DNA of 64,000 nucleotides from an uncultured Chloroflexia bacterium (GTDB lineage Bacteria; Chloroflexota; Anaerolineae; B4-G1; SLSP01). The notes under the pieces were generated by a model. The model saw only the letters and a program-made list of their open reading frames with translations, did not search any database and was not told the origin of the DNA. Below, piece after piece: positions 1-64,000 of this stretch (position 1 is the first letter of the stretch; every line of letters starts with the position of its first letter). The position numbers were made by a program, and so were the translations under genes. The stretch lies in NCBI GenBank assembly GCA_963751345.1, contig CAVVUS010000011.1, positions 1 to 64,000 on the forward strand, given 5' to 3'.

Positions 1-108
1 TCGCTCCCGCCTATAGTAATTCCTTATGGGACATCAAGAGCTCTCTAGCAATAGAGGGCTCTTTTTGTTTTGGTTAAGTTTTCGGAAGATCCCTGGTAGG
101 CCTATAAG
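1..108 (+). repeat. tRNA-3'-end/terminator module, copy 1 (cut by the window edge; could be the real tRNA-Asp 3' end)
   Basis: TCGCTCCCGCC-TATAGTAATTCCTTATGGGACATC, then hairpin AAGAGCTCTCTA-GCAA-TAGAGGGCTCTT (36-63) with T-tract, then GGCCTATAAG; near-identical to copies at 3324, 5461, 7177, 8852, 12727, 18305. Confidence 0.9.
36..71 (+). terminator. Rho-independent terminator carried by the repeat module (also at 3368, 5505, 7221, 8897, 12771, 18349)
   Basis: 12-bp stem with one G-U pair, GCAA tetraloop, followed by TTTGTTTT. Confidence 0.85.
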
Positions 109-170
109 CGTCTCGTCGTGAAGTTTTCGATCCAGGGTTACGAGGTTACCGATAGGGATCGCCAATTCTC

Positions 171-241
171 ACCCAACGGACTGCGCAAGGCAAGTTCACC
201 GCGCTTGAGCACGTGGGTGCAAGCCGACGCAGACGTTGGTT
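171..241. mobile_element. attC-like integron cassette recombination site
   Basis: ACCCAAC (RYYYAAC) ... GTTGGTT; imperfect palindrome CCAACGGACTGC / GCAGACGTTGG with an inner hairpin. Confidence 0.5.
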
Positions 242-433
242 ATCGTTGCTTTCACGTCCTTGTGATTGTGACTCCTGAACAGGTTTGGCTATTGCAACGT
301 TGGCGTCAAGGAATTCATGGGTTTTTTGCTTTGATCTTCCATCTCGAAGCAGAAAACACCGTTGACGTCCACACCATCCTCATGTACCCTTATACCAAAA
401 ATCACCCGAGCTTGAAACTGAAAGGTGAGTACC

Positions 434-1192
434 ATGTTTACAAGAGCGATAACAAGGAAGCCCTGCCCAAACTTTGGGCAAGGCATTACTACATCCAATC
501 TGGGTGCACCTATCTATGCCCGAATGCAAGCGCTTCACAAAGCTTATATCGCTGCTCTTCAGGATGCTGGGTTGACTGTCATTGAATTGGCGGGCCTGCC
601 CGCATATCCTGATGCGTACTTCGTGGAAGATGTCGCGGTTGTTACGCCTGATGTAGCCGTAATTGCCCGTCCTGGTGCGCCGGCCCGACGGGGGGAAGAA
701 ATTGCAATGGAACCTGTCCTCGCCCAGCATCGGCCCATTGCCCGTATCGAAGCTCCGGGAACACTGGATGGCGGCGATGTATTGATGGTAGGGACTCATT
801 TCTTCATTGGCATCTCGGAGCGCACGAATCAGGCAGGGGCCGAGAATTTGGGGAACATTTTAGAGCAATACGGGAATACATGGACGGCCGTTCTCATCGC
901 TGACGGGTTGCATTTCAAATCGGATGTCAATTACGTGGGCGGAAACACACTTCTTGTCACAGAAGCCTTTGCCGGGCGACCGGAACTGTCCAGGTATGAT
1001 CAGATCGTTGTGGACGTGGATGAATCATATGCCGCAAATGTGTTGTGGGTAAACGGGCGCATCCTCATGCCAAGAGGTTTCCCTAAAACCAAAGAAAAAC
1101 TTCGCGAACTAGGAGCCGATATCATCGAGCTAGACACCAGCGAAGCCCAAAAGATGGACGGGGGGCTCACCTGCATGTCCCTCCGATTCTGA
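434..1192 (+). CDS. ddaH: N(G),N(G)-dimethylarginine dimethylaminohydrolase (amidinotransferase family)
   Basis: MFTRAITR start, PDAYFVED, LDGGDVL, LHFKS, C-terminal DGGLTCMSLRF with catalytic Cys. Confidence 0.85.
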   Translation: MFTRAITRKPCPNFGQGITTSNLGAPIYARMQALHKAYIAALQDAGLTVIELAGLPAYPDAYFVEDVAVVTPDVAVIARPGAPARRGEEIAMEPVLAQHRPIARIEAPGTLDGGDVLMVGTHFFIGISERTNQAGAENLGNILEQYGNTWTAVLIADGLHFKSDVNYVGGNTLLVTEAFAGRPELSRYDQIVVDVDESYAANVLWVNGRILMPRGFPKTKEKLRELGADIIELDTSEAQKMDGGLTCMSLRF

Positions 1193-1488
1193 TTTTGCCT
1201 GTTATGCGAGATGGAAACCCGTGGGGTTCAAAAATGGCTGTGGGGGACCCATAATTCATCCACCAGTAATTTAGTTCCTTTATGCTGAGTTATCAGACGT
1301 TCTCGGGAGATTTAACCAGGGGCCTGCGACAGCGAGGAGAGCAAACCTCCTCGAGCGCGGCCTATTCCGTCGGAAATCGAGCGGCAGAGCCGTTGCTCCA
1401 TGGGTCTTCCGCTTTGCCTATCCGTTCCAGTGGCAATACAGCATCCTCAAGGCTGCTGACCATTTCCGGTAGTGCGGACGAGTATATC

Positions 1489-1615
1489 TCCTAACGTGCA
1501 CCCGACCTGTGGAACTCGTTCCGCCATATTGAGATTTTTGCTTCTCGAAATATCTTGCCGGATAATGAGCTAAGTCGATGTCCCACCCACAGGCAGGTAA
1601 CGCAAACCGTTGGGT
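1489..1615 (-). mobile_element. attC-like site (degenerate)
   Basis: Minus strand reads ACCCAACGGTTTGCGTTACCTGCCTGTGG ... CCACAGGTCGGGTGCACGTTAGGA: R'' and R' boxes plus paired CCTGTGG/CCACAGG arms. Confidence 0.6.
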
Positions 1616-1697
1616 GCTTTCCTGCAGAATAAGCCAATTCAAGGAGAATAACGATGGCGAAAACCAAAGGCATTGAGAATATGGGCGGATCTGAGTT

Positions 1698-3185
1698 GTG
1701 CGCCGAATTAGCGATATGAACCGAATCATGAGGTACGACAGTTTCGACTTCAAAGCTGTAGAAACACAGATTTCCGTTGAAGTCGAGAGCGGAAAAATCC
1801 CATCAGCTGCGTTCTCGATTGCTAAGAACGGGAAGATTGTTCATGAGAATGCTTTTGGCTGGGCCGATAGGGAACAGAAGATTGCGGGTACAGTCGGGAC
1901 ACCCTATCCATTGGCCTCTGCGTCTAAACCCATCGTTGCTACTGCAATGATGATGCTACACGAGCGTGGTATCGTCGATATTCAAGCCCCCGCAAGTCAT
2001 TATGCGGGTAGTTGGTTTTCTCATCAAGAATTGGCTATAGCACATCCTGACTACTGCCTAAGGCAACTTCTCAACCACACTTCAGGACTTGGGACATACG
2101 CCCGTATCTACTGGAATGACCAGGATCTACCGGTTCAAAGCCTGGAAGACGCTTTTCACAAGTATGGGTTTCTAGCGCAGCCGCCCGGAACACTCTTTGA
2201 ATACTCTAATCTTGGATACGGTCTTATTGGTCACATCATCGAAGAGCAGAGCGGAACTAGCTTAACAGATTTCCTCAAGACCGAAGTATTCGAACCCCTC
2301 GGTATGATAGACTCAATGATGGTTGATGCATCCTCATCTCCTGCAAAGGCAGCGAGGAAGTATAGCGCGAGTGGGTTGCCTCTTATTGAGACGTATAATG
2401 ACACTCCCGGTGCGGGCAATGTGTTTGCAAGCGCTCATGATCTAACTCTATTTGGTCTCTTTCATCTACGCAGTACTGAAGACTCGCAATCTATGCTCAG
2501 TCAAGAAAATAAGCTGCTAATGCGGAGTTATGTTGAGCCAAAGGCAAGATACCCGTACTACAACGCATCACACTATGGTCTTGGCTGGTATTTCCGAACC
2601 AATTCCGATGGAAACTCTATCGTGTGGCACGAAGGGGGCATGCCAGGTGCAAGTGCGTTGATTCTTCTTCTTCCCCAGCAAGATATAGTCGTAAGCGTGG
2701 TAATTAATGCAACAGATGCAAATTCCCAAGCGCAGGCTATTGCTAGTTCCTTGATTCAAGTACTCGAACCGAGCAACCACTCCATCTCACTCGATGCAAC
2801 TGAAGGATTCGAAAGATACACTGGTCAGACTGAATTGCTTGGATGCTGGGAGGGACGCATCGTTCTCGGTGCGAATGATTTGCCTTGGACATTAACTTTT
2901 CAAGCTGATGGCTCACTTTCCGCCGAGTTTCCACAGCGCACCTCAAGCAATCTGCTTCCTGAACAGGTGGAATTTCCCGCTCTGGTAAATGATGATATGC
3001 TTGTAGCCACCTTCGCAACCACTTTGCCGGCGTCTGATATAGTCCAAGAACCCAATGGCTATGTTCTGCTTCGACTTTTGCACCGTGGAGATGAATTGTC
3101 CGGAGCTGCAATTGCCTACTCATCAGTACACCGGCTTGAGCATCTCTTACCTTTTAGGTGTCATTTGCGACGGAAGACTAATTGA
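1698..3185 (+). CDS. Serine hydrolase, beta-lactamase class C/PBP-like family
   Basis: SxxK (LASASK), LLNHTSG, FEYSN, WHEGG motifs; exact start uncertain. Confidence 0.85.
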   Translation: MRRISDMNRIMRYDSFDFKAVETQISVEVESGKIPSAAFSIAKNGKIVHENAFGWADREQKIAGTVGTPYPLASASKPIVATAMMMLHERGIVDIQAPASHYAGSWFSHQELAIAHPDYCLRQLLNHTSGLGTYARIYWNDQDLPVQSLEDAFHKYGFLAQPPGTLFEYSNLGYGLIGHIIEEQSGTSLTDFLKTEVFEPLGMIDSMMVDASSSPAKAARKYSASGLPLIETYNDTPGAGNVFASAHDLTLFGLFHLRSTEDSQSMLSQENKLLMRSYVEPKARYPYYNASHYGLGWYFRTNSDGNSIVWHEGGMPGASALILLLPQQDIVVSVVINATDANSQAQAIASSLIQVLEPSNHSISLDATEGFERYTGQTELLGCWEGRIVLGANDLPWTLTFQADGSLSAEFPQRTSSNLLPEQVEFPALVNDDMLVATFATTLPASDIVQEPNGYVLLRLLHRGDELSGAAIAYSSVHRLEHLLPFRCHLRRKTN

Positions 3186-3200
3186 CCCGCGCAGGTAGGT

Positions 3201-3265
3201 AAAGTGACCCCCATGTTATGGACCACGACAGGGGCAAAATAAGTGAGAATTCCGGCTTAGCAAGG
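3201..3265 (+). mobile_element. Solo IS3-family-like terminal repeat remnant
   Basis: AAAGTGACCCCCATGTTATGGACCACGACAGGGGCAAAATAAGTGAGAATTCCGGCTTAGCA; repeated at 7055 (direct) and 5751-5813 (inverted); resembles the IS3/IS150 IR pattern GTGACCCCC-N5-TGGAC. Confidence 0.5.
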
Positions 3266-3304
3266 CTGGTCGAGCGGTATGCCTCCTTGTAGGAGTCTCA
3301 CGGC

Positions 3305-3441
3305 CTGTATACACGCGCTTGCCCGAATCCCGTCGCTCCCGCCTATAGTAAGTCCTTATAGGACATCAAGAGCTCTCTAGCAATAGAGGGCTCTTTTTGT
3401 TTCTGGGGCAGTTTCTCGTCTGTGAGCGGTGGGCCTATAGC
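3305..3441 (+). repeat. tRNA-3'-end/terminator module, copy 2
   Basis: GTATACACG arm, CGAATCCCGTCGCTCCCGCC (3324-3343), terminator 3368-3395, GGCCTATAG 3432-3440. Confidence 0.95.
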
Positions 3442-3589
3442 ACGTGCCTTGAAGACGCAAGTGACCTGTAACTATCGGATCACGAAATATGCGCCAGCAC
3501 ACCACGTTTGTGTGATCACACTGATGCTATTCCGCTTTCTACAGTGTGGGTCGATGTCGAGACGGCCATGTGCGATCTACGAGCCTGCA

Positions 3590-3772
3590 AATCTCTTGGC
3601 CGAGACCGCGGTCATCCGCTATGCCTACCACTATTCGGGCCTGCGCAGCCTGGGGGTGATCGAGTTCGAGCCTCCGATCTTTGGCCCGAGCAGCAACGCC
3701 CGTCTGCACAGGGACATGGTCGTATCGGTGGACATTCCTATGTATAATGCCCCTTGGGGCGGATTGCCCAAT
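3590..3772 (+). pseudogene. C-terminal fragment of an M24 (Xaa-Pro) peptidase-like gene
   Basis: YSGLRSLGVIEFEPPIFGP...DMVVSVDIPMYNAPWGGL resembles the M24 C-terminal region; no start and no continuation. Confidence 0.4.
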
Positions 3773-4027
3773 CCGCCCTACGCCGTGGGTCAGGCCCGGC
3801 ACGTTTGGAGACGCGCCCCACGACTTGCGGAACCCAGGTTCGTCACAAGACTGGTTTTTGGTTGTGCTGGTCGAAAACTCTATCCGTTGGCTGGTTTGCC
3901 TGTTGGGGAATGTCGATCTGAATCTCTTGGGAATAGGGACACCGTGGACCGTGCACACACCTGTCGAGTGGTAGGGGCTGAGCTGTAGGAATCATTTATG
4001 AGTTCCCTGAGATGAGGAGGAATAGCA

Positions 4028-5374
4028 GTGGAGAAGCAGATTACGCACGAGGATGTCGCAAGATTTGGGGCTGGATTTGATGCCGAACCCAAGAACCGGT
4101 TGGCGCTGAACGCGGTGACCAAGAACGGTGTAGGTGCCGTCGCACTGAGCCGGGAAACGGTCAATCGCCTAGACCACACCTATTCGAACTTTGTCACGAC
4201 ACCGGAGGCCACTAACCAGCAGCGCAGTGGACGCTGTTGGCTCTTTGCGGGACTCAATTTTCTTCGCCTGGCAGCCATGTCCAAGATGAACCTGGAAAAG
4301 TTTGAGCTTAGCCAGTCCTATTTGATGTTCTGGGACAAACTGGAAAAGGCCAACTTTTTCCTTGAGACCATCATCGAGACGCGCGACGAACCTCTGGAGG
4401 GGCGGCTGGTCATGTGGCTGCTTGCCGACCCCCTGCCCGATGGGGGACAGTGGGATATGTTTGTGAACCTGGTCCAAAAGTACGGTGTTGTGCCCAAAAC
4501 GGCCATGCCCGAAACGTTCAGCAGCAGCAACTCTGGGGCGATGAACACATTGCTGGTGGCCAAGCTACGCGAATACGCCTGGGTTCTGCGCGAGATGTAT
4601 GCAGAGGGCGCTTCCGTCCAGGACATGCGGCAGACCAAAGAACAGCAGATGGCCGAATTCTACAGGATGCTCACGATTCACTTGGGCAAGCCGCCGCGAC
4701 AGTTTTTCTGGGAGTGGAGGGACAAGGACAAGGCCTTTCACCGGCACGCCGACATTACGCCGACGGCGTTTTTCGAGCACTACGTGGATGTCGACCTGGA
4801 TGACAAGGTGTGCCTGATCCATGCGCCCACCAAGGACAAGCCCTTCGACAAGACGTACACGGTACAGTACCTCGGCAACGTGGTAGGCGGGTACACCGTT
4901 CGTTATCTGAACGTCCAGATCGATGTGCTCAAAAAGGCTGCGGTGGACATGATTGTGGATGGCCAAGCCGTGTGGTTTGGCTGCGACGTGGGCAAGATGT
5001 TCGATCGAGATCTGGGCGTCATGGATCTGGAGATCTATGACTATGATCTGGTCTATGGGACCCAGTTTAGGCTGGACAAAGGGGGGCGGCTGGACTATGG
5101 GCACAGTCGTATGACCCACGCTATGGTGTTGACCGGTGTGGACTTGGATGATGCCGGTCAGCCGCTCAAATGGCGCGTCGAAAACAGTTGGGGTACCGAG
5201 GTTGGCGACAAAGGCTACATGATCATGAGCGATGCTTGGTTCGACGAGTACCTGTACGAGGTGGCCGTCAGTAAGCAGTATCTCGCTCCCGAGTTGGTTC
5301 ATCTATTGGACACAGAGCCGGTCGTGCTTCCGCCGTGGGATCCGATGGGGGCGTTGGCGACGGCGGGGGTCTAG
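4028..5374 (+). CDS. pepC: Aminopeptidase C / bleomycin hydrolase (peptidase C1B)
   Basis: NQQRSGRCWLFA (catalytic Cys), DGGQWDM, MTHAMV (His), VENSWG (Asn), C-terminal PWDPMGALA; SD GAGGAGG upstream. Confidence 0.95.
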   Translation: MEKQITHEDVARFGAGFDAEPKNRLALNAVTKNGVGAVALSRETVNRLDHTYSNFVTTPEATNQQRSGRCWLFAGLNFLRLAAMSKMNLEKFELSQSYLMFWDKLEKANFFLETIIETRDEPLEGRLVMWLLADPLPDGGQWDMFVNLVQKYGVVPKTAMPETFSSSNSGAMNTLLVAKLREYAWVLREMYAEGASVQDMRQTKEQQMAEFYRMLTIHLGKPPRQFFWEWRDKDKAFHRHADITPTAFFEHYVDVDLDDKVCLIHAPTKDKPFDKTYTVQYLGNVVGGYTVRYLNVQIDVLKKAAVDMIVDGQAVWFGCDVGKMFDRDLGVMDLEIYDYDLVYGTQFRLDKGGRLDYGHSRMTHAMVLTGVDLDDAGQPLKWRVENSWGTEVGDKGYMIMSDAWFDEYLYEVAVSKQYLAPELVHLLDTEPVVLPPWDPMGALATAGV

Positions 5375-5394
5375 GGTTCGCGGATGTTCTAACC

Positions 5395-5577
5395 TAGCAA
5401 GGCAGGGCGGGTAGTATGCCTTGTGGCAAGAATCTCACAGTCCGTATCCGCGTGGTCGAACGACTCCCGTCGCTCCCGCCTATAGTAAGTCCTTATGGGA
5501 CATCAAGAGCTCTCTAGCAATAGAGGGCTCTTTGTGTTTTGGGGCAGCTTCCCGGCTGCGAGCGGTGGGCCTATAGC
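5395..5577 (+). repeat. tRNA-3'-end/terminator module, copy 3
   Basis: CGACTCCCGTCGCTCCCGCC 5461-5480, terminator 5505-5532, GGCCTATAG 5568-5576; upstream arm shared with copies 2 and 4. Confidence 0.95.
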
Positions 5578-5750
5578 AGATGCCTTGAAGAGGCAAGTGA
5601 CCGGTAACTATCGGATCACGAAATACGCGCCGGCACACCGCGTTTGCGCGATGACACTGATGCTGCTCCGCTTTCTATCGCAGCGCTCTCCTCGCCAGGT
5701 TCCGGCCCACGCTGTCTCAGTCAAGGTCATCAGGATCCGGCAACCTTGGT

Positions 5751-5813
5751 CTGTTAAGCCGGAACTCTCACGTAGTCTGCCCCTGTCGTGGTCCATCGAA
5801 TGGAAGTCACCTT
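5751..5813 (-). mobile_element. Inverted copy of the IS3-like end
   Basis: Reverse complement AAGGTGACTTCCATTCGATGGACCACGACAGGGGCAGACTACGTGAGAGTTCCGGCTTAACAG matches the 3201 and 7055 copies. Confidence 0.55.
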
Positions 5814-5823
5814 GCTCAATATG

Positions 5824-5854
5824 AGAGCCCGCCACATTGTGGTGGGCTTCTTTT
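5824..5854 (+). terminator. Intrinsic terminator hairpin
   Basis: AGCCCGCCAC-ATT-GTGGTGGGCT followed by TCTTTT. Confidence 0.65.
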
Positions 5855-5935
5855 CGAGGTTCACTTACCGCGCAGCGGGCTAGATATCCAGCAACAACGA
5901 CTTGTGTACTTGAAGTCTCTCAGGATCCCTACAAC

Positions 5936-6577
5936 TCATATCTGTAGGAACTCGTATGTCAGGTTTTCAACTTTTGGCCATTCACGCTTTGTCACATCGA
6001 TGGAAATGCGATCTATTTCGAGTTGACCATAGACATCATTCGTTATTGACGCATATTCATTGAAGAAGTCCACAAAGCCATCGAATCCCGTCAGGTTTCT
6101 CTTCCGGCCATATGGCGTAGTATCAATGAAGCCGTCCAGTTTTTCTGACCATTCACCGCCCCGCAGTTTATATGTCTCTTTCAGGAAGGTTACGGCATTG
6201 TTCGCCGTATAGAGAACCAAGACAGGCGGAATATCCTTTATGATATTCTCAATCTTACGGCAAAATCCCACGATCTGATCTCGGGTACAGTCTATGAGAA
6301 GCATCTCTGCAATCGTATGTTGGAACCAGACGTACTCCATGACACACACCTTCTGTTGAGCGACAATGTCCGCAGATAGCTTTTCCCACTCCTGTAGGGT
6401 TCTAGCCGGCCATACACCGATGTCAGTAATGGCTCCCCTGTCAATCGGACTGGAATCCGAAGATTCCTGAATAAGGCATTTGTTTTCCACGCTTATTCGA
6501 TCGAACAGTTTCCTTGACATTGTCGTCTTGCCGCTTCCAGGAAGACCTTCGATCAGTATAAGTTTCGCATTTGTCAT
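5936..6577 (-). CDS. P-loop NTPase / nucleotide-kinase-like protein
   Basis: MTNAKLILIEGLPGSGKTT Walker A at the likely start (6577); the ORF extension to 6793 runs through the repeat and is probably spurious. Confidence 0.7.
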   Translation of the reverse strand: MTNAKLILIEGLPGSGKTTMSRKLFDRISVENKCLIQESSDSSPIDRGAITDIGVWPARTLQEWEKLSADIVAQQKVCVMEYVWFQHTIAEMLLIDCTRDQIVGFCRKIENIIKDIPPVLVLYTANNAVTFLKETYKLRGGEWSEKLDGFIDTTPYGRKRNLTGFDGFVDFFNEYASITNDVYGQLEIDRISIDVTKREWPKVENLTYEFLQI

Positions 6578-6654
6578 CTCTTGCACGTGTTCACCGTTCT
6601 CTGGTGCTCCTTTGGTTAGCGTAACATGATCTCTGAAAAATAACCCATAGCAAC

Positions 6655-6750
6655 CTGCATACACGCTCGGCGTCGAACCCCGTCGCTCCCGCTGGGTACA
6701 AAGTGTACTCAAGTTATGAAAGCCCACCAATGTGGTGGACTTTTTGTTTG
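6655..6750 (+). repeat. Divergent tRNA-3'-end module (copy 3b) with a different terminator
   Basis: GCATACACG arm, TCGAACCCCGTCGCTCCCGC 6673-6692, then hairpin AAAGCCCACCA-ATG-TGGTGGACTTT with T-tract. Confidence 0.8.
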
Positions 6751-7054
6751 TCCGAAAATGTGATTGCGGGAGCGATTGAGGCAAAGATGGCATTAGGTTG
6801 CCCTAACTTGCCGACGACTGTTTCGCCTAGGCCTCCATAGGCAATACCTCAATGATGAACCGGCACTGTGTCGGGTTATCTCCTCGATGGGCACAAGAAT
6901 AGGGCTTGATCTCAGGATTAGTTCTACTTGGTGCATTATCTGCCTTTCCAGTTGAGATTGCCCATCGAGCCGAGCGTGCCACGTCCGTGGCTTTCAGATA
7001 CTGGATCTGGGTGGACGTTTCGCCCAAAATCAACTTGTCCTATAATCCTAGAAT

Positions 7055-7293
7055 AAGGTGACCCCATGTGTTGGACCACGAACGGGGCAAAATAAGTGAG
7101 AATTCCGGCTTAGCAGGGCAGGGCGGGTCGTATGCCTTCCGGCACGAATCTCACGATCCGTATACGCATGGTCGAACGACTCCCGTCGCTCCCGCCTGCA
7201 GGAATCCCTTATGGGACATCAAAAGCTCTCTAGCAATAGAGGGCTCTTTGTGTTTGTGGGAGACACGGGGGCAGTCTGGGTTGGGCCTATAGT
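7055..7293 (+). repeat. IS3-like end plus tRNA-3'-end/terminator module, copy 4
   Basis: IS-like end from 7055, CGACTCCCGTCGCTCCCGCC 7177-7196, terminator 7221-7248, GGCCTATAGT 7284-7293. Confidence 0.95.
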
Positions 7294-7420
7294 GGTGGAC
7301 AACACCAGAAGCGGCGAACAGCCGGCTGTGCACGATCTTCTATGAGTTCGAACCACATCCCCTTGAAAGTGCGGCCGACGACAGCTGTCGTCGGCCGCTG
7401 ACTCTGATACGCCGCGCAGC

Positions 7421-8581
7421 CTAGTCGAACTTGACGCGGTTCGTCTCGTGTTTCTCGATCCAGTTCCAATCGAACTCCACACCCAGGCCAGGCCCTTCCG
7501 GCGCATATACGTTGCCCTGCGCATCGATGGCTTCCAGGCTGTCTTCGTAGTTGGTGTAGATCTGGGAGGTGAAGGTGCCTTTGTTACACGGGTGCACGAG
7601 GCCCATCTCATAGTAGTTCGTGTTGCGAATCGAGGTCATACAGTGCCGTTGAGCCGGGCCGGGACCGTGCATCTCGATGTCGATGCCCAGACCCTCACTG
7701 GCGTGGGCCAGTTTCATCACGCCGGTGATGCCGTCATAACCCACATCGCCGCGAAGGAAATCAGTCGCATCCGCCAAGGCGAAGTCGACGTGTGGTTCGA
7801 GCGTGCGCACGTGCTCTGTGAGCAGCAGGGGCGTGCGGATCATCTGTCGCAGCTTGCGGTGGGCGAACTGCGAGATGCCGCCGTCCTTGTAGGGGTCCTC
7901 CAGCCAGAAGAACTTCTCCTCGTCGCACGCCCACCCGACCTTGAGCGCGTCGCCGAAGGTCTCCAGCTCGCACGCGGGATCGATCAGCAGGTCCATTTTG
8001 CCGCCGACGCGCCGGCCTACCTCGTGGATGTTGGCGATCTCGAGGTCGGTCTCCGAGTTGCCCCAGCCGTGAATCTTGAACGCGGGATAGCCCATCTCCA
8101 GACAGCGTTCGGCGAAGTCGGCGTAGGCCTGCGGGGAGTCGAGGCCGCCATTGTGGTCGCCGTGCGTGGTGCTGGCATAGCAGGGCAGGGGTTTGATATG
8201 CCCACCGAGGAGTTCATAGACGGGCGCATTGTAGTACTTGCCTGCGAAATCCCAGAGCAGGACGTCGATCTGAGCCATACCCATGCGCGCCTGTTGGCGC
8301 AAGGCGCGCTTCAAGTCCTGGTAGATACGCTCGCGCTCCAGGGGATTCTTGCCCAGCAAGTAGTCGCGGTAGCGCGCCTGGGCCACCAGCCCGGCGCCTC
8401 CGGCGATCTCACCTGTCACGCCGACGCTGGTGTACATACGCAGCACCGAGCCCTGGCGCGGAATCGTGCTGCCTTTTTCATAGACCGTGTTGAACCCGTT
8501 GTAGTCGGTGCCCATATCCTCCATGGGCGGCAGGTCGAACTGGATCACCTCGAAGCCCGTGATTCTAGGTTTCTCACCCAT
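7421..8581 (-). CDS. Mandelate racemase/muconate lactonizing enzyme family (enolase superfamily), probable sugar-acid dehydratase
   Basis: IDVLLWDFAGK, PVYELLGG, FKIH, WLEDP, PEGPGLGVEFDW motifs. Confidence 0.9.
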   Translation of the reverse strand: MGEKPRITGFEVIQFDLPPMEDMGTDYNGFNTVYEKGSTIPRQGSVLRMYTSVGVTGEIAGGAGLVAQARYRDYLLGKNPLERERIYQDLKRALRQQARMGMAQIDVLLWDFAGKYYNAPVYELLGGHIKPLPCYASTTHGDHNGGLDSPQAYADFAERCLEMGYPAFKIHGWGNSETDLEIANIHEVGRRVGGKMDLLIDPACELETFGDALKVGWACDEEKFFWLEDPYKDGGISQFAHRKLRQMIRTPLLLTEHVRTLEPHVDFALADATDFLRGDVGYDGITGVMKLAHASEGLGIDIEMHGPGPAQRHCMTSIRNTNYYEMGLVHPCNKGTFTSQIYTNYEDSLEAIDAQGNVYAPEGPGLGVEFDWNWIEKHETNRVKFD

Positions 8582-8834
8582 TTTGCTGCTCCTTTCGGTT
8601 CCGGCGTGGTGGTAGATAGAGTCTAGTCCTTAGCAGGGCATCGTCCATATGTACATTGTAGGCCATTCTGCCGTCAGCGGGCGGTGACCTTGCCTCGTGG
8701 GGTAAGCCAGTCAGAATGAACTGCATGTTAAGGCACAGAGGGTTACGCGCGTGTAATTGCTCCGACGTACTTGTCGCGGTCTGGATAGCATTCTGATCAT
8801 CGCTCCCAACGCGCTGGGAGGTACACAACCAACC

Positions 8835-8948
8835 GCATACACGTGATCGAACGAGTCCCGTCGCTCCCGCCTATGGTAGAGTCCTTATGGGACATCAAGA
8901 GCTCTCTAGCAATCGAGGGCTCTTTTTGTTTTTGGGGTGGCCTATAAT
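8835..8948 (+). repeat. tRNA-3'-end/terminator module, copy 5
   Basis: GCATACACGTGATCGAA arm, CGAGTCCCGTCGCTCCCGCC 8852-8871, terminator 8897-8924, GGCCTATAAT 8939-8948. Confidence 0.95.
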
Positions 8949-9039
8949 GCTTGTGGCGTTCAACGGCCCGTGACCCGGATCCTAGCTCCAACCCGGGTCC
9001 GGAGATGAGACTTCACGATATCTAGGGGCAGGAGTTCTG

Positions 9040-10692
9040 ATGACGGAATCAAGACTGACTGGCGCGTATATGCGAGGGTTGTACCACGCCTGCGGTGTGG
9101 ATGAGATCGAGGGTCAGCCACGGATAGGGATTGCCAACTCGTGGAATGAAATGGTGCCGGGCCACATCCACCTCGATCTCGTTGCGGATGCGGTCAAGGA
9201 CGGCGTGCGCGCTGCCGGCGGTGTCCCACTGGAGTTCAACACCATCGCGCTCTGCGACGGCATCTGCCAGGGGAGCGGCATGCACGCCGTCCTGCCTAGT
9301 CGCGAGGTGATCGCCGCCTCGGTCGAGCTGACGGCGCGCGCCTACAGCTTTGATGCTCTGGTCTGTTTGGCCTCGTGCGACAAGATCGTTCCCGGGATGC
9401 TGATGGCTGCCGCGCGTCTGGATCTACCGACGATCTTCGTCACCGGCGGTCTGATGGCCGAGGGGGAGTGGCGGGGCGGGCGAGTCGTGACCTCTGATGT
9501 CAAGGAGGCCATAGGGCGAGCAAACCGGGGGGAGATCACGCTGGATGAGCTCCACGAGATCGAGTTCGCTGCCTGTCCGGGCCCGGGCGTGTGCAATATG
9601 ATGGGCACAGCGAACACGATGTGCACCGTTGTCGAGGCCGCCGGATTGAGCCTGCCCGGCAATGCAACAGTCGCGGCGACAGAGGGTCAGGACCAGATTA
9701 GCTCTGCCTTGCTGTCGCTCGCATCCGCAGCGGGCAGACAGGCGGTCACGCTATCCGGGAGCGACGTGACGTTCGGTGATATCGTGACGCCTGCCACCTT
9801 GCGCAACCTGATTGCAGTCGTGCAGGCAATGGGCGGCTCAACCAACCTGGTGCTGCACCTTACCGCACTCGCCACAGAACTGGGCTATCCTGTCACGCTC
9901 GACGATTGGGATCGCATCGGGCAGCAGACGCCGCTCCTGGCAAAGTTCAAGCCGGCGTCGTCCTATTCCGTGTCCGACTTCGGGCGCGCGGGTGGTGTCC
10001 CAGCGCTGCTCAAAGAAATGGCGCCCCTGCTGGACCTGAGTGCGCCTACGGCCTATGGGACTCCCTTGACCCAGGTCGTCGCGCAGGCTGAGAATCGTCT
10101 CCCTGAGATCATTCACTCACTAGAGGCTCCCCTAGCTCCCACGGGGGGCATCGTCGTTCTGCGTGGCAACCTGGCTCCCGAGGGAGCAGTCGTCAAGGCC
10201 AGTGGCGTCTCACCGAACATGGTGCATCACATTGGCCCTGCCCGCGTGTTCGACAGTGAAGAAGACGTGCAGAGATGCCTGCTTGACGGCGGCGTCCATC
10301 CCGGGGACGTGCTCGTGGTGCGCTACGAGGGACCGCGCGGCGGCCCAGGCATGCGCGAGCTCTCACTGCCGGCAGCGATCCTGGTTGGCATGGGGTTGGC
10401 AGAGTCGGTGGCTATGGTCACCGATGGGCGCTTTTCCGGCGCGACACGCGGCCCGTGCGTTGGGCACGTTTGCCCGGAAGCTGCACGGGGCGGGCCGCTA
10501 GCCGTCCTGCAGGATGGTGACGTGATCGAGATCGATATCGCCAACCGCACGCTGAACGTACGCTTGAGCGAGGAGGCACTGGACGCGCGGCTGGCTGCGT
10601 GGACGCCGCCCATCAAGGAAATCCCACCGGGCTTCCTGCGTATGTATGCCGCCCACGTCGGACCGGCGAGCCAGGGAGCGGTGGTGCGTTAA
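9040..10692 (+). CDS. ilvD: Dihydroxy-acid dehydratase family (IlvD/Edd)
   Basis: [64 protein letters not shown]. Confidence 0.92.
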
Positions 10693-10770
10693 CTCGGAGA
10701 TCACCCTCACTTACACTGTGGGGCTGTAGCTTGGGGAGCCGCCATGCGAGCTCCGGAAAGGAGTCGGGCA

Positions 10771-11649
10771 ATGGTCACTGACGTAGTATCAGAGCGTTTC
10801 GGATTTCTGGCCTCTCTGGGCTTTCAATCATGGCCGGTGGAAGACGTGGTTCGCTGTCTTGCTGATCTCGGCTACGATGCTGTGGAGTGGACACTGGGAC
10901 ATTTCGATCCGACCGCAAGCTCTGGCGATCTCGCCGATCTGGTCCGCGTACCAAGCCGGCACGGTCTCGTGGCTTCGGAGATTGTGGTCCAGCAGGACTT
11001 CGTGACACCGGATCCGGCACTCTTCGAGGCGCGGGTATCGCTGGTTGAGGCCTGCATCCCGGCAGCAGCAGGGATCGGCATCAGTGTTCTGAACCTCTGC
11101 ACCGGCCCAGCGCCCTGGGATCCAAAGGCACCGCGCCTTGGGAAGGACATCTCGGAAGGCGAGGCTTGGGCGCTGGTGGGCAAGGCCTTTGACAGACTGG
11201 TCCCCCTGGCAGAGCGCCATCATGTCTACCTGGCGGTAGAGGCGGTGTTTGGCCATCTCTGCCACGACTACTACACGCTGCTGGAGCTGTTGCGCCGTTA
11301 CGACTCCGAGTTTCTCGCCGTCAACATGGACCCCTCACACTACCGGTTGTATGGTAACGACATCGATTGGGTCGTTCACCAACTGGGAGCCAGGATCCAG
11401 CACGTGCATCTGAAAGACGTCGTCGGACGGCCGGGCATGGTGGGAGAGGACTTCACGTTCCCGCTGCTTGGGGAGGGCGTGGTCGACTGGGGTGCTTTCC
11501 GGCAGGCGCTGGGGGATGTGGATTATCGTGGCGTGATGTCTGTCGAGTTCGAGGCCTTCGGCTACTACGCGCAGATCCTGGGGCGGGATCCCGCCAAGGC
11601 CGCGGAGCTCTCAATGCAGCAGATCCGGGCTCTGTTTCCGTCTCAGTAG
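10771..11649 (+). CDS. Sugar phosphate isomerase/epimerase (xylose isomerase-like TIM barrel)
   Basis: LGYDAVE, LAVEAV, NMDPSH, HVHLKD, LGEGVVDW, MSVEFE. Confidence 0.88.
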   Translation: MVTDVVSERFGFLASLGFQSWPVEDVVRCLADLGYDAVEWTLGHFDPTASSGDLADLVRVPSRHGLVASEIVVQQDFVTPDPALFEARVSLVEACIPAAAGIGISVLNLCTGPAPWDPKAPRLGKDISEGEAWALVGKAFDRLVPLAERHHVYLAVEAVFGHLCHDYYTLLELLRRYDSEFLAVNMDPSHYRLYGNDIDWVVHQLGARIQHVHLKDVVGRPGMVGEDFTFPLLGEGVVDWGAFRQALGDVDYRGVMSVEFEAFGYYAQILGRDPAKAAELSMQQIRALFPSQ

Positions 11650-11727
11650 CTGAGACGGCGATGTGTGGGGTGAAGCTGACCGGTGGTGAGATCGTTGGTG
11701 AGTCATTGATAAGGAGGAGTAGACCCT

Positions 11728-12627
11728 ATGAAAACCCTAGTGACTGGTGGAGCCGGAGATATCGGAGCCTATGTAGTGGCAGATTTGGTGTCTCACGACA
11801 TCGACGTCACCATCCTTGATCTCAAGCCCCCGCGCAAGGAGGTCGAAGGCGTGGGGTTCGTGCAGTGTGACCTGATGGACCTGGAGGCCACGATCGAGAC
11901 CGTCAAGGATTATGATGTCGTGGTTCATCTGGCGGCTATCCCACATCCATTCAACGACCCTGCCGACCGGGTGATGGCTGTCAACATGGTCACGTGCTTC
12001 AACGTGCTGGAGGCGGTTCGGCTGAACGGTATACGGCGCGTCGTCTACGGGTGCAGCGAGTCATCGACCGGCTTTGGCATCCACAACGTGGAGCTCGTCC
12101 CCCTCTACCTGCCTATCGATGAGTCCCATCCGTGCTGGCCCCACGAGGTCTACAGTTTCACCAAGCGGTTCGGCGAAGTGATGGTGGAGAACTACGCCAG
12201 GGCCTACGGTATAGAGGCTATCGCACTGCGCTACTGCTGGGTATGGCTGGAGCGCGACCGGGCGGGAATCCAGGCAATTGTAGATGCGGGGCTGCGTGGC
12301 GAGGGAAATGCCAAGCCCTGGTTCGGGTGCTATGTCTCACCCCACGATGTGGCGCAGGCGGTCCGGCAATCCGTGTGCTATAAGTTCCCGGCGGAGCAGG
12401 CGATGGATTTCGAGGCATTCTACGTCACTGCCGATACCACCTACCTGACCGTACCCTCCTTGGATGCACTTGGGGCGCACTTCGATCCTATGCCCGAGCT
12501 GCGAGATGCGGCCTACTTCGTCGACGAGCCAAAGGCATCGCCATTCGACAACCGCAAGGCCAAACGGCTGCTCGGATTTCAGCCCACGATGGACTGGCGG
12601 ACCTTCGCCCAGTGGCCGAAACCCTAG
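11728..12627 (+). CDS. NAD-dependent epimerase/dehydratase (extended SDR)
   Basis: LVTGGAGDIG, VVHLAA, YSFTK (YxxxK); SD AAGGAGG. Confidence 0.9.
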   Translation: MKTLVTGGAGDIGAYVVADLVSHDIDVTILDLKPPRKEVEGVGFVQCDLMDLEATIETVKDYDVVVHLAAIPHPFNDPADRVMAVNMVTCFNVLEAVRLNGIRRVVYGCSESSTGFGIHNVELVPLYLPIDESHPCWPHEVYSFTKRFGEVMVENYARAYGIEAIALRYCWVWLERDRAGIQAIVDAGLRGEGNAKPWFGCYVSPHDVAQAVRQSVCYKFPAEQAMDFEAFYVTADTTYLTVPSLDALGAHFDPMPELRDAAYFVDEPKASPFDNRKAKRLLGFQPTMDWRTFAQWPKP

Positions 12628-12709
12628 CAGACGACGGGTTGTCGTTGAGCACCGTATGTCGCCTCTTATGGCGAGATGGTGAATCCATATGCGGAGTGGA
12701 GACGACTGA

Positions 12710-12843
12710 CCATACACGTGGTCGACCGAGTCCCGTCGCTCCCGCCTATAGTAATCCCCTATGGGACACCAAGAGCTCTTCTTCACCGGAGGGCTCTTTG
12801 TGTTCTCCGGTAGATTGCCCCAGTCGACCGGAAGGCCCATAGT
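12710..12843 (+). repeat. tRNA-3'-end/terminator module, copy 6
   Basis: CATACACGTGGTCGAC arm, CGAGTCCCGTCGCTCCCGCC 12727-12746, hairpin 12771-12798 with changed loop but retained stem, TTGCCC-17-CATAGT 12815-12843. Confidence 0.92.
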
Positions 12844-13080
12844 GGGCGCGAGCGCGGGCGCAGGACTGTCTTGGATGGATGGCTTCGGCCTGTAGAATAC
12901 CACCCTCAATACCCCCATTGTGTGATGACGCCTATACTCCCTCTCTGGTATGCTGTGGACGATGAAGAGTGTGATTCCAACCAGGCGGGGCGAGTATCTA
13001 GCGACCAAACCGGCACAGCTACCAGATTCGTCCGGTTGATCGCCGAGGACGACTTCAACCAAACAGGAAAGGACAGAAAC

Positions 13081-14004
13081 ATGAAAACAACGCATAGAGG
13101 CTACGCGGAGACGTCAGGAGACTTCAACCGGCTGTGTCGTTTCATCTCGGAGCGTGGGAATGACTTTCGCGACTATTCGACGTGGTCGCTGGGGCGGCTG
13201 GTGGACTGGAAGTACGGTCTCTACGACAACAAGCAGGCGGTCGCCGACTTCTGCGATCAGAACGCCCATCTCTGGTTCGATGCTTTTGGCGATCTGATCG
13301 GCTTTGTGGTGTCGGAGAGTGGCGACGCGAGCTTTGCGATCTTACTGGCGGATGGCTACCGGTTTCTCTTCGAAGAGCTGCTGACGTGGGCGCTCGACGC
13401 TTGGGGCGACCGCGAGGGCACGACACAGGTCGAGGTGACTGTGCGCCAGGACGTGGAAATCAGGGCATTGGAACGCCATGGTTTCCAGCAGCAGACGACC
13501 TTCTACGCGCGGTGCTTCGACCTGACCCGGGCGTCGGAAGCGCGGAAGTCGCTGGCGGAGGGATTCACCATCGTCGATATGCATTCGCATCCTGACTACG
13601 CCGGACAGCGCCGGCTGCGCGACAACGCGTTTGACGGCAGGAATGACCTGCCCCAGGATGTGATCGAGCGGGAGCTTGAGTTCTACAACCACAGTCAGAA
13701 GGGCCCGATCTATCATCCACAGGTCGATCTCTGCGTGATGGCGGCGGATGGGCAGCTCGTGGCCGGGTGCGAGGCGCTGCTGGACGCGCGGAACGCGACA
13801 GCCGACCTCGAGCGCATCTGCACGCATAGCGATTTTCGGCGCCGGGGCTTTGCCAGGGCCGCGATCCTGGCGTGTATGGACCGGCTCCGCGAGATGGGCT
13901 TCAGGACCGCCTACATCACCGGTTATAGCCCGGGGGCCATCGCCCTCTACGGTTCGTTGGGCCACGTCGGTGAGACGGTGTGCTTCGAATACCGGCTTGC
14001 TTGA
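13081..14004 (+). CDS. GNAT family N-acetyltransferase
   Basis: C-terminal ICTHSDFRRRGFARA...AIALYGSLG acetyl-CoA motif; start MKTTHR after AAAGGA. Confidence 0.85.
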   Translation: MKTTHRGYAETSGDFNRLCRFISERGNDFRDYSTWSLGRLVDWKYGLYDNKQAVADFCDQNAHLWFDAFGDLIGFVVSESGDASFAILLADGYRFLFEELLTWALDAWGDREGTTQVEVTVRQDVEIRALERHGFQQQTTFYARCFDLTRASEARKSLAEGFTIVDMHSHPDYAGQRRLRDNAFDGRNDLPQDVIERELEFYNHSQKGPIYHPQVDLCVMAADGQLVAGCEALLDARNATADLERICTHSDFRRRGFARAAILACMDRLREMGFRTAYITGYSPGAIALYGSLGHVGETVCFEYRLA

Positions 14005-14052
14005 TGCCGGAGGGAATGTTGCGCTAGTGCGCGGGTACGGTACACTTGGTGC

Positions 14053-16953
14053 ATGGAGACACAGCTCCTACGCACCAAGTTCTATGTGCCTCCCATACGG
14101 ACCGAGCTGGTCTGGCGCCCACGCCTGATCGAGCGGCTGAATGCGGGCCTGTGGTGGGACGGCGGCGCGGCGCGCAAGCTCACGCTCGTTTCTGCCCCGG
14201 CGGGCTTTGGCAAGACGACGCTGGTGAGTGCGTGGGTCAAAGCGCTGGGGGATGCTTCTCCCTCTATCGCTGTCGGTTGGCTCTCGATCGATGAGAGCGA
14301 CAACGACCCGATCCGCTTCCTCACCTATCTCGTAGGGGCGTTGCAGGCCGTCAACGCCGATATCAGCAAGGGGGCCTTGACGGCACTGCGATCTCCGCAG
14401 CCCCCGCCCGTCGAGGCCATCCTGACCACGCTGATCAACGACATCACAGCTCTCCCTGAGCGGATCGTCCTCGTGCTTGACGACTACCATCTGATTGAGG
14501 CGCAAATGATCCACGATGCGCTCACCTTTCTGCTTCGCCGCCTGCCGCCCCAGCTACACCTGGTTATCGCCACGCGTGAGGACCCGCTTCTCCCCTTGGC
14601 CCGTCTACGCGCCCGGGGACAGATGACGGAACTGCGTGCCGCGGACCTGCGGTTCACCCATGACGAGGTCGCCGAGTTCCTCAACCGCGCGATGGGATTG
14701 GACCTGTCATCGGGCGACACTGCAGCATTGGGCGATCGCACTGAAGGCTGGATTGCCGGATTGCAGCTAGCCGCGCTCGCCCTGCAAGGGAGTGTTGCTG
14801 AGCAGGGGCGCGGCGATGTGGGTCGCTTCATCGACTCATTCGCCGGCAGCCACCGCTTTGTTCTGGACTACCTGATTGAGGATGTCCTGGAGAGGCAGTC
14901 GAAGAGTGTCCAAACCTTCTTGCTGCGAACCTCCATTCTAGAGCGGCTAACCGGCTGCTTGTGCGATGCTCTCACCGGTCAGGAGGATGGCCAACAGACT
15001 CTGGAGATGCTGGAACGCGCCAATCTGTTCATCGTGCCTTTGGACAACGAGCGCCAATGGTATCGCTACCATCATCTCTTTGCCGATATGCTCCGGCGGC
15101 AATTGCAGCGCACAGAGTCACATCTGGTTTCCCAGCACCATCATCGGGCGAGTATCTGGCTGGAGCAAGCTGGATTCTTCGATGATGCGATCAGGCATGC
15201 GTTGCTGGCCAACGATTTCACCCGCAGTGCCGACCTAATCGCAGACCTGGCCGATCCTTTGTGGAAACGAGGCGAACACGTCAAGCTGCGGTTATGGTTG
15301 GCGAAACTGCCAGAGGAGGCGCTATGTGTCCGGCTCGAGCTCTGTATCTATCAGGCCTGGTTCTTATTCTCCACCGGGCAACCTGAACCCGCTCAACAAT
15401 TGCTCCAGGTGGTCGAGCGGGACATCGAATCGGACCGTGATCATCCCAAACTGCGGGGCCGGCTGGGAGCCATCAGGTCACAGATAGCTTACTGGAAGGA
15501 AGATATGCCGGGCATCGTTCGGTATGGTGGTTGGGCAATGGAGTATCTGCGATCGGGCGATCCCTGGCGCAATATGGCAGCCACCGCTATCGGCGATGCA
15601 CGCCATTTCCAGGGCGATGTCCAGGCTGCCTACCAGACTCGTCTGGAAACCCTAGCCGCCAGCCCACCGGAAGATGATCTTTTTTTCTATATGGTTGCCA
15701 ACCTGAAGGTCGCATCCAGCTTGCGAGCGATGGGAAAGCTCAACGAGGTCATCCAGATCTGTCAGCAGCAACGGGAGTTTGCCACACAGCGGGGCCTGTC
15801 GAAAACAGTATTTGTGGGCTGGGCCCTCGCGCTCTGGGCGGTTACTCTGGCGGAGCAAGATGAGCTAGACCAGGCTCTGGAGTTTGCCCAACAAAGCTTG
15901 GAACTCAACCTGGGTGGCGATTATGCGTTATTGAGTTTCAGTTACCTTGTCCTGGCGATCGTGTGTTTCCATCGTGGGGATTACGACAATGCAGAAGCCA
16001 ACCTAAAGACATTGGCCGAAATCCAACAAACTCACCACATCCCCTTCAATACTGCCGGATCCCTGGTAGGATGGCAAGCCCGGGTACTGCTGGCGCAGAA
16101 TCGATTGGGTGAGGCCGCACGGTGGATCGCTGCCCAGGATTGTGAGGGCGACGAAAAGCTGTTCATGACATACGACCACGTGATTGTGGTACGCGCCCGC
16201 CTCCTCCTGTCTCAGGGAAACCTGGATGAAGCGACCAGCCTGCTGACTCGCTTGGCGAACGCTTGTGAGGCTATTGGGCATGTCACCCACTGGATTGAGA
16301 TACTGATTCTTCAGGCCCTCACCTACTACAAGTCCGACAGGATTTCTCTGGCTCACCACCACCTTGAACAGGCCCTCATCTTGGCTGAACCCGGTGGCTT
16401 CATTCGAGCATTCGCCAGCGAAGGCCAGCCGATGGCCCGGCTGCTCTATGAAGCCCTCTCGCGGGGGATAGTACCGGACTATGTCCGGCGGCTGCTATCA
16501 GCTTTCCATAATACTGGACCGGCGTCGCCACCATCGTCTGGGGTCCATCGTTCATCGTCGGATCTGATAGAGCCGCTGAGCGATCGCGAACTCCAGGTGC
16601 TGAAGCTGGTCGCGGAGGGTTTCACCAACCCGGAGATCGCGTCCAAGCTCTACCTCTCCCCGCATACGATCAAGACCCACACGCGAAACATCTACGGCAA
16701 GCTTGGCGTACACAGTCGCACGCAGGCTGTAGCGCGCGCTCAGGTCCTTAGGGACTTCTGTCGACCGGATAGGTGCCGTGTGGGCTCATCCGTGGCGGCA
16801 GTGGCTTTGCTGCCCACGACCTCTACTGAGGCTGGCTTCAGTCGTGGGACTCGTTGTCGTTTCCTCCATTCAGTACTACTACCCCGGTTACCCCGTTCGT
16901 GTGATGACGCTACTCCCGCCTCGCGGCTACAGTGTGGATGTTGCTTTCAATGA
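14053..16953 (+). CDS. MalT-like ATP-dependent LuxR family transcriptional regulator
   Basis: LLRTKFYVP, SAPAGFGKTT, LVLDDYH, TEGWIAGLQL, YRYHHLF, C-terminal HTH LSDRELQVL..KTHTRNIYGKL; the true stop is probably TAG 16770-16772 (indel near 16750). Confidence 0.92.
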   Translation: METQLLRTKFYVPPIRTELVWRPRLIERLNAGLWWDGGAARKLTLVSAPAGFGKTTLVSAWVKALGDASPSIAVGWLSIDESDNDPIRFLTYLVGALQAVNADISKGALTALRSPQPPPVEAILTTLINDITALPERIVLVLDDYHLIEAQMIHDALTFLLRRLPPQLHLVIATREDPLLPLARLRARGQMTELRAADLRFTHDEVAEFLNRAMGLDLSSGDTAALGDRTEGWIAGLQLAALALQGSVAEQGRGDVGRFIDSFAGSHRFVLDYLIEDVLERQSKSVQTFLLRTSILERLTGCLCDALTGQEDGQQTLEMLERANLFIVPLDNERQWYRYHHLFADMLRRQLQRTESHLVSQHHHRASIWLEQAGFFDDAIRHALLANDFTRSADLIADLADPLWKRGEHVKLRLWLAKLPEEALCVRLELCIYQAWFLFSTGQPEPAQQLLQVVERDIESDRDHPKLRGRLGAIRSQIAYWKEDMPGIVRYGGWAMEYLRSGDPWRNMAATAIGDARHFQGDVQAAYQTRLETLAASPPEDDLFFYMVANLKVASSLRAMGKLNEVIQICQQQREFATQRGLSKTVFVGWALALWAVTLAEQDELDQALEFAQQSLELNLGGDYALLSFSYLVLAIVCFHRGDYDNAEANLKTLAEIQQTHHIPFNTAGSLVGWQARVLLAQNRLGEAARWIAAQDCEGDEKLFMTYDHVIVVRARLLLSQGNLDEATSLLTRLANACEAIGHVTHWIEILILQALTYYKSDRISLAHHHLEQALILAEPGGFIRAFASEGQPMARLLYEALSRGIVPDYVRRLLSAFHNTGPASPPSSGVHRSSSDLIEPLSDRELQVLKLVAEGFTNPEIASKLYLSPHTIKTHTRNIYGKLGVHSRTQAVARAQVLRDFCRPDRCRVGSSVAAVALLPTTSTEAGFSRGTRCRFLHSVLLPRLPRSCDDATPASRLQCGCCFQ

Positions 16954-16984
16954 GAGAGTCGCACAAGGAGAGAGAGAAGTGAGG

Positions 16985-18154
16985 ATGGCGAGGAAAGCAA
17001 AGGATCCGGCAAAAGGATGCCGACACGGCATACCCTTCATCACGAGCACAATGCTCATCCTATCGATTCTGACATCATCGAGCCTGGTCGGATGCGGTTC
17101 TTCGGAGCCGCAATTGGCAGTCGTAGACTATCGACCCTTGACAGGGGATGACTGGGAAGTGTCTACGCCGGCAGAGCAGGGGATGGACCCGGAACTGGTG
17201 GCTGAACTCTACCATAATGCGGCTGAACTTGAGACCCTCTATGGGCTGCTGGTGACCAAAAACGGTTATCTGGTGGCCGAGGAGTACTTCAACGGAGGGA
17301 CAATCGGGCAGAAAGCCCTGTTGCAGTCGGCGTCCAAGAGTTTCCTCTCCGCATTGGTTGGCATTGCGCTGGATCAGGGCTGCTTGTCAAGCGTGGATCA
17401 GAAGATGCTTGACTTCTTCCCAGAGTCTGTCGACCAAATCGTCGATCCGAGGAAAGCGCAGATCACCCTTCGCCACATGTTGCAGATGCGCGCCGGCTAC
17501 CCTGACGAGGAGACGGATTCGGCCTATCTGGATGCGCTCTACTGGGGCGAGTATCTTCCCCTGATCGCTGAGTTCCCACTTGTCGACGATCCAGGATCCG
17601 CATTCAACTACAGCAACCTGACAAGCAGTTGGCTGGCAATCATCGTGGCCCGAGCGTGTGAGACGGACCTCAAGTCTTTTGCTCAGCAATACCTATTCTC
17701 GCCGATGGATGTCGAGGTGGGCGAGTGGTTGCAGGATCGGGATGGCCACTACATAGGCAGCGGGGGCATCCACCTCACGGCTCGCGAGGCGGCAAAGTTT
17801 GGCGCGTTGTACCTCAACAACGGCAAATACGAGGGGAACCAGATCGTCCCTGCCGATTGGGTGCGTGATTCGCTGCAGACGTATACGGAGCATGCCCGGA
17901 ACTATGGTATGAGCGTTCGCTTCCGCGATATGGCCTATGGTTACCAGTGGTGGTCCGCTCGGGCGGGGGGGCATCGGTTTAACTTCGCATGGGGACATGG
18001 CGGACAACTGATCGTGCTGTTGGACGACCTTGACATGGTGATTGTCACGACTGCCGATCCGTTTTTCGGCCAACACGACGGCCAATCATGGAAACATGAA
18101 AAGGCAACCATGAATCTAGTGGCGGATTTCATAGCATCCTTACCGGGTGAGTGA
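16985..18154 (+). CDS. Serine hydrolase (beta-lactamase/6-aminohexanoate-dimer hydrolase-like), probable lipoprotein
   Basis: Lipobox-like LVGC, QSASKS (SxxK), FNYSN, YGYQWW, AWGHGGQ. Confidence 0.88.
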   Translation: MARKAKDPAKGCRHGIPFITSTMLILSILTSSSLVGCGSSEPQLAVVDYRPLTGDDWEVSTPAEQGMDPELVAELYHNAAELETLYGLLVTKNGYLVAEEYFNGGTIGQKALLQSASKSFLSALVGIALDQGCLSSVDQKMLDFFPESVDQIVDPRKAQITLRHMLQMRAGYPDEETDSAYLDALYWGEYLPLIAEFPLVDDPGSAFNYSNLTSSWLAIIVARACETDLKSFAQQYLFSPMDVEVGEWLQDRDGHYIGSGGIHLTAREAAKFGALYLNNGKYEGNQIVPADWVRDSLQTYTEHARNYGMSVRFRDMAYGYQWWSARAGGHRFNFAWGHGGQLIVLLDDLDMVIVTTADPFFGQHDGQSWKHEKATMNLVADFIASLPGE

Positions 18155-18288
18155 CACTCAAGCTGGAACGCCACTGTGGCCGGTTGACGACTCCGGCCGC
18201 TCCCAAAGGGAAGCAGCCGGGGGCACTGTAGACCGTCGGATCGCGTGCGGGGGGATCGCAGGCTATAGGGCAGCACCACGACTGTATG

Positions 18289-18421
18289 AATACACGCGAT
18301 CGAACGACTCCCTTCGCTCCCACCTCTAGTATTTCCCTATGGGACATCAAGAGCTCTCTAGCCATAGAGGGCTCTTTGTGTTTTGCGGCAGTCTGCTATT
18401 CTTGAACGAAAGGCCTATGGT
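18289..18421 (+). repeat. tRNA-3'-end/terminator module, copy 7 (most mutated tRNA segment)
   Basis: AATACACGCGATCGAA arm, CGACTCCCTTCGCTCCCACC 18305-18324, terminator 18349-18376, GGCCTATGGT. Confidence 0.9.
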
Positions 18422-18494
18422 GCGTGCTGTATGCGTCGGATGGTCCGGTGACCTGCGTTTGCCGAACCGCGATGGGCATACCGTTAGTGCGTGT

Positions 18495-18707
18495 CTGCGT
18501 GGAAGGGGTGACGTGATCTTCAACCGCCGTATGCGTCAGAAAAGCGGAGATTTCCGTCCTCCCCATCTCGCGGGGATGGCGTTTGTCATGAAAAAGAATG
18601 AAGCGCTCGATCCAAGTAACGTAGACCTGTTCCGTACGGAACGATTCATGCTTCACGCGCAACAAGTCGCGTACCTGATCGAGTCGTGTTTTCGCCGGCG
18701 GCATCAC
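18495..18707 (-). pseudogene. intI: Integron integrase N-terminal (SAM-like) domain remnant
   Basis: RLDQVRDLLRVKHESFRTEQVYVTWIERFILFHDKRHPREMGRTEISAFLTHTAVEDHVTPSTQ follows the IntI N-terminal pattern; similarity stops at STQ, so the catalytic domain is absent. Confidence 0.85.
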
Positions 18708-18715
18708 CTCCTCGA

Positions 18716-18743
18716 TTGACTCAGTGCATGCACACCCTATACT
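18716..18743 (+). promoter_or_regulatory. Sigma70-like promoter divergent from the intI remnant
   Basis: TTGACT-16-TATACT upstream of ORF 18753. Confidence 0.5.
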
Positions 18744-18752
18744 GATGCTACC

Positions 18753-19220
18753 ATGCCAGGCGAAGGAGATATCCCAGGAATGGAAGAAAAGACGATGGAT
18801 GCCGATGCTAGAGCGAAAATGACATTCGACTACTACAAGCAGGAACGGGAGGAATTTGCGAACCTTTCACGTGAACGCACTTCACTCTCACTCCAGCTCC
18901 TCGTTATCCTCAGTGCTCTCAGCTACGCGTTCTTTCAGGCTGGTTCGATCGTCGTCAAATGGGGCATCAGCGGAGTTGTTGTGATGCTCGGCCTGATTGG
19001 CTTGGTCACAAACATGAGTCTCGAGAGCGAGATGCGCATACACGTCGCGCGTGCGAGGGCGGCCAGGAAGAGTATCAGCTTTCTCCAAGATTTCGTCGAT
19101 GCAAAGCCGGGGGACCATCAAGGCTCAAAAGGGATCCGCCAAGACAAACTCTACATAGCTCTCATGGTTGTCATCACGCTCGTTGGATTGTTGTATGCCC
19201 TCACCATCATACTCAAATAG
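18753..19220 (+). CDS. Hypothetical membrane protein
   Basis: 155-aa ORF with about 3 hydrophobic segments; SD-like sequences near alternative starts. Confidence 0.7.
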   Translation: MPGEGDIPGMEEKTMDADARAKMTFDYYKQEREEFANLSRERTSLSLQLLVILSALSYAFFQAGSIVVKWGISGVVVMLGLIGLVTNMSLESEMRIHVARARAARKSISFLQDFVDAKPGDHQGSKGIRQDKLYIALMVVITLVGLLYALTIILK

Positions 19221-19396
19221 GGTTTTTCGAATCGGACAGGTTTACATTCGGATCGTTCAGTTGGCCGTCAGCGTGTGATGGTCCGGGATGCGTTCCACCT
19301 CTACGAGGCACGGCTACGCCCAGCTTCTCGCGGTTTATACACACATGTATAGAGAAAGGGCAGGACAATCAGGAGTTCCGGCTCAACTACGCAAGC

Positions 19397-22251
19397 CTAT
19401 CCCGGCGGCAGAAGTCCTAGCGTCTGAGCGCGCATCACGGCCTGTGTGCGACTGTGGACGTCGAGCTTCCCGTAGATGTTGCGGGTGTGGGCTTTGACTG
19501 TGTTCAGCGTCAGGTAGAGTCTGGACGCGATCTCGCGGTTGGTGAGACCCTCGGCGATGAGCTGGAGCACCTCGATCTCACGATCGCTCAGTGGCTCGAG
19601 CAGATCGGAGGACGCGGCGGGCATCACGGCGGGTGAGGCCGGCGCCGCCTCCGCGGTCGGGAACGCCAGGAGGAGCCGGGTAGCGTAGTCGGCGACACCC
19701 CCCTGATTACGCGCTTCCTGAAGCAGGCGGGCCATCGGCAGCCCCCCGTCCAAGAAGACGCGGACGTAGCCGCCGGGTTCGGCAAGGTTCAGGGCGCGCT
19801 CCAATGCGACCAGGGCTGGGGCCGGATGACCAGCAGCCTGCGCGGTCAGTGCCTGAAGGGTCAGAATCTCAATGATCCGCGCCGTGTGCTCCTCTGCTTC
19901 TGCCGCCTCCAGCAGGCGGTTCAACAGCCGGTTGGCCTTCTCCAGTTCGCCCTGCGCGAGCAGAACGCGGGCCAGCACGACGAGCACATGGGTCGACCAG
20001 GAGACGACGACCTCATCTGCGTCCAGGTCTCTGCTCTTCGGCCCACCGGGCGGCGGCCTCAAGTCGGTCGTCCGCCAGCCACACGCGTGCCTTCCAGGCG
20101 GACATGGCCTCCGAGATATTGAACGGCAGACGCTGCTGCGGCGCAATGCCCTCCAGCTCTCGAAGCACGCCCTCTGCCTCTGCGAACCCCCTTGATGGAA
20201 CAGAACCTGTGCCAGCACCAGGTGGCTGAAGCCGGAGAACCCCAGATCTCCTCCCCGGGTCAGGTCCATGCTCTGGTTCGCCAGCACCAGAGCTTGATCG
20301 AGCTCATTCCGGTCGGCCAGCGTCAGTGCCCACAGGGCTAAGGCCCAGCCGTTGAAGATGGTATGGGAGAGCCCGCGCTCGCGAGCGAAGTCCACCTGCT
20401 GCCGGCAGATGTCGATCGTCTCCTGCAGCCGTCCCAACTCTCTCAGGCTGGTGGCTACTTTCAGGTTGGCTATGATCATCGCGAAGGGTCGTCAGGTCTG
20501 CAGGCCTCCGAAGCCGCCAGTCGGACCTGGTAGGCCGCCATCATATCGCCCGTGAAGTAGTGGGCGTCACCCAGAGCAATGACCGCCATATCGCGCCAGG
20601 GGTCATCCTCCGGCAGAGCCGCCATCGCCTCGCCGGCATACTGGATGACCCCGGGCAAGTCCTTCGCCAGGATCCCATCAATGCCCGGATGGCACTCAGC
20701 CTGGCCGACACCTTGGCGTGATCCTCGGCAGAAAGAGGTTCCTGCTGGGGCTGCGATGAGCTCGTGCCGGGGACCGGGCTCGTGTCAAGGCAGGCTTCGG
20801 CAGCCTGGAGAACCTGCCGTGCGGCATGTTCGTGGCCTACTGAGAACAGGAACCAGGCGCGGTAGATGCAGAGCTGTGGTCTTGTGCATAGCCATTCGTC
20901 AGGCAGCCTGGACAGCCAGCGCTGCAGTCTGCTGTGCTCACCCAGGTCCCACATCGTATCGACGTGTTGCTCGATCAACCCGGTGGCCCTGGCGAAGTCA
21001 TTGGCGCGGAAAGCATGTTCCACGGCGTAGTCGACTGAGGCCTTGCTGCTCATACCATTCACTGGCCCGCATGTGTAGCGCAGGCTCCCAATCACCGTGA
21101 GCTTGACGCAAGCGCTGCTCTAGCAGATCTGCAAAGAGGTGGTGGTAGCGATACCAACGTCGTTCGTCGTCTAGCGGCACGACGAAAAGGTTGGCTCGCT
21201 CCAGCTGCTCTAGGATCGCCTGACTGCTGGTCGGTTCCTGAGATCGGTCGGAGGCGGCGATCTCGTCGCAACGTAGGGCGTCACACAAGGGGCCCGTCAA
21301 CTGATCGAGGACAGACGTCCGCAACAGAAATGCCTGGATTTCCTCGGACTGCTGCTCCAGGACCTCTTCAACTAGGTAGTCCAGCACAAAGCGATGGCTA
21401 CCGGAGAAGGAGCGAATGTAGTCAGTGATGTCCTGGCGTCCTTGCGCGGTATCGATCCTGCGCAAGGCAGGGCCTTGCCCTGCAAGGCCCTGCAGAGCTA
21501 GGGCCGCCAGTTGCAGGCCGGCGATCCAGCCCTCGGTGCGGGTTTCGAGCGCCGTGATGTCAGCTGCCGACAGGGCTAGCCCCGCCGCCCGGTTGAGGAA
21601 CTCCGCTGCCTCTGCAGATGTGAAGCGCAAGTCGGCAGCCCGCAGTTCGGTCACCTCTCCGCGTGCGCGCAATCGGGCCAGAGGCACAAGCGGATCCTCG
21701 CGGGTGGTGATCACGATGTGAAGCTGTGGCGGCAGATGGCGGAGCAGAAATGTCACGGCATCGTGGACCGGCTGAGCGTCAATGAGATGATAGTCATCCA
21801 GGACCAGCATGATGAGGCCGGAAAGCGCCGCGACCTCGTTGATCAGACCGGCTAGGATAGCCTCGACCGGCGGCGGCTGCGGTGAGTGAAGGGCGCGCAA
21901 CAGCCCCTGTGCGAGCCCATCGCGAAGGGTCTGCAGCGCCGCGACAACGTAGGTCAGGAAGCGGGTCGGGTCGTTATCGCTTTCGTCCAGCGACAGCCAA
22001 CCGACGGCAATCGGTGGCTCTGTATGAGCCAAGCCGTGGGCCCATTCGGCGACCAGCGTCGTCTTGCCGAAACCTGCCGGTGCCGAAATGAGGGTGAGCT
22101 TGCGTGCCGGAGATCCATCGCGCCAGAGGCCTGAATTGAGAGACGAGATCAGATGCGGGCGCGAGACCAGCCCAGCTCGTGGGGCAGGGGTGTAGAGTTT
22201 CGTACGCAGCAGCGGCACTTCACCGAGAGTGCTGGGGCGCTCGGACACCAT
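19397..22251 (-). CDS. Second MalT-like LuxR regulator, frameshifted (segments 20998-22266, 20541-21095, 20476-20658, 19397-20479)
   Basis: LLRTKLYTP, SAPAGFGKTT, LVLDDYH, C-terminal LSDREIEVL..KAHTRNIYGKL; clear paralog of 14053. Confidence 0.88.
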
Positions 22252-22350
22252 CTCACCTCCCCCCATCCTCGCCTAGGGCCCCACGGCCGCATTGTAGCCG
22301 AGTGTGGATTTGGGGGCAAGCCGCTACCTCCCCTTCTGTGACTCGAAGGC

Positions 22351-22378
22351 TTGCTGCAAATGGACGGAGGCCTATAGT
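22351..22378 (+). promoter_or_regulatory. Sigma70-like promoter of the same GGCC-TATAGT type as in the repeat
   Basis: TTGCTG-16-TATAGT. Confidence 0.45.
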
Positions 22379-22564
22379 GTGGATGATCGCTGCGGTCGGG
22401 AGCCTTGGTCATTGGGTCTCAGTGAAGGAGAGATGTGAGCGGACTATCAGTGCCACGCTTGGCCAAATGGGGCTCCGGCCGACTGATGTTCCGCCTTTCG
22501 ATGGCGCCGGTAGATGTAGGAGAGATAGCGCGGCACAACATCGTGACGCAAACGCATCCTTCCG

Positions 22565-24950
22565 ATGCCATCGGCGTCTCCGCTCGCGGTGAGTCCGTCA
22601 TTCCCGGCGTCTGGTTGGAGGAGGAATAAGGCTTCAGTTGGATGGAATGGGAAGATATACCGCATTGTGGGTGCGATCAGGAGGACGATATGGAGAACAG
22701 ATCATTTTGGATCCTCAGGACCTGGGGAATCCAGTGGACGCAACACTTCCTGGGAGGCCGAGGAGACCTTCCTGACGAGACGACCGGACCTTGGTACGGC
22801 GTGGATTGTCGATCTCAAGGGAACGTCAACGGCCGAGAAGTTGTTCATGCGGACACTGCAGGGCACGATCAACCGCACTGAAGCGCGGCTGTATCTCATC
22901 AATTCTGACAGCACGGAATTCGCAGAGGCAGAGCGATTCTGGATCGAAGAATACGAGAGGCGGGGATGGATCGAGGTCGGAGGGCACCTGAGCATCACCG
23001 AAGCTGTGGAGAAGTACGGTTCTGAGGTCGCCGGATTTGTGGTAGCTTCTGAGGCAGAACCGTGGACGATTCACGCCGCGACCGTCGTCGCCACGCTAGA
23101 GAACGGTGTGGTAGCACCAGATACCGTAGCCGATCGCCTTCGCGATGCCGGATGGCTGGAACTGGACGACGTGCGCGGCAGATGGTCTGATGCTGTCTCT
23201 GCCTACCAAGCAACCGTAGCGAAGTACAGAACCAGACTTGCCTATCCCGGACTGGCGATTCTGAGACACACCGAGAATCTCTGGGATTTCCTTATACAGC
23301 AGGAGATCATGCCGGTCTTTTCGCGGCCAAAGCATGACACCTGGGACGGTGTGGCGGCAATCATGGACTCCTATCCCGATGGGCACGTTCTTTATGGCTA
23401 CGTGTCCGACGATACGGTTGAAGAAGAGATCGCGGTGGAGAGAGCCTCCACCTCGGGCAAATACCTCGTGCCTACCAGCCAAGTCAGCAACCTGTCGTTC
23501 CACGTCGCAGTTCTGGGAAAGTCACCGCTCGCGCCTCTTGAGGAAGAATCCGAGGAGGCTGCTTCCGCAATGCGACGCATCACAGGTCAACGTGGCCATC
23601 GCCATTTCGGATGGGGACAACTTGCAGGTTCCGATCCTTCAGTACCCTCAATCGACGTACTGGAATACCGAAGAGCGCGGCGCCCTCCCCATCGGCTGGA
23701 GTATGGGGGTGAGTCTATCCGTCTTGGCGCCCGGAATCTGGGAGTTCTATCGCAGCACGATCAGGCCAAACGACGACATCGTCTCCATCATGGGCATCGC
23801 TTACGTGCATGCGTCCTCACTCCCCGAGCCGGAGAAATACTACCGGGATACGTTTTCCGCGATGGGAGATGCCGGCATCCATACGCTCTGGTCCCTTGAC
23901 AGCTCTTTGACCATCACCGACGAGCCGTTGTGGCAAGTCCTTGAAGGCGCGCCCGGCAGAGAAGTGCTTCACGGTGTCCTGATCGGCTATGGTCCCAGTA
24001 TTGACAAAGCGTTCCGCAGAGATAGCGGTACACCTGTGCTGATCCCCCAGAATGGCTACTCAGACGATGCCGCACGTATCAAGGCGCGCATCGAAGCGAT
24101 ATTGGCGCTGGATCCGTCCGAGCGGGCTCCGGTGAATTTCTTCATGTCCACCAACTGGAATAGCTCGGCCAGGGACTTGTACGAAGCCCTTGGCCCTCTG
24201 GTCGATAAGGGCGTCCGATTCCTCACGCCATCGCAGGCCCTGGCCTGTATGCCGGATATCAAGGGCATAGCTAGATCAGCATTCGACGCAGACCCATCTC
24301 CCGGTGAGTGCCTGCCCTCCGGGCCTCTCGAACAATTCGGCTCGCCGATTCTCAGCGCTCCCACACTTGCCGGAAGCAGTCAGCCGATCCCGATTCCCGT
24401 TTCAGTTGTGATCGAGGCGACGAAAGCGATCAGCCCCGGAGGAACGATCGACTACACCGCAGTTCTCAAGATCGACGTGAGTGGCATCGCCCGTGACTTT
24501 CTCAAGCATCGTGTACTTCCTGTCGTTGAAAGCTATGGACTAAGCGAGGAGTTCGCTGAGCACGTTTGGATGAGACTGGTCGCATCCAACATTTGCGTCG
24601 ATCTGCCATTGCCCCAAGCCACCCGTGGCGCCGAGATTCTCAGCTTGGAGTCCAGCGGCATCCAGGCCTCAGCGGAGTTCGGCGACGGTTCACTTGTGAT
24701 TGCCCTCGACACCTTTGCATCTGACTCTCGCACAGAGAGCCCGTTGGCGGAGGTGTCAGCAAGCTTCACCGCTGCTCACGATGACCGTGATTCATCGGCT
24801 AAGCTCGAGATGGCACCCGAGTCAGTCACCTTTGATTTCGTGTTGACCGTGGGAATAGGTGAAGAAGACGGGCCTCTCGTCGGTGGCATCAGCGGATCAA
24901 TGGCAGGTCTAGGCGCGAGAAACCTGGCTGAGACCACTGTGAGACAGTAA
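22565..24950 (+). CDS. GxGYxYP-type putative glycoside hydrolase protein, frameshifted near 23570
   Basis: TLQGTINR..RLYL N-terminal domain, SNLSFH, then ISDGDNLQ..RGALPIGWSM in the second frame; start uncertain. Confidence 0.65.
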
Positions 24951-25079
24951 CCCGGGAAGACGGGCACCAGATAGCTATGCAACGGTGAACTGCTGGAGCT
25001 CTCTCTTGCGCAGGTCACGCTGTGGTGCGGCTATCCAGCCGGATGGCGCCCCATCCCCGACGGGCGGCATAGCTGTGGT

Positions 25080-26912
25080 ATGATGGACGTACGGAGGGTC
25101 AGGGCCATGAATCCTAGATCACAGATCGTAAGTTATGTCGGCACAGAGACCGCGAACACCGACTACCATGACGGGCAACTGCGCCCGGCGGTGGGCGTTC
25201 ACACGTATCAGGTTCTGCGCGCCAATCGGCTGCACCCTGAACAGGCAGAGGGGTTCGGATGGACCTACAACCATGCTCCGATGCTCGCCTACTGGAACGA
25301 CCGCTTCTATCTTGAATATCTCAGCAATCCGGTCGGAGAGCACGGCCCACCCGGACAGACACTTCTCACGACTTCCCGAAACGGGCTGCGGTGGGATCCG
25401 CCCCGGGTTGTGTTCCCTGTTATCGACGTGCCGGAAGGCGTGTACCGGGGTTACCCACTGCCGCCACAGAGCCAGGCTGTGATGCACCAGCGTATGGGCT
25501 TCTACGTCGCGCCCGGCGGTCGCCTGCTCGTGCTCGGCTTCTACGGCTGTTCTCCCGTCACGCTCGGCGGACCCAATGACGGCACAGGGCTGGGACGCGT
25601 GGTACGCGAGGTGTATCCCGACGACACCCTGGGTCCGATCTACTTCCTACGCTACAATCGCCACGCCGGTTGGCATGAGACCAATACCCCCTTCCCCTAT
25701 TACGAGACCTCGGGGGACGCCGGATTTGTCGCAGCCTGCCAGGCCCTTCTGTCAGACAAACTGGCGACGCTCCAGTGGTGGGAAGAAGACCGCAGCCCTG
25801 ACGGCTTCTATGCCGTGGAAGGATACAAGGCGCTTTCCTACTATCATCTTCCCGACGGACGGGTCGTCGGGGTCTGGAAGAACTCTAAAGCAGGGATTAG
25901 TGAGGACGAGGGAGAGACCTGGAAGGTGGGGGATGTTCCCTCACTCGTGATGAGCGGGGCCAAGATCTGGGGACAGCGGACACCGGATGGGCGCTATGTC
26001 TTGATCTACAACCCCAGTCCAGACGGGGAGCACCGCTGGCCACTGGCACTCGTCACAGGCGAGGACGGCCTCACCTTCGACGGGTTGCTTCGCGTATGTG
26101 GCGAGGTGCCGCCAAGGCGCTACGTGGGCACCTACAAGGACTTCGGCCAGAACTATGTACGGGGGATCGCCGAAGGTAACGGTCTGCCCCCGGACGGCGG
26201 TCTCTGGGTAGCATACAGTATGAACAAGGAAGACATCTGGGTCAGCCGCGTGCCTACGCCGGTTCGCTCGGTTGTCGAAGGCCCCGTCGATGACACGTTC
26301 GACGACGTCGCCGCGGACGCCGTGATCCCAAACTGGAACATCTACAGTCCCCGCTGGGCGCCGGTCTCCGTCGTGGCCTTTCCTCGCGAGACGGACCGGA
26401 GTTTGGAGTTGAGGGACCAGGATCGTTACGACTATGCCAAGGCCGAGCGTGTTTTTCCCGAGAGCCACCGTGTTACCGTTGAATTCCGCATGAGCGCCCG
26501 CCACACCGGCGTGGGCCAGCTCCAGTTCGAGATTGTGGACGGTCGTGGGGGAGTCGCAGTGCGTCTTGTTTTCGATTCAGGAGGTCTGATCCAGGTCAAA
26601 GGCGCCGGGCACCTGAATCCCGTGGGACTATACTATCCGAAGGTCTGGCATAGGGTGCGGGTCGGGATCGATACCCAGGTGCACCGCTTCAGCCTGACGG
26701 TAGACGACAAGCTCCTTGTCAGCGACGGATCGCTGGCGATGCCGCTTAGGAGTGTAGAACGACTTGTCTTTAGGACAGGTCCGCGCCGGCGCGAGCCGAC
26801 GCTGGATACCAATCGCTTCGACGGCAATGATCTGCCCGACGCCGGTGAACCGGCGATGCCCGCTGTCTTCTGCATCAACTATGTGCGTACCAGCGACCAC
26901 CACCTGGTCTAG
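25080..26912 (+). CDS. GH143-like (BT1020 N-terminal-type) beta-propeller glycosidase
   Basis: DYHDGQLRPAVGVH..VLRANR..GWTYNHAPMLAYWN, MHQRMGFYV, AKIWGQRTPDGRY, YVRGI, YSMNKEDIWV, recalled as resembling B. thetaiotaomicron BT1020. Confidence 0.65.
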   Translation: MMDVRRVRAMNPRSQIVSYVGTETANTDYHDGQLRPAVGVHTYQVLRANRLHPEQAEGFGWTYNHAPMLAYWNDRFYLEYLSNPVGEHGPPGQTLLTTSRNGLRWDPPRVVFPVIDVPEGVYRGYPLPPQSQAVMHQRMGFYVAPGGRLLVLGFYGCSPVTLGGPNDGTGLGRVVREVYPDDTLGPIYFLRYNRHAGWHETNTPFPYYETSGDAGFVAACQALLSDKLATLQWWEEDRSPDGFYAVEGYKALSYYHLPDGRVVGVWKNSKAGISEDEGETWKVGDVPSLVMSGAKIWGQRTPDGRYVLIYNPSPDGEHRWPLALVTGEDGLTFDGLLRVCGEVPPRRYVGTYKDFGQNYVRGIAEGNGLPPDGGLWVAYSMNKEDIWVSRVPTPVRSVVEGPVDDTFDDVAADAVIPNWNIYSPRWAPVSVVAFPRETDRSLELRDQDRYDYAKAERVFPESHRVTVEFRMSARHTGVGQLQFEIVDGRGGVAVRLVFDSGGLIQVKGAGHLNPVGLYYPKVWHRVRVGIDTQVHRFSLTVDDKLLVSDGSLAMPLRSVERLVFRTGPRRREPTLDTNRFDGNDLPDAGEPAMPAVFCINYVRTSDHHLV

Positions 26913-26986
26913 TGGGCTTGGTTAGGGAGTGCTCATTCGCCTATGCTTAACCTGTCTGCAAGGGCCTGTGCTAGACGTCCAACTAT

Positions 26987-27263
26987 CGAACCGAAATGAA
27001 CTCCCCACCCAGACTCAGAGACTAGCAGGAGGATGATGGATGGAGCACCGGTCATTGGGAAGAACCGGTGTTTCGGTCTCACCGATATGCCTGGGAACGA
27101 TGGATTTCGGCGATCGAGCGGATGAGGAGACGTCCGTCACCATCATTGACAAGGCCATCGATGCAGCTGGGGCTCCTATCCGACAAGTACACTGTAGATA
27201 TGGCCGGTGGCGCAGCCTTTCCACCTGACACCCGTGCCGGATCAGGATGGAAGCCCATCCCAA
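26987..27263 (+). pseudogene. Internally deleted duplicate of the aldo/keto reductase at 34537
   Basis: Leader and 5' codons (MEHRSLGRTGVSVSPICLGTM) match 34483-34665 and are joined directly to LLSDKYTVDMAGGAAFPPDTRAGSGWKPI, which matches ~35165-35260. Confidence 0.85.
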
Positions 27264-27625
27264 GGCGAGTTCTCGGCCTCGTCGTCCTGATGACCGTAGT
27301 CTGGAGTCGCGTATACTACGCCCCGCTCTTTGGCATAGGCGGGGTCATCATCCTGGCCTCCTTCTTCTCAATCGTTTGGCTGTGGATGAAGAAGGTCGTG
27401 ACGCTCGACAAGCAGGAGAGGACCGCCAGCGAGTTCAAGTTGGTCGGGTATCTCTTCTGGATGAATGCGACCTGGTTCCTCTGTGGGGAAACTGGAAAGC
27501 TGCACCTCAAAGCGTTCGCCGGCGACCCTGCGCCAAGCCCCATCGAGATCATGGTCTTCCTCGTCTTGGGTTGGCTCTTTGTGCTCGTTGGTGAGTACAT
27601 AGCTGCGCGGCTGAAGAAGAGCTGA
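27264..27625 (+). pseudogene. C-terminal part of a hypothetical membrane protein fused to the AKR remnant
   Basis: Four hydrophobic segments, no independent start. Confidence 0.5.
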
Positions 27626-27987
27626 CGCAGAGGTCGCAGAAACGGGTAGGCACGCGCCCCCTGGATGGTCCGACCTCGAATTCGAGATGCTTATGGTCAA
27701 AGGGACGAGCAAGATGGTGCTGGATCTCGTCTTGCTTGCGGCGGGAGCTCTCCCGCACGGCGCGTCGCCTTGGACCCAACGGGGCGGGTAAGACGACGAT
27801 CAAGCTCCTGATGGTGCAGGACCTGGGCTGGGTCTTTGATGCCAGAGTCGGCCTGCACATCGACGTCTTCCCGTCCGCCTTCGTCTCGGAACACGATCCG
27901 GTGTCGTTCATGATGCCCGTCAAGCGCGCGACGAAGGCTGAAAACTGCTAACCTGACCGGGAGCCGCTTCCGGTTGCGGCGAGGGCG

Positions 27988-28752
27988 TCAGTCGACAGGC
28001 CGGCGCATCACCGTGTAGCCGTCGCGTACCTCGATGGGCAGGAATCCGCGTGCCTCATACATTGACCGTGGGCCGCGGAAATGGCCGGCGTCGCTCTCTT
28101 CGGGGTCGTTGTGGGGATACCCCTCGATCCACGACGCACCACGGGATGAAGCATCCGCGATAACCCGATCCAGCAGTGCCGAGGCGATCCCGTGTCGCCG
28201 GAACGGCGGCGCTATGACGAAGCACGACACCCCGATCACCGATAGTGGTTTGGGTCCGTCAGGATCGACAAGCCGGTAGAGCCCGTAGTCGGAGCGCAGT
28301 GAGGCGTTGACCCAGCCAACGGGTCGATCGTTGATGTATGCGAGATAGCCAACGGTCGTGCCGATACCGAGTCGCTTGACCACAGCCGCCCTTGTCTCGC
28401 GCCATGCGCGTTCTGGTTGCTCGGGTGTCGCCGGTACGTGGGGTTCGAGGCAGTAGCACGAGGCCCAGTCAGGGTTACCGGCAAAGGCGTCGTGGTCGAA
28501 AAAGTGAAGCCAGTCGTCAATGCGGCTGTCGGTCACTGGGTGAATCGTGACGTGGCCGATCTCGGACAGTCGTTCGGTGCCCCCGGTGAGCCGCTCGACC
28601 GCCTCCGCGTAGTTCTGTGCGTAGTTGCGGATCGACTCCTCGGGGTACGACCAGTTATGGACTTGCCGCCCGTGAGCTACGAAAGCGCCGGCGATGGTGT
28701 TCAGGTCATCCGACTCGATCAACGCATCACACTCGAAGCACTTCACTTTCAT
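27988..28752 (-). CDS. GNAT family N-acetyltransferase
   Basis: WASCYC, CFVIAPPFRRHGIASALL, IEGYP, FRGPRSMYEARGF. Confidence 0.88.
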   Translation of the reverse strand: MKVKCFECDALIESDDLNTIAGAFVAHGRQVHNWSYPEESIRNYAQNYAEAVERLTGGTERLSEIGHVTIHPVTDSRIDDWLHFFDHDAFAGNPDWASCYCLEPHVPATPEQPERAWRETRAAVVKRLGIGTTVGYLAYINDRPVGWVNASLRSDYGLYRLVDPDGPKPLSVIGVSCFVIAPPFRRHGIASALLDRVIADASSRGASWIEGYPHNDPEESDAGHFRGPRSMYEARGFLPIEVRDGYTVMRRPVD

Positions 28753-29031
28753 CGTCTTTCTCCTTCCCTACATCTGTAGTATATCCTTTTGTCGAGCTTC
28801 GATCAACAGGAAACGGATGACGCGAACCCTGGCTCTGCCCTCAACACCCGCCGTCTTGCTAATGCCTCCGGGACGCGAACTCGCTGTGTACCACGGACGC
28901 CACGGTGCCTGGATCCTTAGTGCCGACTCGTGATTCTCACTCTTGACGATGGCGATGTCTGGCCAGCGAGCTGTCAGCAAGTTCTCACACCACTCCGGCT
29001 TGCCGAGGGCAACACCTACCCGTTTAGGTCA

Positions 29032-29059
29032 TTGACACACCACCGCTATCAAATACAAT
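29032..29059 (+). promoter_or_regulatory. Sigma70-like promoter of the ECF-ade operon
   Basis: TTGACA-16-TACAAT. Confidence 0.55.
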
Positions 29060-29200
29060 CGTCATGTAGGCATGTTGCCCCGATCCTTTTGCTGTTTGTG
29101 AAAGGAGGCACTATCGAGAAAACCAGACACGATGTCCTTCCTGATCATTGAGTCCATTATCCGTTCATTCACTCATCAGGGCATCAAGAAGGAGAACGAC

Positions 29201-29965
29201 ATGTCCTGGCTAACAGCACTTCCGAAAGCAATCACCAAAAAACCGTTGCTCCCTATTCTGGCTGTTGTATTCTTACTTGCCGCCATTTTCGGTGGGCGTG
29301 CGGGTATTGCCGTCATCTTCAACGCCATTCTGTGGGGGGCCTTCGTCTACTTCCTGATAGCTTTTTTCCTCAATTGGGCGCGGGAAGCCGGTGCGACTGC
29401 CTTTGTCAATTCCTACACGACACGCGATGTGGTGGTGATGGCGGCTTTGATCGCCATCGGGGGTATTGCCAAAGCTTACTGGGGGCAGCTCCGCATGGTG
29501 CTGGAGTCCGCGTTTGGACCGTATGGTGAATTCATCATTGGTCCCGGCTTCTATATCTGGGGTATTCTCGCCTGCAATCTGGTCCGCAAGCCCTTGAGCG
29601 GGACCATCAGTATGACCATCGGCAGTGCCGTGGAAATCCTGGCTGGAAATCCCTTTGGATTGCCGGTATTCCTCTTCAACTTCTGGGAAGGTTTTGGTCC
29701 TGACATTTCCTATAACTTCATCTTCAGGAACAAGCGTTATGATCTGCTGGTCGCCATCATTGGTGGCATCCTATCGGCGGATCTGGGACTGGTGTATGGC
29801 TGGTTCTATTTCGGATTCAGCCAGCTGCCGGCCCTGGCCTTCATCATCTACGTGATTGAGGTGACCCTCTCCGGTGTGGCTGCCGGCATCATCGGGTACT
29901 ATCTCGCGAAGGCACTGGAGCGCATCGGTGTGAAAGCACCGTCAGCAGCCGTGATTGAACCATAA
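29201..29965 (+). CDS. ECF transporter S component (YkoE-like) with an N-terminal membrane extension
   Basis: YTTRDVVVMAAL, LVRKPLSG, VEILAGNPFG, EGFGPDISY; directly upstream of EcfA/EcfT genes; SD AAGGAG. Confidence 0.8.
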   Translation: MSWLTALPKAITKKPLLPILAVVFLLAAIFGGRAGIAVIFNAILWGAFVYFLIAFFLNWAREAGATAFVNSYTTRDVVVMAALIAIGGIAKAYWGQLRMVLESAFGPYGEFIIGPGFYIWGILACNLVRKPLSGTISMTIGSAVEILAGNPFGLPVFLFNFWEGFGPDISYNFIFRNKRYDLLVAIIGGILSADLGLVYGWFYFGFSQLPALAFIIYVIEVTLSGVAAGIIGYYLAKALERIGVKAPSAAVIEP

Positions 29966-30049
29966 TCTCTCCTGACTGTACAAGGGGTTGTACCTTATCA
30001 GCCCAGGCCACGTAAGGTACAACCCCTTTTTTGTTGAAAGGACGTCACT

Positions 30050-31738
30050 ATGGAAAGGATCTCTCTGCAGGATATCCGCTTTTCGTATACTGCGGACAGC
30101 CCGCGTGTTTTGGATGGTCTATCACTGGACTTATTTGCTGGAGAGATTGTCCTGTTGGTTGGTCCCACCGGCAGTGGCAAGACTACCTTGCTGCAGATTA
30201 TCGCCGGCGTCACCCCCCAGGTCACCGGCGGCCACATCGGTGGCAAGGTGTTATTCGACGAAACCGATATCCTCCGGTCTGCGGGTGCAAGCAGGGGGCA
30301 GGTGGGATTGGTGCTGCAGGACCCGGAAGCACAATTGGTCAATCTGACCGTCAGTGACGAGATTGTGTTTGGTCCCGAGAATCTGAACCTGCCTGAGGAT
30401 GAGATACGCGCACGGTTGGAGTGGGCACTCGAGAAATGCCGTTTGACATCCGTGCGCGATGCCTATGTCTACGCGTTATCAGGCGGTCAGAAACAAAGGA
30501 TTGCCATCGCTGCGGGATTAGCGATGAAACCAGAGGTCTTGCTGCTGGATGGCCCACTCACTAACCTTGACCCGCAAGGTGCAAGTGAAGTTCTGCAGAC
30601 CATCACTGAGCTCATCGAGACAAACGCGACCAAAATCGTGGTGATCTCCTCCAACAAGATCGATGCACTGCTGCCGCTGGCAACCCGCATTCTGGTCCTC
30701 AATGAGGGGCGCATCGCATTCGATGAAAAACCGGATGACGTCATCCATATGGCGGATCAATTCGCCGAGTTGGGGTTGTTTGCTCCTGAGGTCGCCTACC
30801 TTTGGCCAACCGTGCGGTTGCGGGAACCTGAGGCTGACCTACCCAAGACAGCAGTGGCGTCAGCTGAAACGCTAGAGAAGTACAATCCTGTCTTTCAGAC
30901 CACGCGTACGAATCGGAGTGCAGCCAACCACCAGGAGAATCTGATTGAGATCGAGGGCGTGAGTTTTGATTATGGGTTAGGACCGGTGCTCACGGGTATC
31001 GACCTGGAAATTGACAAGGGCGAATTCGCTGCTGTGGTCGGCCAGAATGGGTCCGGGAAAAGCACCTTGATGCGCTTGATCACCGGCTTGTGCCAGCCTG
31101 AGAAGGGATCCATCGCCATTGCCGGGAAGGACACCAGAGACTTTTCGCCGCAAGGGATTGTGGGCTACGTCTTCCAGTATCCCGAACACCAATTTGTCTC
31201 TGATACTGTCGAAAAAGAACTCAGATTCGGGTTGGCCGACAAGCTTGCACCGGCGGAGATTGACAGCCGAGTTCGGGAGATCATCTCCCTTTTTGGCATG
31301 GAGGGAAAGGAGGAGGCCTCCCCATATACCTTATCCATCGGGGAGAAGCGGATGTTATCCGTTGCCAGCATGCTCGTCTTGCGCCCGCAGCTGCTGATTC
31401 TGGATGAACCGACCACGGGGTTGGACCGGCGCCTCACAACCAACCTGATGCGGATCCTGAAGCGGTTTGTTGAGGAATCCGGTCTGACCGTGCTGCAGGT
31501 CAGCCACGATATGGAGCAGGTGGCTGAATACTGCTCCAAGGTTGCAGTGATTGATCAGGGGAAAATCACATTTACGGGGACGCCAGTGGAACTGTTCCTG
31601 AACCAGGAGGTCCTCCATCGGGCGAAACTTGATGCTCCCGTCATCTTCCAGATTGCGCACCTCCTTTTTCCGGAGATGGATGCCATTCCGGTGACGGTTG
31701 AGCAGTTCCTGGAGGAGGTTCACTATGCCAGTCATTGA
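30050..31738 (+). CDS. ECF transporter fused double ATPase (EcfAA')
   Basis: Two Walker A motifs (GPTGSGKT, GQNGSGKS), LSGGQKQR, LSIGEKR, QDPEAQ/QYPEHQF. Confidence 0.92.
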   Translation: MERISLQDIRFSYTADSPRVLDGLSLDLFAGEIVLLVGPTGSGKTTLLQIIAGVTPQVTGGHIGGKVLFDETDILRSAGASRGQVGLVLQDPEAQLVNLTVSDEIVFGPENLNLPEDEIRARLEWALEKCRLTSVRDAYVYALSGGQKQRIAIAAGLAMKPEVLLLDGPLTNLDPQGASEVLQTITELIETNATKIVVISSNKIDALLPLATRILVLNEGRIAFDEKPDDVIHMADQFAELGLFAPEVAYLWPTVRLREPEADLPKTAVASAETLEKYNPVFQTTRTNRSAANHQENLIEIEGVSFDYGLGPVLTGIDLEIDKGEFAAVVGQNGSGKSTLMRLITGLCQPEKGSIAIAGKDTRDFSPQGIVGYVFQYPEHQFVSDTVEKELRFGLADKLAPAEIDSRVREIISLFGMEGKEEASPYTLSIGEKRMLSVASMLVLRPQLLILDEPTTGLDRRLTTNLMRILKRFVEESGLTVLQVSHDMEQVAEYCSKVAVIDQGKITFTGTPVELFLNQEVLHRAKLDAPVIFQIAHLLFPEMDAIPVTVEQFLEEVHYASH

Positions 31739-32531
31739 ATACACTAAAGGTACGACATACTTCCATAGATTGTCACCCTTGCAGAAAATCGTATGGGGTT
31801 TCATTATCCTGGTCTGGTTGTTTGTCACCTTCAACCCATTACACACCCTCATCCTGGGCATTATTGTTTTCGCGCAGGCTGTGTTTCTCGCCGGCATCCC
31901 CCTGGGAAGGTTGCTCAAAACCGTGCTGATCATAGGCGTGGCAAGCATTTTCATTATCGTCTTTCAGACCCTGTTGTACCGTGGTCAGACGGTCATGTTC
32001 GAGATCGGTCCTTTCCGTCCCACTCGCGAAGGGCTGTACGTGGGGCTGGCGATTGCGTTCCGGATTCTCTCCATCGTGGCATCGTCGATGATGATTGCCC
32101 GGACGACGGATCCGCACGATATTTTCCTGACGATGACGTCACTGGGGATGCCGTACAAACTGGCATACGCGGTTTTCATCGCCCTTCGCTATATTCCTCT
32201 GATGGAATATGAAGCGGGGAATATCCAATCCGCGCAGTTTGTCCGGGGTATTGTGCAAAAGGAAGGCGGCGGGCTACGGAGCAGAATCAACCAGATCAGC
32301 AAATTCCTGATTCCCTTTATCGCCATCGGGATCCGGCGCGCAGACCAGTCTGCGTTGGCCATGGAGGTCAGGGCTTTTGGCCTCCACACTACCAGGACGA
32401 ACCTACGCAAGCTGAACTTTTCCCGTAAGGGCTGGATATTTGTGGCGGCTTGGGCAGTGGCGTTTGTCGCCTATAATTTGATTATGGAAGCGAACGTTTT
32501 CTCTGTGGTCTTCTTTGAGCCCCCGCATTGA
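31725..32531 (+). CDS. ECF transporter transmembrane T component
   Basis: FHRLSPLQK, ALRYIP, AQFVRG, AMEVRAF conserved Arg motifs. Confidence 0.9.
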   Translation: MPVIEYTKGTTYFHRLSPLQKIVWGFIILVWLFVTFNPLHTLILGIIVFAQAVFLAGIPLGRLLKTVLIIGVASIFIIVFQTLLYRGQTVMFEIGPFRPTREGLYVGLAIAFRILSIVASSMMIARTTDPHDIFLTMTSLGMPYKLAYAVFIALRYIPLMEYEAGNIQSAQFVRGIVQKEGGGLRSRINQISKFLIPFIAIGIRRADQSALAMEVRAFGLHTTRTNLRKLNFSRKGWIFVAAWAVAFVAYNLIMEANVFSVVFFEPPH

Positions 32532-32541
32532 GAGAGGATAG

Positions 32542-34299
32542 GTGAATATGGAACCCGAACTGAGCCGTAAAGACCTTGTCGCCGTTGCGCGCGGGGATGG
32601 CGTAGCAGACATCGTGATTCGAAACGTACAGATGGTCAATGTACTCACGGCAGAGATCATGCCGGCGGACATCGGGATTGTGGGCACTCGTATCTCGTAT
32701 GTCCTGCCCCCGGGTGAGGGTGGGGATGCCAGAGTGACGATCGATGGGACTGGGCTTTATGCGACGCCGGGTTTCATCGATGGTCACGTGCATAACGAAT
32801 CGTCAATGGTGACGCCCGCGAATTGGGCGAAGGTCCTGGTGCCGAACGGCACGACCACGGTGTTTACGGACCCGCACGAAATCACCAACGTCCTGGGGAT
32901 GAAGGGTACGAAATACATGCTGGAGGCCAGTCAGGGATTGCCCTTGCGGTATTATGTGACTGCTCCCAGCTGTGTGCCTGCCGTTCCCTCCATTGAAACT
33001 GCTGGTGCCGAAATCACCTGGAAAGAGATGGAGGAGCTCCTGAGCTGGGACCGTGTGGTCGCCGTGGCGGAAGCTATGGATTTCATGGGATTGATCACCC
33101 AGAGCGGGAACATCACACCGATTGTGGAGGTGGCGCATCGCCAGCAGATCGGCATCGAGGGCCACGCTCCTGCCGTGATGGGCAAGCTCCTGCAGGCTTA
33201 TGCTGCGGCAACCGGACCCGTGGGTTCGGACCACGAAGCGAGAATGACACAAGAGATGCTGGAAAAGGTCCGCTCCGGCATCGTCATCTACGCCCGGTGC
33301 AGCACCTTCGAGGATGATTCCAAGGACATTGCGGATGCCATCAAATCGGTGAAGGACACGCGTATGTTCGGCTTCTGTACGGATGACATTATGCCCCACC
33401 ACCTCGGCAGGGGGCACCTGAACTACGGTATCCGGCGTATGATCCAGGAAGGCATTGATCCCGTGACTGCCATCCAGATGGCTACCATCAACAATGCCCA
33501 GCATTACCGGTTGTATGGGTTGGGGGCGATTGCCGCAGGATGGACAGCGGATATTGTGCTGCTGGACAGCCTGGAGGACGTGAGTGTCCGCCATGTGATT
33601 GTCGATGGTGAGGTTGTGGTTGAGGATGGTGTGTTAGTGGTGGATATTCAGGAACCGGTCGAACCGCTGACGTCCAACAGCGTCCGTATCTTGGAGGGAA
33701 TAACGGCGGACGATTTCCGCCGTATGGGGTCCGGTTCAGGTCAAGTTCGCTTCAACGCCATGAATATGTCTGGTCTCTTCACATCACTAGTGCAGGTGAC
33801 GGCAGAGATAGAAGACGGTCTCCTCACCATGCCTTTACCGGAGGGGGTCGCCATTGCTGCCATTGTCCCCCGTCACGGTCAGGGCAGACCGCCCTCCGTT
33901 TGCTTGACCAGCCAGTATGCCCTGCAGAGAGGGGCTATCGCCTCCACTGTCTCGCATGATAGCCACAACTTGGCTATCTTGGGGAAGAACCCGCAGGACA
34001 TGCTGGTGGCCATGGAAGAAATCAAGAAGGTGGGCGGCGGGTTGACGGCAGTCTTGGATGGAGAGGTGCTGGCGACGGCCCCCCTGCCCATTGCCGGACT
34101 GATGACCCCACTGGCAGTAGAAGAGATTGGCGCACTGATGGACAAGTTCGAGGCCAGTCTGCCTAAATTGGGACTGCCGCAGGCCTTCCCGATTGACCTG
34201 CTGGCGTTGGCGTTGCCCGTGATTCCGCAGGTGCGGTTGACGGACTACGGCCTGGTGGACATCGTCACGCAGCAAGTGCTGCCGGTCGTCGTGGAGTAA
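32542..34299 (+). CDS. ade: Adenine deaminase family amidohydrolase
   Basis: PGFIDGHVHNESSMVTP, GTTTVFTDPHEI, APSCVP, IEGHAP, SDHE, FCTDD, ASTVSHDSHN. Confidence 0.9.
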   Translation: MNMEPELSRKDLVAVARGDGVADIVIRNVQMVNVLTAEIMPADIGIVGTRISYVLPPGEGGDARVTIDGTGLYATPGFIDGHVHNESSMVTPANWAKVLVPNGTTTVFTDPHEITNVLGMKGTKYMLEASQGLPLRYYVTAPSCVPAVPSIETAGAEITWKEMEELLSWDRVVAVAEAMDFMGLITQSGNITPIVEVAHRQQIGIEGHAPAVMGKLLQAYAAATGPVGSDHEARMTQEMLEKVRSGIVIYARCSTFEDDSKDIADAIKSVKDTRMFGFCTDDIMPHHLGRGHLNYGIRRMIQEGIDPVTAIQMATINNAQHYRLYGLGAIAAGWTADIVLLDSLEDVSVRHVIVDGEVVVEDGVLVVDIQEPVEPLTSNSVRILEGITADDFRRMGSGSGQVRFNAMNMSGLFTSLVQVTAEIEDGLLTMPLPEGVAIAAIVPRHGQGRPPSVCLTSQYALQRGAIASTVSHDSHNLAILGKNPQDMLVAMEEIKKVGGGLTAVLDGEVLATAPLPIAGLMTPLAVEEIGALMDKFEASLPKLGLPQAFPIDLLALALPVIPQVRLTDYGLVDIVTQQVLPVVVE

Positions 34300-34351
34300 A
34301 CCGGTATTGGCATGCTCAGTGCGGTTATCCAATAGGGCTATAGCATGATTG

Positions 34352-34377
34352 GAGGGGCGCAGCATGCTGCGCCCCTC
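34352..34377. repeat. REP-like perfect palindrome
   Basis: GAGGGGCGCAGCATGCTGCGCCCCTC, 26-bp perfect inverted repeat after ade. Confidence 0.65.
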
Positions 34378-34536
34378 TTCTCGTAATACGTTCTCTAGTA
34401 TCTGAAGCTCGGTAGAATCGCCTTAGAATTTCGTGACCGCGCGATGCACAGATTACGGATTGCGCTTCACATAGCAAGTTTCTCGAACCGAAATGAACTC
34501 CCCACCCAAACTCGTAAATTAGCAGGAGGATCAAAG

Positions 34537-35554
34537 ATGGAATACCGATCATTGGGAAGAACCGGTGTCTTGGTCTCACCGATATGCCTGGGAACGATGA
34601 ATTTCGGCGATCGAACGGATGAGGAGACGTCCATTGCCATTGATTAACAAAGCTATCGATGCGGGAATCAACTTCATAGATACAGCGGATGCCTATGGCC
34701 GTGGTGAAAGTGAGCGTATCGTCGGTCAAGCACTCGCTGAGAATGGCAAACGGGATCAAATTGTCCTGGCGACGAAAGTCCATGGGCGGATGGGGGACGG
34801 CGTGAACGAGCAAGGGATCTCCCGATACCATATTATGAAAGCGTGTGAAGACTCTCTGCGTCGTTTGCAGACCGATCACATTGACCTGTACCAACTCCAT
34901 CGCCCAGATCTCGATATTCCTCAAGACGAATCATTGAGAGCCATGGATGATCTAGTGCGTTCGGGTAAGGTAAGGTATATCGGCTCCTCCAATCATGCCG
35001 CATGGATGGTCATGGAATCCATTGCTGTCAGTGAGCGATTGGCCATCTCACGACTCATCAGCACGCAGCCACCCTATAACCTGTTGGATCGGCGTATTGA
35101 GAATGAGTTAGTGCCGGTAGCGCTGAAATATGGCCTTGCGGTTTTGCCATGGTCCCCCATCGCCGGGGGTCTCCTATCCGGCAAGTACACCCTGGATATG
35201 GCCGATGGCACAGCTTTTCCGCCTGACACCCGTGCCGGATCAGGATGGAAACCCATCCTAAGGCGGATCAATAGCAGAGCCCTTGAAGTCGCGACAGCTG
35301 TGAAAGAGATGGCTGAGGAGCGCGGTCTGAACACCGCACAACTTGCGACACTTTGGTGCAAAGACCAACCCGGCATTACCGCACCGATTATCGGGCCACG
35401 AACCATGCACCATCTGGATGATGCCCTCGCCATCATTGACATGCATCTCGATGAAGCTGACCGGCCCTTATTTGATGCTCTGGTGCATCCCGGCAACGCC
35501 GTTGCTGATTTCCACAATGCTAACCCTTGGATGAAAGCCCGCCTTCAGGTGTGA
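34537..35554 (+). CDS. Aldo/keto reductase (frameshift near 34640)
   Basis: MEYRSLGRTG..CLGTMNFG, FIDTADAYG, LATK, SLRRLQTDHIDLYQLH, PWSPIAGGLLSGKY. Confidence 0.9.
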
Positions 35555-35659
35555 CTAGGAGCCGGTAACTTCGGCACTTCCATCGGGAACAGGGGGAGTA
35601 CCGGTGGGATAAAGTGCCCCCTAGATGATGCCCATTCGATAGCTATGGAGGTTATCTGA

Positions 35660-37450
35660 GTGAAAACGTCACAGCATCCGGACATGACCTGGTGGAGAGA
35701 CGCCCGGTTCGGTATGTTCATCCACTGGGGGCTCTACGCCATCCCCGCAGGGGAGTGGCACGGCGAGCGGATCCCGAGCGCCGCAGAGTGGATAATGAAC
35801 CGGGCCAGAATACCCGTACGTGAGTATGAGAAGCTGGCAGAGCAGTTCAACCCGGTCGATTTCGATGCCGATGCGATTGTGCAGCTCGCTAAGGACGCCG
35901 GGATGAAGTATCTGGTGATCACCTCCAAGCATCACGACGGATTCGCGCTCTTCAGGTCCAAGGCATCATCCTACAACGTCGTGGACGCTACACCGTTCAA
36001 ACGCGATATCATCGGCGAGATGGCCGCGGCGTGCGATCGAAAGGGTATACGCTTCGGCGTCTACTACTCCCAGGCCCAGGATTGGCACCATCCCGACGCC
36101 GCGGGCAACACTTGGGACTGGCCGGATGAGAGCAACAAGGACTTCCGCCGGTTCCTGGACGAATTGGTCTTCCCTCAGGTCGATGAACTGCTCAGCAACT
36201 ACGGGCACCTGTCGGTGCTCTGGTTTGATACGCCGGTCAAGATCACAGAGGGCCAGTCACAAGAGCTACTCGCTTTCGTGCGCGAAAAGCAGCCCGAGTG
36301 CATCGTCAACAGCCGGCTTGGTCCGGGCGGCGGCAGCGAGTGGGGCGACTTCGTGTCGCTGCGGGACAATGAGGTCCCTACCATGCCATTGACGGAAAAT
36401 GGCGAGACCTGCGCCACGCTCAACGGAACCTGGGGCTACTCCAAGTTTGACGCCGAATGGAAGACACCGGCCCAGGTGGCGAGGCTGATGTCGGATATCG
36501 CCGCAAAGAACGCCAACTATCTGCTCAACATCGGCCCTGACGCGCGCGGACGCGTGCCGGAGCGAAGTGCGCAGATCCTGCGTGAGGTGGGCGCCTGGCT
36601 CCAGACGAATGGGGAAGCCATCTACTGCACCCAGCCGACGCCATTCCCGGCTAACTTCGATTGGGGCGCCGTGACCCATCGTAAGGGTAAGCTCTACTTC
36701 CACATCTTCGATGAGAACGTCCGCGGCCTCAAGGTCGTCGGGCTTCGCAACAAGGTAACCCGAGCCAGCTTTCTGGATGCGCCGGACACGAAGTATCCGG
36801 TCCGGCAGATGCCGGTCACCGCGGACGGGAGCCTGGTGGAGACGACGATCGAGACCGGGCCGATCTCGATCGGGCCGATTGGTGACGCGGCACCGCACCG
36901 CGTGCTCGCGCTCGAGATCGAGGGTGAGGCAGATGTGGCGCCCGGCATCGTGCAGCAACCGGATGGCAGCATCGTGCTCGAAAGCCTGGCTGCGATCGAT
37001 ACAGCCACGGGTGAGTCCATCGCGCCGGCTATCATGGCGCGCGGGGCCGTGGCGCGATCCCTAGAGGAAGGCATGTGCCTGGCCTGGGAGTTCAGGGTCC
37101 TGACGCCCGGCACCTACGAGATCGCTGCCGACTGTGCGACAAGCCGTACTGCAGACCTCGCCGGAAATAAGCTGGTGGATACCGGGCACGAGATCATCAT
37201 CAACGTGAATGGCGAAACGATCCCGGCGGTCATCCACGAGGATGCCCGTCAACCTATCCGCGGTAATGCTCACTGGATGTGCATATCGAGTGGTATCGGC
37301 ACGGTGCGCTTCGATGAACCGGGCCTATATACGCTGACACTGAGTGTCAACAGCGTCGTGACCGGCAAGGGCGGCGGATTCATCCTGCGCAACCTGAGGC
37401 TGAGCCACGCCCCTGCGATCTCTACACGGGGAACAAGGATAAGCGGGTAG
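35660..37450 (+). CDS. Alpha-L-fucosidase (GH29)
   Basis: WWRDARFGMFIHWGLY, TSKHHDGF, LWFD, WGY, YLLNIGP, NGEAIY. Confidence 0.93.
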   Translation: MKTSQHPDMTWWRDARFGMFIHWGLYAIPAGEWHGERIPSAAEWIMNRARIPVREYEKLAEQFNPVDFDADAIVQLAKDAGMKYLVITSKHHDGFALFRSKASSYNVVDATPFKRDIIGEMAAACDRKGIRFGVYYSQAQDWHHPDAAGNTWDWPDESNKDFRRFLDELVFPQVDELLSNYGHLSVLWFDTPVKITEGQSQELLAFVREKQPECIVNSRLGPGGGSEWGDFVSLRDNEVPTMPLTENGETCATLNGTWGYSKFDAEWKTPAQVARLMSDIAAKNANYLLNIGPDARGRVPERSAQILREVGAWLQTNGEAIYCTQPTPFPANFDWGAVTHRKGKLYFHIFDENVRGLKVVGLRNKVTRASFLDAPDTKYPVRQMPVTADGSLVETTIETGPISIGPIGDAAPHRVLALEIEGEADVAPGIVQQPDGSIVLESLAAIDTATGESIAPAIMARGAVARSLEEGMCLAWEFRVLTPGTYEIAADCATSRTADLAGNKLVDTGHEIIINVNGETIPAVIHEDARQPIRGNAHWMCISSGIGTVRFDEPGLYTLTLSVNSVVTGKGGGFILRNLRLSHAPAISTRGTRISG

Positions 37451-37456
37451 GGTAGT

Positions 37457-39592
37457 GTGATGACCTTGAAAGACCTGATGCCCCTCGACGCGTGGGAGGC
37501 GCTTGCCCCTGGCGTCTGGCGGGTCCGGTTCGGGGAAACCGGCAAAGAGTTGGCCTACACGAGCCTGGCAGCCCGTGAGCCACGGTTCGCCGCGCTCAAT
37601 GAGTTGTCCGCCCCTTCCTTCCCGTTTTCGGATGCACCGATCCTGGCAAGCCGATCTGAGGACCGGCTGATTCAGGTACGCATACCGGTTGATGCCGGGG
37701 AGTCGATCTACGGCTTCGGGCTTCAGTTCGACGGCACCAGGAAGAGCAAGCAGGTTCTCGATCTACACGTAGACCATTGGGCGAGCGGCGGTGGACGCAC
37801 CCACGCACCGGTGCCGTTCTACATCTCCAGCAAGGGCTACGGCGTACTCTTCAACACGGCCCGGTTCCTCAAGGTCTACGTGCAGGTTGGCAATCGTAAG
37901 GACTCACCGAATAACCCGCCTCCGGTTGACCGGGTTCCCCCACCTCAGGAACCGGCGTCACGCCCGTGGACTGCACAACCGGAGAGCGATGCCATTGAGG
38001 CGCATCTTTCAGCGAACGGGCTGGAAATGGTCGTGTTTGCCGGTGAGAGCATGCAGGACGTGGTTGCCCGCTACAATCTCTACTGCGGGGGCGGTGCCCT
38101 GCCTCCCCTATGGGGGCTCGGGTTCTGGCATCGGGTGATGAGTGACTTCACCGACCAGCAGGCCGAGGATGAGGTCGATGCGTTCGCGGAGCACGACATG
38201 CCGCTCGACGTCTTGGGATTGGAACCCGGGTGGATGACACGTTCCTATCCCTGTACGTTCGAGTGGCAGAAGCATCGCTTCCCGGAGCCTGGAGCCTTCG
38301 CTCAACGCATGGCGCACAAGGGCATCCGCCTGAACCTCTGGGAGAATCCGTATATCTCACCCGAAGGCAAGCTCTACGAGCAGCTTTATCCCTATTCCGG
38401 ATCGCATCTCGTCTGGCTCGGGCTTGTTCCGGACTATACCCTGCCTGAGGCGCGGGACATTCTCTGCAGCCAGCACGCAGAGGACCATCTGAGCATTGGG
38501 GTTAGCGGCTACAAGATCGATGAAGTCGACGGCTACGACCAGTGGCTTTGGCCGGAGCATGCCACGTTCCCCTCCGGTACGCCTGCCGAGACCATGCGGC
38601 AGACGTACGGGCTGATGATGCAGACTATGCTCTACAAGCGGCTGTTCCACGCCAACAACACCCGCACCTACTCACTCGTGCGCGCCAGCAACGCCGGTGC
38701 ATCGGCCTTGCCGTTCGTGATCTACAGCGACGCCTACAGCCACGCGCAGTACATCACGGGTATCTCAGCGGCGTCCCTGTGTGGCATCCTGTGGACACCC
38801 GAAGTACGTCAGGCGGCCACAGCCGAGGAGTGGCGGGCCAGAATCCAGACTGTCTGCTTCTCGCCGCTCGCGATGCTAAATGCGTGGGCGTCGGGGAAAA
38901 AGCCGTGGGACTACGAAAGCGTCGTTGACGACGTGCGGGAAGCCATCCGCCTGCGGATGCGGCTGCTCCCGTACCTATATACAGCGTTTGCGAGTTACAA
39001 TCGTTTTGGAATCCCCCCTATGCGCGCCATGGTGTTGGAGCAGGGAAACTCAGATGCGCCGGTCCAGGCCGACTGCGCGGAACTCGACGACGTAACCAAC
39101 CCGTACGGAGAAGCCACCGAGCACAATCCGGACGATCAGTTCATGTTCGGGCCGTCCATCCTGGTCGCCCCCTATTACGAACAGCAGACGCTGAAGCGCA
39201 CCGTCCGGTTACCACGTGGCGACTGGTACGACTTCTATACCGGTGAGTTCGTTGGTAACGGCACCACGATTGAGGTCGCTACCCCTGAACATATACCGCT
39301 GTTCGTGAAAGATGGTGCCGTGATACCGATGCTCACACAACACGTGGACAACACCCGCCAGGCCTTTGGTCACCCGCTCGAAGTACGGCATTACGGCGAG
39401 ATCCCCGGGTCGTTTGAGCTGTACGAGGACGACGGCGTGAGTTTCAATTACGAAGACGGCGCATTTGGCCTGCGCCGGTTCGATTTTGCCGCGGGCAGGG
39501 GCACCGAGACCATCCTCAGACCAGGCCCAAACATGTTCGGCACAGTTGAGCGCTGGGTGCAAATGACTGACAGCCGCGAGGCACCAGAATGA
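37457..39592 (+). CDS. Glycoside hydrolase family 31 (alpha-xylosidase/glucosidase-like)
   Basis: THAPVPFYISSKGYG, PPLWGLGFW, GYKIDEVD, RMRLLPYLYT, QFMFGPSILVAP, LYEDDG. Confidence 0.9.
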   Translation: MMTLKDLMPLDAWEALAPGVWRVRFGETGKELAYTSLAAREPRFAALNELSAPSFPFSDAPILASRSEDRLIQVRIPVDAGESIYGFGLQFDGTRKSKQVLDLHVDHWASGGGRTHAPVPFYISSKGYGVLFNTARFLKVYVQVGNRKDSPNNPPPVDRVPPPQEPASRPWTAQPESDAIEAHLSANGLEMVVFAGESMQDVVARYNLYCGGGALPPLWGLGFWHRVMSDFTDQQAEDEVDAFAEHDMPLDVLGLEPGWMTRSYPCTFEWQKHRFPEPGAFAQRMAHKGIRLNLWENPYISPEGKLYEQLYPYSGSHLVWLGLVPDYTLPEARDILCSQHAEDHLSIGVSGYKIDEVDGYDQWLWPEHATFPSGTPAETMRQTYGLMMQTMLYKRLFHANNTRTYSLVRASNAGASALPFVIYSDAYSHAQYITGISAASLCGILWTPEVRQAATAEEWRARIQTVCFSPLAMLNAWASGKKPWDYESVVDDVREAIRLRMRLLPYLYTAFASYNRFGIPPMRAMVLEQGNSDAPVQADCAELDDVTNPYGEATEHNPDDQFMFGPSILVAPYYEQQTLKRTVRLPRGDWYDFYTGEFVGNGTTIEVATPEHIPLFVKDGAVIPMLTQHVDNTRQAFGHPLEVRHYGEIPGSFELYEDDGVSFNYEDGAFGLRRFDFAAGRGTETILRPGPNMFGTVERWVQMTDSREAPE

Positions 39593-39654
39593 AGCGCCTT
39601 AACGTGGCCTGAAGTGGGGCGGTCGACCTGGGTGTGGCATGATCACCACTGATA

Positions 39655-40280
39655 TCATCTCAAGCCCAGACGTTCATACTGCTCTTCAGGGCAGTCAGCG
39701 CTCTTCATAGCACGTACCAGCATATCCTGCATGCGTCTCTCTGCGGCAGTGCCGCACAGATCATGCAACTGATGGTAATCTTCGACAATGTTGAAGCACT
39801 TGTTCTCGAATATCTCCTCATGAACGCCGAATTCGGGGATGCCGGGCACCCGTAGCACGGGAATGTCGATATACGGCAGAAAGTGGCCCAGCTCGGCGTC
39901 TTTCATCCTCACAACTTCCATGCGGTGGTGGTATTCGGTGGGCATCAAGAAGTACTGGTACAAGGGGCTGTTGTCTCGGGATGCCGGACCCCGGAAGTAC
40001 ACGTACTCCCCATCAGTCACATTCACCGTCTTGCCGTACCAGCCAAAAAGAGCCGCGCTATGCTGCTGTGGCGTATTGTGCTCAGCGATATCTAGGAATG
40101 ATCTCCCATGAATTGCGTGGTCAGTCCGGGTCCCAAAGAACTCGGTAAGTGTTGGAAACATATCGATGCTCTGAGTCAGTTGGCTGCGCCGTTCTCCCGC
40201 ATGCCTGTTACCTGGCAGATGTACGAACATAGGAATGTGGGAGAGCTCATTCCATGCGTGACAGGCGTTCTTCCCTCTTG
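39655..40280 (-). pseudogene. C-terminal fragment of a sulfatase
   Basis: GKN..WNELSHIPMFV, LTQSIDMFPTL, IHGRSF; the N-terminal CxPxR region is missing. Confidence 0.7.
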
Positions 40281-40406
40281 TCAGCGAGTCTGGCCATGTT
40301 AGGGGTGGCGACGGCCTTGCAGCCATAGGGACTCAAGAAACGACGGCACAGCGTGTCGTACAGGATCACGATTGCTTTCATGCATGTTCCCCTTCAGTAT
40401 CCGGAT

Positions 40407-43010
40407 CTACCCAATCGCATGGACGTAACCGTCTGCTGCAAGCACGAAGACCTTGTCGCGGTAGATGCAGAGCGTGGCTTCCTCGACGCGGTGTCCCAGC
40501 TTGTAGATCCACAGTGGCTTGCCGGTCTCCTCGTCGAGACAGTAGAAGAATGGGGAGTTCCCTGATGCGATGTAGACTCGACCACTCGCAACAGCCGGCG
40601 CCGACAGGCCTCCACCGTCCGGATGCGTCCACAGGATCTCGGCGGTCTCGGGATCGACACAGTAAACCGTGGAGAATAGCGGAACGCCGTGGAGCCCGAT
40701 TCCGCCGCGTGCCGAGAAGAATGCGCGACCGCCGTGAAAGGCAGGTGTAGCATTGAAGTCGGAGAACGTGCCTTTCTCCTCGTCGCTGGTGTTTCCGTCG
40801 TTCAGAATCTCGCCTGTTGCTCCATCCAAAACCTTGAAGATGTTGCGATGGTGGGGGAGGTAGACCTTACCATCGAATGCGATAAGCGTGCCTGAGTCGA
40901 GGGCGACGCCGTTGGCCTTCCATACGACCTCACCCGTGTTTCTGTGGAACGCGTAGATGGATCGGCTCCACGAGCCAAAGTAGACGAGGTCGCCGTCGAT
41001 AGCCGGTTCTGCCGGGATCGACTTCGCGGTTGGGAACATCCACACGATGTGGCCTGTCTCTGCGTCGAGACAGACGGCGTACCCACTCACGGTGGGCACG
41101 TAGACCAGGCCCTCATATACCATTGCCGATCCCCAGACCCAACCGCCCGGAAGCGTCTGTTTCCAGATCAGCGACCCATCCTCCGCATCGATACAGTAGA
41201 AGAACCGTTCTCCGCCTTGCTGACCGGCAAAGATTCTCCCATCAGCACAAGCAGGTCCCACCGAGATCGCGGCTCCCATCTCGAACTTCCAGATCTCCTC
41301 CCCCGTTTCGGCATTCGCAGCATGAAGGAATCCAGACGGGGTGCCGAAGAACAGCTTCCCTCGATAGGCTGTGGGTTTCGATTGATAGTAGGTGCCACCA
41401 GACAGCTGGTCAGTGAAGATACGTTGACCGGTGCTGTCGACGAATGCGTTGAGCGTGCTCTTCTCCCATAGTCTCTGTCCATCGGGCGACAGGCAGGTGA
41501 GCATGAGGTTGCTATCGCTAATCAGCAGACGGTCTTCAGCGTACACGATATCCGCGTAGATCGGATGGGTGCTGACAGCTTTCGACCAGGAGAGCGCGCC
41601 GGCACTGTCGCCGGACGCGTTGATACAATGGAGCTTTCCGTCCACAGTCGCGACGAGTACACTGTCGCCTAGGGCGACGGGTCTTGCCCGGACCCAATCA
41701 GAGGTCTCTGTTTCCCAGGCAACGGCACCTGTTTCAGCGTCCAGCGCGTAGACGCGCTTGTTGGCAGCGCCGACATAGACGTACTCGCCGTGAACGAGTG
41801 GCGTGGAGAAGTGTTTGCGGGCGCGGTGTTCTACCGGATCAACACGCCTTTCCCAAATGAGTGTGCCGGTCTTCTCATCAAGGCAGTAGATTGAACCACT
41901 GTTACAGCCGAAGAAGACCCGCCCATTCGCAAGCTCTACTTGCGTATTCACGGCACCCGATGCCTTGAAGGTCCACGTGACGCGATCGTCAGAGCGCACG
42001 CTGTCGAGCTTCAGAGCATAGAGATAACCTTCCATCGTGCCGACGATTGCTGTGTCCTGTGTTACGACCGGCTCAGCCAGAGCGTCGACGTCCCCGACGT
42101 TGAAATCCCACAGCCATGCATCGTTGTTGAGATCTGCGCAGATGAGGCGGTTGAAGTTCTGGCAGATCGCCGGAGATCCGTAAATCTCGTGTACGCCGAA
42201 CGGATAGACCATGTAGGTGCCGTTCGTCGCGACTGATGCGTACTGAGTCCGGTAGTCCACGTGCCCGGCGTATTTCCGATACAGCACTCTGCCGGTCGCT
42301 TTGTCCAGGTAGACCAGGTTCTTGGCTTGCCCCTGGTCTCCGCCGTGACTGTTGACCTCTCTCAGAACGATTCGGTCATCGAGAACTAGAGGTGTTGAGG
42401 CAATGGCAGGGTACTTGTAGATGCCGAGTAGCGGATGCTCCTGGGTCGACTTCCAGATTTCCTCGCCTGTTTCGAGGTCGAGGCAGAAGCTTGTCGTGTG
42501 CATGCCCGGCGAGGCAACATAGACTCTTCCGTCCTCGATGACCGGCCGTGCATACCAACCGAGGCCGACGGGGAATCTCCATAGGCCTCGTCCATACCGA
42601 GGTCCCGGAGCCTTGGTGTATCCCGTGTGGTGGATGTTGCCCTGAAACATGGGCCACTCTGCCTCTATATCCCCTCCCTCCGGGAAATCTGAAGCGTCGC
42701 CCGTGCTCGGCGTGGCGATGGGCCCCTGCTGGATGAGTCGGGACTGGATGGCTTCCATCACGTGATAGCCCTCGTCGATGAGGGTAGTCAGTTCGTGCAG
42801 CAGCAACGTGCGTTCGGCGTCCGAAGCTTGCGCGACTCGTGCCTCTAGCGGATGGTAGCGTCTGTCCACCCCTGCAAACGGCCGGGTATCCGCCCCCTGC
42901 TGTTGCAGGGCACCCAGCCACATGTAGAGCAGCAGCGCTCGCCGTTGGTAGTTGTCTTCACGTGCCGGCGATGACGTGACGTTCGTGACGCATCGCATCG
43001 ATATCGGCAC
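40407..43010 (-). CDS. PQQ-binding-like (BamB-type) beta-propeller repeat protein
   Basis: WPMFQGN followed by many repeats such as ALDAETGAVAW and CLDEKTGTLIW; 5' end possibly truncated. Confidence 0.85.
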   Translation of the reverse strand: MPISMRCVTNVTSSPAREDNYQRRALLLYMWLGALQQQGADTRPFAGVDRRYHPLEARVAQASDAERTLLLHELTTLIDEGYHVMEAIQSRLIQQGPIATPSTGDASDFPEGGDIEAEWPMFQGNIHHTGYTKAPGPRYGRGLWRFPVGLGWYARPVIEDGRVYVASPGMHTTSFCLDLETGEEIWKSTQEHPLLGIYKYPAIASTPLVLDDRIVLREVNSHGGDQGQAKNLVYLDKATGRVLYRKYAGHVDYRTQYASVATNGTYMVYPFGVHEIYGSPAICQNFNRLICADLNNDAWLWDFNVGDVDALAEPVVTQDTAIVGTMEGYLYALKLDSVRSDDRVTWTFKASGAVNTQVELANGRVFFGCNSGSIYCLDEKTGTLIWERRVDPVEHRARKHFSTPLVHGEYVYVGAANKRVYALDAETGAVAWETETSDWVRARPVALGDSVLVATVDGKLHCINASGDSAGALSWSKAVSTHPIYADIVYAEDRLLISDSNLMLTCLSPDGQRLWEKSTLNAFVDSTGQRIFTDQLSGGTYYQSKPTAYRGKLFFGTPSGFLHAANAETGEEIWKFEMGAAISVGPACADGRIFAGQQGGERFFYCIDAEDGSLIWKQTLPGGWVWGSAMVYEGLVYVPTVSGYAVCLDAETGHIVWMFPTAKSIPAEPAIDGDLVYFGSWSRSIYAFHRNTGEVVWKANGVALDSGTLIAFDGKVYLPHHRNIFKVLDGATGEILNDGNTSDEEKGTFSDFNATPAFHGGRAFFSARGGIGLHGVPLFSTVYCVDPETAEILWTHPDGGGLSAPAVASGRVYIASGNSPFFYCLDEETGKPLWIYKLGHRVEEATLCIYRDKVFVLAADGYVHAIG

Positions 43011-43086
43011 TTCCGCTCGAGTAGGTTGGCGGTTTCTGGTTGCCGGAATGAGTGGTCGATTTCACGGCGTCCTCCTTCATCAGCAT

Positions 43087-43332
43087 TCACCTGCATGCCA
43101 GGTAGATCATCTTGCGATACTGCGTGTGCGCTGCGCCGTGGAACGATACTTCGCCTTTCCAATCGTAGCACTCAGGATCGTCAAGTACCGCTTTGCACGC
43201 CTCCATCACGTTGACCAACATGGTTGTGCCCACGTCGACAGGACCGTGCCCTGGATACAGGCCGTCGAACTCATCCATACGAGCGGTGATCTTTACGAGC
43301 TCGTTGTAGAGTCCCTCAACCGAAGCGTAGTT
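43087..43332 (-). pseudogene. C-terminal fragment of an MBL-fold hydrolase
   Basis: DEFDGLYPGHG motif; joined in frame to the methyltransferase through a 37-bp repeat. Confidence 0.55.
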
Positions 43333-43369
43333 TGGTCTTCCCCCGAAAACGTGGACAGTCAATTGAAAG
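43333..43369 (+). repeat. 37-bp IS3-end-like direct repeat A
   Basis: TGGTCTTCCCCCGAAAACGTGGACAGTCAATTGAAAG; 30/37 identical to 44037-44073. Confidence 0.8.
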
Positions 43370-44034
43370 GACCACCGCTCACGCAGCCTCATCCCGGCCA
43401 GTTGCGCCATCAGATCCAGTTCCGCAGGCCAGACGTAGCGAAATGGTATGGACATGTGCTCCCACCTGCCATCAATGATCTCGAAGTGATGCGAAATCAG
43501 GCCCTGCTCCGCGATATCGTATTCATCAAACCCCAATCGGGTCTCGCTGAGTCTGAAAGGACGAACCCGCTCACCTGGCGGCAGGCGCTGCAGGTCTGGC
43601 AGAAGGACCTCAATCACAAAGCATCCGCCTGGAACCAGGTGCGCTGCGGCGTTGCGGAAGCATGCGACCTGCGCCGCCTGCGTCGTCAGGTTCATGATCG
43701 TATTGAAGACCAAGTATGCGACAGAGAACGCCCCACCGGCGCTCGCCGTCGAGAAATCGCCTATCGTGATGCCGATGCTCTCGCTGCCGGGCTTCTCGCG
43801 TAGGCGTGCCACCATCGCTTCCGACATATCGATGCCATGGACAGACACGCCGCGCTGTGCAAGCGGTAAAGCGATCCGTCCCGTGCCGATACCAAACTCC
43901 AGCGCACGCCCTTGCCCAGCGAGTGCCGCAAGGAAATCCACGGTCGGGATGACCACGGCGGGGTCGAACATCTCCGCTGAGGATTCGTCGTATCGAGCAG
44001 CCACACGTTCATCGAAATACCCGTCATCGTTCAT
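43370..44034 (-). CDS. Class I SAM-dependent methyltransferase (3' end replaced)
   Basis: ALEFGIGTGRIALPLA, GIDMSEAM, YLVFNTIMNLTTQ, RYVWPAELDLMAQLAG; ends at RERW. Confidence 0.85.
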
Positions 44035-44036
44035 TT

Positions 44037-44073
44037 TGAGCCTCCCCTGAAAATGTGGACGGTCAACTGAAAG
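44037..44073 (+). repeat. 37-bp IS3-end-like direct repeat B
   Basis: TGAGCCTCCCCTGAAAATGTGGACGGTCAACTGAAAG. Confidence 0.8.
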
Positions 44074-44212
44074 AATGATACATCAGGGAGACTCTCTTGG
44101 ACATCAAAGCCTCCGGAGAATTGCCCTCTCCCCCTTCCGGTGTATCATCCGGCGAGTTTGTCGTGTGCGCCAACCCATCATCTGATACCTGTGATAGACC
44201 GGAGGATACTCA

Positions 44213-44623
44213 ATGTCCAGCGAGAGCAAAAACACAATCGTCAAGACCTGTGGATTACACCACGTGACCATTCAAACGCGGGATTGGGAAGCGTCCCTGC
44301 ACCTGTATAAGGAAGTCCTGGGTATGCAGGTTGCCGCGGAGTTTGGTCCAGAAGAGCGCCGCATGATGCTGCTTGATGTGGGCGATGGCAGCCACATCGA
44401 GTTGATCGCCCCAACGGGGGATAACTCGGCCGTGGGCAGCGATCTGCTGACCCATTTCGCTCTCGCCACAGCCGACGTCGCTGCGTCCATCGAGCCCGTC
44501 CGTGAGGCGGGGTATGAAGTGACGATGGAAGTGAAAGACGTCACGCTGGGCGACATGGAGGCGACGGTGGCTTTCTTCAAGGGCCCGAACGGCGAGTTGG
44601 TCGAGTTCTTCAAGACGCGGTAG
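44213..44623 (+). CDS. VOC/glyoxalase family protein
   Basis: GLHHVTI, HIELI, THFAL, FFKGPNGELVEF; SD GGAGG; TTGCCC-16-TATCAT at 44121-44148. Confidence 0.9.
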   Translation: MSSESKNTIVKTCGLHHVTIQTRDWEASLHLYKEVLGMQVAAEFGPEERRMMLLDVGDGSHIELIAPTGDNSAVGSDLLTHFALATADVAASIEPVREAGYEVTMEVKDVTLGDMEATVAFFKGPNGELVEFFKTR

Positions 44624-44883
44624 CGAGCGTCCAGCGGTTCCGGCTTGTACGACGTGGCTGGGCCGTTCTGCCGCAACCTGAGGTGTTCGCGAGCCATCCG
44701 ATATAGCGGATGGCTCGTCTGTATTATTTACCAGGCCATGTGCTGGTGGTCAGTCAAATCGAGGTTTCCGTCCTGGTCAGTGTCTTGGTGAACCATCGAG
44801 CAGGTGTAACTTTCATGCAGGCGCAGGGCGTAAGGTGACGTGGCTCAAAGACACCGAGGGCTTTCGCGGCTTGTTCAGATGGG

Positions 44884-45700
44884 TTATTCGGCGGCCCGGA
44901 GGCCCAGGATGATTCGGACGATCTCGGCGAAACCTTCGCCGCCTTCCTTGCTCGCGACGTAGGCAGGGAGGTGGGTCATGCGCCCGGAGAAGTTGAGGAC
45001 GTTCTTCACGCCGGCAGCGTGAGGGAAATACGCGAACATGGGTTCGTCGTTGGGGGAATCCCCGCAGAAGATGAAGCGGTCCTTGCAGTCATCCAGCTCG
45101 AGGCCCCATAGCTCCAACGCAAGGAGCTTCGTCATGCCCAGCTTGTTGTAGTTGCCAAACCAGCCATTGACGTGGACCGACGACACCTTGCAGGTGGCGC
45201 CGTGTTCGTGAAAGATGTCGCAGATGCTTTGTACCTCGTCCCAGGGCAGGGGGGGCACGTCCTCACAGTAGTCGATGGCCAGGTCGGTCTCTCTGTAGGG
45301 CTGGTCGCTGGCGAGAGCCGTGCCCGGAACAGAAGTCAGGATCTCTTCTCCCACCGCGCTCAGGCGACGGCGCTTCTCCTCCCGCACAGGATCGGGGTCC
45401 ATGAATCGCCGCTTTGACCCTCTTCTCCTGCCGGTCGTACCAGAAATAGAGAGCGCCGTTCTCGCCCACGACCCCATCCACCGGCCACATACGCGCGATG
45501 TGATCGCACCATCCGGCGGGCCGCCCGGTGATCGGCACGACGCGCAGCCCCGCATCCTTGAGAGACCAGAGGGCCTGAAACGCCTCGGGTGGTATCTTTC
45601 CGTGCGTCGTGAAGGTGTCGTCAATGTCGAAGAAGACGCCCAGCAGGTCTCCGGCGATCTCCGGGGGGAAGTCTCGTATCGGCGTCATCGTGGTTTCCAT
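44884..45700 (-). CDS. HAD-IIB family hydrolase (frameshift near 45420)
   Basis: FFDIDDT, ITGRPAGW, GENG, SSVHVNGWFG, CGDSPND. Confidence 0.88.
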
Positions 45701-45824
45701 TCACTCATAGGGTAGATTGTACTGCCCGATACCCCGGACTTCAAGCCGGCCGGTTTGTCACCTCGAACGCCGGCCCCAAAGTGGACCGCTTTCTGATGTA
45801 TACTGTCCGGAGCGAGGAGGGCAT

Positions 45825-48800
45825 ATGTCGACTGAACAACACATCATTGATCCTCATGATTTCTCAACAGAGACCGGTACGCTGAGGCCCGGTGAATCCG
45901 ATTTCCGCAGCGAGATCTGTCTCAACGGGAGATGGGATTTTCAGCCGGTCGAGCTGCCCGACGGCTTCAAGGCGGGCGAGTCCATTCCCGAGTTGCCTCT
46001 GCCACAGCCGGACAAATGGGACAGCGTGAAGCTGAAGGTGCCGTCCCCTTGGAATATCAACGGCTTCGTGGACCAAGACGGCATTCCGGGCGGGGACTTC
46101 AACTGCTACCCCAGCTATCCCGAAAGCTGGAAGCATGTCAAGATGGGCTGGCTGAGACGCTCACTGCGGGTGCCGGAGGGCTGGGAGGGGCAAAGCATCC
46201 TGCTGCACTTCGAGGCCGTGTGCGGATACTGCCAGGTAACCATCGATGGGCGCAAAGTCGGCGAGCATTTCGATAACAGCATGCCGAAGTCATACGCGAT
46301 TGACGATTTCGTCACGCCGGGGAAAGACCACGAGTTATGCGTGGGTATCCGCGCGCCCGAGCTTATGAACGTCAACCATGGTCCCACCAAGTATACGTAC
46401 CCGACCGGGTCCTTCTTCAACATGAACACCGCGGGTATCTGGCAGGATGTGACGTTGCTGGCTGTTCCAAAGGTGCGCCTCAAGGACGTCTATGTACAAC
46501 CTGACGTCTCGGCCGACCGGCTGAGGATCCAGGTGACCGTTGAAAATCGAAGCGGCCAGACTGCCAGTGCTGGCCGTCAACGGCGTGGTGAGGGCGCTGA
46601 AGCCCTTCTCAATGCCGGACGACGGCATCCGGATTGTCCCTCACTATGACCTGGAGGATGACTCTGTCGTTGACCTACCCGGAGGACAGATCACGGTTGA
46701 AGCGGATGCGGAAGCCGTCCTGACCCTGGAGGCGGAGGTCGCCGGGAAGCTCCTCGAGATGGGACACGGACGCCCCCAACCTCTATGCGAGTCTCGTCAC
46801 CTTGGAGGTGGACGGGAAGGCCATCGACCGGAAGTACGCGCGCTTCGGCTGGCGGGAGTTCAAGATCAAGGGCGAGGACTTCTACCTGAATGACCGGAAG
46901 ATCCGGATCAAGGGTGATTCGTGGCACTTCATGGGCATTCCGCAGCTCACGCGGCGGTACGCCTATGCGTGGTACCGGGCACTGAAGGACGCCGGTGGCA
47001 ATGGGGTCCGTCTCCACGCGATGCCGTATCCCACCTTCTACCTGGAGGTGGCAGACGAGATGGGTGTCTGCGTCCTGGATGAGAGCGCGATATGGGCAAG
47101 CCATTGTGCTTTCAACTATGATGAACCCGTCACCTGGGAGCGTTTCTACGCTCACGTGACCAGCCTGGTCCTGCGGGATCGCAATCATCCCTCGGTGATG
47201 GGCTGGAGTGTTGAGAATGAGATACGGATGGCTCTTGCTCGCTATTCCCCGACCGAAGAGACTCTGAACAGTGATGCAGGAGAAGGTCGGCAAGATGCTG
47301 GACATCGTCCGGGAGCTCGATCCCACCCGGGACTGGATCAGCGCAGACGGCTCGCTCGATTGGTTCGGGCGATTCCCAACCTGTATGATCCACTATGCAC
47401 CCGAAGGAGATGTACCAGTACGCAAGGGATGAGGCCGGCAAACCTGTGGGGGTAGGGGAGGGGACGATTGCGTATTTCGGCACGCCGGTCCACGCCTCAG
47501 CGTTTGCCGGTGATCTGGCTTTCCACAGTATCGAAGATCGGATGAAAGGGGTTGCGGTCGAAGCCTATGGCGATCTGAAGGCCCAGCTCCTGGCAGACTT
47601 CAGCTACCTGAGTGTCTTCAACCTGGCCTGGTACGGCCTCAAGCCCCTGCCGCTCGGCCACGCGAATCAGGAGCATGCGCCAACGGTTGACAACGGTATT
47701 CGTGTTTGGTCCCTATCAGGAGGGAAAGCCGGGCGTGCAGCCCGAACGGTTGGGCCCCTACTGCAGCACCTTCAATCCGGGATACGATCCCGCCCTGCCG
47801 CTCTATGCCACGTGGCCGCTGTACGATGCGATCAAGGCGGTCTTTTCGCCGGGCGGTCCCTTGCCATCACCCTATGAAGAAGTGATGGCGTCGCCACCGA
47901 GGAAGCCCCTGCCGCAGGTCGACAAGCCCGAACCTGTGGCGTTCTTGGGTGACCCCAACAGCGTCATCTATCAGGGCCTGGAGGCTTCCGGCATCAGATT
48001 CAGTGAGCGACGCAGCCGGCACCTTTGTCTTTGCCGATCTGGCCTCCATGTCTCCGGAGCAGGAGGAGGCTTTGAAAACCAGGATGGAGGAGCTGAAATC
48101 GAGCGGCGGCACAGTTGTGTTGTCCGGATTGACCCCTGCCTCTGAGCCACTGTTGGAGGACCTTGTTGGTGAGAGGGTCGGGATATTCGCGCGGGAAGCC
48201 TCCTCCTTGGTCTTTGCCGGGGAGTACGCCGACACGGATCCTATCGTCGATCACTTCCGCCTGCAGGAACTCTATTTCTCCGAGGCGGAGGACTACGTCA
48301 TCCAGCGCTACGGCATTCGTAGCGATGACGCTCAAAGCGCAAAGGCGCTCCTCAAGGCATGTAGCTGCGATTGGCGGATGTGGAACCGCCGCGGTGAAGC
48401 CTCGAAGACCGGGGCTCTCTACCGGAGCGAGAAGGAGTTGCCGGAGGCCAATGCCTTGGTCCAACTCCACGTCGGCAGCGCCAGGCTGCTGCTCTGCACG
48501 ATAGAAATGACGGGAGATCCTTCAGCTCCAAAACTGCGGCTCTCATCGGCCAGAAAGTCTCTGTGGAACAGGCTCCTGAAGGCTGCCGGTGCTGAGGTCA
48601 GTGACGATTTCGGCAAAGAAGCCCACGCCCTGGAAGGGGACAGCATCGTCCGGGTTCTGGCCGCGGGTTTCCTGGGAGGGCACAGCAGTGAGCATCTGCT
48701 GGATCACGACCTTCTGGGCGGGGAAAGCCAAGTCGCGCCCGCGCAAGGCGACGCGATCATTCGAGGTGATTTCACGACCCATTGGCAGGTCGAGCGCGCC

Positions 48801-49175
48801 GACTCCGACGGGTTCCACTTCGGGGAGATGGCGTTCAACGGACCTAAGGAGAACTCAGCCGGCTATATGAGTTTCTATCTGAACAGCCCCCGTCGGATCG
48901 ACGATCTGCTGAGCGAGCCCAACGTCCCCGAACTCTATCTGAATCTGGAGACGGCTTGCGCTGTCCGCGTATGGTTGAACGGCGAGGAGATTCTCACACA
49001 AGCGGCGGCTTCGGCGGACCCGGTCGACATCCGGGCGCGTCTGCTCTTGGGACAGGGGAGCAACCACCTCCTGATCAAGGTCGTGAATACAAACACGGAT
49101 TACGTGGTCAGGGCAACCCTGTCGTCGTCACACAAGGATTACATCGACAGCCTCGATAGCTCCGTCGAGCGATAG
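45825..49175 (+). CDS. Glycoside hydrolase family 2 protein, multiple frameshifts
   Basis: ICLNGRWDF, LLHFEAV, GIWQDV, FGWREF, FYLND, VRLHAMP, RDRNHPSVMGWSVENE spread over five or more frame segments. Confidence 0.85.
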
Positions 49176-49259
49176 AGGTGCTACTCAGCGAGGAAAGAAA
49201 CAGCCGCCCCTCAACAATGTTGAGGGGCGGCCGGCAATGCTCCTGATGTCTGGGACCTG

Positions 49260-51362
49260 CTACCGCATGCGCTGCACCCGCTCGCGGCGGGCCTCGATGA
49301 TCTCCGCCGCCCGGTCCTCGGGCACCGGCGCATAGTGCGCGAAGGCCATCGTGAATTGTCCGCGCCCGCTGGTCAGGGAGCGCAGCGCCGTCACGTAGCC
49401 GAACATCCGACTCAGCGGCACGGTGGCCTCGATCTCGTACCCCGCCGCCTCCACCACTAACTGCATCTGCGACACGCGCCCGCCCCGCGCAGAGACGTCG
49501 GCGACGGCGGGGCCCACGTAGGCCTCCGGCACCCGCGTCGTGACCGCCATCACGGGCTCCAACAGGATGGGGCGGGCACGCTGGTACGCGCGCTTGAACG
49601 CCATACTGGCCGCGATCTCGAAGTCGCGGCTGTGGGAGTCCACCTCGTGGACTCGCCCGCCGGTCAGGACGACCTGGACGTCGACCACGGGGTAGGCGGC
49701 CAGCGGTCCCTCCTCCATCGCGCCCTGGATGCCGCGCTCGATGGCGCGCTCGAACGCCGGGGGAATCTCCAGGGGCGGCGCGCGGTTCTCGAGAACAAAG
49801 CCCGATCCGCGCTCGCCGGGGACGAGGGCCAACCGCACCACGGCGTAGTGGCCCGAGCCGCCGGTCTGGTGGATGTAGCGGCCCTCCGCGCGGGCGCGCC
49901 GGGTTGCCGTCTCCTGGTAGGCGGCCTGGGGCGGCGCCATCGCGCACGGCACCTTGAACTCGCGCTGCACCCGATCCGCGAGAATCTCCAGGTGCAGCTC
50001 GCCCATCCCGCTGATGACGGTTTGATCTGTCTCGTCGGTCGAACCCCACGGTGAAGGTGGGGTCCTCAGCCGCCAGGTCCTGCAGCGCCCTCATCAGGCG
50101 TTCCTCGTCCATCGGGTCCTGGGGCGTGATGGCCGCCCTGATCACGGGCTTGGGGAACTCGATGGACTCCAGCAGCACCGGGTGCTCGGTGTCGCAGAGT
50201 GTGTCGCCGGTGGCGCTCTCCTTGAGGCCGATCACGCCGACGATGTCGCCCGCGACACAGCGGTCGATGTCCTCGCGCTTGGCGGCGTACATCCGCAGCA
50301 GGCGCCCGATCCGCTGTCCACTCTGCCGGGTGGCGTTGACCACCTGCGTCCCTTTCTCCAGCAGGCCCGAGTAGACCCGCACGTAGCTGAGCCGCCCCAC
50401 GAACGGGATCGCTCACGACCTTGAAGACCAACCCGCAGAAGGGCGCGTCGGGATCGGCGGGGCGCAGCTCCGCGTCCCCGGTCTCGGGGTGGGTGCCCTC
50501 CACCGGGGGGACGTCCGCTGGGCTGGGGAGGTAGCGCACAACCGCGTCCAGCAGCGGCTGCACGCCCTTGTTGTACAACGCGCTGCCGACCAGCACCGGC
50601 ACCAGGGCGTTCGCGATGACGGCGCGGCGCAGGGCGGCGTAGAGCTCGGTCTCGGAAATGGGTTCGTTTCGCAAATAGCGCAGCGTCAGCGCGTCGTCGG
50701 TCTCGGCGATGCGCTCGACCAACTCCCTGCGGGCCTCCTCGACCCCGGCCACGTGGTCGGGGATCTCGCCCTCGGTGGGCGGGGCGCCGGCCTCCCCGGA
50801 GAAGAAGAGCGGCCCGCATCCGGAACAGATCCACGACGCCCACAAAGGCCTCGCCCTCAAAGATCGGTACCTGGACAGGCAGCGGCACCGACGACAGACG
50901 CTCGCGCATCATCGCCAGGGTGCGCGCGAAGTTGGCGCCCGCGCGATCCATCTTGTTGACAAAGCAGATGCGGGGGACGTGATAGCGATCGGCCTGGTGC
51001 CACACCGTCTCGGACTGCGGCTCGACCCCCGCGACCCCGTCGAAGACCACGACGCCGCCGTCGAGGACCCGCAGGCTGCGCTGCACCTCGGCGGTGAAGT
51101 CGATGTGGCCCGGCGTGTCGATGAGGTTGATCTGGGCGTCCTGACCCGTCACGGTGTCTTTCCAGGCCGTGGTGACGGCCGCCGCCGTGATGGTGATGCC
51201 GCGCTCGCGCTCCTGCGCCATCCAGTCGGTGATGGTCGTGCCGTCGTCGACGGAGCCCACGCGGTGCGTGCGCCCCGTGGTGTAGAGCACGCGCTCGGTC
51301 AGCGTGGTCTTGCCCGCGTCGATGTGCGCAATGATGCCGATGTTGCGGATCATGCGAATCAT
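49260..51362 (-). CDS. fusA: Elongation factor G paralog, frameshifted
   Basis: [79 protein letters not shown]. Confidence 0.9.
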
Positions 51363-51477
51363 CTGATTCGTGCGAAGCGAAGGGTTGGGTTTGCTCACAG
51401 TCACTATGGTACCCGCAATCGTGATCGTAGACAAAGGACCAACCAAGAATGGAAGGTTCCTCATGTTTGGCGAAAGA

Positions 51478-51506
51478 TTGCCCCCCTAGGGCAGCAGGCC
51501 TATAAT
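51478..51506 (+). promoter_or_regulatory. Sigma70-like promoter resembling that of repeat copy 6
   Basis: TTGCCC-17-TATAAT, with AGATTGCCCC and AGGCC shared with 12812-12843. Confidence 0.6.
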
Positions 51507-51673
51507 CGGTGCACTTCGCGCCTATTCGTCACTCACCCGAGTCCTGTTCCCTCTTCCACACCGACGATCGGGACCGTCGGATTGAGGCTGACGTCATAGC
51601 CTGGGAGGATCGCTGCGACCCGCAGCCAATGAATTGAGCTTGCTTGTCCTCAGTGCACAGGGAGAGAAACCAC

Positions 51674-52483
51674 GTGAGTCAACAGCAGATTGACGACACT
51701 TACGATCTGGTGGCAGCCGCGTTTGACCGGGTTGAGCCGCGGTTCTTCTCCTACTCAGGGCGCCGCTTGGTCGAATTGGCTCGGGTTCCGAGCGAGGCAA
51801 GTGTCTTGGACGTTGGCGCAGGCCGGGGAGCCGTCCTCCTTCCGGCATCTGAACGGGTGGGGCGGCGAGGGCGAGCCATCGGCGTGGATAGATCTGTTGG
51901 GATGGTGCTTGAGGCTGCGAAGGACGTCAGGCGAGAGGGTATGGGATGGGCAAGACTATGTCAGATGGATGCGGGGTGGTTGGGTTTTGCGGATAGCTCA
52001 TTTGACTACGTGTTCTGTGGACACGCAATCTTCCACTTTCCTGAGGCCGCACGCGAGTTTCACCGGGTCCTGCGGCCCGGAGGTCAGGTGGGGGTGACAA
52101 TCGTGGCCCAGGGGTGTCTTGACTGGATCTTTGAGCTGCTTGGTCACCACTTGCCTGGGGAAGGGCCTGAGGAAGACGAGGTGGATGACGTGGAGAATAT
52201 GCCCATCACGACGCCAGGTGGGCTATCAGAGGTCTTGAGTGGGGCAGGTTTCGAGGGCACTCGGGTGGTTGAAGAAGAGACGGATTTCGTCTATGCGGGC
52301 GAGGCGGCGTGGTGGTCGGTAGTGAGGACGATGGGGGTACGTAGAGTCCTTGAGATGATGGATGCCAGGACGGTGGAACGTTTCAGGGCAGAGCTAGATG
52401 ACTACCTGCAGGCGTTCAAGCGGCCCGACGGCGTACACATTTCGTATCGTGTGCTGTATGCTCTAGCCGGCAAAGCGGGATAA
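51674..52483 (+). CDS. Class I SAM-dependent methyltransferase
   Basis: VLDVGAGRG, GVDRSVGM, FADSSFDYV, EFHRVLRPGG; start uncertain. Confidence 0.85.
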   Translation: MSQQQIDDTYDLVAAAFDRVEPRFFSYSGRRLVELARVPSEASVLDVGAGRGAVLLPASERVGRRGRAIGVDRSVGMVLEAAKDVRREGMGWARLCQMDAGWLGFADSSFDYVFCGHAIFHFPEAAREFHRVLRPGGQVGVTIVAQGCLDWIFELLGHHLPGEGPEEDEVDDVENMPITTPGGLSEVLSGAGFEGTRVVEEETDFVYAGEAAWWSVVRTMGVRRVLEMMDARTVERFRAELDDYLQAFKRPDGVHISYRVLYALAGKAG

Positions 52484-52523
52484 GTGATTGGGAGCGAGTT
52501 CTGCGAGCGTGTGGTACGAATAG

Positions 52524-53458
52524 GTGAAATCGATGCCCATATCAGAAAGCAATGGGGTGGCCTTCTTTGACGTAACCGTCGTCGGCAATGTTGGCATCGA
52601 CACCAACGTCTACCTCTACGGCAATGACATCGACTTCAACGTCGAGGCCAACTTCAGCGAGAATCTCGACTACGTGGGTCAGGCGGGCGGGTACACGAGC
52701 CGCGGTTACGTCCGCCTCGGCAAGCGGACGGCCTTCATCGGCACCGTCGGTGATGACTACAGCGGGCGATACATTCGCGAGGTGTTCGCGCACGACGGCG
52801 TCGACACGACCGCGCTCTTCGTGGACCCGGCGGGGACCAGCCGCAGCATCAACTTCATGTACCGTGATGGGCGGCGCAAGAACTTCTACGACGGCAAGGG
52901 GCACATGCACCTCGAACCCGACCTGGAGACCTGCCGAGCTGTGCTCGCGGCATCGAAGATGGTCCACGTTCACATCCCCAACTGGGCGCGTTACCTGCTC
53001 CCCATCGCCAGGGATCTCGGACTGCCCATCGCCTGCGATATCCAGGACGTCGTCTCACCCGACGACGACTACCGCCGTGACTTCGTCGAGTACGCCGACG
53101 TGCTCTTCTTCTCGGCGGTCAACTACGCCGACCCGACGCCGCTGATCGAGACCTACCTGCGCTCGAAGCCCGAGCCGGATCGTGGTGGTGGGGATGGGCG
53201 CCAGGGGATGTGCCCTCGGCACGCGCGAGGCGATCGAGTTCTTTCCGCCGGTTGAGATGGAGGCCCCCGTGATCGATACCAACGGCGCCGGCGACGCGTT
53301 GGCGGTCGGCTTTCTGTCCAGCTACGTGCTCGATGGCTATCTCGCTGCGTGATTCGGTGCTCCGCGGCCAGATCGCGGCGCGCTATGCGTGCACGCAGCG
53401 GGCCACCTCGTCGAGTTCCATAACGCCGGAGCAGCTCGAGCGATATAGCCGTCAGTAG
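52524..53458 (+). CDS. PfkB family carbohydrate kinase, frameshifted
   Basis: VVGNVGID, FIGTVGDD, and DTNGAGDALAVGF at ~53275 in a shifted frame. Confidence 0.85.
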
Positions 53459-53503
53459 TAGCAGAGAGTGTTACTGCCTGTCGGTCACGACCAAATGCAG
53501 CGC

Positions 53504-54337
53504 TCAGTATCCGAAAACAAACCGGGCGAAATCGATGAACCAGTGGAAGGCCACGGCCGACTCGAAGCTTCGCTTGACCTGCAGCAGCGCCATGGGTAGG
53601 CCGAAGAGGAGGGACGTGGCGACCAGCATGACGATCCCCATCGCCGGATTCTGCAGGAAGAGATCGGGGAGGTGGAGCAGGCTGTGAGGGACGACGGCCA
53701 GGGCAATCGCCGTGGCCCAGACCCATCGCCGGTGCGGGCTGTCCTTCAGAAGCGCAAGACAGATCGCCAGTATAAAATAGCGGTAGACGGCCTCCTCGTG
53801 GATGCCGGGGCTGAGCGCCTCGAATGCGCTCGGGAGAACGTTCTGGAACTGGGGGCCGCCGTTCTGGAGGTAGAAGTACACGTTGTTGACCACCGCCAGG
53901 GGAAGGGCGAAGAGGATGCCGATCCCCAGACTTCGCACAAGCCCGCCTTGAAATGCACGGACCCCGTCGTCGTCCAGTCCTGCGAACAGGATGGTGCCGG
54001 CTACAAACGTGAGCCAGACGGCGACGCCTTCTACCATGCCATCGGAGAGGCTGGGCGCGTGCGCCCAACGGCTCGCGCCGCTGAGCAGGCCCAGCCCGGC
54101 CCCGATGAGGGCCGGCCTGAGGCGGATCGACCGCCACCGGAAGGCCAGGACCGCCAGCGCCCCGGCCGCCAGAGACCACTCGGCCCAGTCCCAGATGCGC
54201 GTGGTGTAGGAGCCGCGGTTGAGGGGGAGCAGGAAGTTCAGGACGTAGAGCCCGGCAAAGCCAAGCGCCAGCAAGCCGACGTAGAGCCAGCCCGACGTTC
54301 GGCGCGGGACTGCAAGGGTTCTCGTTCTCGCATTCAT
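53504..54337 (-). CDS. CPBP family intramembrane glutamic endopeptidase-like protein
   Basis: PGIHEEAVYR, HSLLH, AVAFHWFID; multiple TM segments. Confidence 0.8.
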   Translation of the reverse strand: MNARTRTLAVPRRTSGWLYVGLLALGFAGLYVLNFLLPLNRGSYTTRIWDWAEWSLAAGALAVLAFRWRSIRLRPALIGAGLGLLSGASRWAHAPSLSDGMVEGVAVWLTFVAGTILFAGLDDDGVRAFQGGLVRSLGIGILFALPLAVVNNVYFYLQNGGPQFQNVLPSAFEALSPGIHEEAVYRYFILAICLALLKDSPHRRWVWATAIALAVVPHSLLHLPDLFLQNPAMGIVMLVATSLLFGLPMALLQVKRSFESAVAFHWFIDFARFVFGY

Positions 54338-54456
54338 CTCTGGGTCTCTGACTCGTTCATCTCAATGTGGCGCATCCGTCACTTATCGACGGCGTGGTGT
54401 CCTCGGGAAGGCTGCCCTTCATGCCCTCTCGGAGCGGACCCATCACGAGCGTGAGC

Positions 54457-56582
54457 TCACGTCAATGAACATACTTCCCACGCGTACGCTGTACGCGGTG
54501 GGAGGCTGAGTTCCCGATGGAAGGCATTCGGTGCGACGAAGGTCTCCTGCGTTCCTTCTTGATCGATGACGGTCACGCGAACCTGTTCGCCATCCATACC
54601 ATACCGGCGTCCATCGAAGTGGAACGGGGCGGAGACGGGCGAATCGCTGACGTTGACGAACATCAGGACGAGGCTGTTCTCTTTGGGCAGTCGCCATGCC
54701 CCCGTCATCACGGCGTCGGTTGTGACCCACCATTCACCTACCCACTGCCAGTCGGCCCGTACCGTTGGGATGTCGCCCTCAAGCCGCGGCGGGCGGCACA
54801 TCTCACCGGCGGTGAAGTAGCGCCGCAGACGCCAACGAAGCCTGACGACCTGTCGGAGGAATGCCGCGCTTTCCTCCTCGTTGACGATGCCGGGCTCAAT
54901 CCACCCGATCTGCTCGCCGAAGACGAACTGCTGTCCGGCCTTCATTCGCAGCGCCAAGCGCCTTTGTCTCTCCACCGCGGTACGCACGTCCGAACATCTG
55001 GATCGCCCCGCCGTAAACAGCCATGAAGGCAGGGACTTGACCGTCGTGTTGCCATGTCCACGTGAGGTAGCCATCGAGCCAGCGGGCATACGGTTCGGCG
55101 TTGCACTCGCTGGTCAGCATGCCTCCTTCGGGCATGGCGTCCCGGATCGACTGCAACATCTCCCAGTATCCCTCGACCCACCAGTGTCCTCCACCCAGCG
55201 GATGCCCGTGTGTCTTGTCGAAGCACAGTTTCGGTGACATGGCGGATATCTGGTCGATGTAGACACCGTCAACGTGGTATTCGTCGAACAAGCGCAGACA
55301 GATTGAGCGGATGCGGTTCTGCCACAGCTCGGTAGCGGGACACATCACCGCGAAACGCACCGGGCTGCCATCCGCCTCTTTGCTGCCGTACATCTCCACG
55401 TAAGGCTGCCCCTCCTCATCCTTCGTTGCCGCGGGCAAGGCGACACTGGTGAATTGGTAATCTTCGACGCCTCGGTCGTGCATATCCCACAGACGCCCGT
55501 TGATATAGGGCATCACGTAGATGCCGGCCTGCTGCAGGTCTCGAACCCCTTCGGAAAAGCCCTCCGTCACCGGAAAGTAGTGGGGATAGTCGTTATCAAA
55601 CGGGATTTGGTGCCAGCCGTACCAGTGGAAACCGACCGGCACATCCATATACTCCGCAAATTCCTTGACCTGGGATACCACCTGCGCCCGGTCACCCGAA
55701 GCCGTCGTCCAGACGGGTAACTCCCGCATCCACTGCGGCGTATCATCACGGCCCTCATCACCCAACTCGGGAAACCACCGTGCCTCTCGGCGTGTCCAGT
55801 GACGGTAGATCATCGCGGCATCAAACCAGTCACCTCGAAACAGTTGCCATATGGCCTCTCCGCTCAAGACAAAGCCATTTCCTCCGACACTCATATCCTC
55901 CGCGGGATGGTCAAAGGTAAAGATGACGGCTCGTTCTTCGGGACGGCTTGCCACCGAGATGTCCTTGGCACCGGCATTGGGGTCGTGCATCGCCACGTAA
56001 AGGCCGGTCTTGCTCTGTTCATCGTATGCCGCCATGAACTGCATGGTGGTCCAGGGTTCGGGGTAAAGTCCCTGATGGTGGAATTCCCTCTGCCAGAGCC
56101 CCTTCTGTACTTCGCCGGGCGCGCGCGGAAAGAACACCTTCGCGTCCGGGCCCAGCTCGGTGATAGCGATTTGGGGGAAGCCCACTCGCCAAACGCTCCA
56201 CTGTGAGTTCTGGTTTTCCACCTGCAGACTCCAGCGCAGTGCGTTTGCTTCGTTATCCGTGGTGACACGAGCAATGACGTGTAGACCCGCTACTTTCGCT
56301 TGGTGCCACGCCTAACTCGGCGCCATCAACGGTTGGCTCAATAGCCACCTGACCCCAACCTGAATCAGCGTCGAACTGGAGCTCCTCTTTCGTCTCACAG
56401 TGACGCAGTTTCAGCGTGAACAGAGGCAGCGTAGGGGCTGACAGGAACTCGCAGTCTGTGGTCGTGTCAAACAGACTCTGCAGCCTGATTCCGTCGAGCG
56501 TTCGCTCGAATACCACTCTCAACTCGCCGGCGGTCAGGATCGATTGTGTAGATAGCTCTGTTTTCTTGCATATCAGCTCCAT
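54457..56582 (-). CDS. DUF6259-like putative glycoside hydrolase, frameshifted and 5'-truncated
   Basis: GDWFDAAMIYR, FHWYGWHQIPFDNDYPHYFP, MPYINGRLWD, DGVYIDQI, HGHPLGGG. Confidence 0.65.
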
Positions 56583-56599
56583 ACTGGGCGACGAGTTAC

Positions 56600-58744
56600 G
56601 GTCGCTCATCGAGGGCGGGGCGTCCTCGGGGCGGCTGCCCCAGGCCTTGTTCGGGCGCGGGCCCATGACGAGCGTGAGCTCGCCGCCGTCCTTGATCGCG
56701 TCGTGGGGGAACCACGGCCGCGGGTGGGGGACGCCGTTGAGTTCGGCTCGCTGGATGTACTTGTTCTGCGGGCTGCTGCCCTCGGCCGTGATCGTGACGA
56801 CCGGGCCGTCGGGCGGGTGGAGCTCGATGTGCTCGAAGACCGGGCTGCCCAGCGCGTAGTAAGGCTCGCCGGGGCAGGTGGGCAAGAAGCCGATCGAGTT
56901 GAAGATGTGCCAGGCGCTCATCGCGCCGCCGTCCTCGTCGCCGCAGAGGCCCAGCGGGGTATCGTCGAACCAGATATCCATCATCTGGCGGATGCGCCGC
57001 TGGGTCTTCCAGGGCGCCCCGGCCCAGTTGTAGAGATAGGGGATGTGGAAGCTGGGCTCGTTGCCGGTGACGAACTGGCCCATCAGGCCGGTGGAGTCGG
57101 GGAACTGGCCCAGGAAGTGCCACTTGGCGTTGTCGCACGGCTCGATGAAGAGCCGGTCGAGGCGCTCGACGAACCGCTCGCGCCCGCCCATCAGGTCGAT
57201 CAGCCCGGCCACGTCGTGCTGCACGCTCCAGGTGTAGGTCCAGGCGTTGCACTCGGCGTAGTAGGCGCGGCCGCCCTGGCCGCCGGAGAGCTTGGGATCG
57301 AACGGCGCGATCCAGGCACCGTCGGCGCCCCGCGGGGACATGAACCCGTTGGCCGGGTTGTAGAGGGTGCGGTAGTTGCGCGCCCGCGCGAGGAAGGCGG
57401 CGGCGTCCTCCTCTTTGCCCAGCTCGCGCGCCATCAGGGCGAGGGCGTACGCGTCATAGGCGCACTCGAGGCTCACGGCGACCGCCTGCCGCCGCTCGAA
57501 GGGGTGGACCTCCGGGATGGTCTCCTCCTCGTCGGGTCCCAGCGCCGGGAGATACCCCTTCTCCTCGAAGAAACGGTCGAGCGCGGTCCGCGGCCCGTTG
57601 CGCCACGGGAGGTTGGTCGCCTCGGCCACGCGCTTGCGCATGGCGGCGTAGGCGGCCTCGACGTCGAAATCGGTCTATGCCTTTGCGGTAGGCGTCGACG
57701 ATCATAGCGACGGTGTGGTGACCGAGCATGCAGGGGACGTCGCCGCCGACCTGGGGGAAGCGGGGCAGCCAGCCGGACTGCTCGGCCATCCGCACGTAGG
57801 AGCGGATCATGTCGAGCTCGCGCTGGGGATCGATCAGCAGCCGCAGAGGGTGGGCGCTGCGGAACGTGTCCCAGATCTGATCGCTCACGTAGAAATCGGG
57901 CTCTCCGGCGTGCACCCGGCCGTCGTAGCCGCTGAAGTAGCGGCCCTCCTCGGTGATGGCCTGCATCCGGCCCATATAACGGTAGAGCGCGGTGTAGAAG
58001 ACGCGGCGCTGCGTCTCGCTCCCGCCCTCGACCCGGATCTGGCCGAGCGCGGCCTCCCACTCCTGCCGGGCCTCCTCCACCAGTTCGGCGAAGGGGCGGT
58101 CGGCCCAGCTCCTGCTCCCGGTTACGCCGGGCCTGGGCCGCGTCGATGAGCGAGACGCCGATGCGGACCTCAAGAGGCGCCGCGCCCGCAAAGCGGAGCC
58201 GGAGCCCAGATGGGAGGTCATCACGGCCTGCTACGGGGCGGTCGAAGCGGAGGCTGAAAAAGCCGGTGACGCCGCCTCCGAGGTCCTGGTGGCCCTCAAT
58301 AGCTGTCCCGTCGGCGTGCTCGATGCTCGCTTCCCTCGGTGCCAGCAACAGGCAGGGATTCTCGCCCTGCGGGAAGGTGAAGCGGTAGACGACGCCGTGG
58401 CGCGTCACTGTGAGCTCTGCTTCGACATCGTAGCGCTCCAGCAGCACGTGGTAATAGTGGGGCGCCGTCGTCTCAAAGTCGTGGTCGAAGAAGGAGGCGC
58501 AGTCCTCAATGGTCGGGGCCGGTGAGCCGGTCACCGGCATGAGCAGCGGGCTGCCGAAGTTGCGATGGAGGTGCACCGGCACCGGGAAGCCATAGACGTG
58601 GTCCGCCAGGTAGCGGTCGCCGACCGCCGGGTCGAACTGGGGATGGACGCCCACCATGCCGTTGGGACGATAGACGGTGGGGTAGGTCGCTTTCAGGAGG
58701 TGGCCAATGCCGCCGATATCGGGATCAACGTACGTCAAGCTCAT
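56600..58744 (-). CDS. GH92 alpha-1,2-mannosidase family, frameshifted
   Basis: FYTALYR, WDTFRSAHPL, GWLPRF, SLECAYD, ECNAWTYTWSVQHD, GNEPSFHIPYLY, GDEDGGAMSAW. Confidence 0.9.
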
Positions 58745-58780
58745 ATCATACCTTCTTTCTGATTGTGAGGAGCCTTCCCC

Positions 58781-59733
58781 TCAGTGGCGGTCGTGGCTGT
58801 CAAGCACCGCCGCCACGTGATCGAAGGCGTCCCTGGCCTCCGGGAGGAACGGGACGCTAACAAAGACGTGGAAGGCGCCGGGATACTCATGGAGATGAAT
58901 CGTGCCGCCGGCCGCGGAGACCTTCTCCTTCAGCTTCCGCGCATCGGGGATCAGGAGGTCAGCGGTTCCGTGAACCACGTCAATGGGGGGCAGCCCGGAA
59001 AGGTCACCGAAGATCGGGCTCAGCAGGGGCGAGCGTGGATCGTCCCCGCCTGCCCACCATCGACCACACTGCACCAGTGCGGGAATGCCGAGCAATGCGT
59101 CGTGTGGCTCTATGGCGACCGCATCGGGGTTCGACATCGTGATGTCCAGCCACGGCGAGAAGAGGACCAGACGGTCCGGCGGCCGAAGACCCAGATCGCG
59201 GTAGTGGTGGGCTTGCGCCAGGGCCAGACCGCCACCCGCCGAATCGCCGCACAGCACGATGGCTTCATCTGCGTGGTCGCGAAGCACGTTCCGGTATACC
59301 GTCTCCAGCTCCGGAAAGGCCGCCCGGTAGGTGTGTTCGGGCGCAAGCGGATAGATCGGCACGGTCACGCTCGCGCCGACTGCGCCCGATGAGCTCACCG
59401 ATGATGCCCCAATGTATGGGCTGCAGCGGGCAGAACATAGGCGCCACCGTGTGTGTAGATGATGTGGATCGGCTTGCGGTCGTGACGCGGCGCGAGCGTG
59501 TACACGGTCTGCCCGTGAACGTGCCGCGTCTGCACGCGGTACCGCCGGCTGAAGGATCTGGGCACCGGGGCGGGCGAGGGATAGGCGCGATGCTCGATCT
59601 TGCGGCGCCAGCGGGGAAACCTGCTCGTCGTGAGACCGCTTCCCAGGATTCGGAGCATGGACGTCGCAAGCCGCATTGGGGGACTGGGCCCATCTGCCAT
59701 CACACGAGTCTTCACGCGCTCACTATCCGTCAT
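58781..59733 (-). CDS. Alpha/beta hydrolase (HSL-type esterase), frameshifted
   Basis: HGGAY, YPLAPEH, GDSAGG, SPWLD, HGTADLL, GAFHVF. Confidence 0.88.
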
Positions 59734-60161
59734 GGGTCGAGGTGCTCGTGAAGCGTCGCCATCTACCCGTTCCTCACTCCTGGCGCTAAGCGTCCTAGAA
59801 CGGCATCTTCAGAATCCGGTCGGCCCGATAGTTCCGGCATCAGGCTCGAGAAAACCGGCGCCCCGTCACCAAGTGCGCGACCGCGTAGCGCCGTCACGGG
59901 CGTTTGGCGAGGAGGGCTCTCGAGGATCACGCTCCGCCACCTATCGCGTGGGCCTATTTCGAAGTGTATTCACGTTCTGTGTAGTCCTCAGCTCCGCCGG
60001 CGTCTGGATGCCGCCACATCAGAACGGCCTTGGTCGTTGGGCGTGGGGTTGTCAGCAGCCATGATAGTTCCAATGTTGCTGAGTTCTCCAGGGCCCTTTA
60101 CATCAGGTAGAGCAATCTTGTGTTAGCTGGCGCGCGCGCCTCTCCTCCGCCACCAGGCCTA

Positions 60162-61045
60162 TCAGCACGTCGAAGGCATACAGCGTCTTGATGCGATGCG
60201 TGAGGTGTGCGCGTTCGCGACGGATCTCCTGTTGGGCGCCCAGAATTCCGGCGTGCGGGGGTCGTGGGTCGTAGGCGTTTCGGCCCCGAATTCGTCTGAG
60301 ACGTCCGGTAGCGTGCGGAACAGCCGCAGATGACGGTGGTGGGCGGGCAGTCCTTTCATCGCCAGGTCGCGGTATCCGTAGGCGGCCAGTTCGACCAGGG
60401 CCGCCGCGTGGTTGATGACGTGCCACATACCACCAAAGCCGTCCCGCCGCTCGCCCGCAGTCCGGATGAGTTCCTCCACCACGACCTCGGCCATCGCCGG
60501 CAAATCCGCATAGGGCGGGAAGGCGCTATCCTTCGATAGCGAGACCGCGCGACCATCGATGCGACCACGTTCTTTGCCGTAGTACCCGCTCCCAGGCCCG
60601 GTCCCGTCGAAATCGGTGATGAGTTGGCAGATACCATTGACCACCGCCGGTGTGGCGAGGTGGGGATGATCTTGAGCGCACGGATCGCGATGGCGGCGAA
60701 GATGACGTTGTGTCCCGACTCGTGGGGTTCGTCGATGTTGCCCGCCAGGGCTTCAGCGATGTTGGCAACGAGCTCTGGCTCTGGCGCTTCTTCCGCATGC
60801 GGCTCGAAAAGCTCGTCGACCGTGATCGGTGAACTCTCCCGAGGACTGAAGACCGATTCCCCGCGGATGATGCGATCCAGTTCCCCCTCGATCCCGGCGT
60901 AGACCCTATCGTCGAGCTGTGGATGCTGTTCGGAGATGAAATAGCCGGCGACAACGGCTGCGCCGAGGTGGCCGGCCATTGTGTTGACGCGATGGGCGCG
61001 ACTCATCGCGTCCAGGCCTTTGACGAGATAGTCAGATCGAACCAT
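60162..61045 (-). CDS. Hypothetical protein, frameshifted near 60670
   Basis: Two consecutive coding-like frames (GHLGAAVVAGYF, SGHNVIFA; GGMWHVINHAA) downstream of 61064. Confidence 0.6.
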
Positions 61046-61063
61046 CGTGTGCCTGTGCCCCTT

Positions 61064-62002
61064 TCACCCTTTGGCTGAATACCAGTCCAATACTCTTAGC
61101 GCGTGGAGCGTGTTCCAGCGGCTCGGCTTGCCCTCCCCGCCTTCCATATCGAGCTGGATTGGATCGGGGTGGTAGCCGTGGAGCGGCCATCGCCCATCCT
61201 GAGCCCGTCTGCTGATCACGATACCGACGGCCTCGGCAACGCGTTCGTCCGGCTTGACGCCCGCGGCGCGCAGGTAGTCCAGGCCCCTGAGCACATCGTA
61301 ATGCCACGTGGGCGGGAATGCGAACTGCGTCCAGTCGTGATTCCCCTTTCGGTCGTGGATCACCTCGCCGGTGGACAGCCTGCGGAGCATGCGACGCTCC
61401 AGCATATACTCCTGTCCCCGGACCCGCGCGTCGGTTACTGCGGCCGTGGCGCCCCTCGCCTTCTCGACCTCCAGGAGCCCCTCGAGGACGCAGATCGTGG
61501 TGTGGAACGAGGAGCGGACAGAGCCTCGCTCCGCTTCACAGTTCCAACCGCCGTCGGCAAGCTGCTCGCCGAGGAGGCGGTCGAGCAGGCGATCGCTGAT
61601 CTCGCCGAAGTAGGCGCCGAGCCCCAGGACCCGGCCGTTGATGCAGGGCTCAACCTCGCCCTCGAAGAACGGCGAATCATCGAAGTACGGGCCCCAGGTC
61701 ACCCGGTCGCGGACGAGGTCCACGGCCCTGCGGGCCGGTTCGCTCGCCGGGTCGAGTCCCAGGTCCCATAGCAGCACGAAGGTGGACAGGGTGGATTGCC
61801 ATAGCGGCGTGTCGACATCGTCACCCCAGGTGCCGTCCGGACTCTGCCGGGCGAGGAGCCGGGCACCCCAGCCCTCCGTGGCTACACGCGACCGCTCTGC
61901 GGCCACGACCTCGTCGGGCTCGCCGGTGAGGTCGCGCATCACCTGCCAGCGGATCGCGGGGTCCGAATCAAGTAGCCACTCGATGACTGACTTCTCTGGC
62001 AT
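61064..62002 (-). CDS. Prenyltransferase/squalene-cyclase-fold hypothetical protein
   Basis: WLLDSDPAIRWQVMRDL, QSPDGTW, QLADGGWNCE, SSFHTTICVLEGL, WHYDVLRGLDY, PSRWNT. Confidence 0.8.
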   Translation of the reverse strand: MPEKSVIEWLLDSDPAIRWQVMRDLTGEPDEVVAAERSRVATEGWGARLLARQSPDGTWGDDVDTPLWQSTLSTFVLLWDLGLDPASEPARRAVDLVRDRVTWGPYFDDSPFFEGEVEPCINGRVLGLGAYFGEISDRLLDRLLGEQLADGGWNCEAERGSVRSSFHTTICVLEGLLEVEKARGATAAVTDARVRGQEYMLERRMLRRLSTGEVIHDRKGNHDWTQFAFPPTWHYDVLRGLDYLRAAGVKPDERVAEAVGIVISRRAQDGRWPLHGYHPDPIQLDMEGGEGKPSRWNTLHALRVLDWYSAKG

Positions 62003-62258
62003 GGAGACTCTCCTTTCGCCCTCTCGGATCGTCACGTGCGATCCCGCTGGCTTGCTTCTGTCTCTGTCCGGTCTCTCCCGACGGGTTGAGGCCGACATGA
62101 GCCGTTCCAGATCCTCCAACAGCCTGGGCTTTGTGTATCCAGATTACGTAGGCGTCCACCATTGTCAAGACTAGTCTGGCACACGGAAGCGCGGTTCGGT
62201 TCCACGGCACAGCTCACCTCGCAGACCGGGTGAATCATGGTATTAACACGATGTTCGT

Positions 62259-62287
62259 TTGACAAATTGCTCGTTCTAGCGTATACT
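62259..62287 (+). promoter_or_regulatory. Near-consensus sigma70 promoter
   Basis: TTGACA-17-TATACT. Confidence 0.75.
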
Positions 62288-62737
62288 AACTTATATCCAG
62301 ACGTACTCCAGTGTACTCTCGTTGCCGAGTTGATAGGCACTACCGTCAGGAACGGGCGCAAATCTGTTGGATGAATGCGCTGCTGAACCCGCTCTGGATA
62401 TGCATCCTTCTGAGGGATGCATACTGAGAGGCTCGGTACGAGCGTAATCTCGAACGGAAATGCAGAATCAGGAGGAGTACGATGGACCACGCACAGACAC
62501 AACCGGTCGCGGTGGCCCGAGGGCCCTTTGGCACCAGAGAAACCTGGGTTCTCGTCACAGACGCCTATGAGGCCGACCTATTGGAGTGGGCCGGGGGACC
62601 CCCGGATGAAGCTCTGCCACTCGCATGCATTGCGTAGTCTCACTTAGCGCCCGCCGCACTCTAGGTCACGGCAAGCAGTCCGGAGTAGCTGCTGAGAATG
62701 TCGCGCGCTTTGCTTCACCAGAGAAGGACATGATGTT

Positions 62738-64000
62738 ATGGCAATGCTAGATACAGTCGTCGTAGGAGCCGGTCAAGCCGGACTGGGCGTCAGCTATTTC
62801 CTTCAACAGAATGGCCGCAGCCATAGAGTCTTTGAGCAAGGGCGGCTTGGTGAGTCGTGGCTATCTCAGCGTTGGGATTCATTTACACTCAACACGCCCA
62901 ATGCCATCAATTCCCTACCGGGCTTGCCGTATGACGGTCCAGAACCTGATGGCTTCTGGCGGCCCGACGAACTGGCCCACTATTTCCAAAGGTATGTAGA
63001 TCACTTCCGGCTGCCGGTTCGGAAGGGTGTTGCCGTTGTCTCTATCGAGCAATCCGAAGATGAAGGGCATTTCATCGTCGCCATAGAGAGCAGCGGAAAG
63101 AGGGAGGATCCTGTCACAAGTCGGTCAGTCGTCATCGCTTCAGGCGGCCAACAGACGCCGAAAATCCCCGCAGTGCACTCCCGACTACCTGGTGACATTC
63201 TCCAACTACATACAGCCGACTTCCACAACGCGGCGGCATTGCCGTCGGGTGCGGTTGTTGTTGTCGGCAGCGCGCAATCGGGTTGCCAGATTGCCGAGGA
63301 TCTGCTGTCGGCCGGCCGGACTGTCTATCTATGCACGAGCAAGGTTGGGCGGATTCCACGCCGCTATCGAGGACGAGACATATTTGAGTGGTTGCTTGAC
63401 ACGAAGTTTTTCGACGTCACATTTGCAGGTCTGGAGGACAAGGCTCTTAGCCGCGTCCCTCAGCCGCAGCTCTCTGGTGTCGGGCGCCTTGGGCACACCG
63501 TCAGTCTGCAATACCTGGCACGCCGAGGCGCTGTGATTCTAGGCCGCTTGCTGGATGTCGAAGGGACCCACGTCACGCTGAATGATGATGCTGCGGCGCA
63601 TGTCCATTTTGCCGATGCTTTCTCGCAAATGGTTAAGGACAATATCGACGCCTATCTGTTGCGGTCAGGCATTACCCCTCCACCACTCGAGGAGGATCCG
63701 GCAGATCTTCCGGATCCTAAGGCCGAGTGCGTGTCGCCTTTGCGGCGACTGGATCTGCGTGAGTCAAAGGTCAGTACTGTCATCTGGGCCACAGGATTCA
63801 CGTCAGATTTCAGTTGGATACACTTGCCGGTTCTCGACCCTGAGGGTGGGCCGATTCATCAGCGAGGAATCTCGCCGGTACATGGTCTGTACTTCATCGG
63901 ACTCCCTTGGCTCAGTAGTCGCAAATCGGGCATCATTTATGGCATCGATGAGGATGCTCACTACATCACTGATGTGATCTCGGAACAACTCCTGGGTGAC
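62738..64000 (+). CDS. Flavin-containing monooxygenase-like NAD(P)/FAD oxidoreductase, runs off the window (absent from the ORF track)
   Basis: MAMLDTVVVGAGQAGLGVSY, SWLSQRWDSFTLNTPN, VVVGSAQSGCQIAEDL, VIWATGF, GLYFIG; appears to stay open to 64000. Confidence 0.88.
   Translation, partial: MAMLDTVVVGAGQAGLGVSYFLQQNGRSHRVFEQGRLGESWLSQRWDSFTLNTPNAINSLPGLPYDGPEPDGFWRPDELAHYFQRYVDHFRLPVRKGVAVVSIEQSEDEGHFIVAIESSGKREDPVTSRSVVIASGGQQTPKIPAVHSRLPGDILQLHTADFHNAAALPSGAVVVVGSAQSGCQIAEDLLSAGRTVYLCTSKVGRIPRRYRGRDIFEWLLDTKFFDVTFAGLEDKALSRVPQPQLSGVGRLGHTVSLQYLARRGAVILGRLLDVEGTHVTLNDDAAAHVHFADAFSQMVKDNIDAYLLRSGITPPPLEEDPADLPDPKAECVSPLRRLDLRESKVSTVIWATGFTSDFSWIHLPVLDPEGGPIHQRGISPVHGLYFIGLPWLSSRKSGIIYGIDEDAHYITDVISEQLLGD

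Follow-up and report, generated by a model that had tools for sequence, protein, structure and literature searches.

The first 18.4 kb of a 64,000-nucleotide stretch of contig C11 from the genome of an uncultured Chloroflexia bacterium (G000; the entire stretch is referred to here as the window) are divided by a recurring short sequence into units of unrelated cargo, raising the question of how such an array was assembled and by what recombinase. When the 20-nt motif originally proposed to delimit these units was sought with up to three mismatches allowed, seven matches were obtained, at positions 3324, 5461, 6674, 7177, 8852, 12727 and 18305, all on the + strand. In shuffled sequences, the mean was 0.07 matches, with none of 100 shuffles attaining seven. 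An additional copy at position 1 comprises only the final 11 nt of the motif (tcgctcccgcc), as contig C11 begins within the repeat. A terminator-like hairpin lies no more than ~45 nt downstream of each of the eight copies (at 36, 3368, 5505, 6724, 7224, 8897, 12771 and 18349), as had been noted, and the cargo families assigned by Pfam agree with those initially proposed. The region is organized as follows, with the repeat and its conserved surroundings termed a module:

1-70, +: module 1, truncated; last 11 nt of the tRNA-Asp 3' end, type-A flank, terminator at 36-63
71-3199, +: unit 1; ADI/amidinotransferase-fold gene (425-1192) and beta-lactamase-fold serine hydrolase gene (1698-3185)
3200-3440, +: module 2; long arm 3200-3323, core 3324-3343, terminator 3368-3395, GGCCTATAG motif near 3435
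3441-5394, +: unit 2; PepC-like C1 peptidase (Peptidase_C1_2) at 4028-5374
5395-5580, +: module 3; arm 5395-5460, core 5461-5480, terminator 5505-5532
5752-5813: partial copy of the distal arm of module 3, inverted
5936-6640, -: unit 3 cargo; P-loop NTPase/kinase-like gene, the mechanically called ORF extending to 6793, across module 4
6657-6745, +: module 4; arm, core 6674-6693 (CCCCG...GCT variant), type-B flank GGGTACAAAGTGTACTC, terminator 6724-6738
6746-7053, no strand: unit 4; 0.3 kb, gene-free, an 'empty' unit
7054-7260, +: module 5; long arm 7054-7176, core 7177-7196, terminator 7224-7245
7421-8581, -: unit 5 cargo; MR/MLE (enolase-superfamily) gene
8833-8937, +: module 6; arm, core 8852-8871, terminator 8897-8924
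9040-12627, +: unit 6 cargo; IlvD/Edd dehydratase, xylose-isomerase-like TIM barrel protein and NAD-dependent epimerase
12710-12805, +: module 7; arm, core 12727-12746, terminator 12771-12798
12871-18154, +: unit 7 cargo; GNAT-domain protein, MalT-like STAND/LuxR regulator and beta-lactamase-fold protein
18288-18391, +: module 8, the last; arm, core 18305-18324 (two changes), terminator 18349-18376
18399-18866, -: remnant of an integron-type integrase gene (intI), convergent with module 8; ~65 N-terminal residues left (homology at 18486-18700), catalytic part deleted
18753-19220, +: 155-aa ORF, no Pfam match
22365-39652, +: carbohydrate-use segment of 17 kb; glycoside hydrolases, ABC transporter ATPase, fucosidase

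Upstream of the 155-aa ORF lies the best promoter-like candidate in the region (18716-18743); downstream of the ORF, at 19338-19356, is an arm-like remnant (TATACACACATGTATAGAG) that is without a core.

Comparison of the copies revealed the true module to exceed the motif first described: it extends 5' of the tRNA piece into a conserved arm and 3' of that piece for ~75 nt, in which the terminator is contained. Across 69 modules, the conserved block spans positions -40 to +15, corresponding to ~55 nt of conserved double-stranded sequence in which the arm (GGnAnGAA...GTATACACGTGAGTGAGCGAn) is joined to the 3' end of tRNA-Asp. Neither a conserved fold nor covariation was detected in 68 modules, which points to a predicted double-stranded protein-binding site and speaks against the attC-like role originally assigned to the module. 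The module at 6674 differs from the others in that its 3' flank is of type B rather than type A. The age gradient that had been proposed is weak, with mutation load not rising steadily with distance (one or two changes in the core at 6674 and two in that at 18305). In G000, full copies are confined to one array and one strand, ruling out a MITE-like dispersed repeat scattered throughout the genome in both orientations; decayed copies are found on contigs C2 and C3, where these relics are themselves unit-like.

The origin of the core was next sought in the tRNA complement of G000, a 49-contig bin that is 93% complete with 5.6% contamination. A single tRNA-Asp(gtc) gene is present among 50 tRNAs, at complement positions 3189..3264 of contig C20. 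The sequence of window positions 1-70 comes after this intact gene, and the sequence downstream of the gene is 98.8% identical to window positions 1-3200, with 37 differences over the first 3.2 kb, such that a second copy of unit 1 lies on C20. This places tRNA-Asp directly upstream of the window, as predicted. Units 1-4 have a GC content of 49-57% (50.0% in unit 1 and 49.4% in unit 3), as compared to 62.8% for the genome.

Taken together, the locus is best explained, with a probability of about 0.72, as a genomic island built downstream of tRNA-Asp by repeated site-specific insertion of foreign gene-carrying DNA, of the type catalyzed by large serine recombinases (LSRs), in which the eight junctions bound non-autonomous units that lack such an enzyme. 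In this respect, the original interpretation of the copies as junctions of serial site-specific insertion stands. Serial integration would have targeted the 3' end of the one tRNA-Asp gene present, with each event restoring the tRNA end and leaving behind a junction in which the conserved arm of the element (...GGnAnGAA...GTATACACGTGAGTGAGCGAn) meets the tRNA-derived core (YCCCGTCGCTCCCGC), which in turn is joined to a terminator-bearing flank. On this reading, the first 18.4 kb of the window represent the tRNA-Asp-anchored flexible island of an Anaerolineae-type Chloroflexota genome, which probably extends to 39.7 kb.

To find the recombinase associated with the att site, ORFs within 3 kb of 139 modules were clustered. 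This revealed one recombinase family, encoded without exception 3' of the module and on the other strand, in which Resolvase, Recombinase and Zn_ribbon_recom domains were recognized. Among NCBIfam models, CcrB matches this family best, yet at 153 bits, far below the CcrB cut-off of 900, such that the protein is not a Ccr orthologue. In 12 of the 21 genomes searched, the gene or a remnant thereof adjoins the core, at a total of 17 places, six of which are at true tRNA-Asp genes. The ORF crosses the core and enters the tRNA or the preceding unit, with its stop codon 23-100 nt past the core, inside the tRNA or the arm. The recombinase associated with this att family is a CcrB/DsiB-like LSR, which relatives encode at the left edge of units, opposite in strand and in a frame running through the core, and not the tyrosine integrase that had been proposed.

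In other genera, units of 28-73 kb are seen, and in two of three examined, an intact LSR gene is found at the left core and a remnant at the next core. The array therefore belongs to an ordinary tandem-island family that has been miniaturized in the genus of the window, rather than being distinct from such islands, as first thought. The miniaturized units often consist of a single gene, a terminator and the ~55-nt arm-plus-core site. An LSR gene lies beside 12 of 133 distinct modules, is absent beside the other 121, and is found beside none of the seven full modules of the window. No Resolvase-domain matches were obtained in the 93%-complete G000, where the only LSR trace is a 53-residue remnant on C2, the gene itself having been lost. 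The LSR-less units of the window may be deletion derivatives or passengers that can be mobilized in cis or in trans, like those ssrA islands of Dehalococcoides that lack an integration module. The right half of all window modules resembles the tRNA flank, with its terminator, unlike the right half found beside LSR genes. As such, the window modules are reminiscent of attR-type junctions, and an LSR acting by itself does not integrate at such sites. That an LSR made these particular junctions is what we infer from its association with the same site in relatives.

The distribution of the module was considered next. Matches were obtained in 17 of 24 genomes of the family and in none of 16 genomes of two sister families, while the same module delimits units in many Anaerolineae genomes. 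Pattern scans of genome contigs returned 56 loci, mostly titled Anaerolineae, Ardenticatenaceae, Promineifilaceae or 'Chloroflexia', and those of metagenome contigs returned 70. Downstream of tRNA-Asp, both G002 and G021 have arrays built from this module but with different cargo; G021 contains four further small arrays, one of which adjoins a decayed tRNA-Asp. Relatives differ in both gene order and gene content, as had been anticipated, and the same unit can be found at other array positions. Unit 2 is 98.9% identical to a G002 unit lying between two modules, unit 6 is 96.6% identical to a G002 unit ending at a module, and the gene of unit 5 has an 89% identical copy in G002, ~50 kb from the tRNA-Asp of that genome. 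The stretch at 12805-22364 is missing at the homologous place in G002. The carbohydrate-use segment, which starts with the GGCCTATAG motif, has no module at either end in the window, whereas the 97% identical unit in G002 is module-bounded on both sides. Shared units of G000 and G002 are 96.6-98.9% identical, as opposed to 83-90% for the flanks; with G021, a shared hydrolase gene is 92% identical, as opposed to ~70% for the flanks. Given that units of ~97-99% identity are embedded in flanks of 83-90% identity, and that several are of low GC content, the sequence comparisons show that units are exchanged horizontally between species.

At present, the small units may be moved by a helper LSR acting in trans or by homologous recombination between conserved modules. 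The latter forms the basis of the strongest rival reading, namely that the junctions are fossil and that RecA-dependent homologous recombination between modules of 100-200 nt after DNA uptake accounts for how units are now gained, lost and reshuffled, with no site-specific activity in the lineage. This is unlikely as a full account, although several observations are in its favor. A search of 21 genomes belonging to the genus turned up no intact LSR, close relatives of the enzyme being present only as fragments (in G020, G021, G002 and G000). Moreover, modules of one array are 75-97% identical over 70-280 nt, homology between genomes starts and stops inside modules, one such breakpoint falls at the GGCCTATAG motif and not in the core, and unit 1 is present twice at 98.8% identity. 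Still, the reading leaves the origin of the arm-plus-core junctions unexplained and fails for units at new array positions with flanking arms that are only ~80% identical. Homologous recombination is compatible with LSR-type insertion as a later layer upon it, rather than as a replacement.

Alternatively, the LSR may have been lost from the genus and yet units of 0.5-5.6 kb may still circulate, captured at tRNA-Asp by a recombinase acting in trans, be it from a transient helper that bears an LSR or the IntI encoded beside the tRNA-Asp core in three genomes of the genus. This is a distinctly improbable scenario, and mobilization in trans would have to be invoked for it. In the reads, single low-depth contigs with joints of 3377 to 95 and 19385 to 5451 would fit an excised circle, but would equally well fit a tandem copy or the array of another strain; one short contig of run X5 omits positions 6745-7062. 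Were trans capture true, the locus would represent a working integron analogue built on serine-recombinase att sites.

Of the candidates for such an enzyme, IntI calls for separate treatment. Although the units contain no cognate recombinase gene, as the original description of an integrase-free array held, the intI remnant that follows the last copy means that the description does not apply without reservation. This remnant scores 62.7 bits against TIGR02249 (cut-off 265). An intI gene or remnant convergent to the tRNA-Asp core and ~0.1-0.4 kb away from it is found at four places in three genomes of the genus (window 18399-18866, G006:C59, G006:C293 and G019), with that on G006:C293 being full-length or nearly so (464 bits). 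Within the genus, these and one tyrosine-integrase pseudogene in G021 are the only recombinase genes beside the core. It could hence be argued that IntI is a working recombinase in the genus, acting via a non-classical site, and that the array is a true integron derivative, especially as G019 and the window both present the order intI, cargo and then arm or module, that is, the layout of a unit. We consider this quite unlikely. Some 50 other intI loci of the order do not adjoin tRNA-Asp, module-bearing genomes elsewhere contain intI at a distance or not at all, and G002 and G021, with their large arrays, are without intI. The module, moreover, offers neither a GTT/AAC crossover box nor a hairpin, and the adjacency can be explained if intI is merely cargo or the original neighbor of the tRNA in the genus.

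The original prediction was of a new platform akin to an integron: cassettes without an integrase of their own would enter at tRNA-Asp through a tyrosine integrase supplied in trans, and the tRNA-derived repeat would stand in for attC. This would account for small units (0.5-5.6 kb) without a cognate recombinase, for their exchange between species and for the 'empty' unit at 6746-7053. The prediction is nonetheless largely refuted and now very improbable. No tyrosine integrase was detected in the arrays of G000, G002 and G021, and almost none near modules in 16 more genomes, where 27 kb is the shortest distance to a real module (G099:C12); two closer matches in G102 (~6 and ~15 kb) adjoin cores without an arm. 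In 350 kb of metagenome loci, the one tyrosine integrase seen does not adjoin a core, while PF00589 matches in G000 comprise two Xer-like genes and, in a housekeeping context, one divergent gene that is missing two catalytic residues. The enzyme associated with the module is instead an LSR, and units of relatives do carry a recombinase. A scripted search for attC hairpins (RYYYAAC...GTTRRRY) returned no sites in window positions 1-40000, as compared to three in a control integron (G086), and the module contains no R-box pair. Rather than being co-oriented and read from a common promoter, as are integron cassettes, cargo genes lie on both strands (those of units 3 and 5 on the - strand) and each unit opens with a terminator. 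With no tyrosine recombinase tied to the att site, tRNA islands of the P4-like or tycheposon-like type were likewise ruled out.

Finally, that the array is a contig chimera joined at the repeat or a collapse of strain variants, as might be suspected from the contaminated 49-contig bin, the start of C11 within a repeat and the duplication of its first 3.2 kb on C20 with 37 differences, is hardly credible, since similarly built arrays are present on contigs of 0.16-0.96 Mb from two other genomes, as well as in many other records, and unit-to-module junctions seen in the window are found again in G002 and G021.

Rather than constituting a new system, the array is of a kind already described in the same phylum. 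Dehalococcoides ssrA islands stand in tandem behind a single small-RNA gene, the 3' end of which is directly repeated at the boundaries of each island, with 11 repeats and traces of similarity in the ~150 bp around each in strain VS, and with strain-specific metabolic genes as cargo (PMC3146451; PMC2764846). Their DsiB is a CcrB-like serine recombinase of ~540-600 aa, whose reverse-strand gene occupies the left edge and overlaps the att site (PMC3146451; PMC2764846), with the dsiB stop codon lying upstream, in the target gene ssrA or the neighboring island, an arrangement matched by the placement of the LSR gene through the core in relatives of the window (PMC3146451). Fifteen ssrA islands are without an integration module and were read as cis-mobilizable elements growing by accretion (PMC3146451). 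Tandem 3'-end repeats, units lacking an integration module and metabolic cargo are thus common to both, as is, in relatives of the window, a CcrB-like LSR overlapping att, its likeness to DsiB being drawn from the published description. The present islands differ in that the target is tRNA-Asp and not ssrA, the host belongs to the Anaerolineae, ~40 nt of the element arm are conserved among several families, and units in the genus of the window are much smaller (0.5-5.6 kb), with the recombinase there found only as remnants.

The SCC/SCCmec elements also offer a parallel, in that a conserved gene present in single copy is targeted at its 3' end by a large serine recombinase (CcrAB or CcrC), which integrates the elements there (PMC3146451). 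As there, direct repeats bound tandem elements, and the best NCBIfam match of the present LSR is CcrB. Composite SCC islands include ccr-less pseudo-SCC units. Here, however, the elements are inserted at an RNA gene, no additional small serine recombinase was observed and the LSR is not a Ccr orthologue. With integrons, the array shares many small, often single-gene units at one locus, a recombinase located elsewhere and an intI remnant at its distal end, but differs in lacking attC sites and R boxes, in its genes on both strands, in the terminator opening each unit, in its tRNA-3'-end repeat and in its association with an LSR. In Prochlorococcus tycheposon islands, tandem elements beside a tRNA gene are separated by partial tRNA copies and rely on tyrosine recombinases (bioRxiv 10.1101/2020.12.28.424599). 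These resemble the present array in their tRNA-adjacent tandem elements, in their degraded remnants and in the additional partial tRNAs dispersed through the island, and differ in recombinase class, with no tyrosine integrase being tied to the att site here.

The findings reveal no new principle of gene capture. They do tie a ~55-nt attachment module to a CcrB/DsiB-like family of serine recombinases that targets tRNA-Asp. Genes for tRNAs are commonly targeted by tyrosine integrases but seldom by serine recombinases, and the compact natural attP/attB pair is a candidate tool for site-specific integration. The Dehalococcoides ssrA-island model is, moreover, extended to another class of the phylum. 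A hot spot of gene gain is identified for widespread, poorly studied soil and sediment Chloroflexota, where metabolic genes, including those encoding peptidases, hydrolases, sugar-acid dehydratases and glycoside hydrolases, cross species as small att-bounded units.

Scanning of the window for the 20-nt tRNA-Asp 3'-end motif, with up to three mismatches allowed, revealed copies at positions 3324, 5461, 6674, 7177, 8852, 12727 and 18305, all seven on the + strand. In shuffled sequence, the mean count was 0.07, with none of 100 shuffles reaching seven. At position 1, only the last 11 nt of the motif are present, because contig C11, of which the window is the start, begins inside the repeat. The eight tRNA-Asp 3'-end copies originally noted are thus confirmed as seven full copies and a truncated one at position 1. 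Alignment of the window copies showed the common sequence to extend ~20-140 nt 5' and ~75 nt 3' of the tRNA-like piece, and a terminator-like hairpin was found 3' of all eight, as had been predicted. The cargo assignments made earlier agree with those obtained by Pfam. ARAGORN detected neither a tRNA nor a pseudo-tRNA in the window, while an Rfam E-value scan of positions 1-20000 returned two weak, irrelevant matches and nothing else.

In the source genome (G000; a 5.4 Mb assembly in 49 contigs, 93% complete), ARAGORN identified 50 tRNAs, only one of them a tRNA-Asp(gtc). This gene lies on contig C20 (c[3189..3264]) and its end, read on its own strand, is ...TTCAAATCCCGTCGCTCCCGCC. Lying 3' of this gene are a terminator and 3.2 kb also found at window positions 1-3200 (98.8% identity, 37 mismatches, 1 gap); the overlap (C20:1-3204) is such that C20 stops where the next module starts. 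Because the tRNA-Asp flank on C20 matches window positions 1-3200, the array starts at tRNA-Asp, and the tRNA-Asp predicted to lie upstream is that of C20, joined to the window start by the 3.2-kb match. The two copies of unit 1, which contains the ADI-fold and beta-lactamase-fold genes, are either a tandem pair or two strain variants within the bin. In one short contig from an unrelated sequencing run, position 3377 is joined back to position 95, as either a circle or a tandem copy would produce, although this is weak, being a single contig of depth 3. The best of the sequencing runs contains 0.20 of the sampled words. All runs consist of short contigs, and uncovered parts carry no meaning. 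The genes 5' of the C20 tRNA-Asp are housekeeping genes (SDR, aminotransferase, ABC transporter, FtsZ and Ddl), with no recombinase gene among them.

Comparison of 69 distinct modules placed the stretch of high information content at -40 to +15 relative to the first base of the tRNA-derived core. The consensus reads ...GGnAnGAA-(10-13 nt)-GTATACACGTGAGTGAGCGAn / YCCCGTCGCTCCCGC, with the arm box corresponding to GTATACACG. The CGAnY just left of the core matches the T-loop of typical tRNA-Asp genes. Since this differs from the resident tRNA (CAAAT in G000), the predicted crossover must lie at Y or rightward of Y. A structured RNA or an attC-like hairpin is ruled out, given that RNAalifold found only trivial 3-bp pairing and no covarying pairs across 68 modules and that a scripted search of window positions 1-40000 returned no classical attC sites, as opposed to some in a control integron. 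With neither fold nor covariation, it is the primary sequence that is constrained, the pattern to be expected of a putative double-stranded protein-binding site.

Clustering of every ORF located no more than 3 kb from any of 139 modules revealed a single recombinase family, found at seven loci and in each case located on the 3' side of the module and on the opposite strand. The presence of Resolvase, Recombinase and Zn_ribbon_recom domains identifies these proteins as large serine recombinases (LSRs), with the best NCBIfam match being CcrB (153 bits, far under the 900-bit cut-off). An LSR gene or remnant was found 2-75 nt from a core at 17 places in 12 of the 21 genomes searched, six of these places adjoining true tRNA-Asp genes. 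Remnants occur in the related genomes G002 (after a type-C module, see below) and G021 (contig C5), as well as on contig C2 of G000. The LSR ORF continues across the core, the complement of which it reads as ...RERRD..., with the stop lying 23-100 nt beyond. This places the stop either in the tRNA or in the arm and the preceding unit, the arm encoding SLTHVY. Among 133 distinct arm-bearing modules, an LSR adjoins 12 and is absent at 121. None of the seven window modules has an LSR beside it, and a search of G000 for the Resolvase domain returned no matches. Fragments are all that is left of close LSR relatives in this genus, in G000 as well as in three of the other 21 genomes.

The 3' flanks of the modules are of three types. 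In type A, found after the tRNA in G000 and G002 and after most window copies, CCTATAG... directly adjoins the core and leads into a small hairpin and a terminator. Type B (GAGTACAAATGTTACTC...) is the flank of the window copy at 6674 and of the majority of G021 copies. Type C (...TGTATA...ATGGGTCAAC hairpin) is simply the 3' end of the LSR gene. Most type-A flanks contain a second motif, GGCC(T/C)AT(A/G)G, ~100 nt 3' of the core; at window position 22365, where no module adjoins, a breakpoint in G000/G002 homology coincides precisely with such a motif. Inverted-repeat symmetry to the arm (at least 8 of 10 matches) was seen in the 3' flank of 3 of 12 LSR-adjacent modules, as compared to 1 of 121 others, a noisy signal that is suggestive only.

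An integron-type integrase gene (intI) is convergent to a tRNA-Asp core at four places in three genomes of the genus, the window included.

Integron-type integrase genes convergent to a tRNA-Asp core
Window, 18399-18866, - strand: ~65 N-terminal residues, right after the last module (PF13495, 67 bits; TIGR02249, 62.7 bits)
G006 (related genome), C59:1-564: adjoins the tRNA
G006, C293:4350-5252: adjoins a decayed tRNA 3' half (TIGR02249, 464 bits)
G019 (related genome), locus L047:6012-6440: internally deleted, with an IS3 alongside

In G019, intI is followed by cargo and then a module; the window has a like order, with an arm remnant at 19338; in one contig of sequencing run X1, position 19385 is joined to a module. 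None of the ~50 further intI loci in the order adjoins tRNA-Asp, and in module-bearing genomes elsewhere intI is distant or absent. As such, intI is read here as cargo or as an old neighbor of the tRNA in this genus, and action of its product on the modules is considered improbable. Within positions 1-1500 of locus L116 (another genome, G086:C65), blocks of a 41-nt tandem repeat lie alongside a classical integron with attC sites (GCCCAAC...GTTGGGC) at 330, 998 and 1422.

A tyrosine integrase, the recombinase originally proposed, could be tied to modules nowhere in G000, G002, G021, 16 further module-bearing genomes or 350 kb of metagenome loci. G000 yielded three PF00589 matches, two Xer-like and one divergent. 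The divergent gene (C18:350976-351962, - strand) encodes a 328-residue tyrosine-recombinase-like protein and lies between UDP-glucose-dehydrogenase-like and SufS-like genes. Given this housekeeping context and the loss of Arg-I (replaced by Lys) and His-II seen upon alignment, it was ruled out as the array recombinase. Several related genomes each contain one weak PF00589 match of similar length, these being candidate orthologues. The G002 and G021 arrays contain no tyrosine recombinase, and almost none was found near modules in the 16 further genomes, with 27 kb being the shortest distance from one to a real module (G099); two closer matches, in G102, adjoin cores without an arm. The metagenome loci contain one (L175), 7.7 kb from a module and with no core beside it. 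This is a relative of a tyrosine-integrase pseudogene found 1.3 kb from a module in G021:C5, itself rejected as the cognate enzyme since no module lies close to its relatives in G011, G076 and G067, one of which adjoins tRNA-Ala. Of three Y1 transposase matches in G000, none is near the array.

In G000, the full module is confined to the window array. Decayed copies are seen on C2 (about 4562-4617 and 11741-11757, - strand) and C3. They belong to a relic second array (C2:4562-4617 and 11581-11757; C3:26474-26529), the C2 and C3 relics being near-identical; it comprises a decayed arm plus core and, elsewhere, a core with a type-C flank and a 53-residue LSR remnant after it. With a 166-nt module as query, matches came from 17 of the 24 other family members, of which 16 are among the 21 of the genus, and from none of 16 genomes in the two sister families of the order. 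In G002 and G021, the best-assembled relatives, tRNA-Asp heads an array built of these modules (four and six copies after the tRNA, respectively), with G021 presenting small arrays at four further places, one behind a decayed tRNA-Asp. An exact-pattern scan for arm plus core returned 56 loci in genome contigs, a few of them chance or mis-binned hits and most titled as Anaerolineae, Ardenticatenaceae, Promineifilaceae or 'Chloroflexia' MAGs, and 70 loci in metagenome contigs. The same scan, which would miss diverged copies, returned none in viral contigs, such that no phage carrier was seen. An apparent module near an integrase in G089:C2 proved to be a CRISPR repeat; at this locus (L073, ~10100-17100), the repeat of the CRISPR array includes GTCGCTCCCC and can therefore be mistaken for the core when the pattern is searched loosely.

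While flanking housekeeping DNA is 83-90% identical between G000 and G002, the PepC unit (unit 2), lying between two modules in both, is 98.9% identical, and the IlvD unit (unit 6), with a module at its end in both, is 96.6% identical. Window positions 22670-39652 share 97% identity with a G002 unit having a module on each side, and positions 12805-22364 are missing from G002. In G021, the beta-lactamase-fold gene of unit 1 (92% identity, flanks ~70%) forms its own unit. GC content is 49.4-56.6% in units 1-4, as compared to 62.8% for the genome. These sequence comparisons indicate that units are exchanged between species and bear out the expectation that cargo order and content differ between relatives.

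Beta-lactamase-fold serine hydrolases are recurrent cargo, being found in window units 1 and 7 and in G021, where one such gene (L007, G021:C5, 9908-11423; 39% GC, locus 48%) is the sole gene of a unit between two modules. Window positions 19397-22266 (- strand), at a point where one would look for a module core, contain a MalT-like STAND/LuxR regulator broken up into three ORFs (360, 184 and 422 residues). It shares 64-78% DNA identity with an intact paralogue at 14053-16953, relative to which it is inverted, and is probably a pseudogene.

Each window module combines an element arm with a right half resembling the tRNA flank. Judging from this composition, the window modules are predicted attR-type junctions for a serine recombinase and not an integration substrate. 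It follows that the small units may have arisen through decay and through homologous exchange from one module to another, and not as cassettes that integrate singly.

Two reports (PMC3146451, PMC2764846) describe several tandem islands in Dehalococcoides bounded by ssrA or its 20-bp repeat (11 repeats in strain VS), with DsiB, a CcrB-like serine recombinase of ~540 residues, encoded beside attL on the reverse strand; an integration module is lacking from 15 islands, which are presented as possible cis-mobilisable elements. The architecture of the ssrA islands, as published there, is the same as that of the tRNA-Asp island. Next in relatedness come SCC elements. Tycheposon islands are alike in their scattered partial tRNAs but unlike in their use of tyrosine recombinases. 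Keyword searches of the main text of open-access papers returned no literature on tRNA-Asp islands or the module in Chloroflexota.

The proposal of a new integron-like system served by a tyrosine integrase is therefore unsupported, there being no attC and no linked tyrosine recombinase, and an LSR being linked instead. The recombinase-less state of the units, their miniaturisation and their inter-species identity are facts, while their capture in trans is something we infer. The locus is a serine-recombinase tandem island with recombinase-less units, a known type of element, to which it adds a member targeting tRNA-Asp in Anaerolineae.
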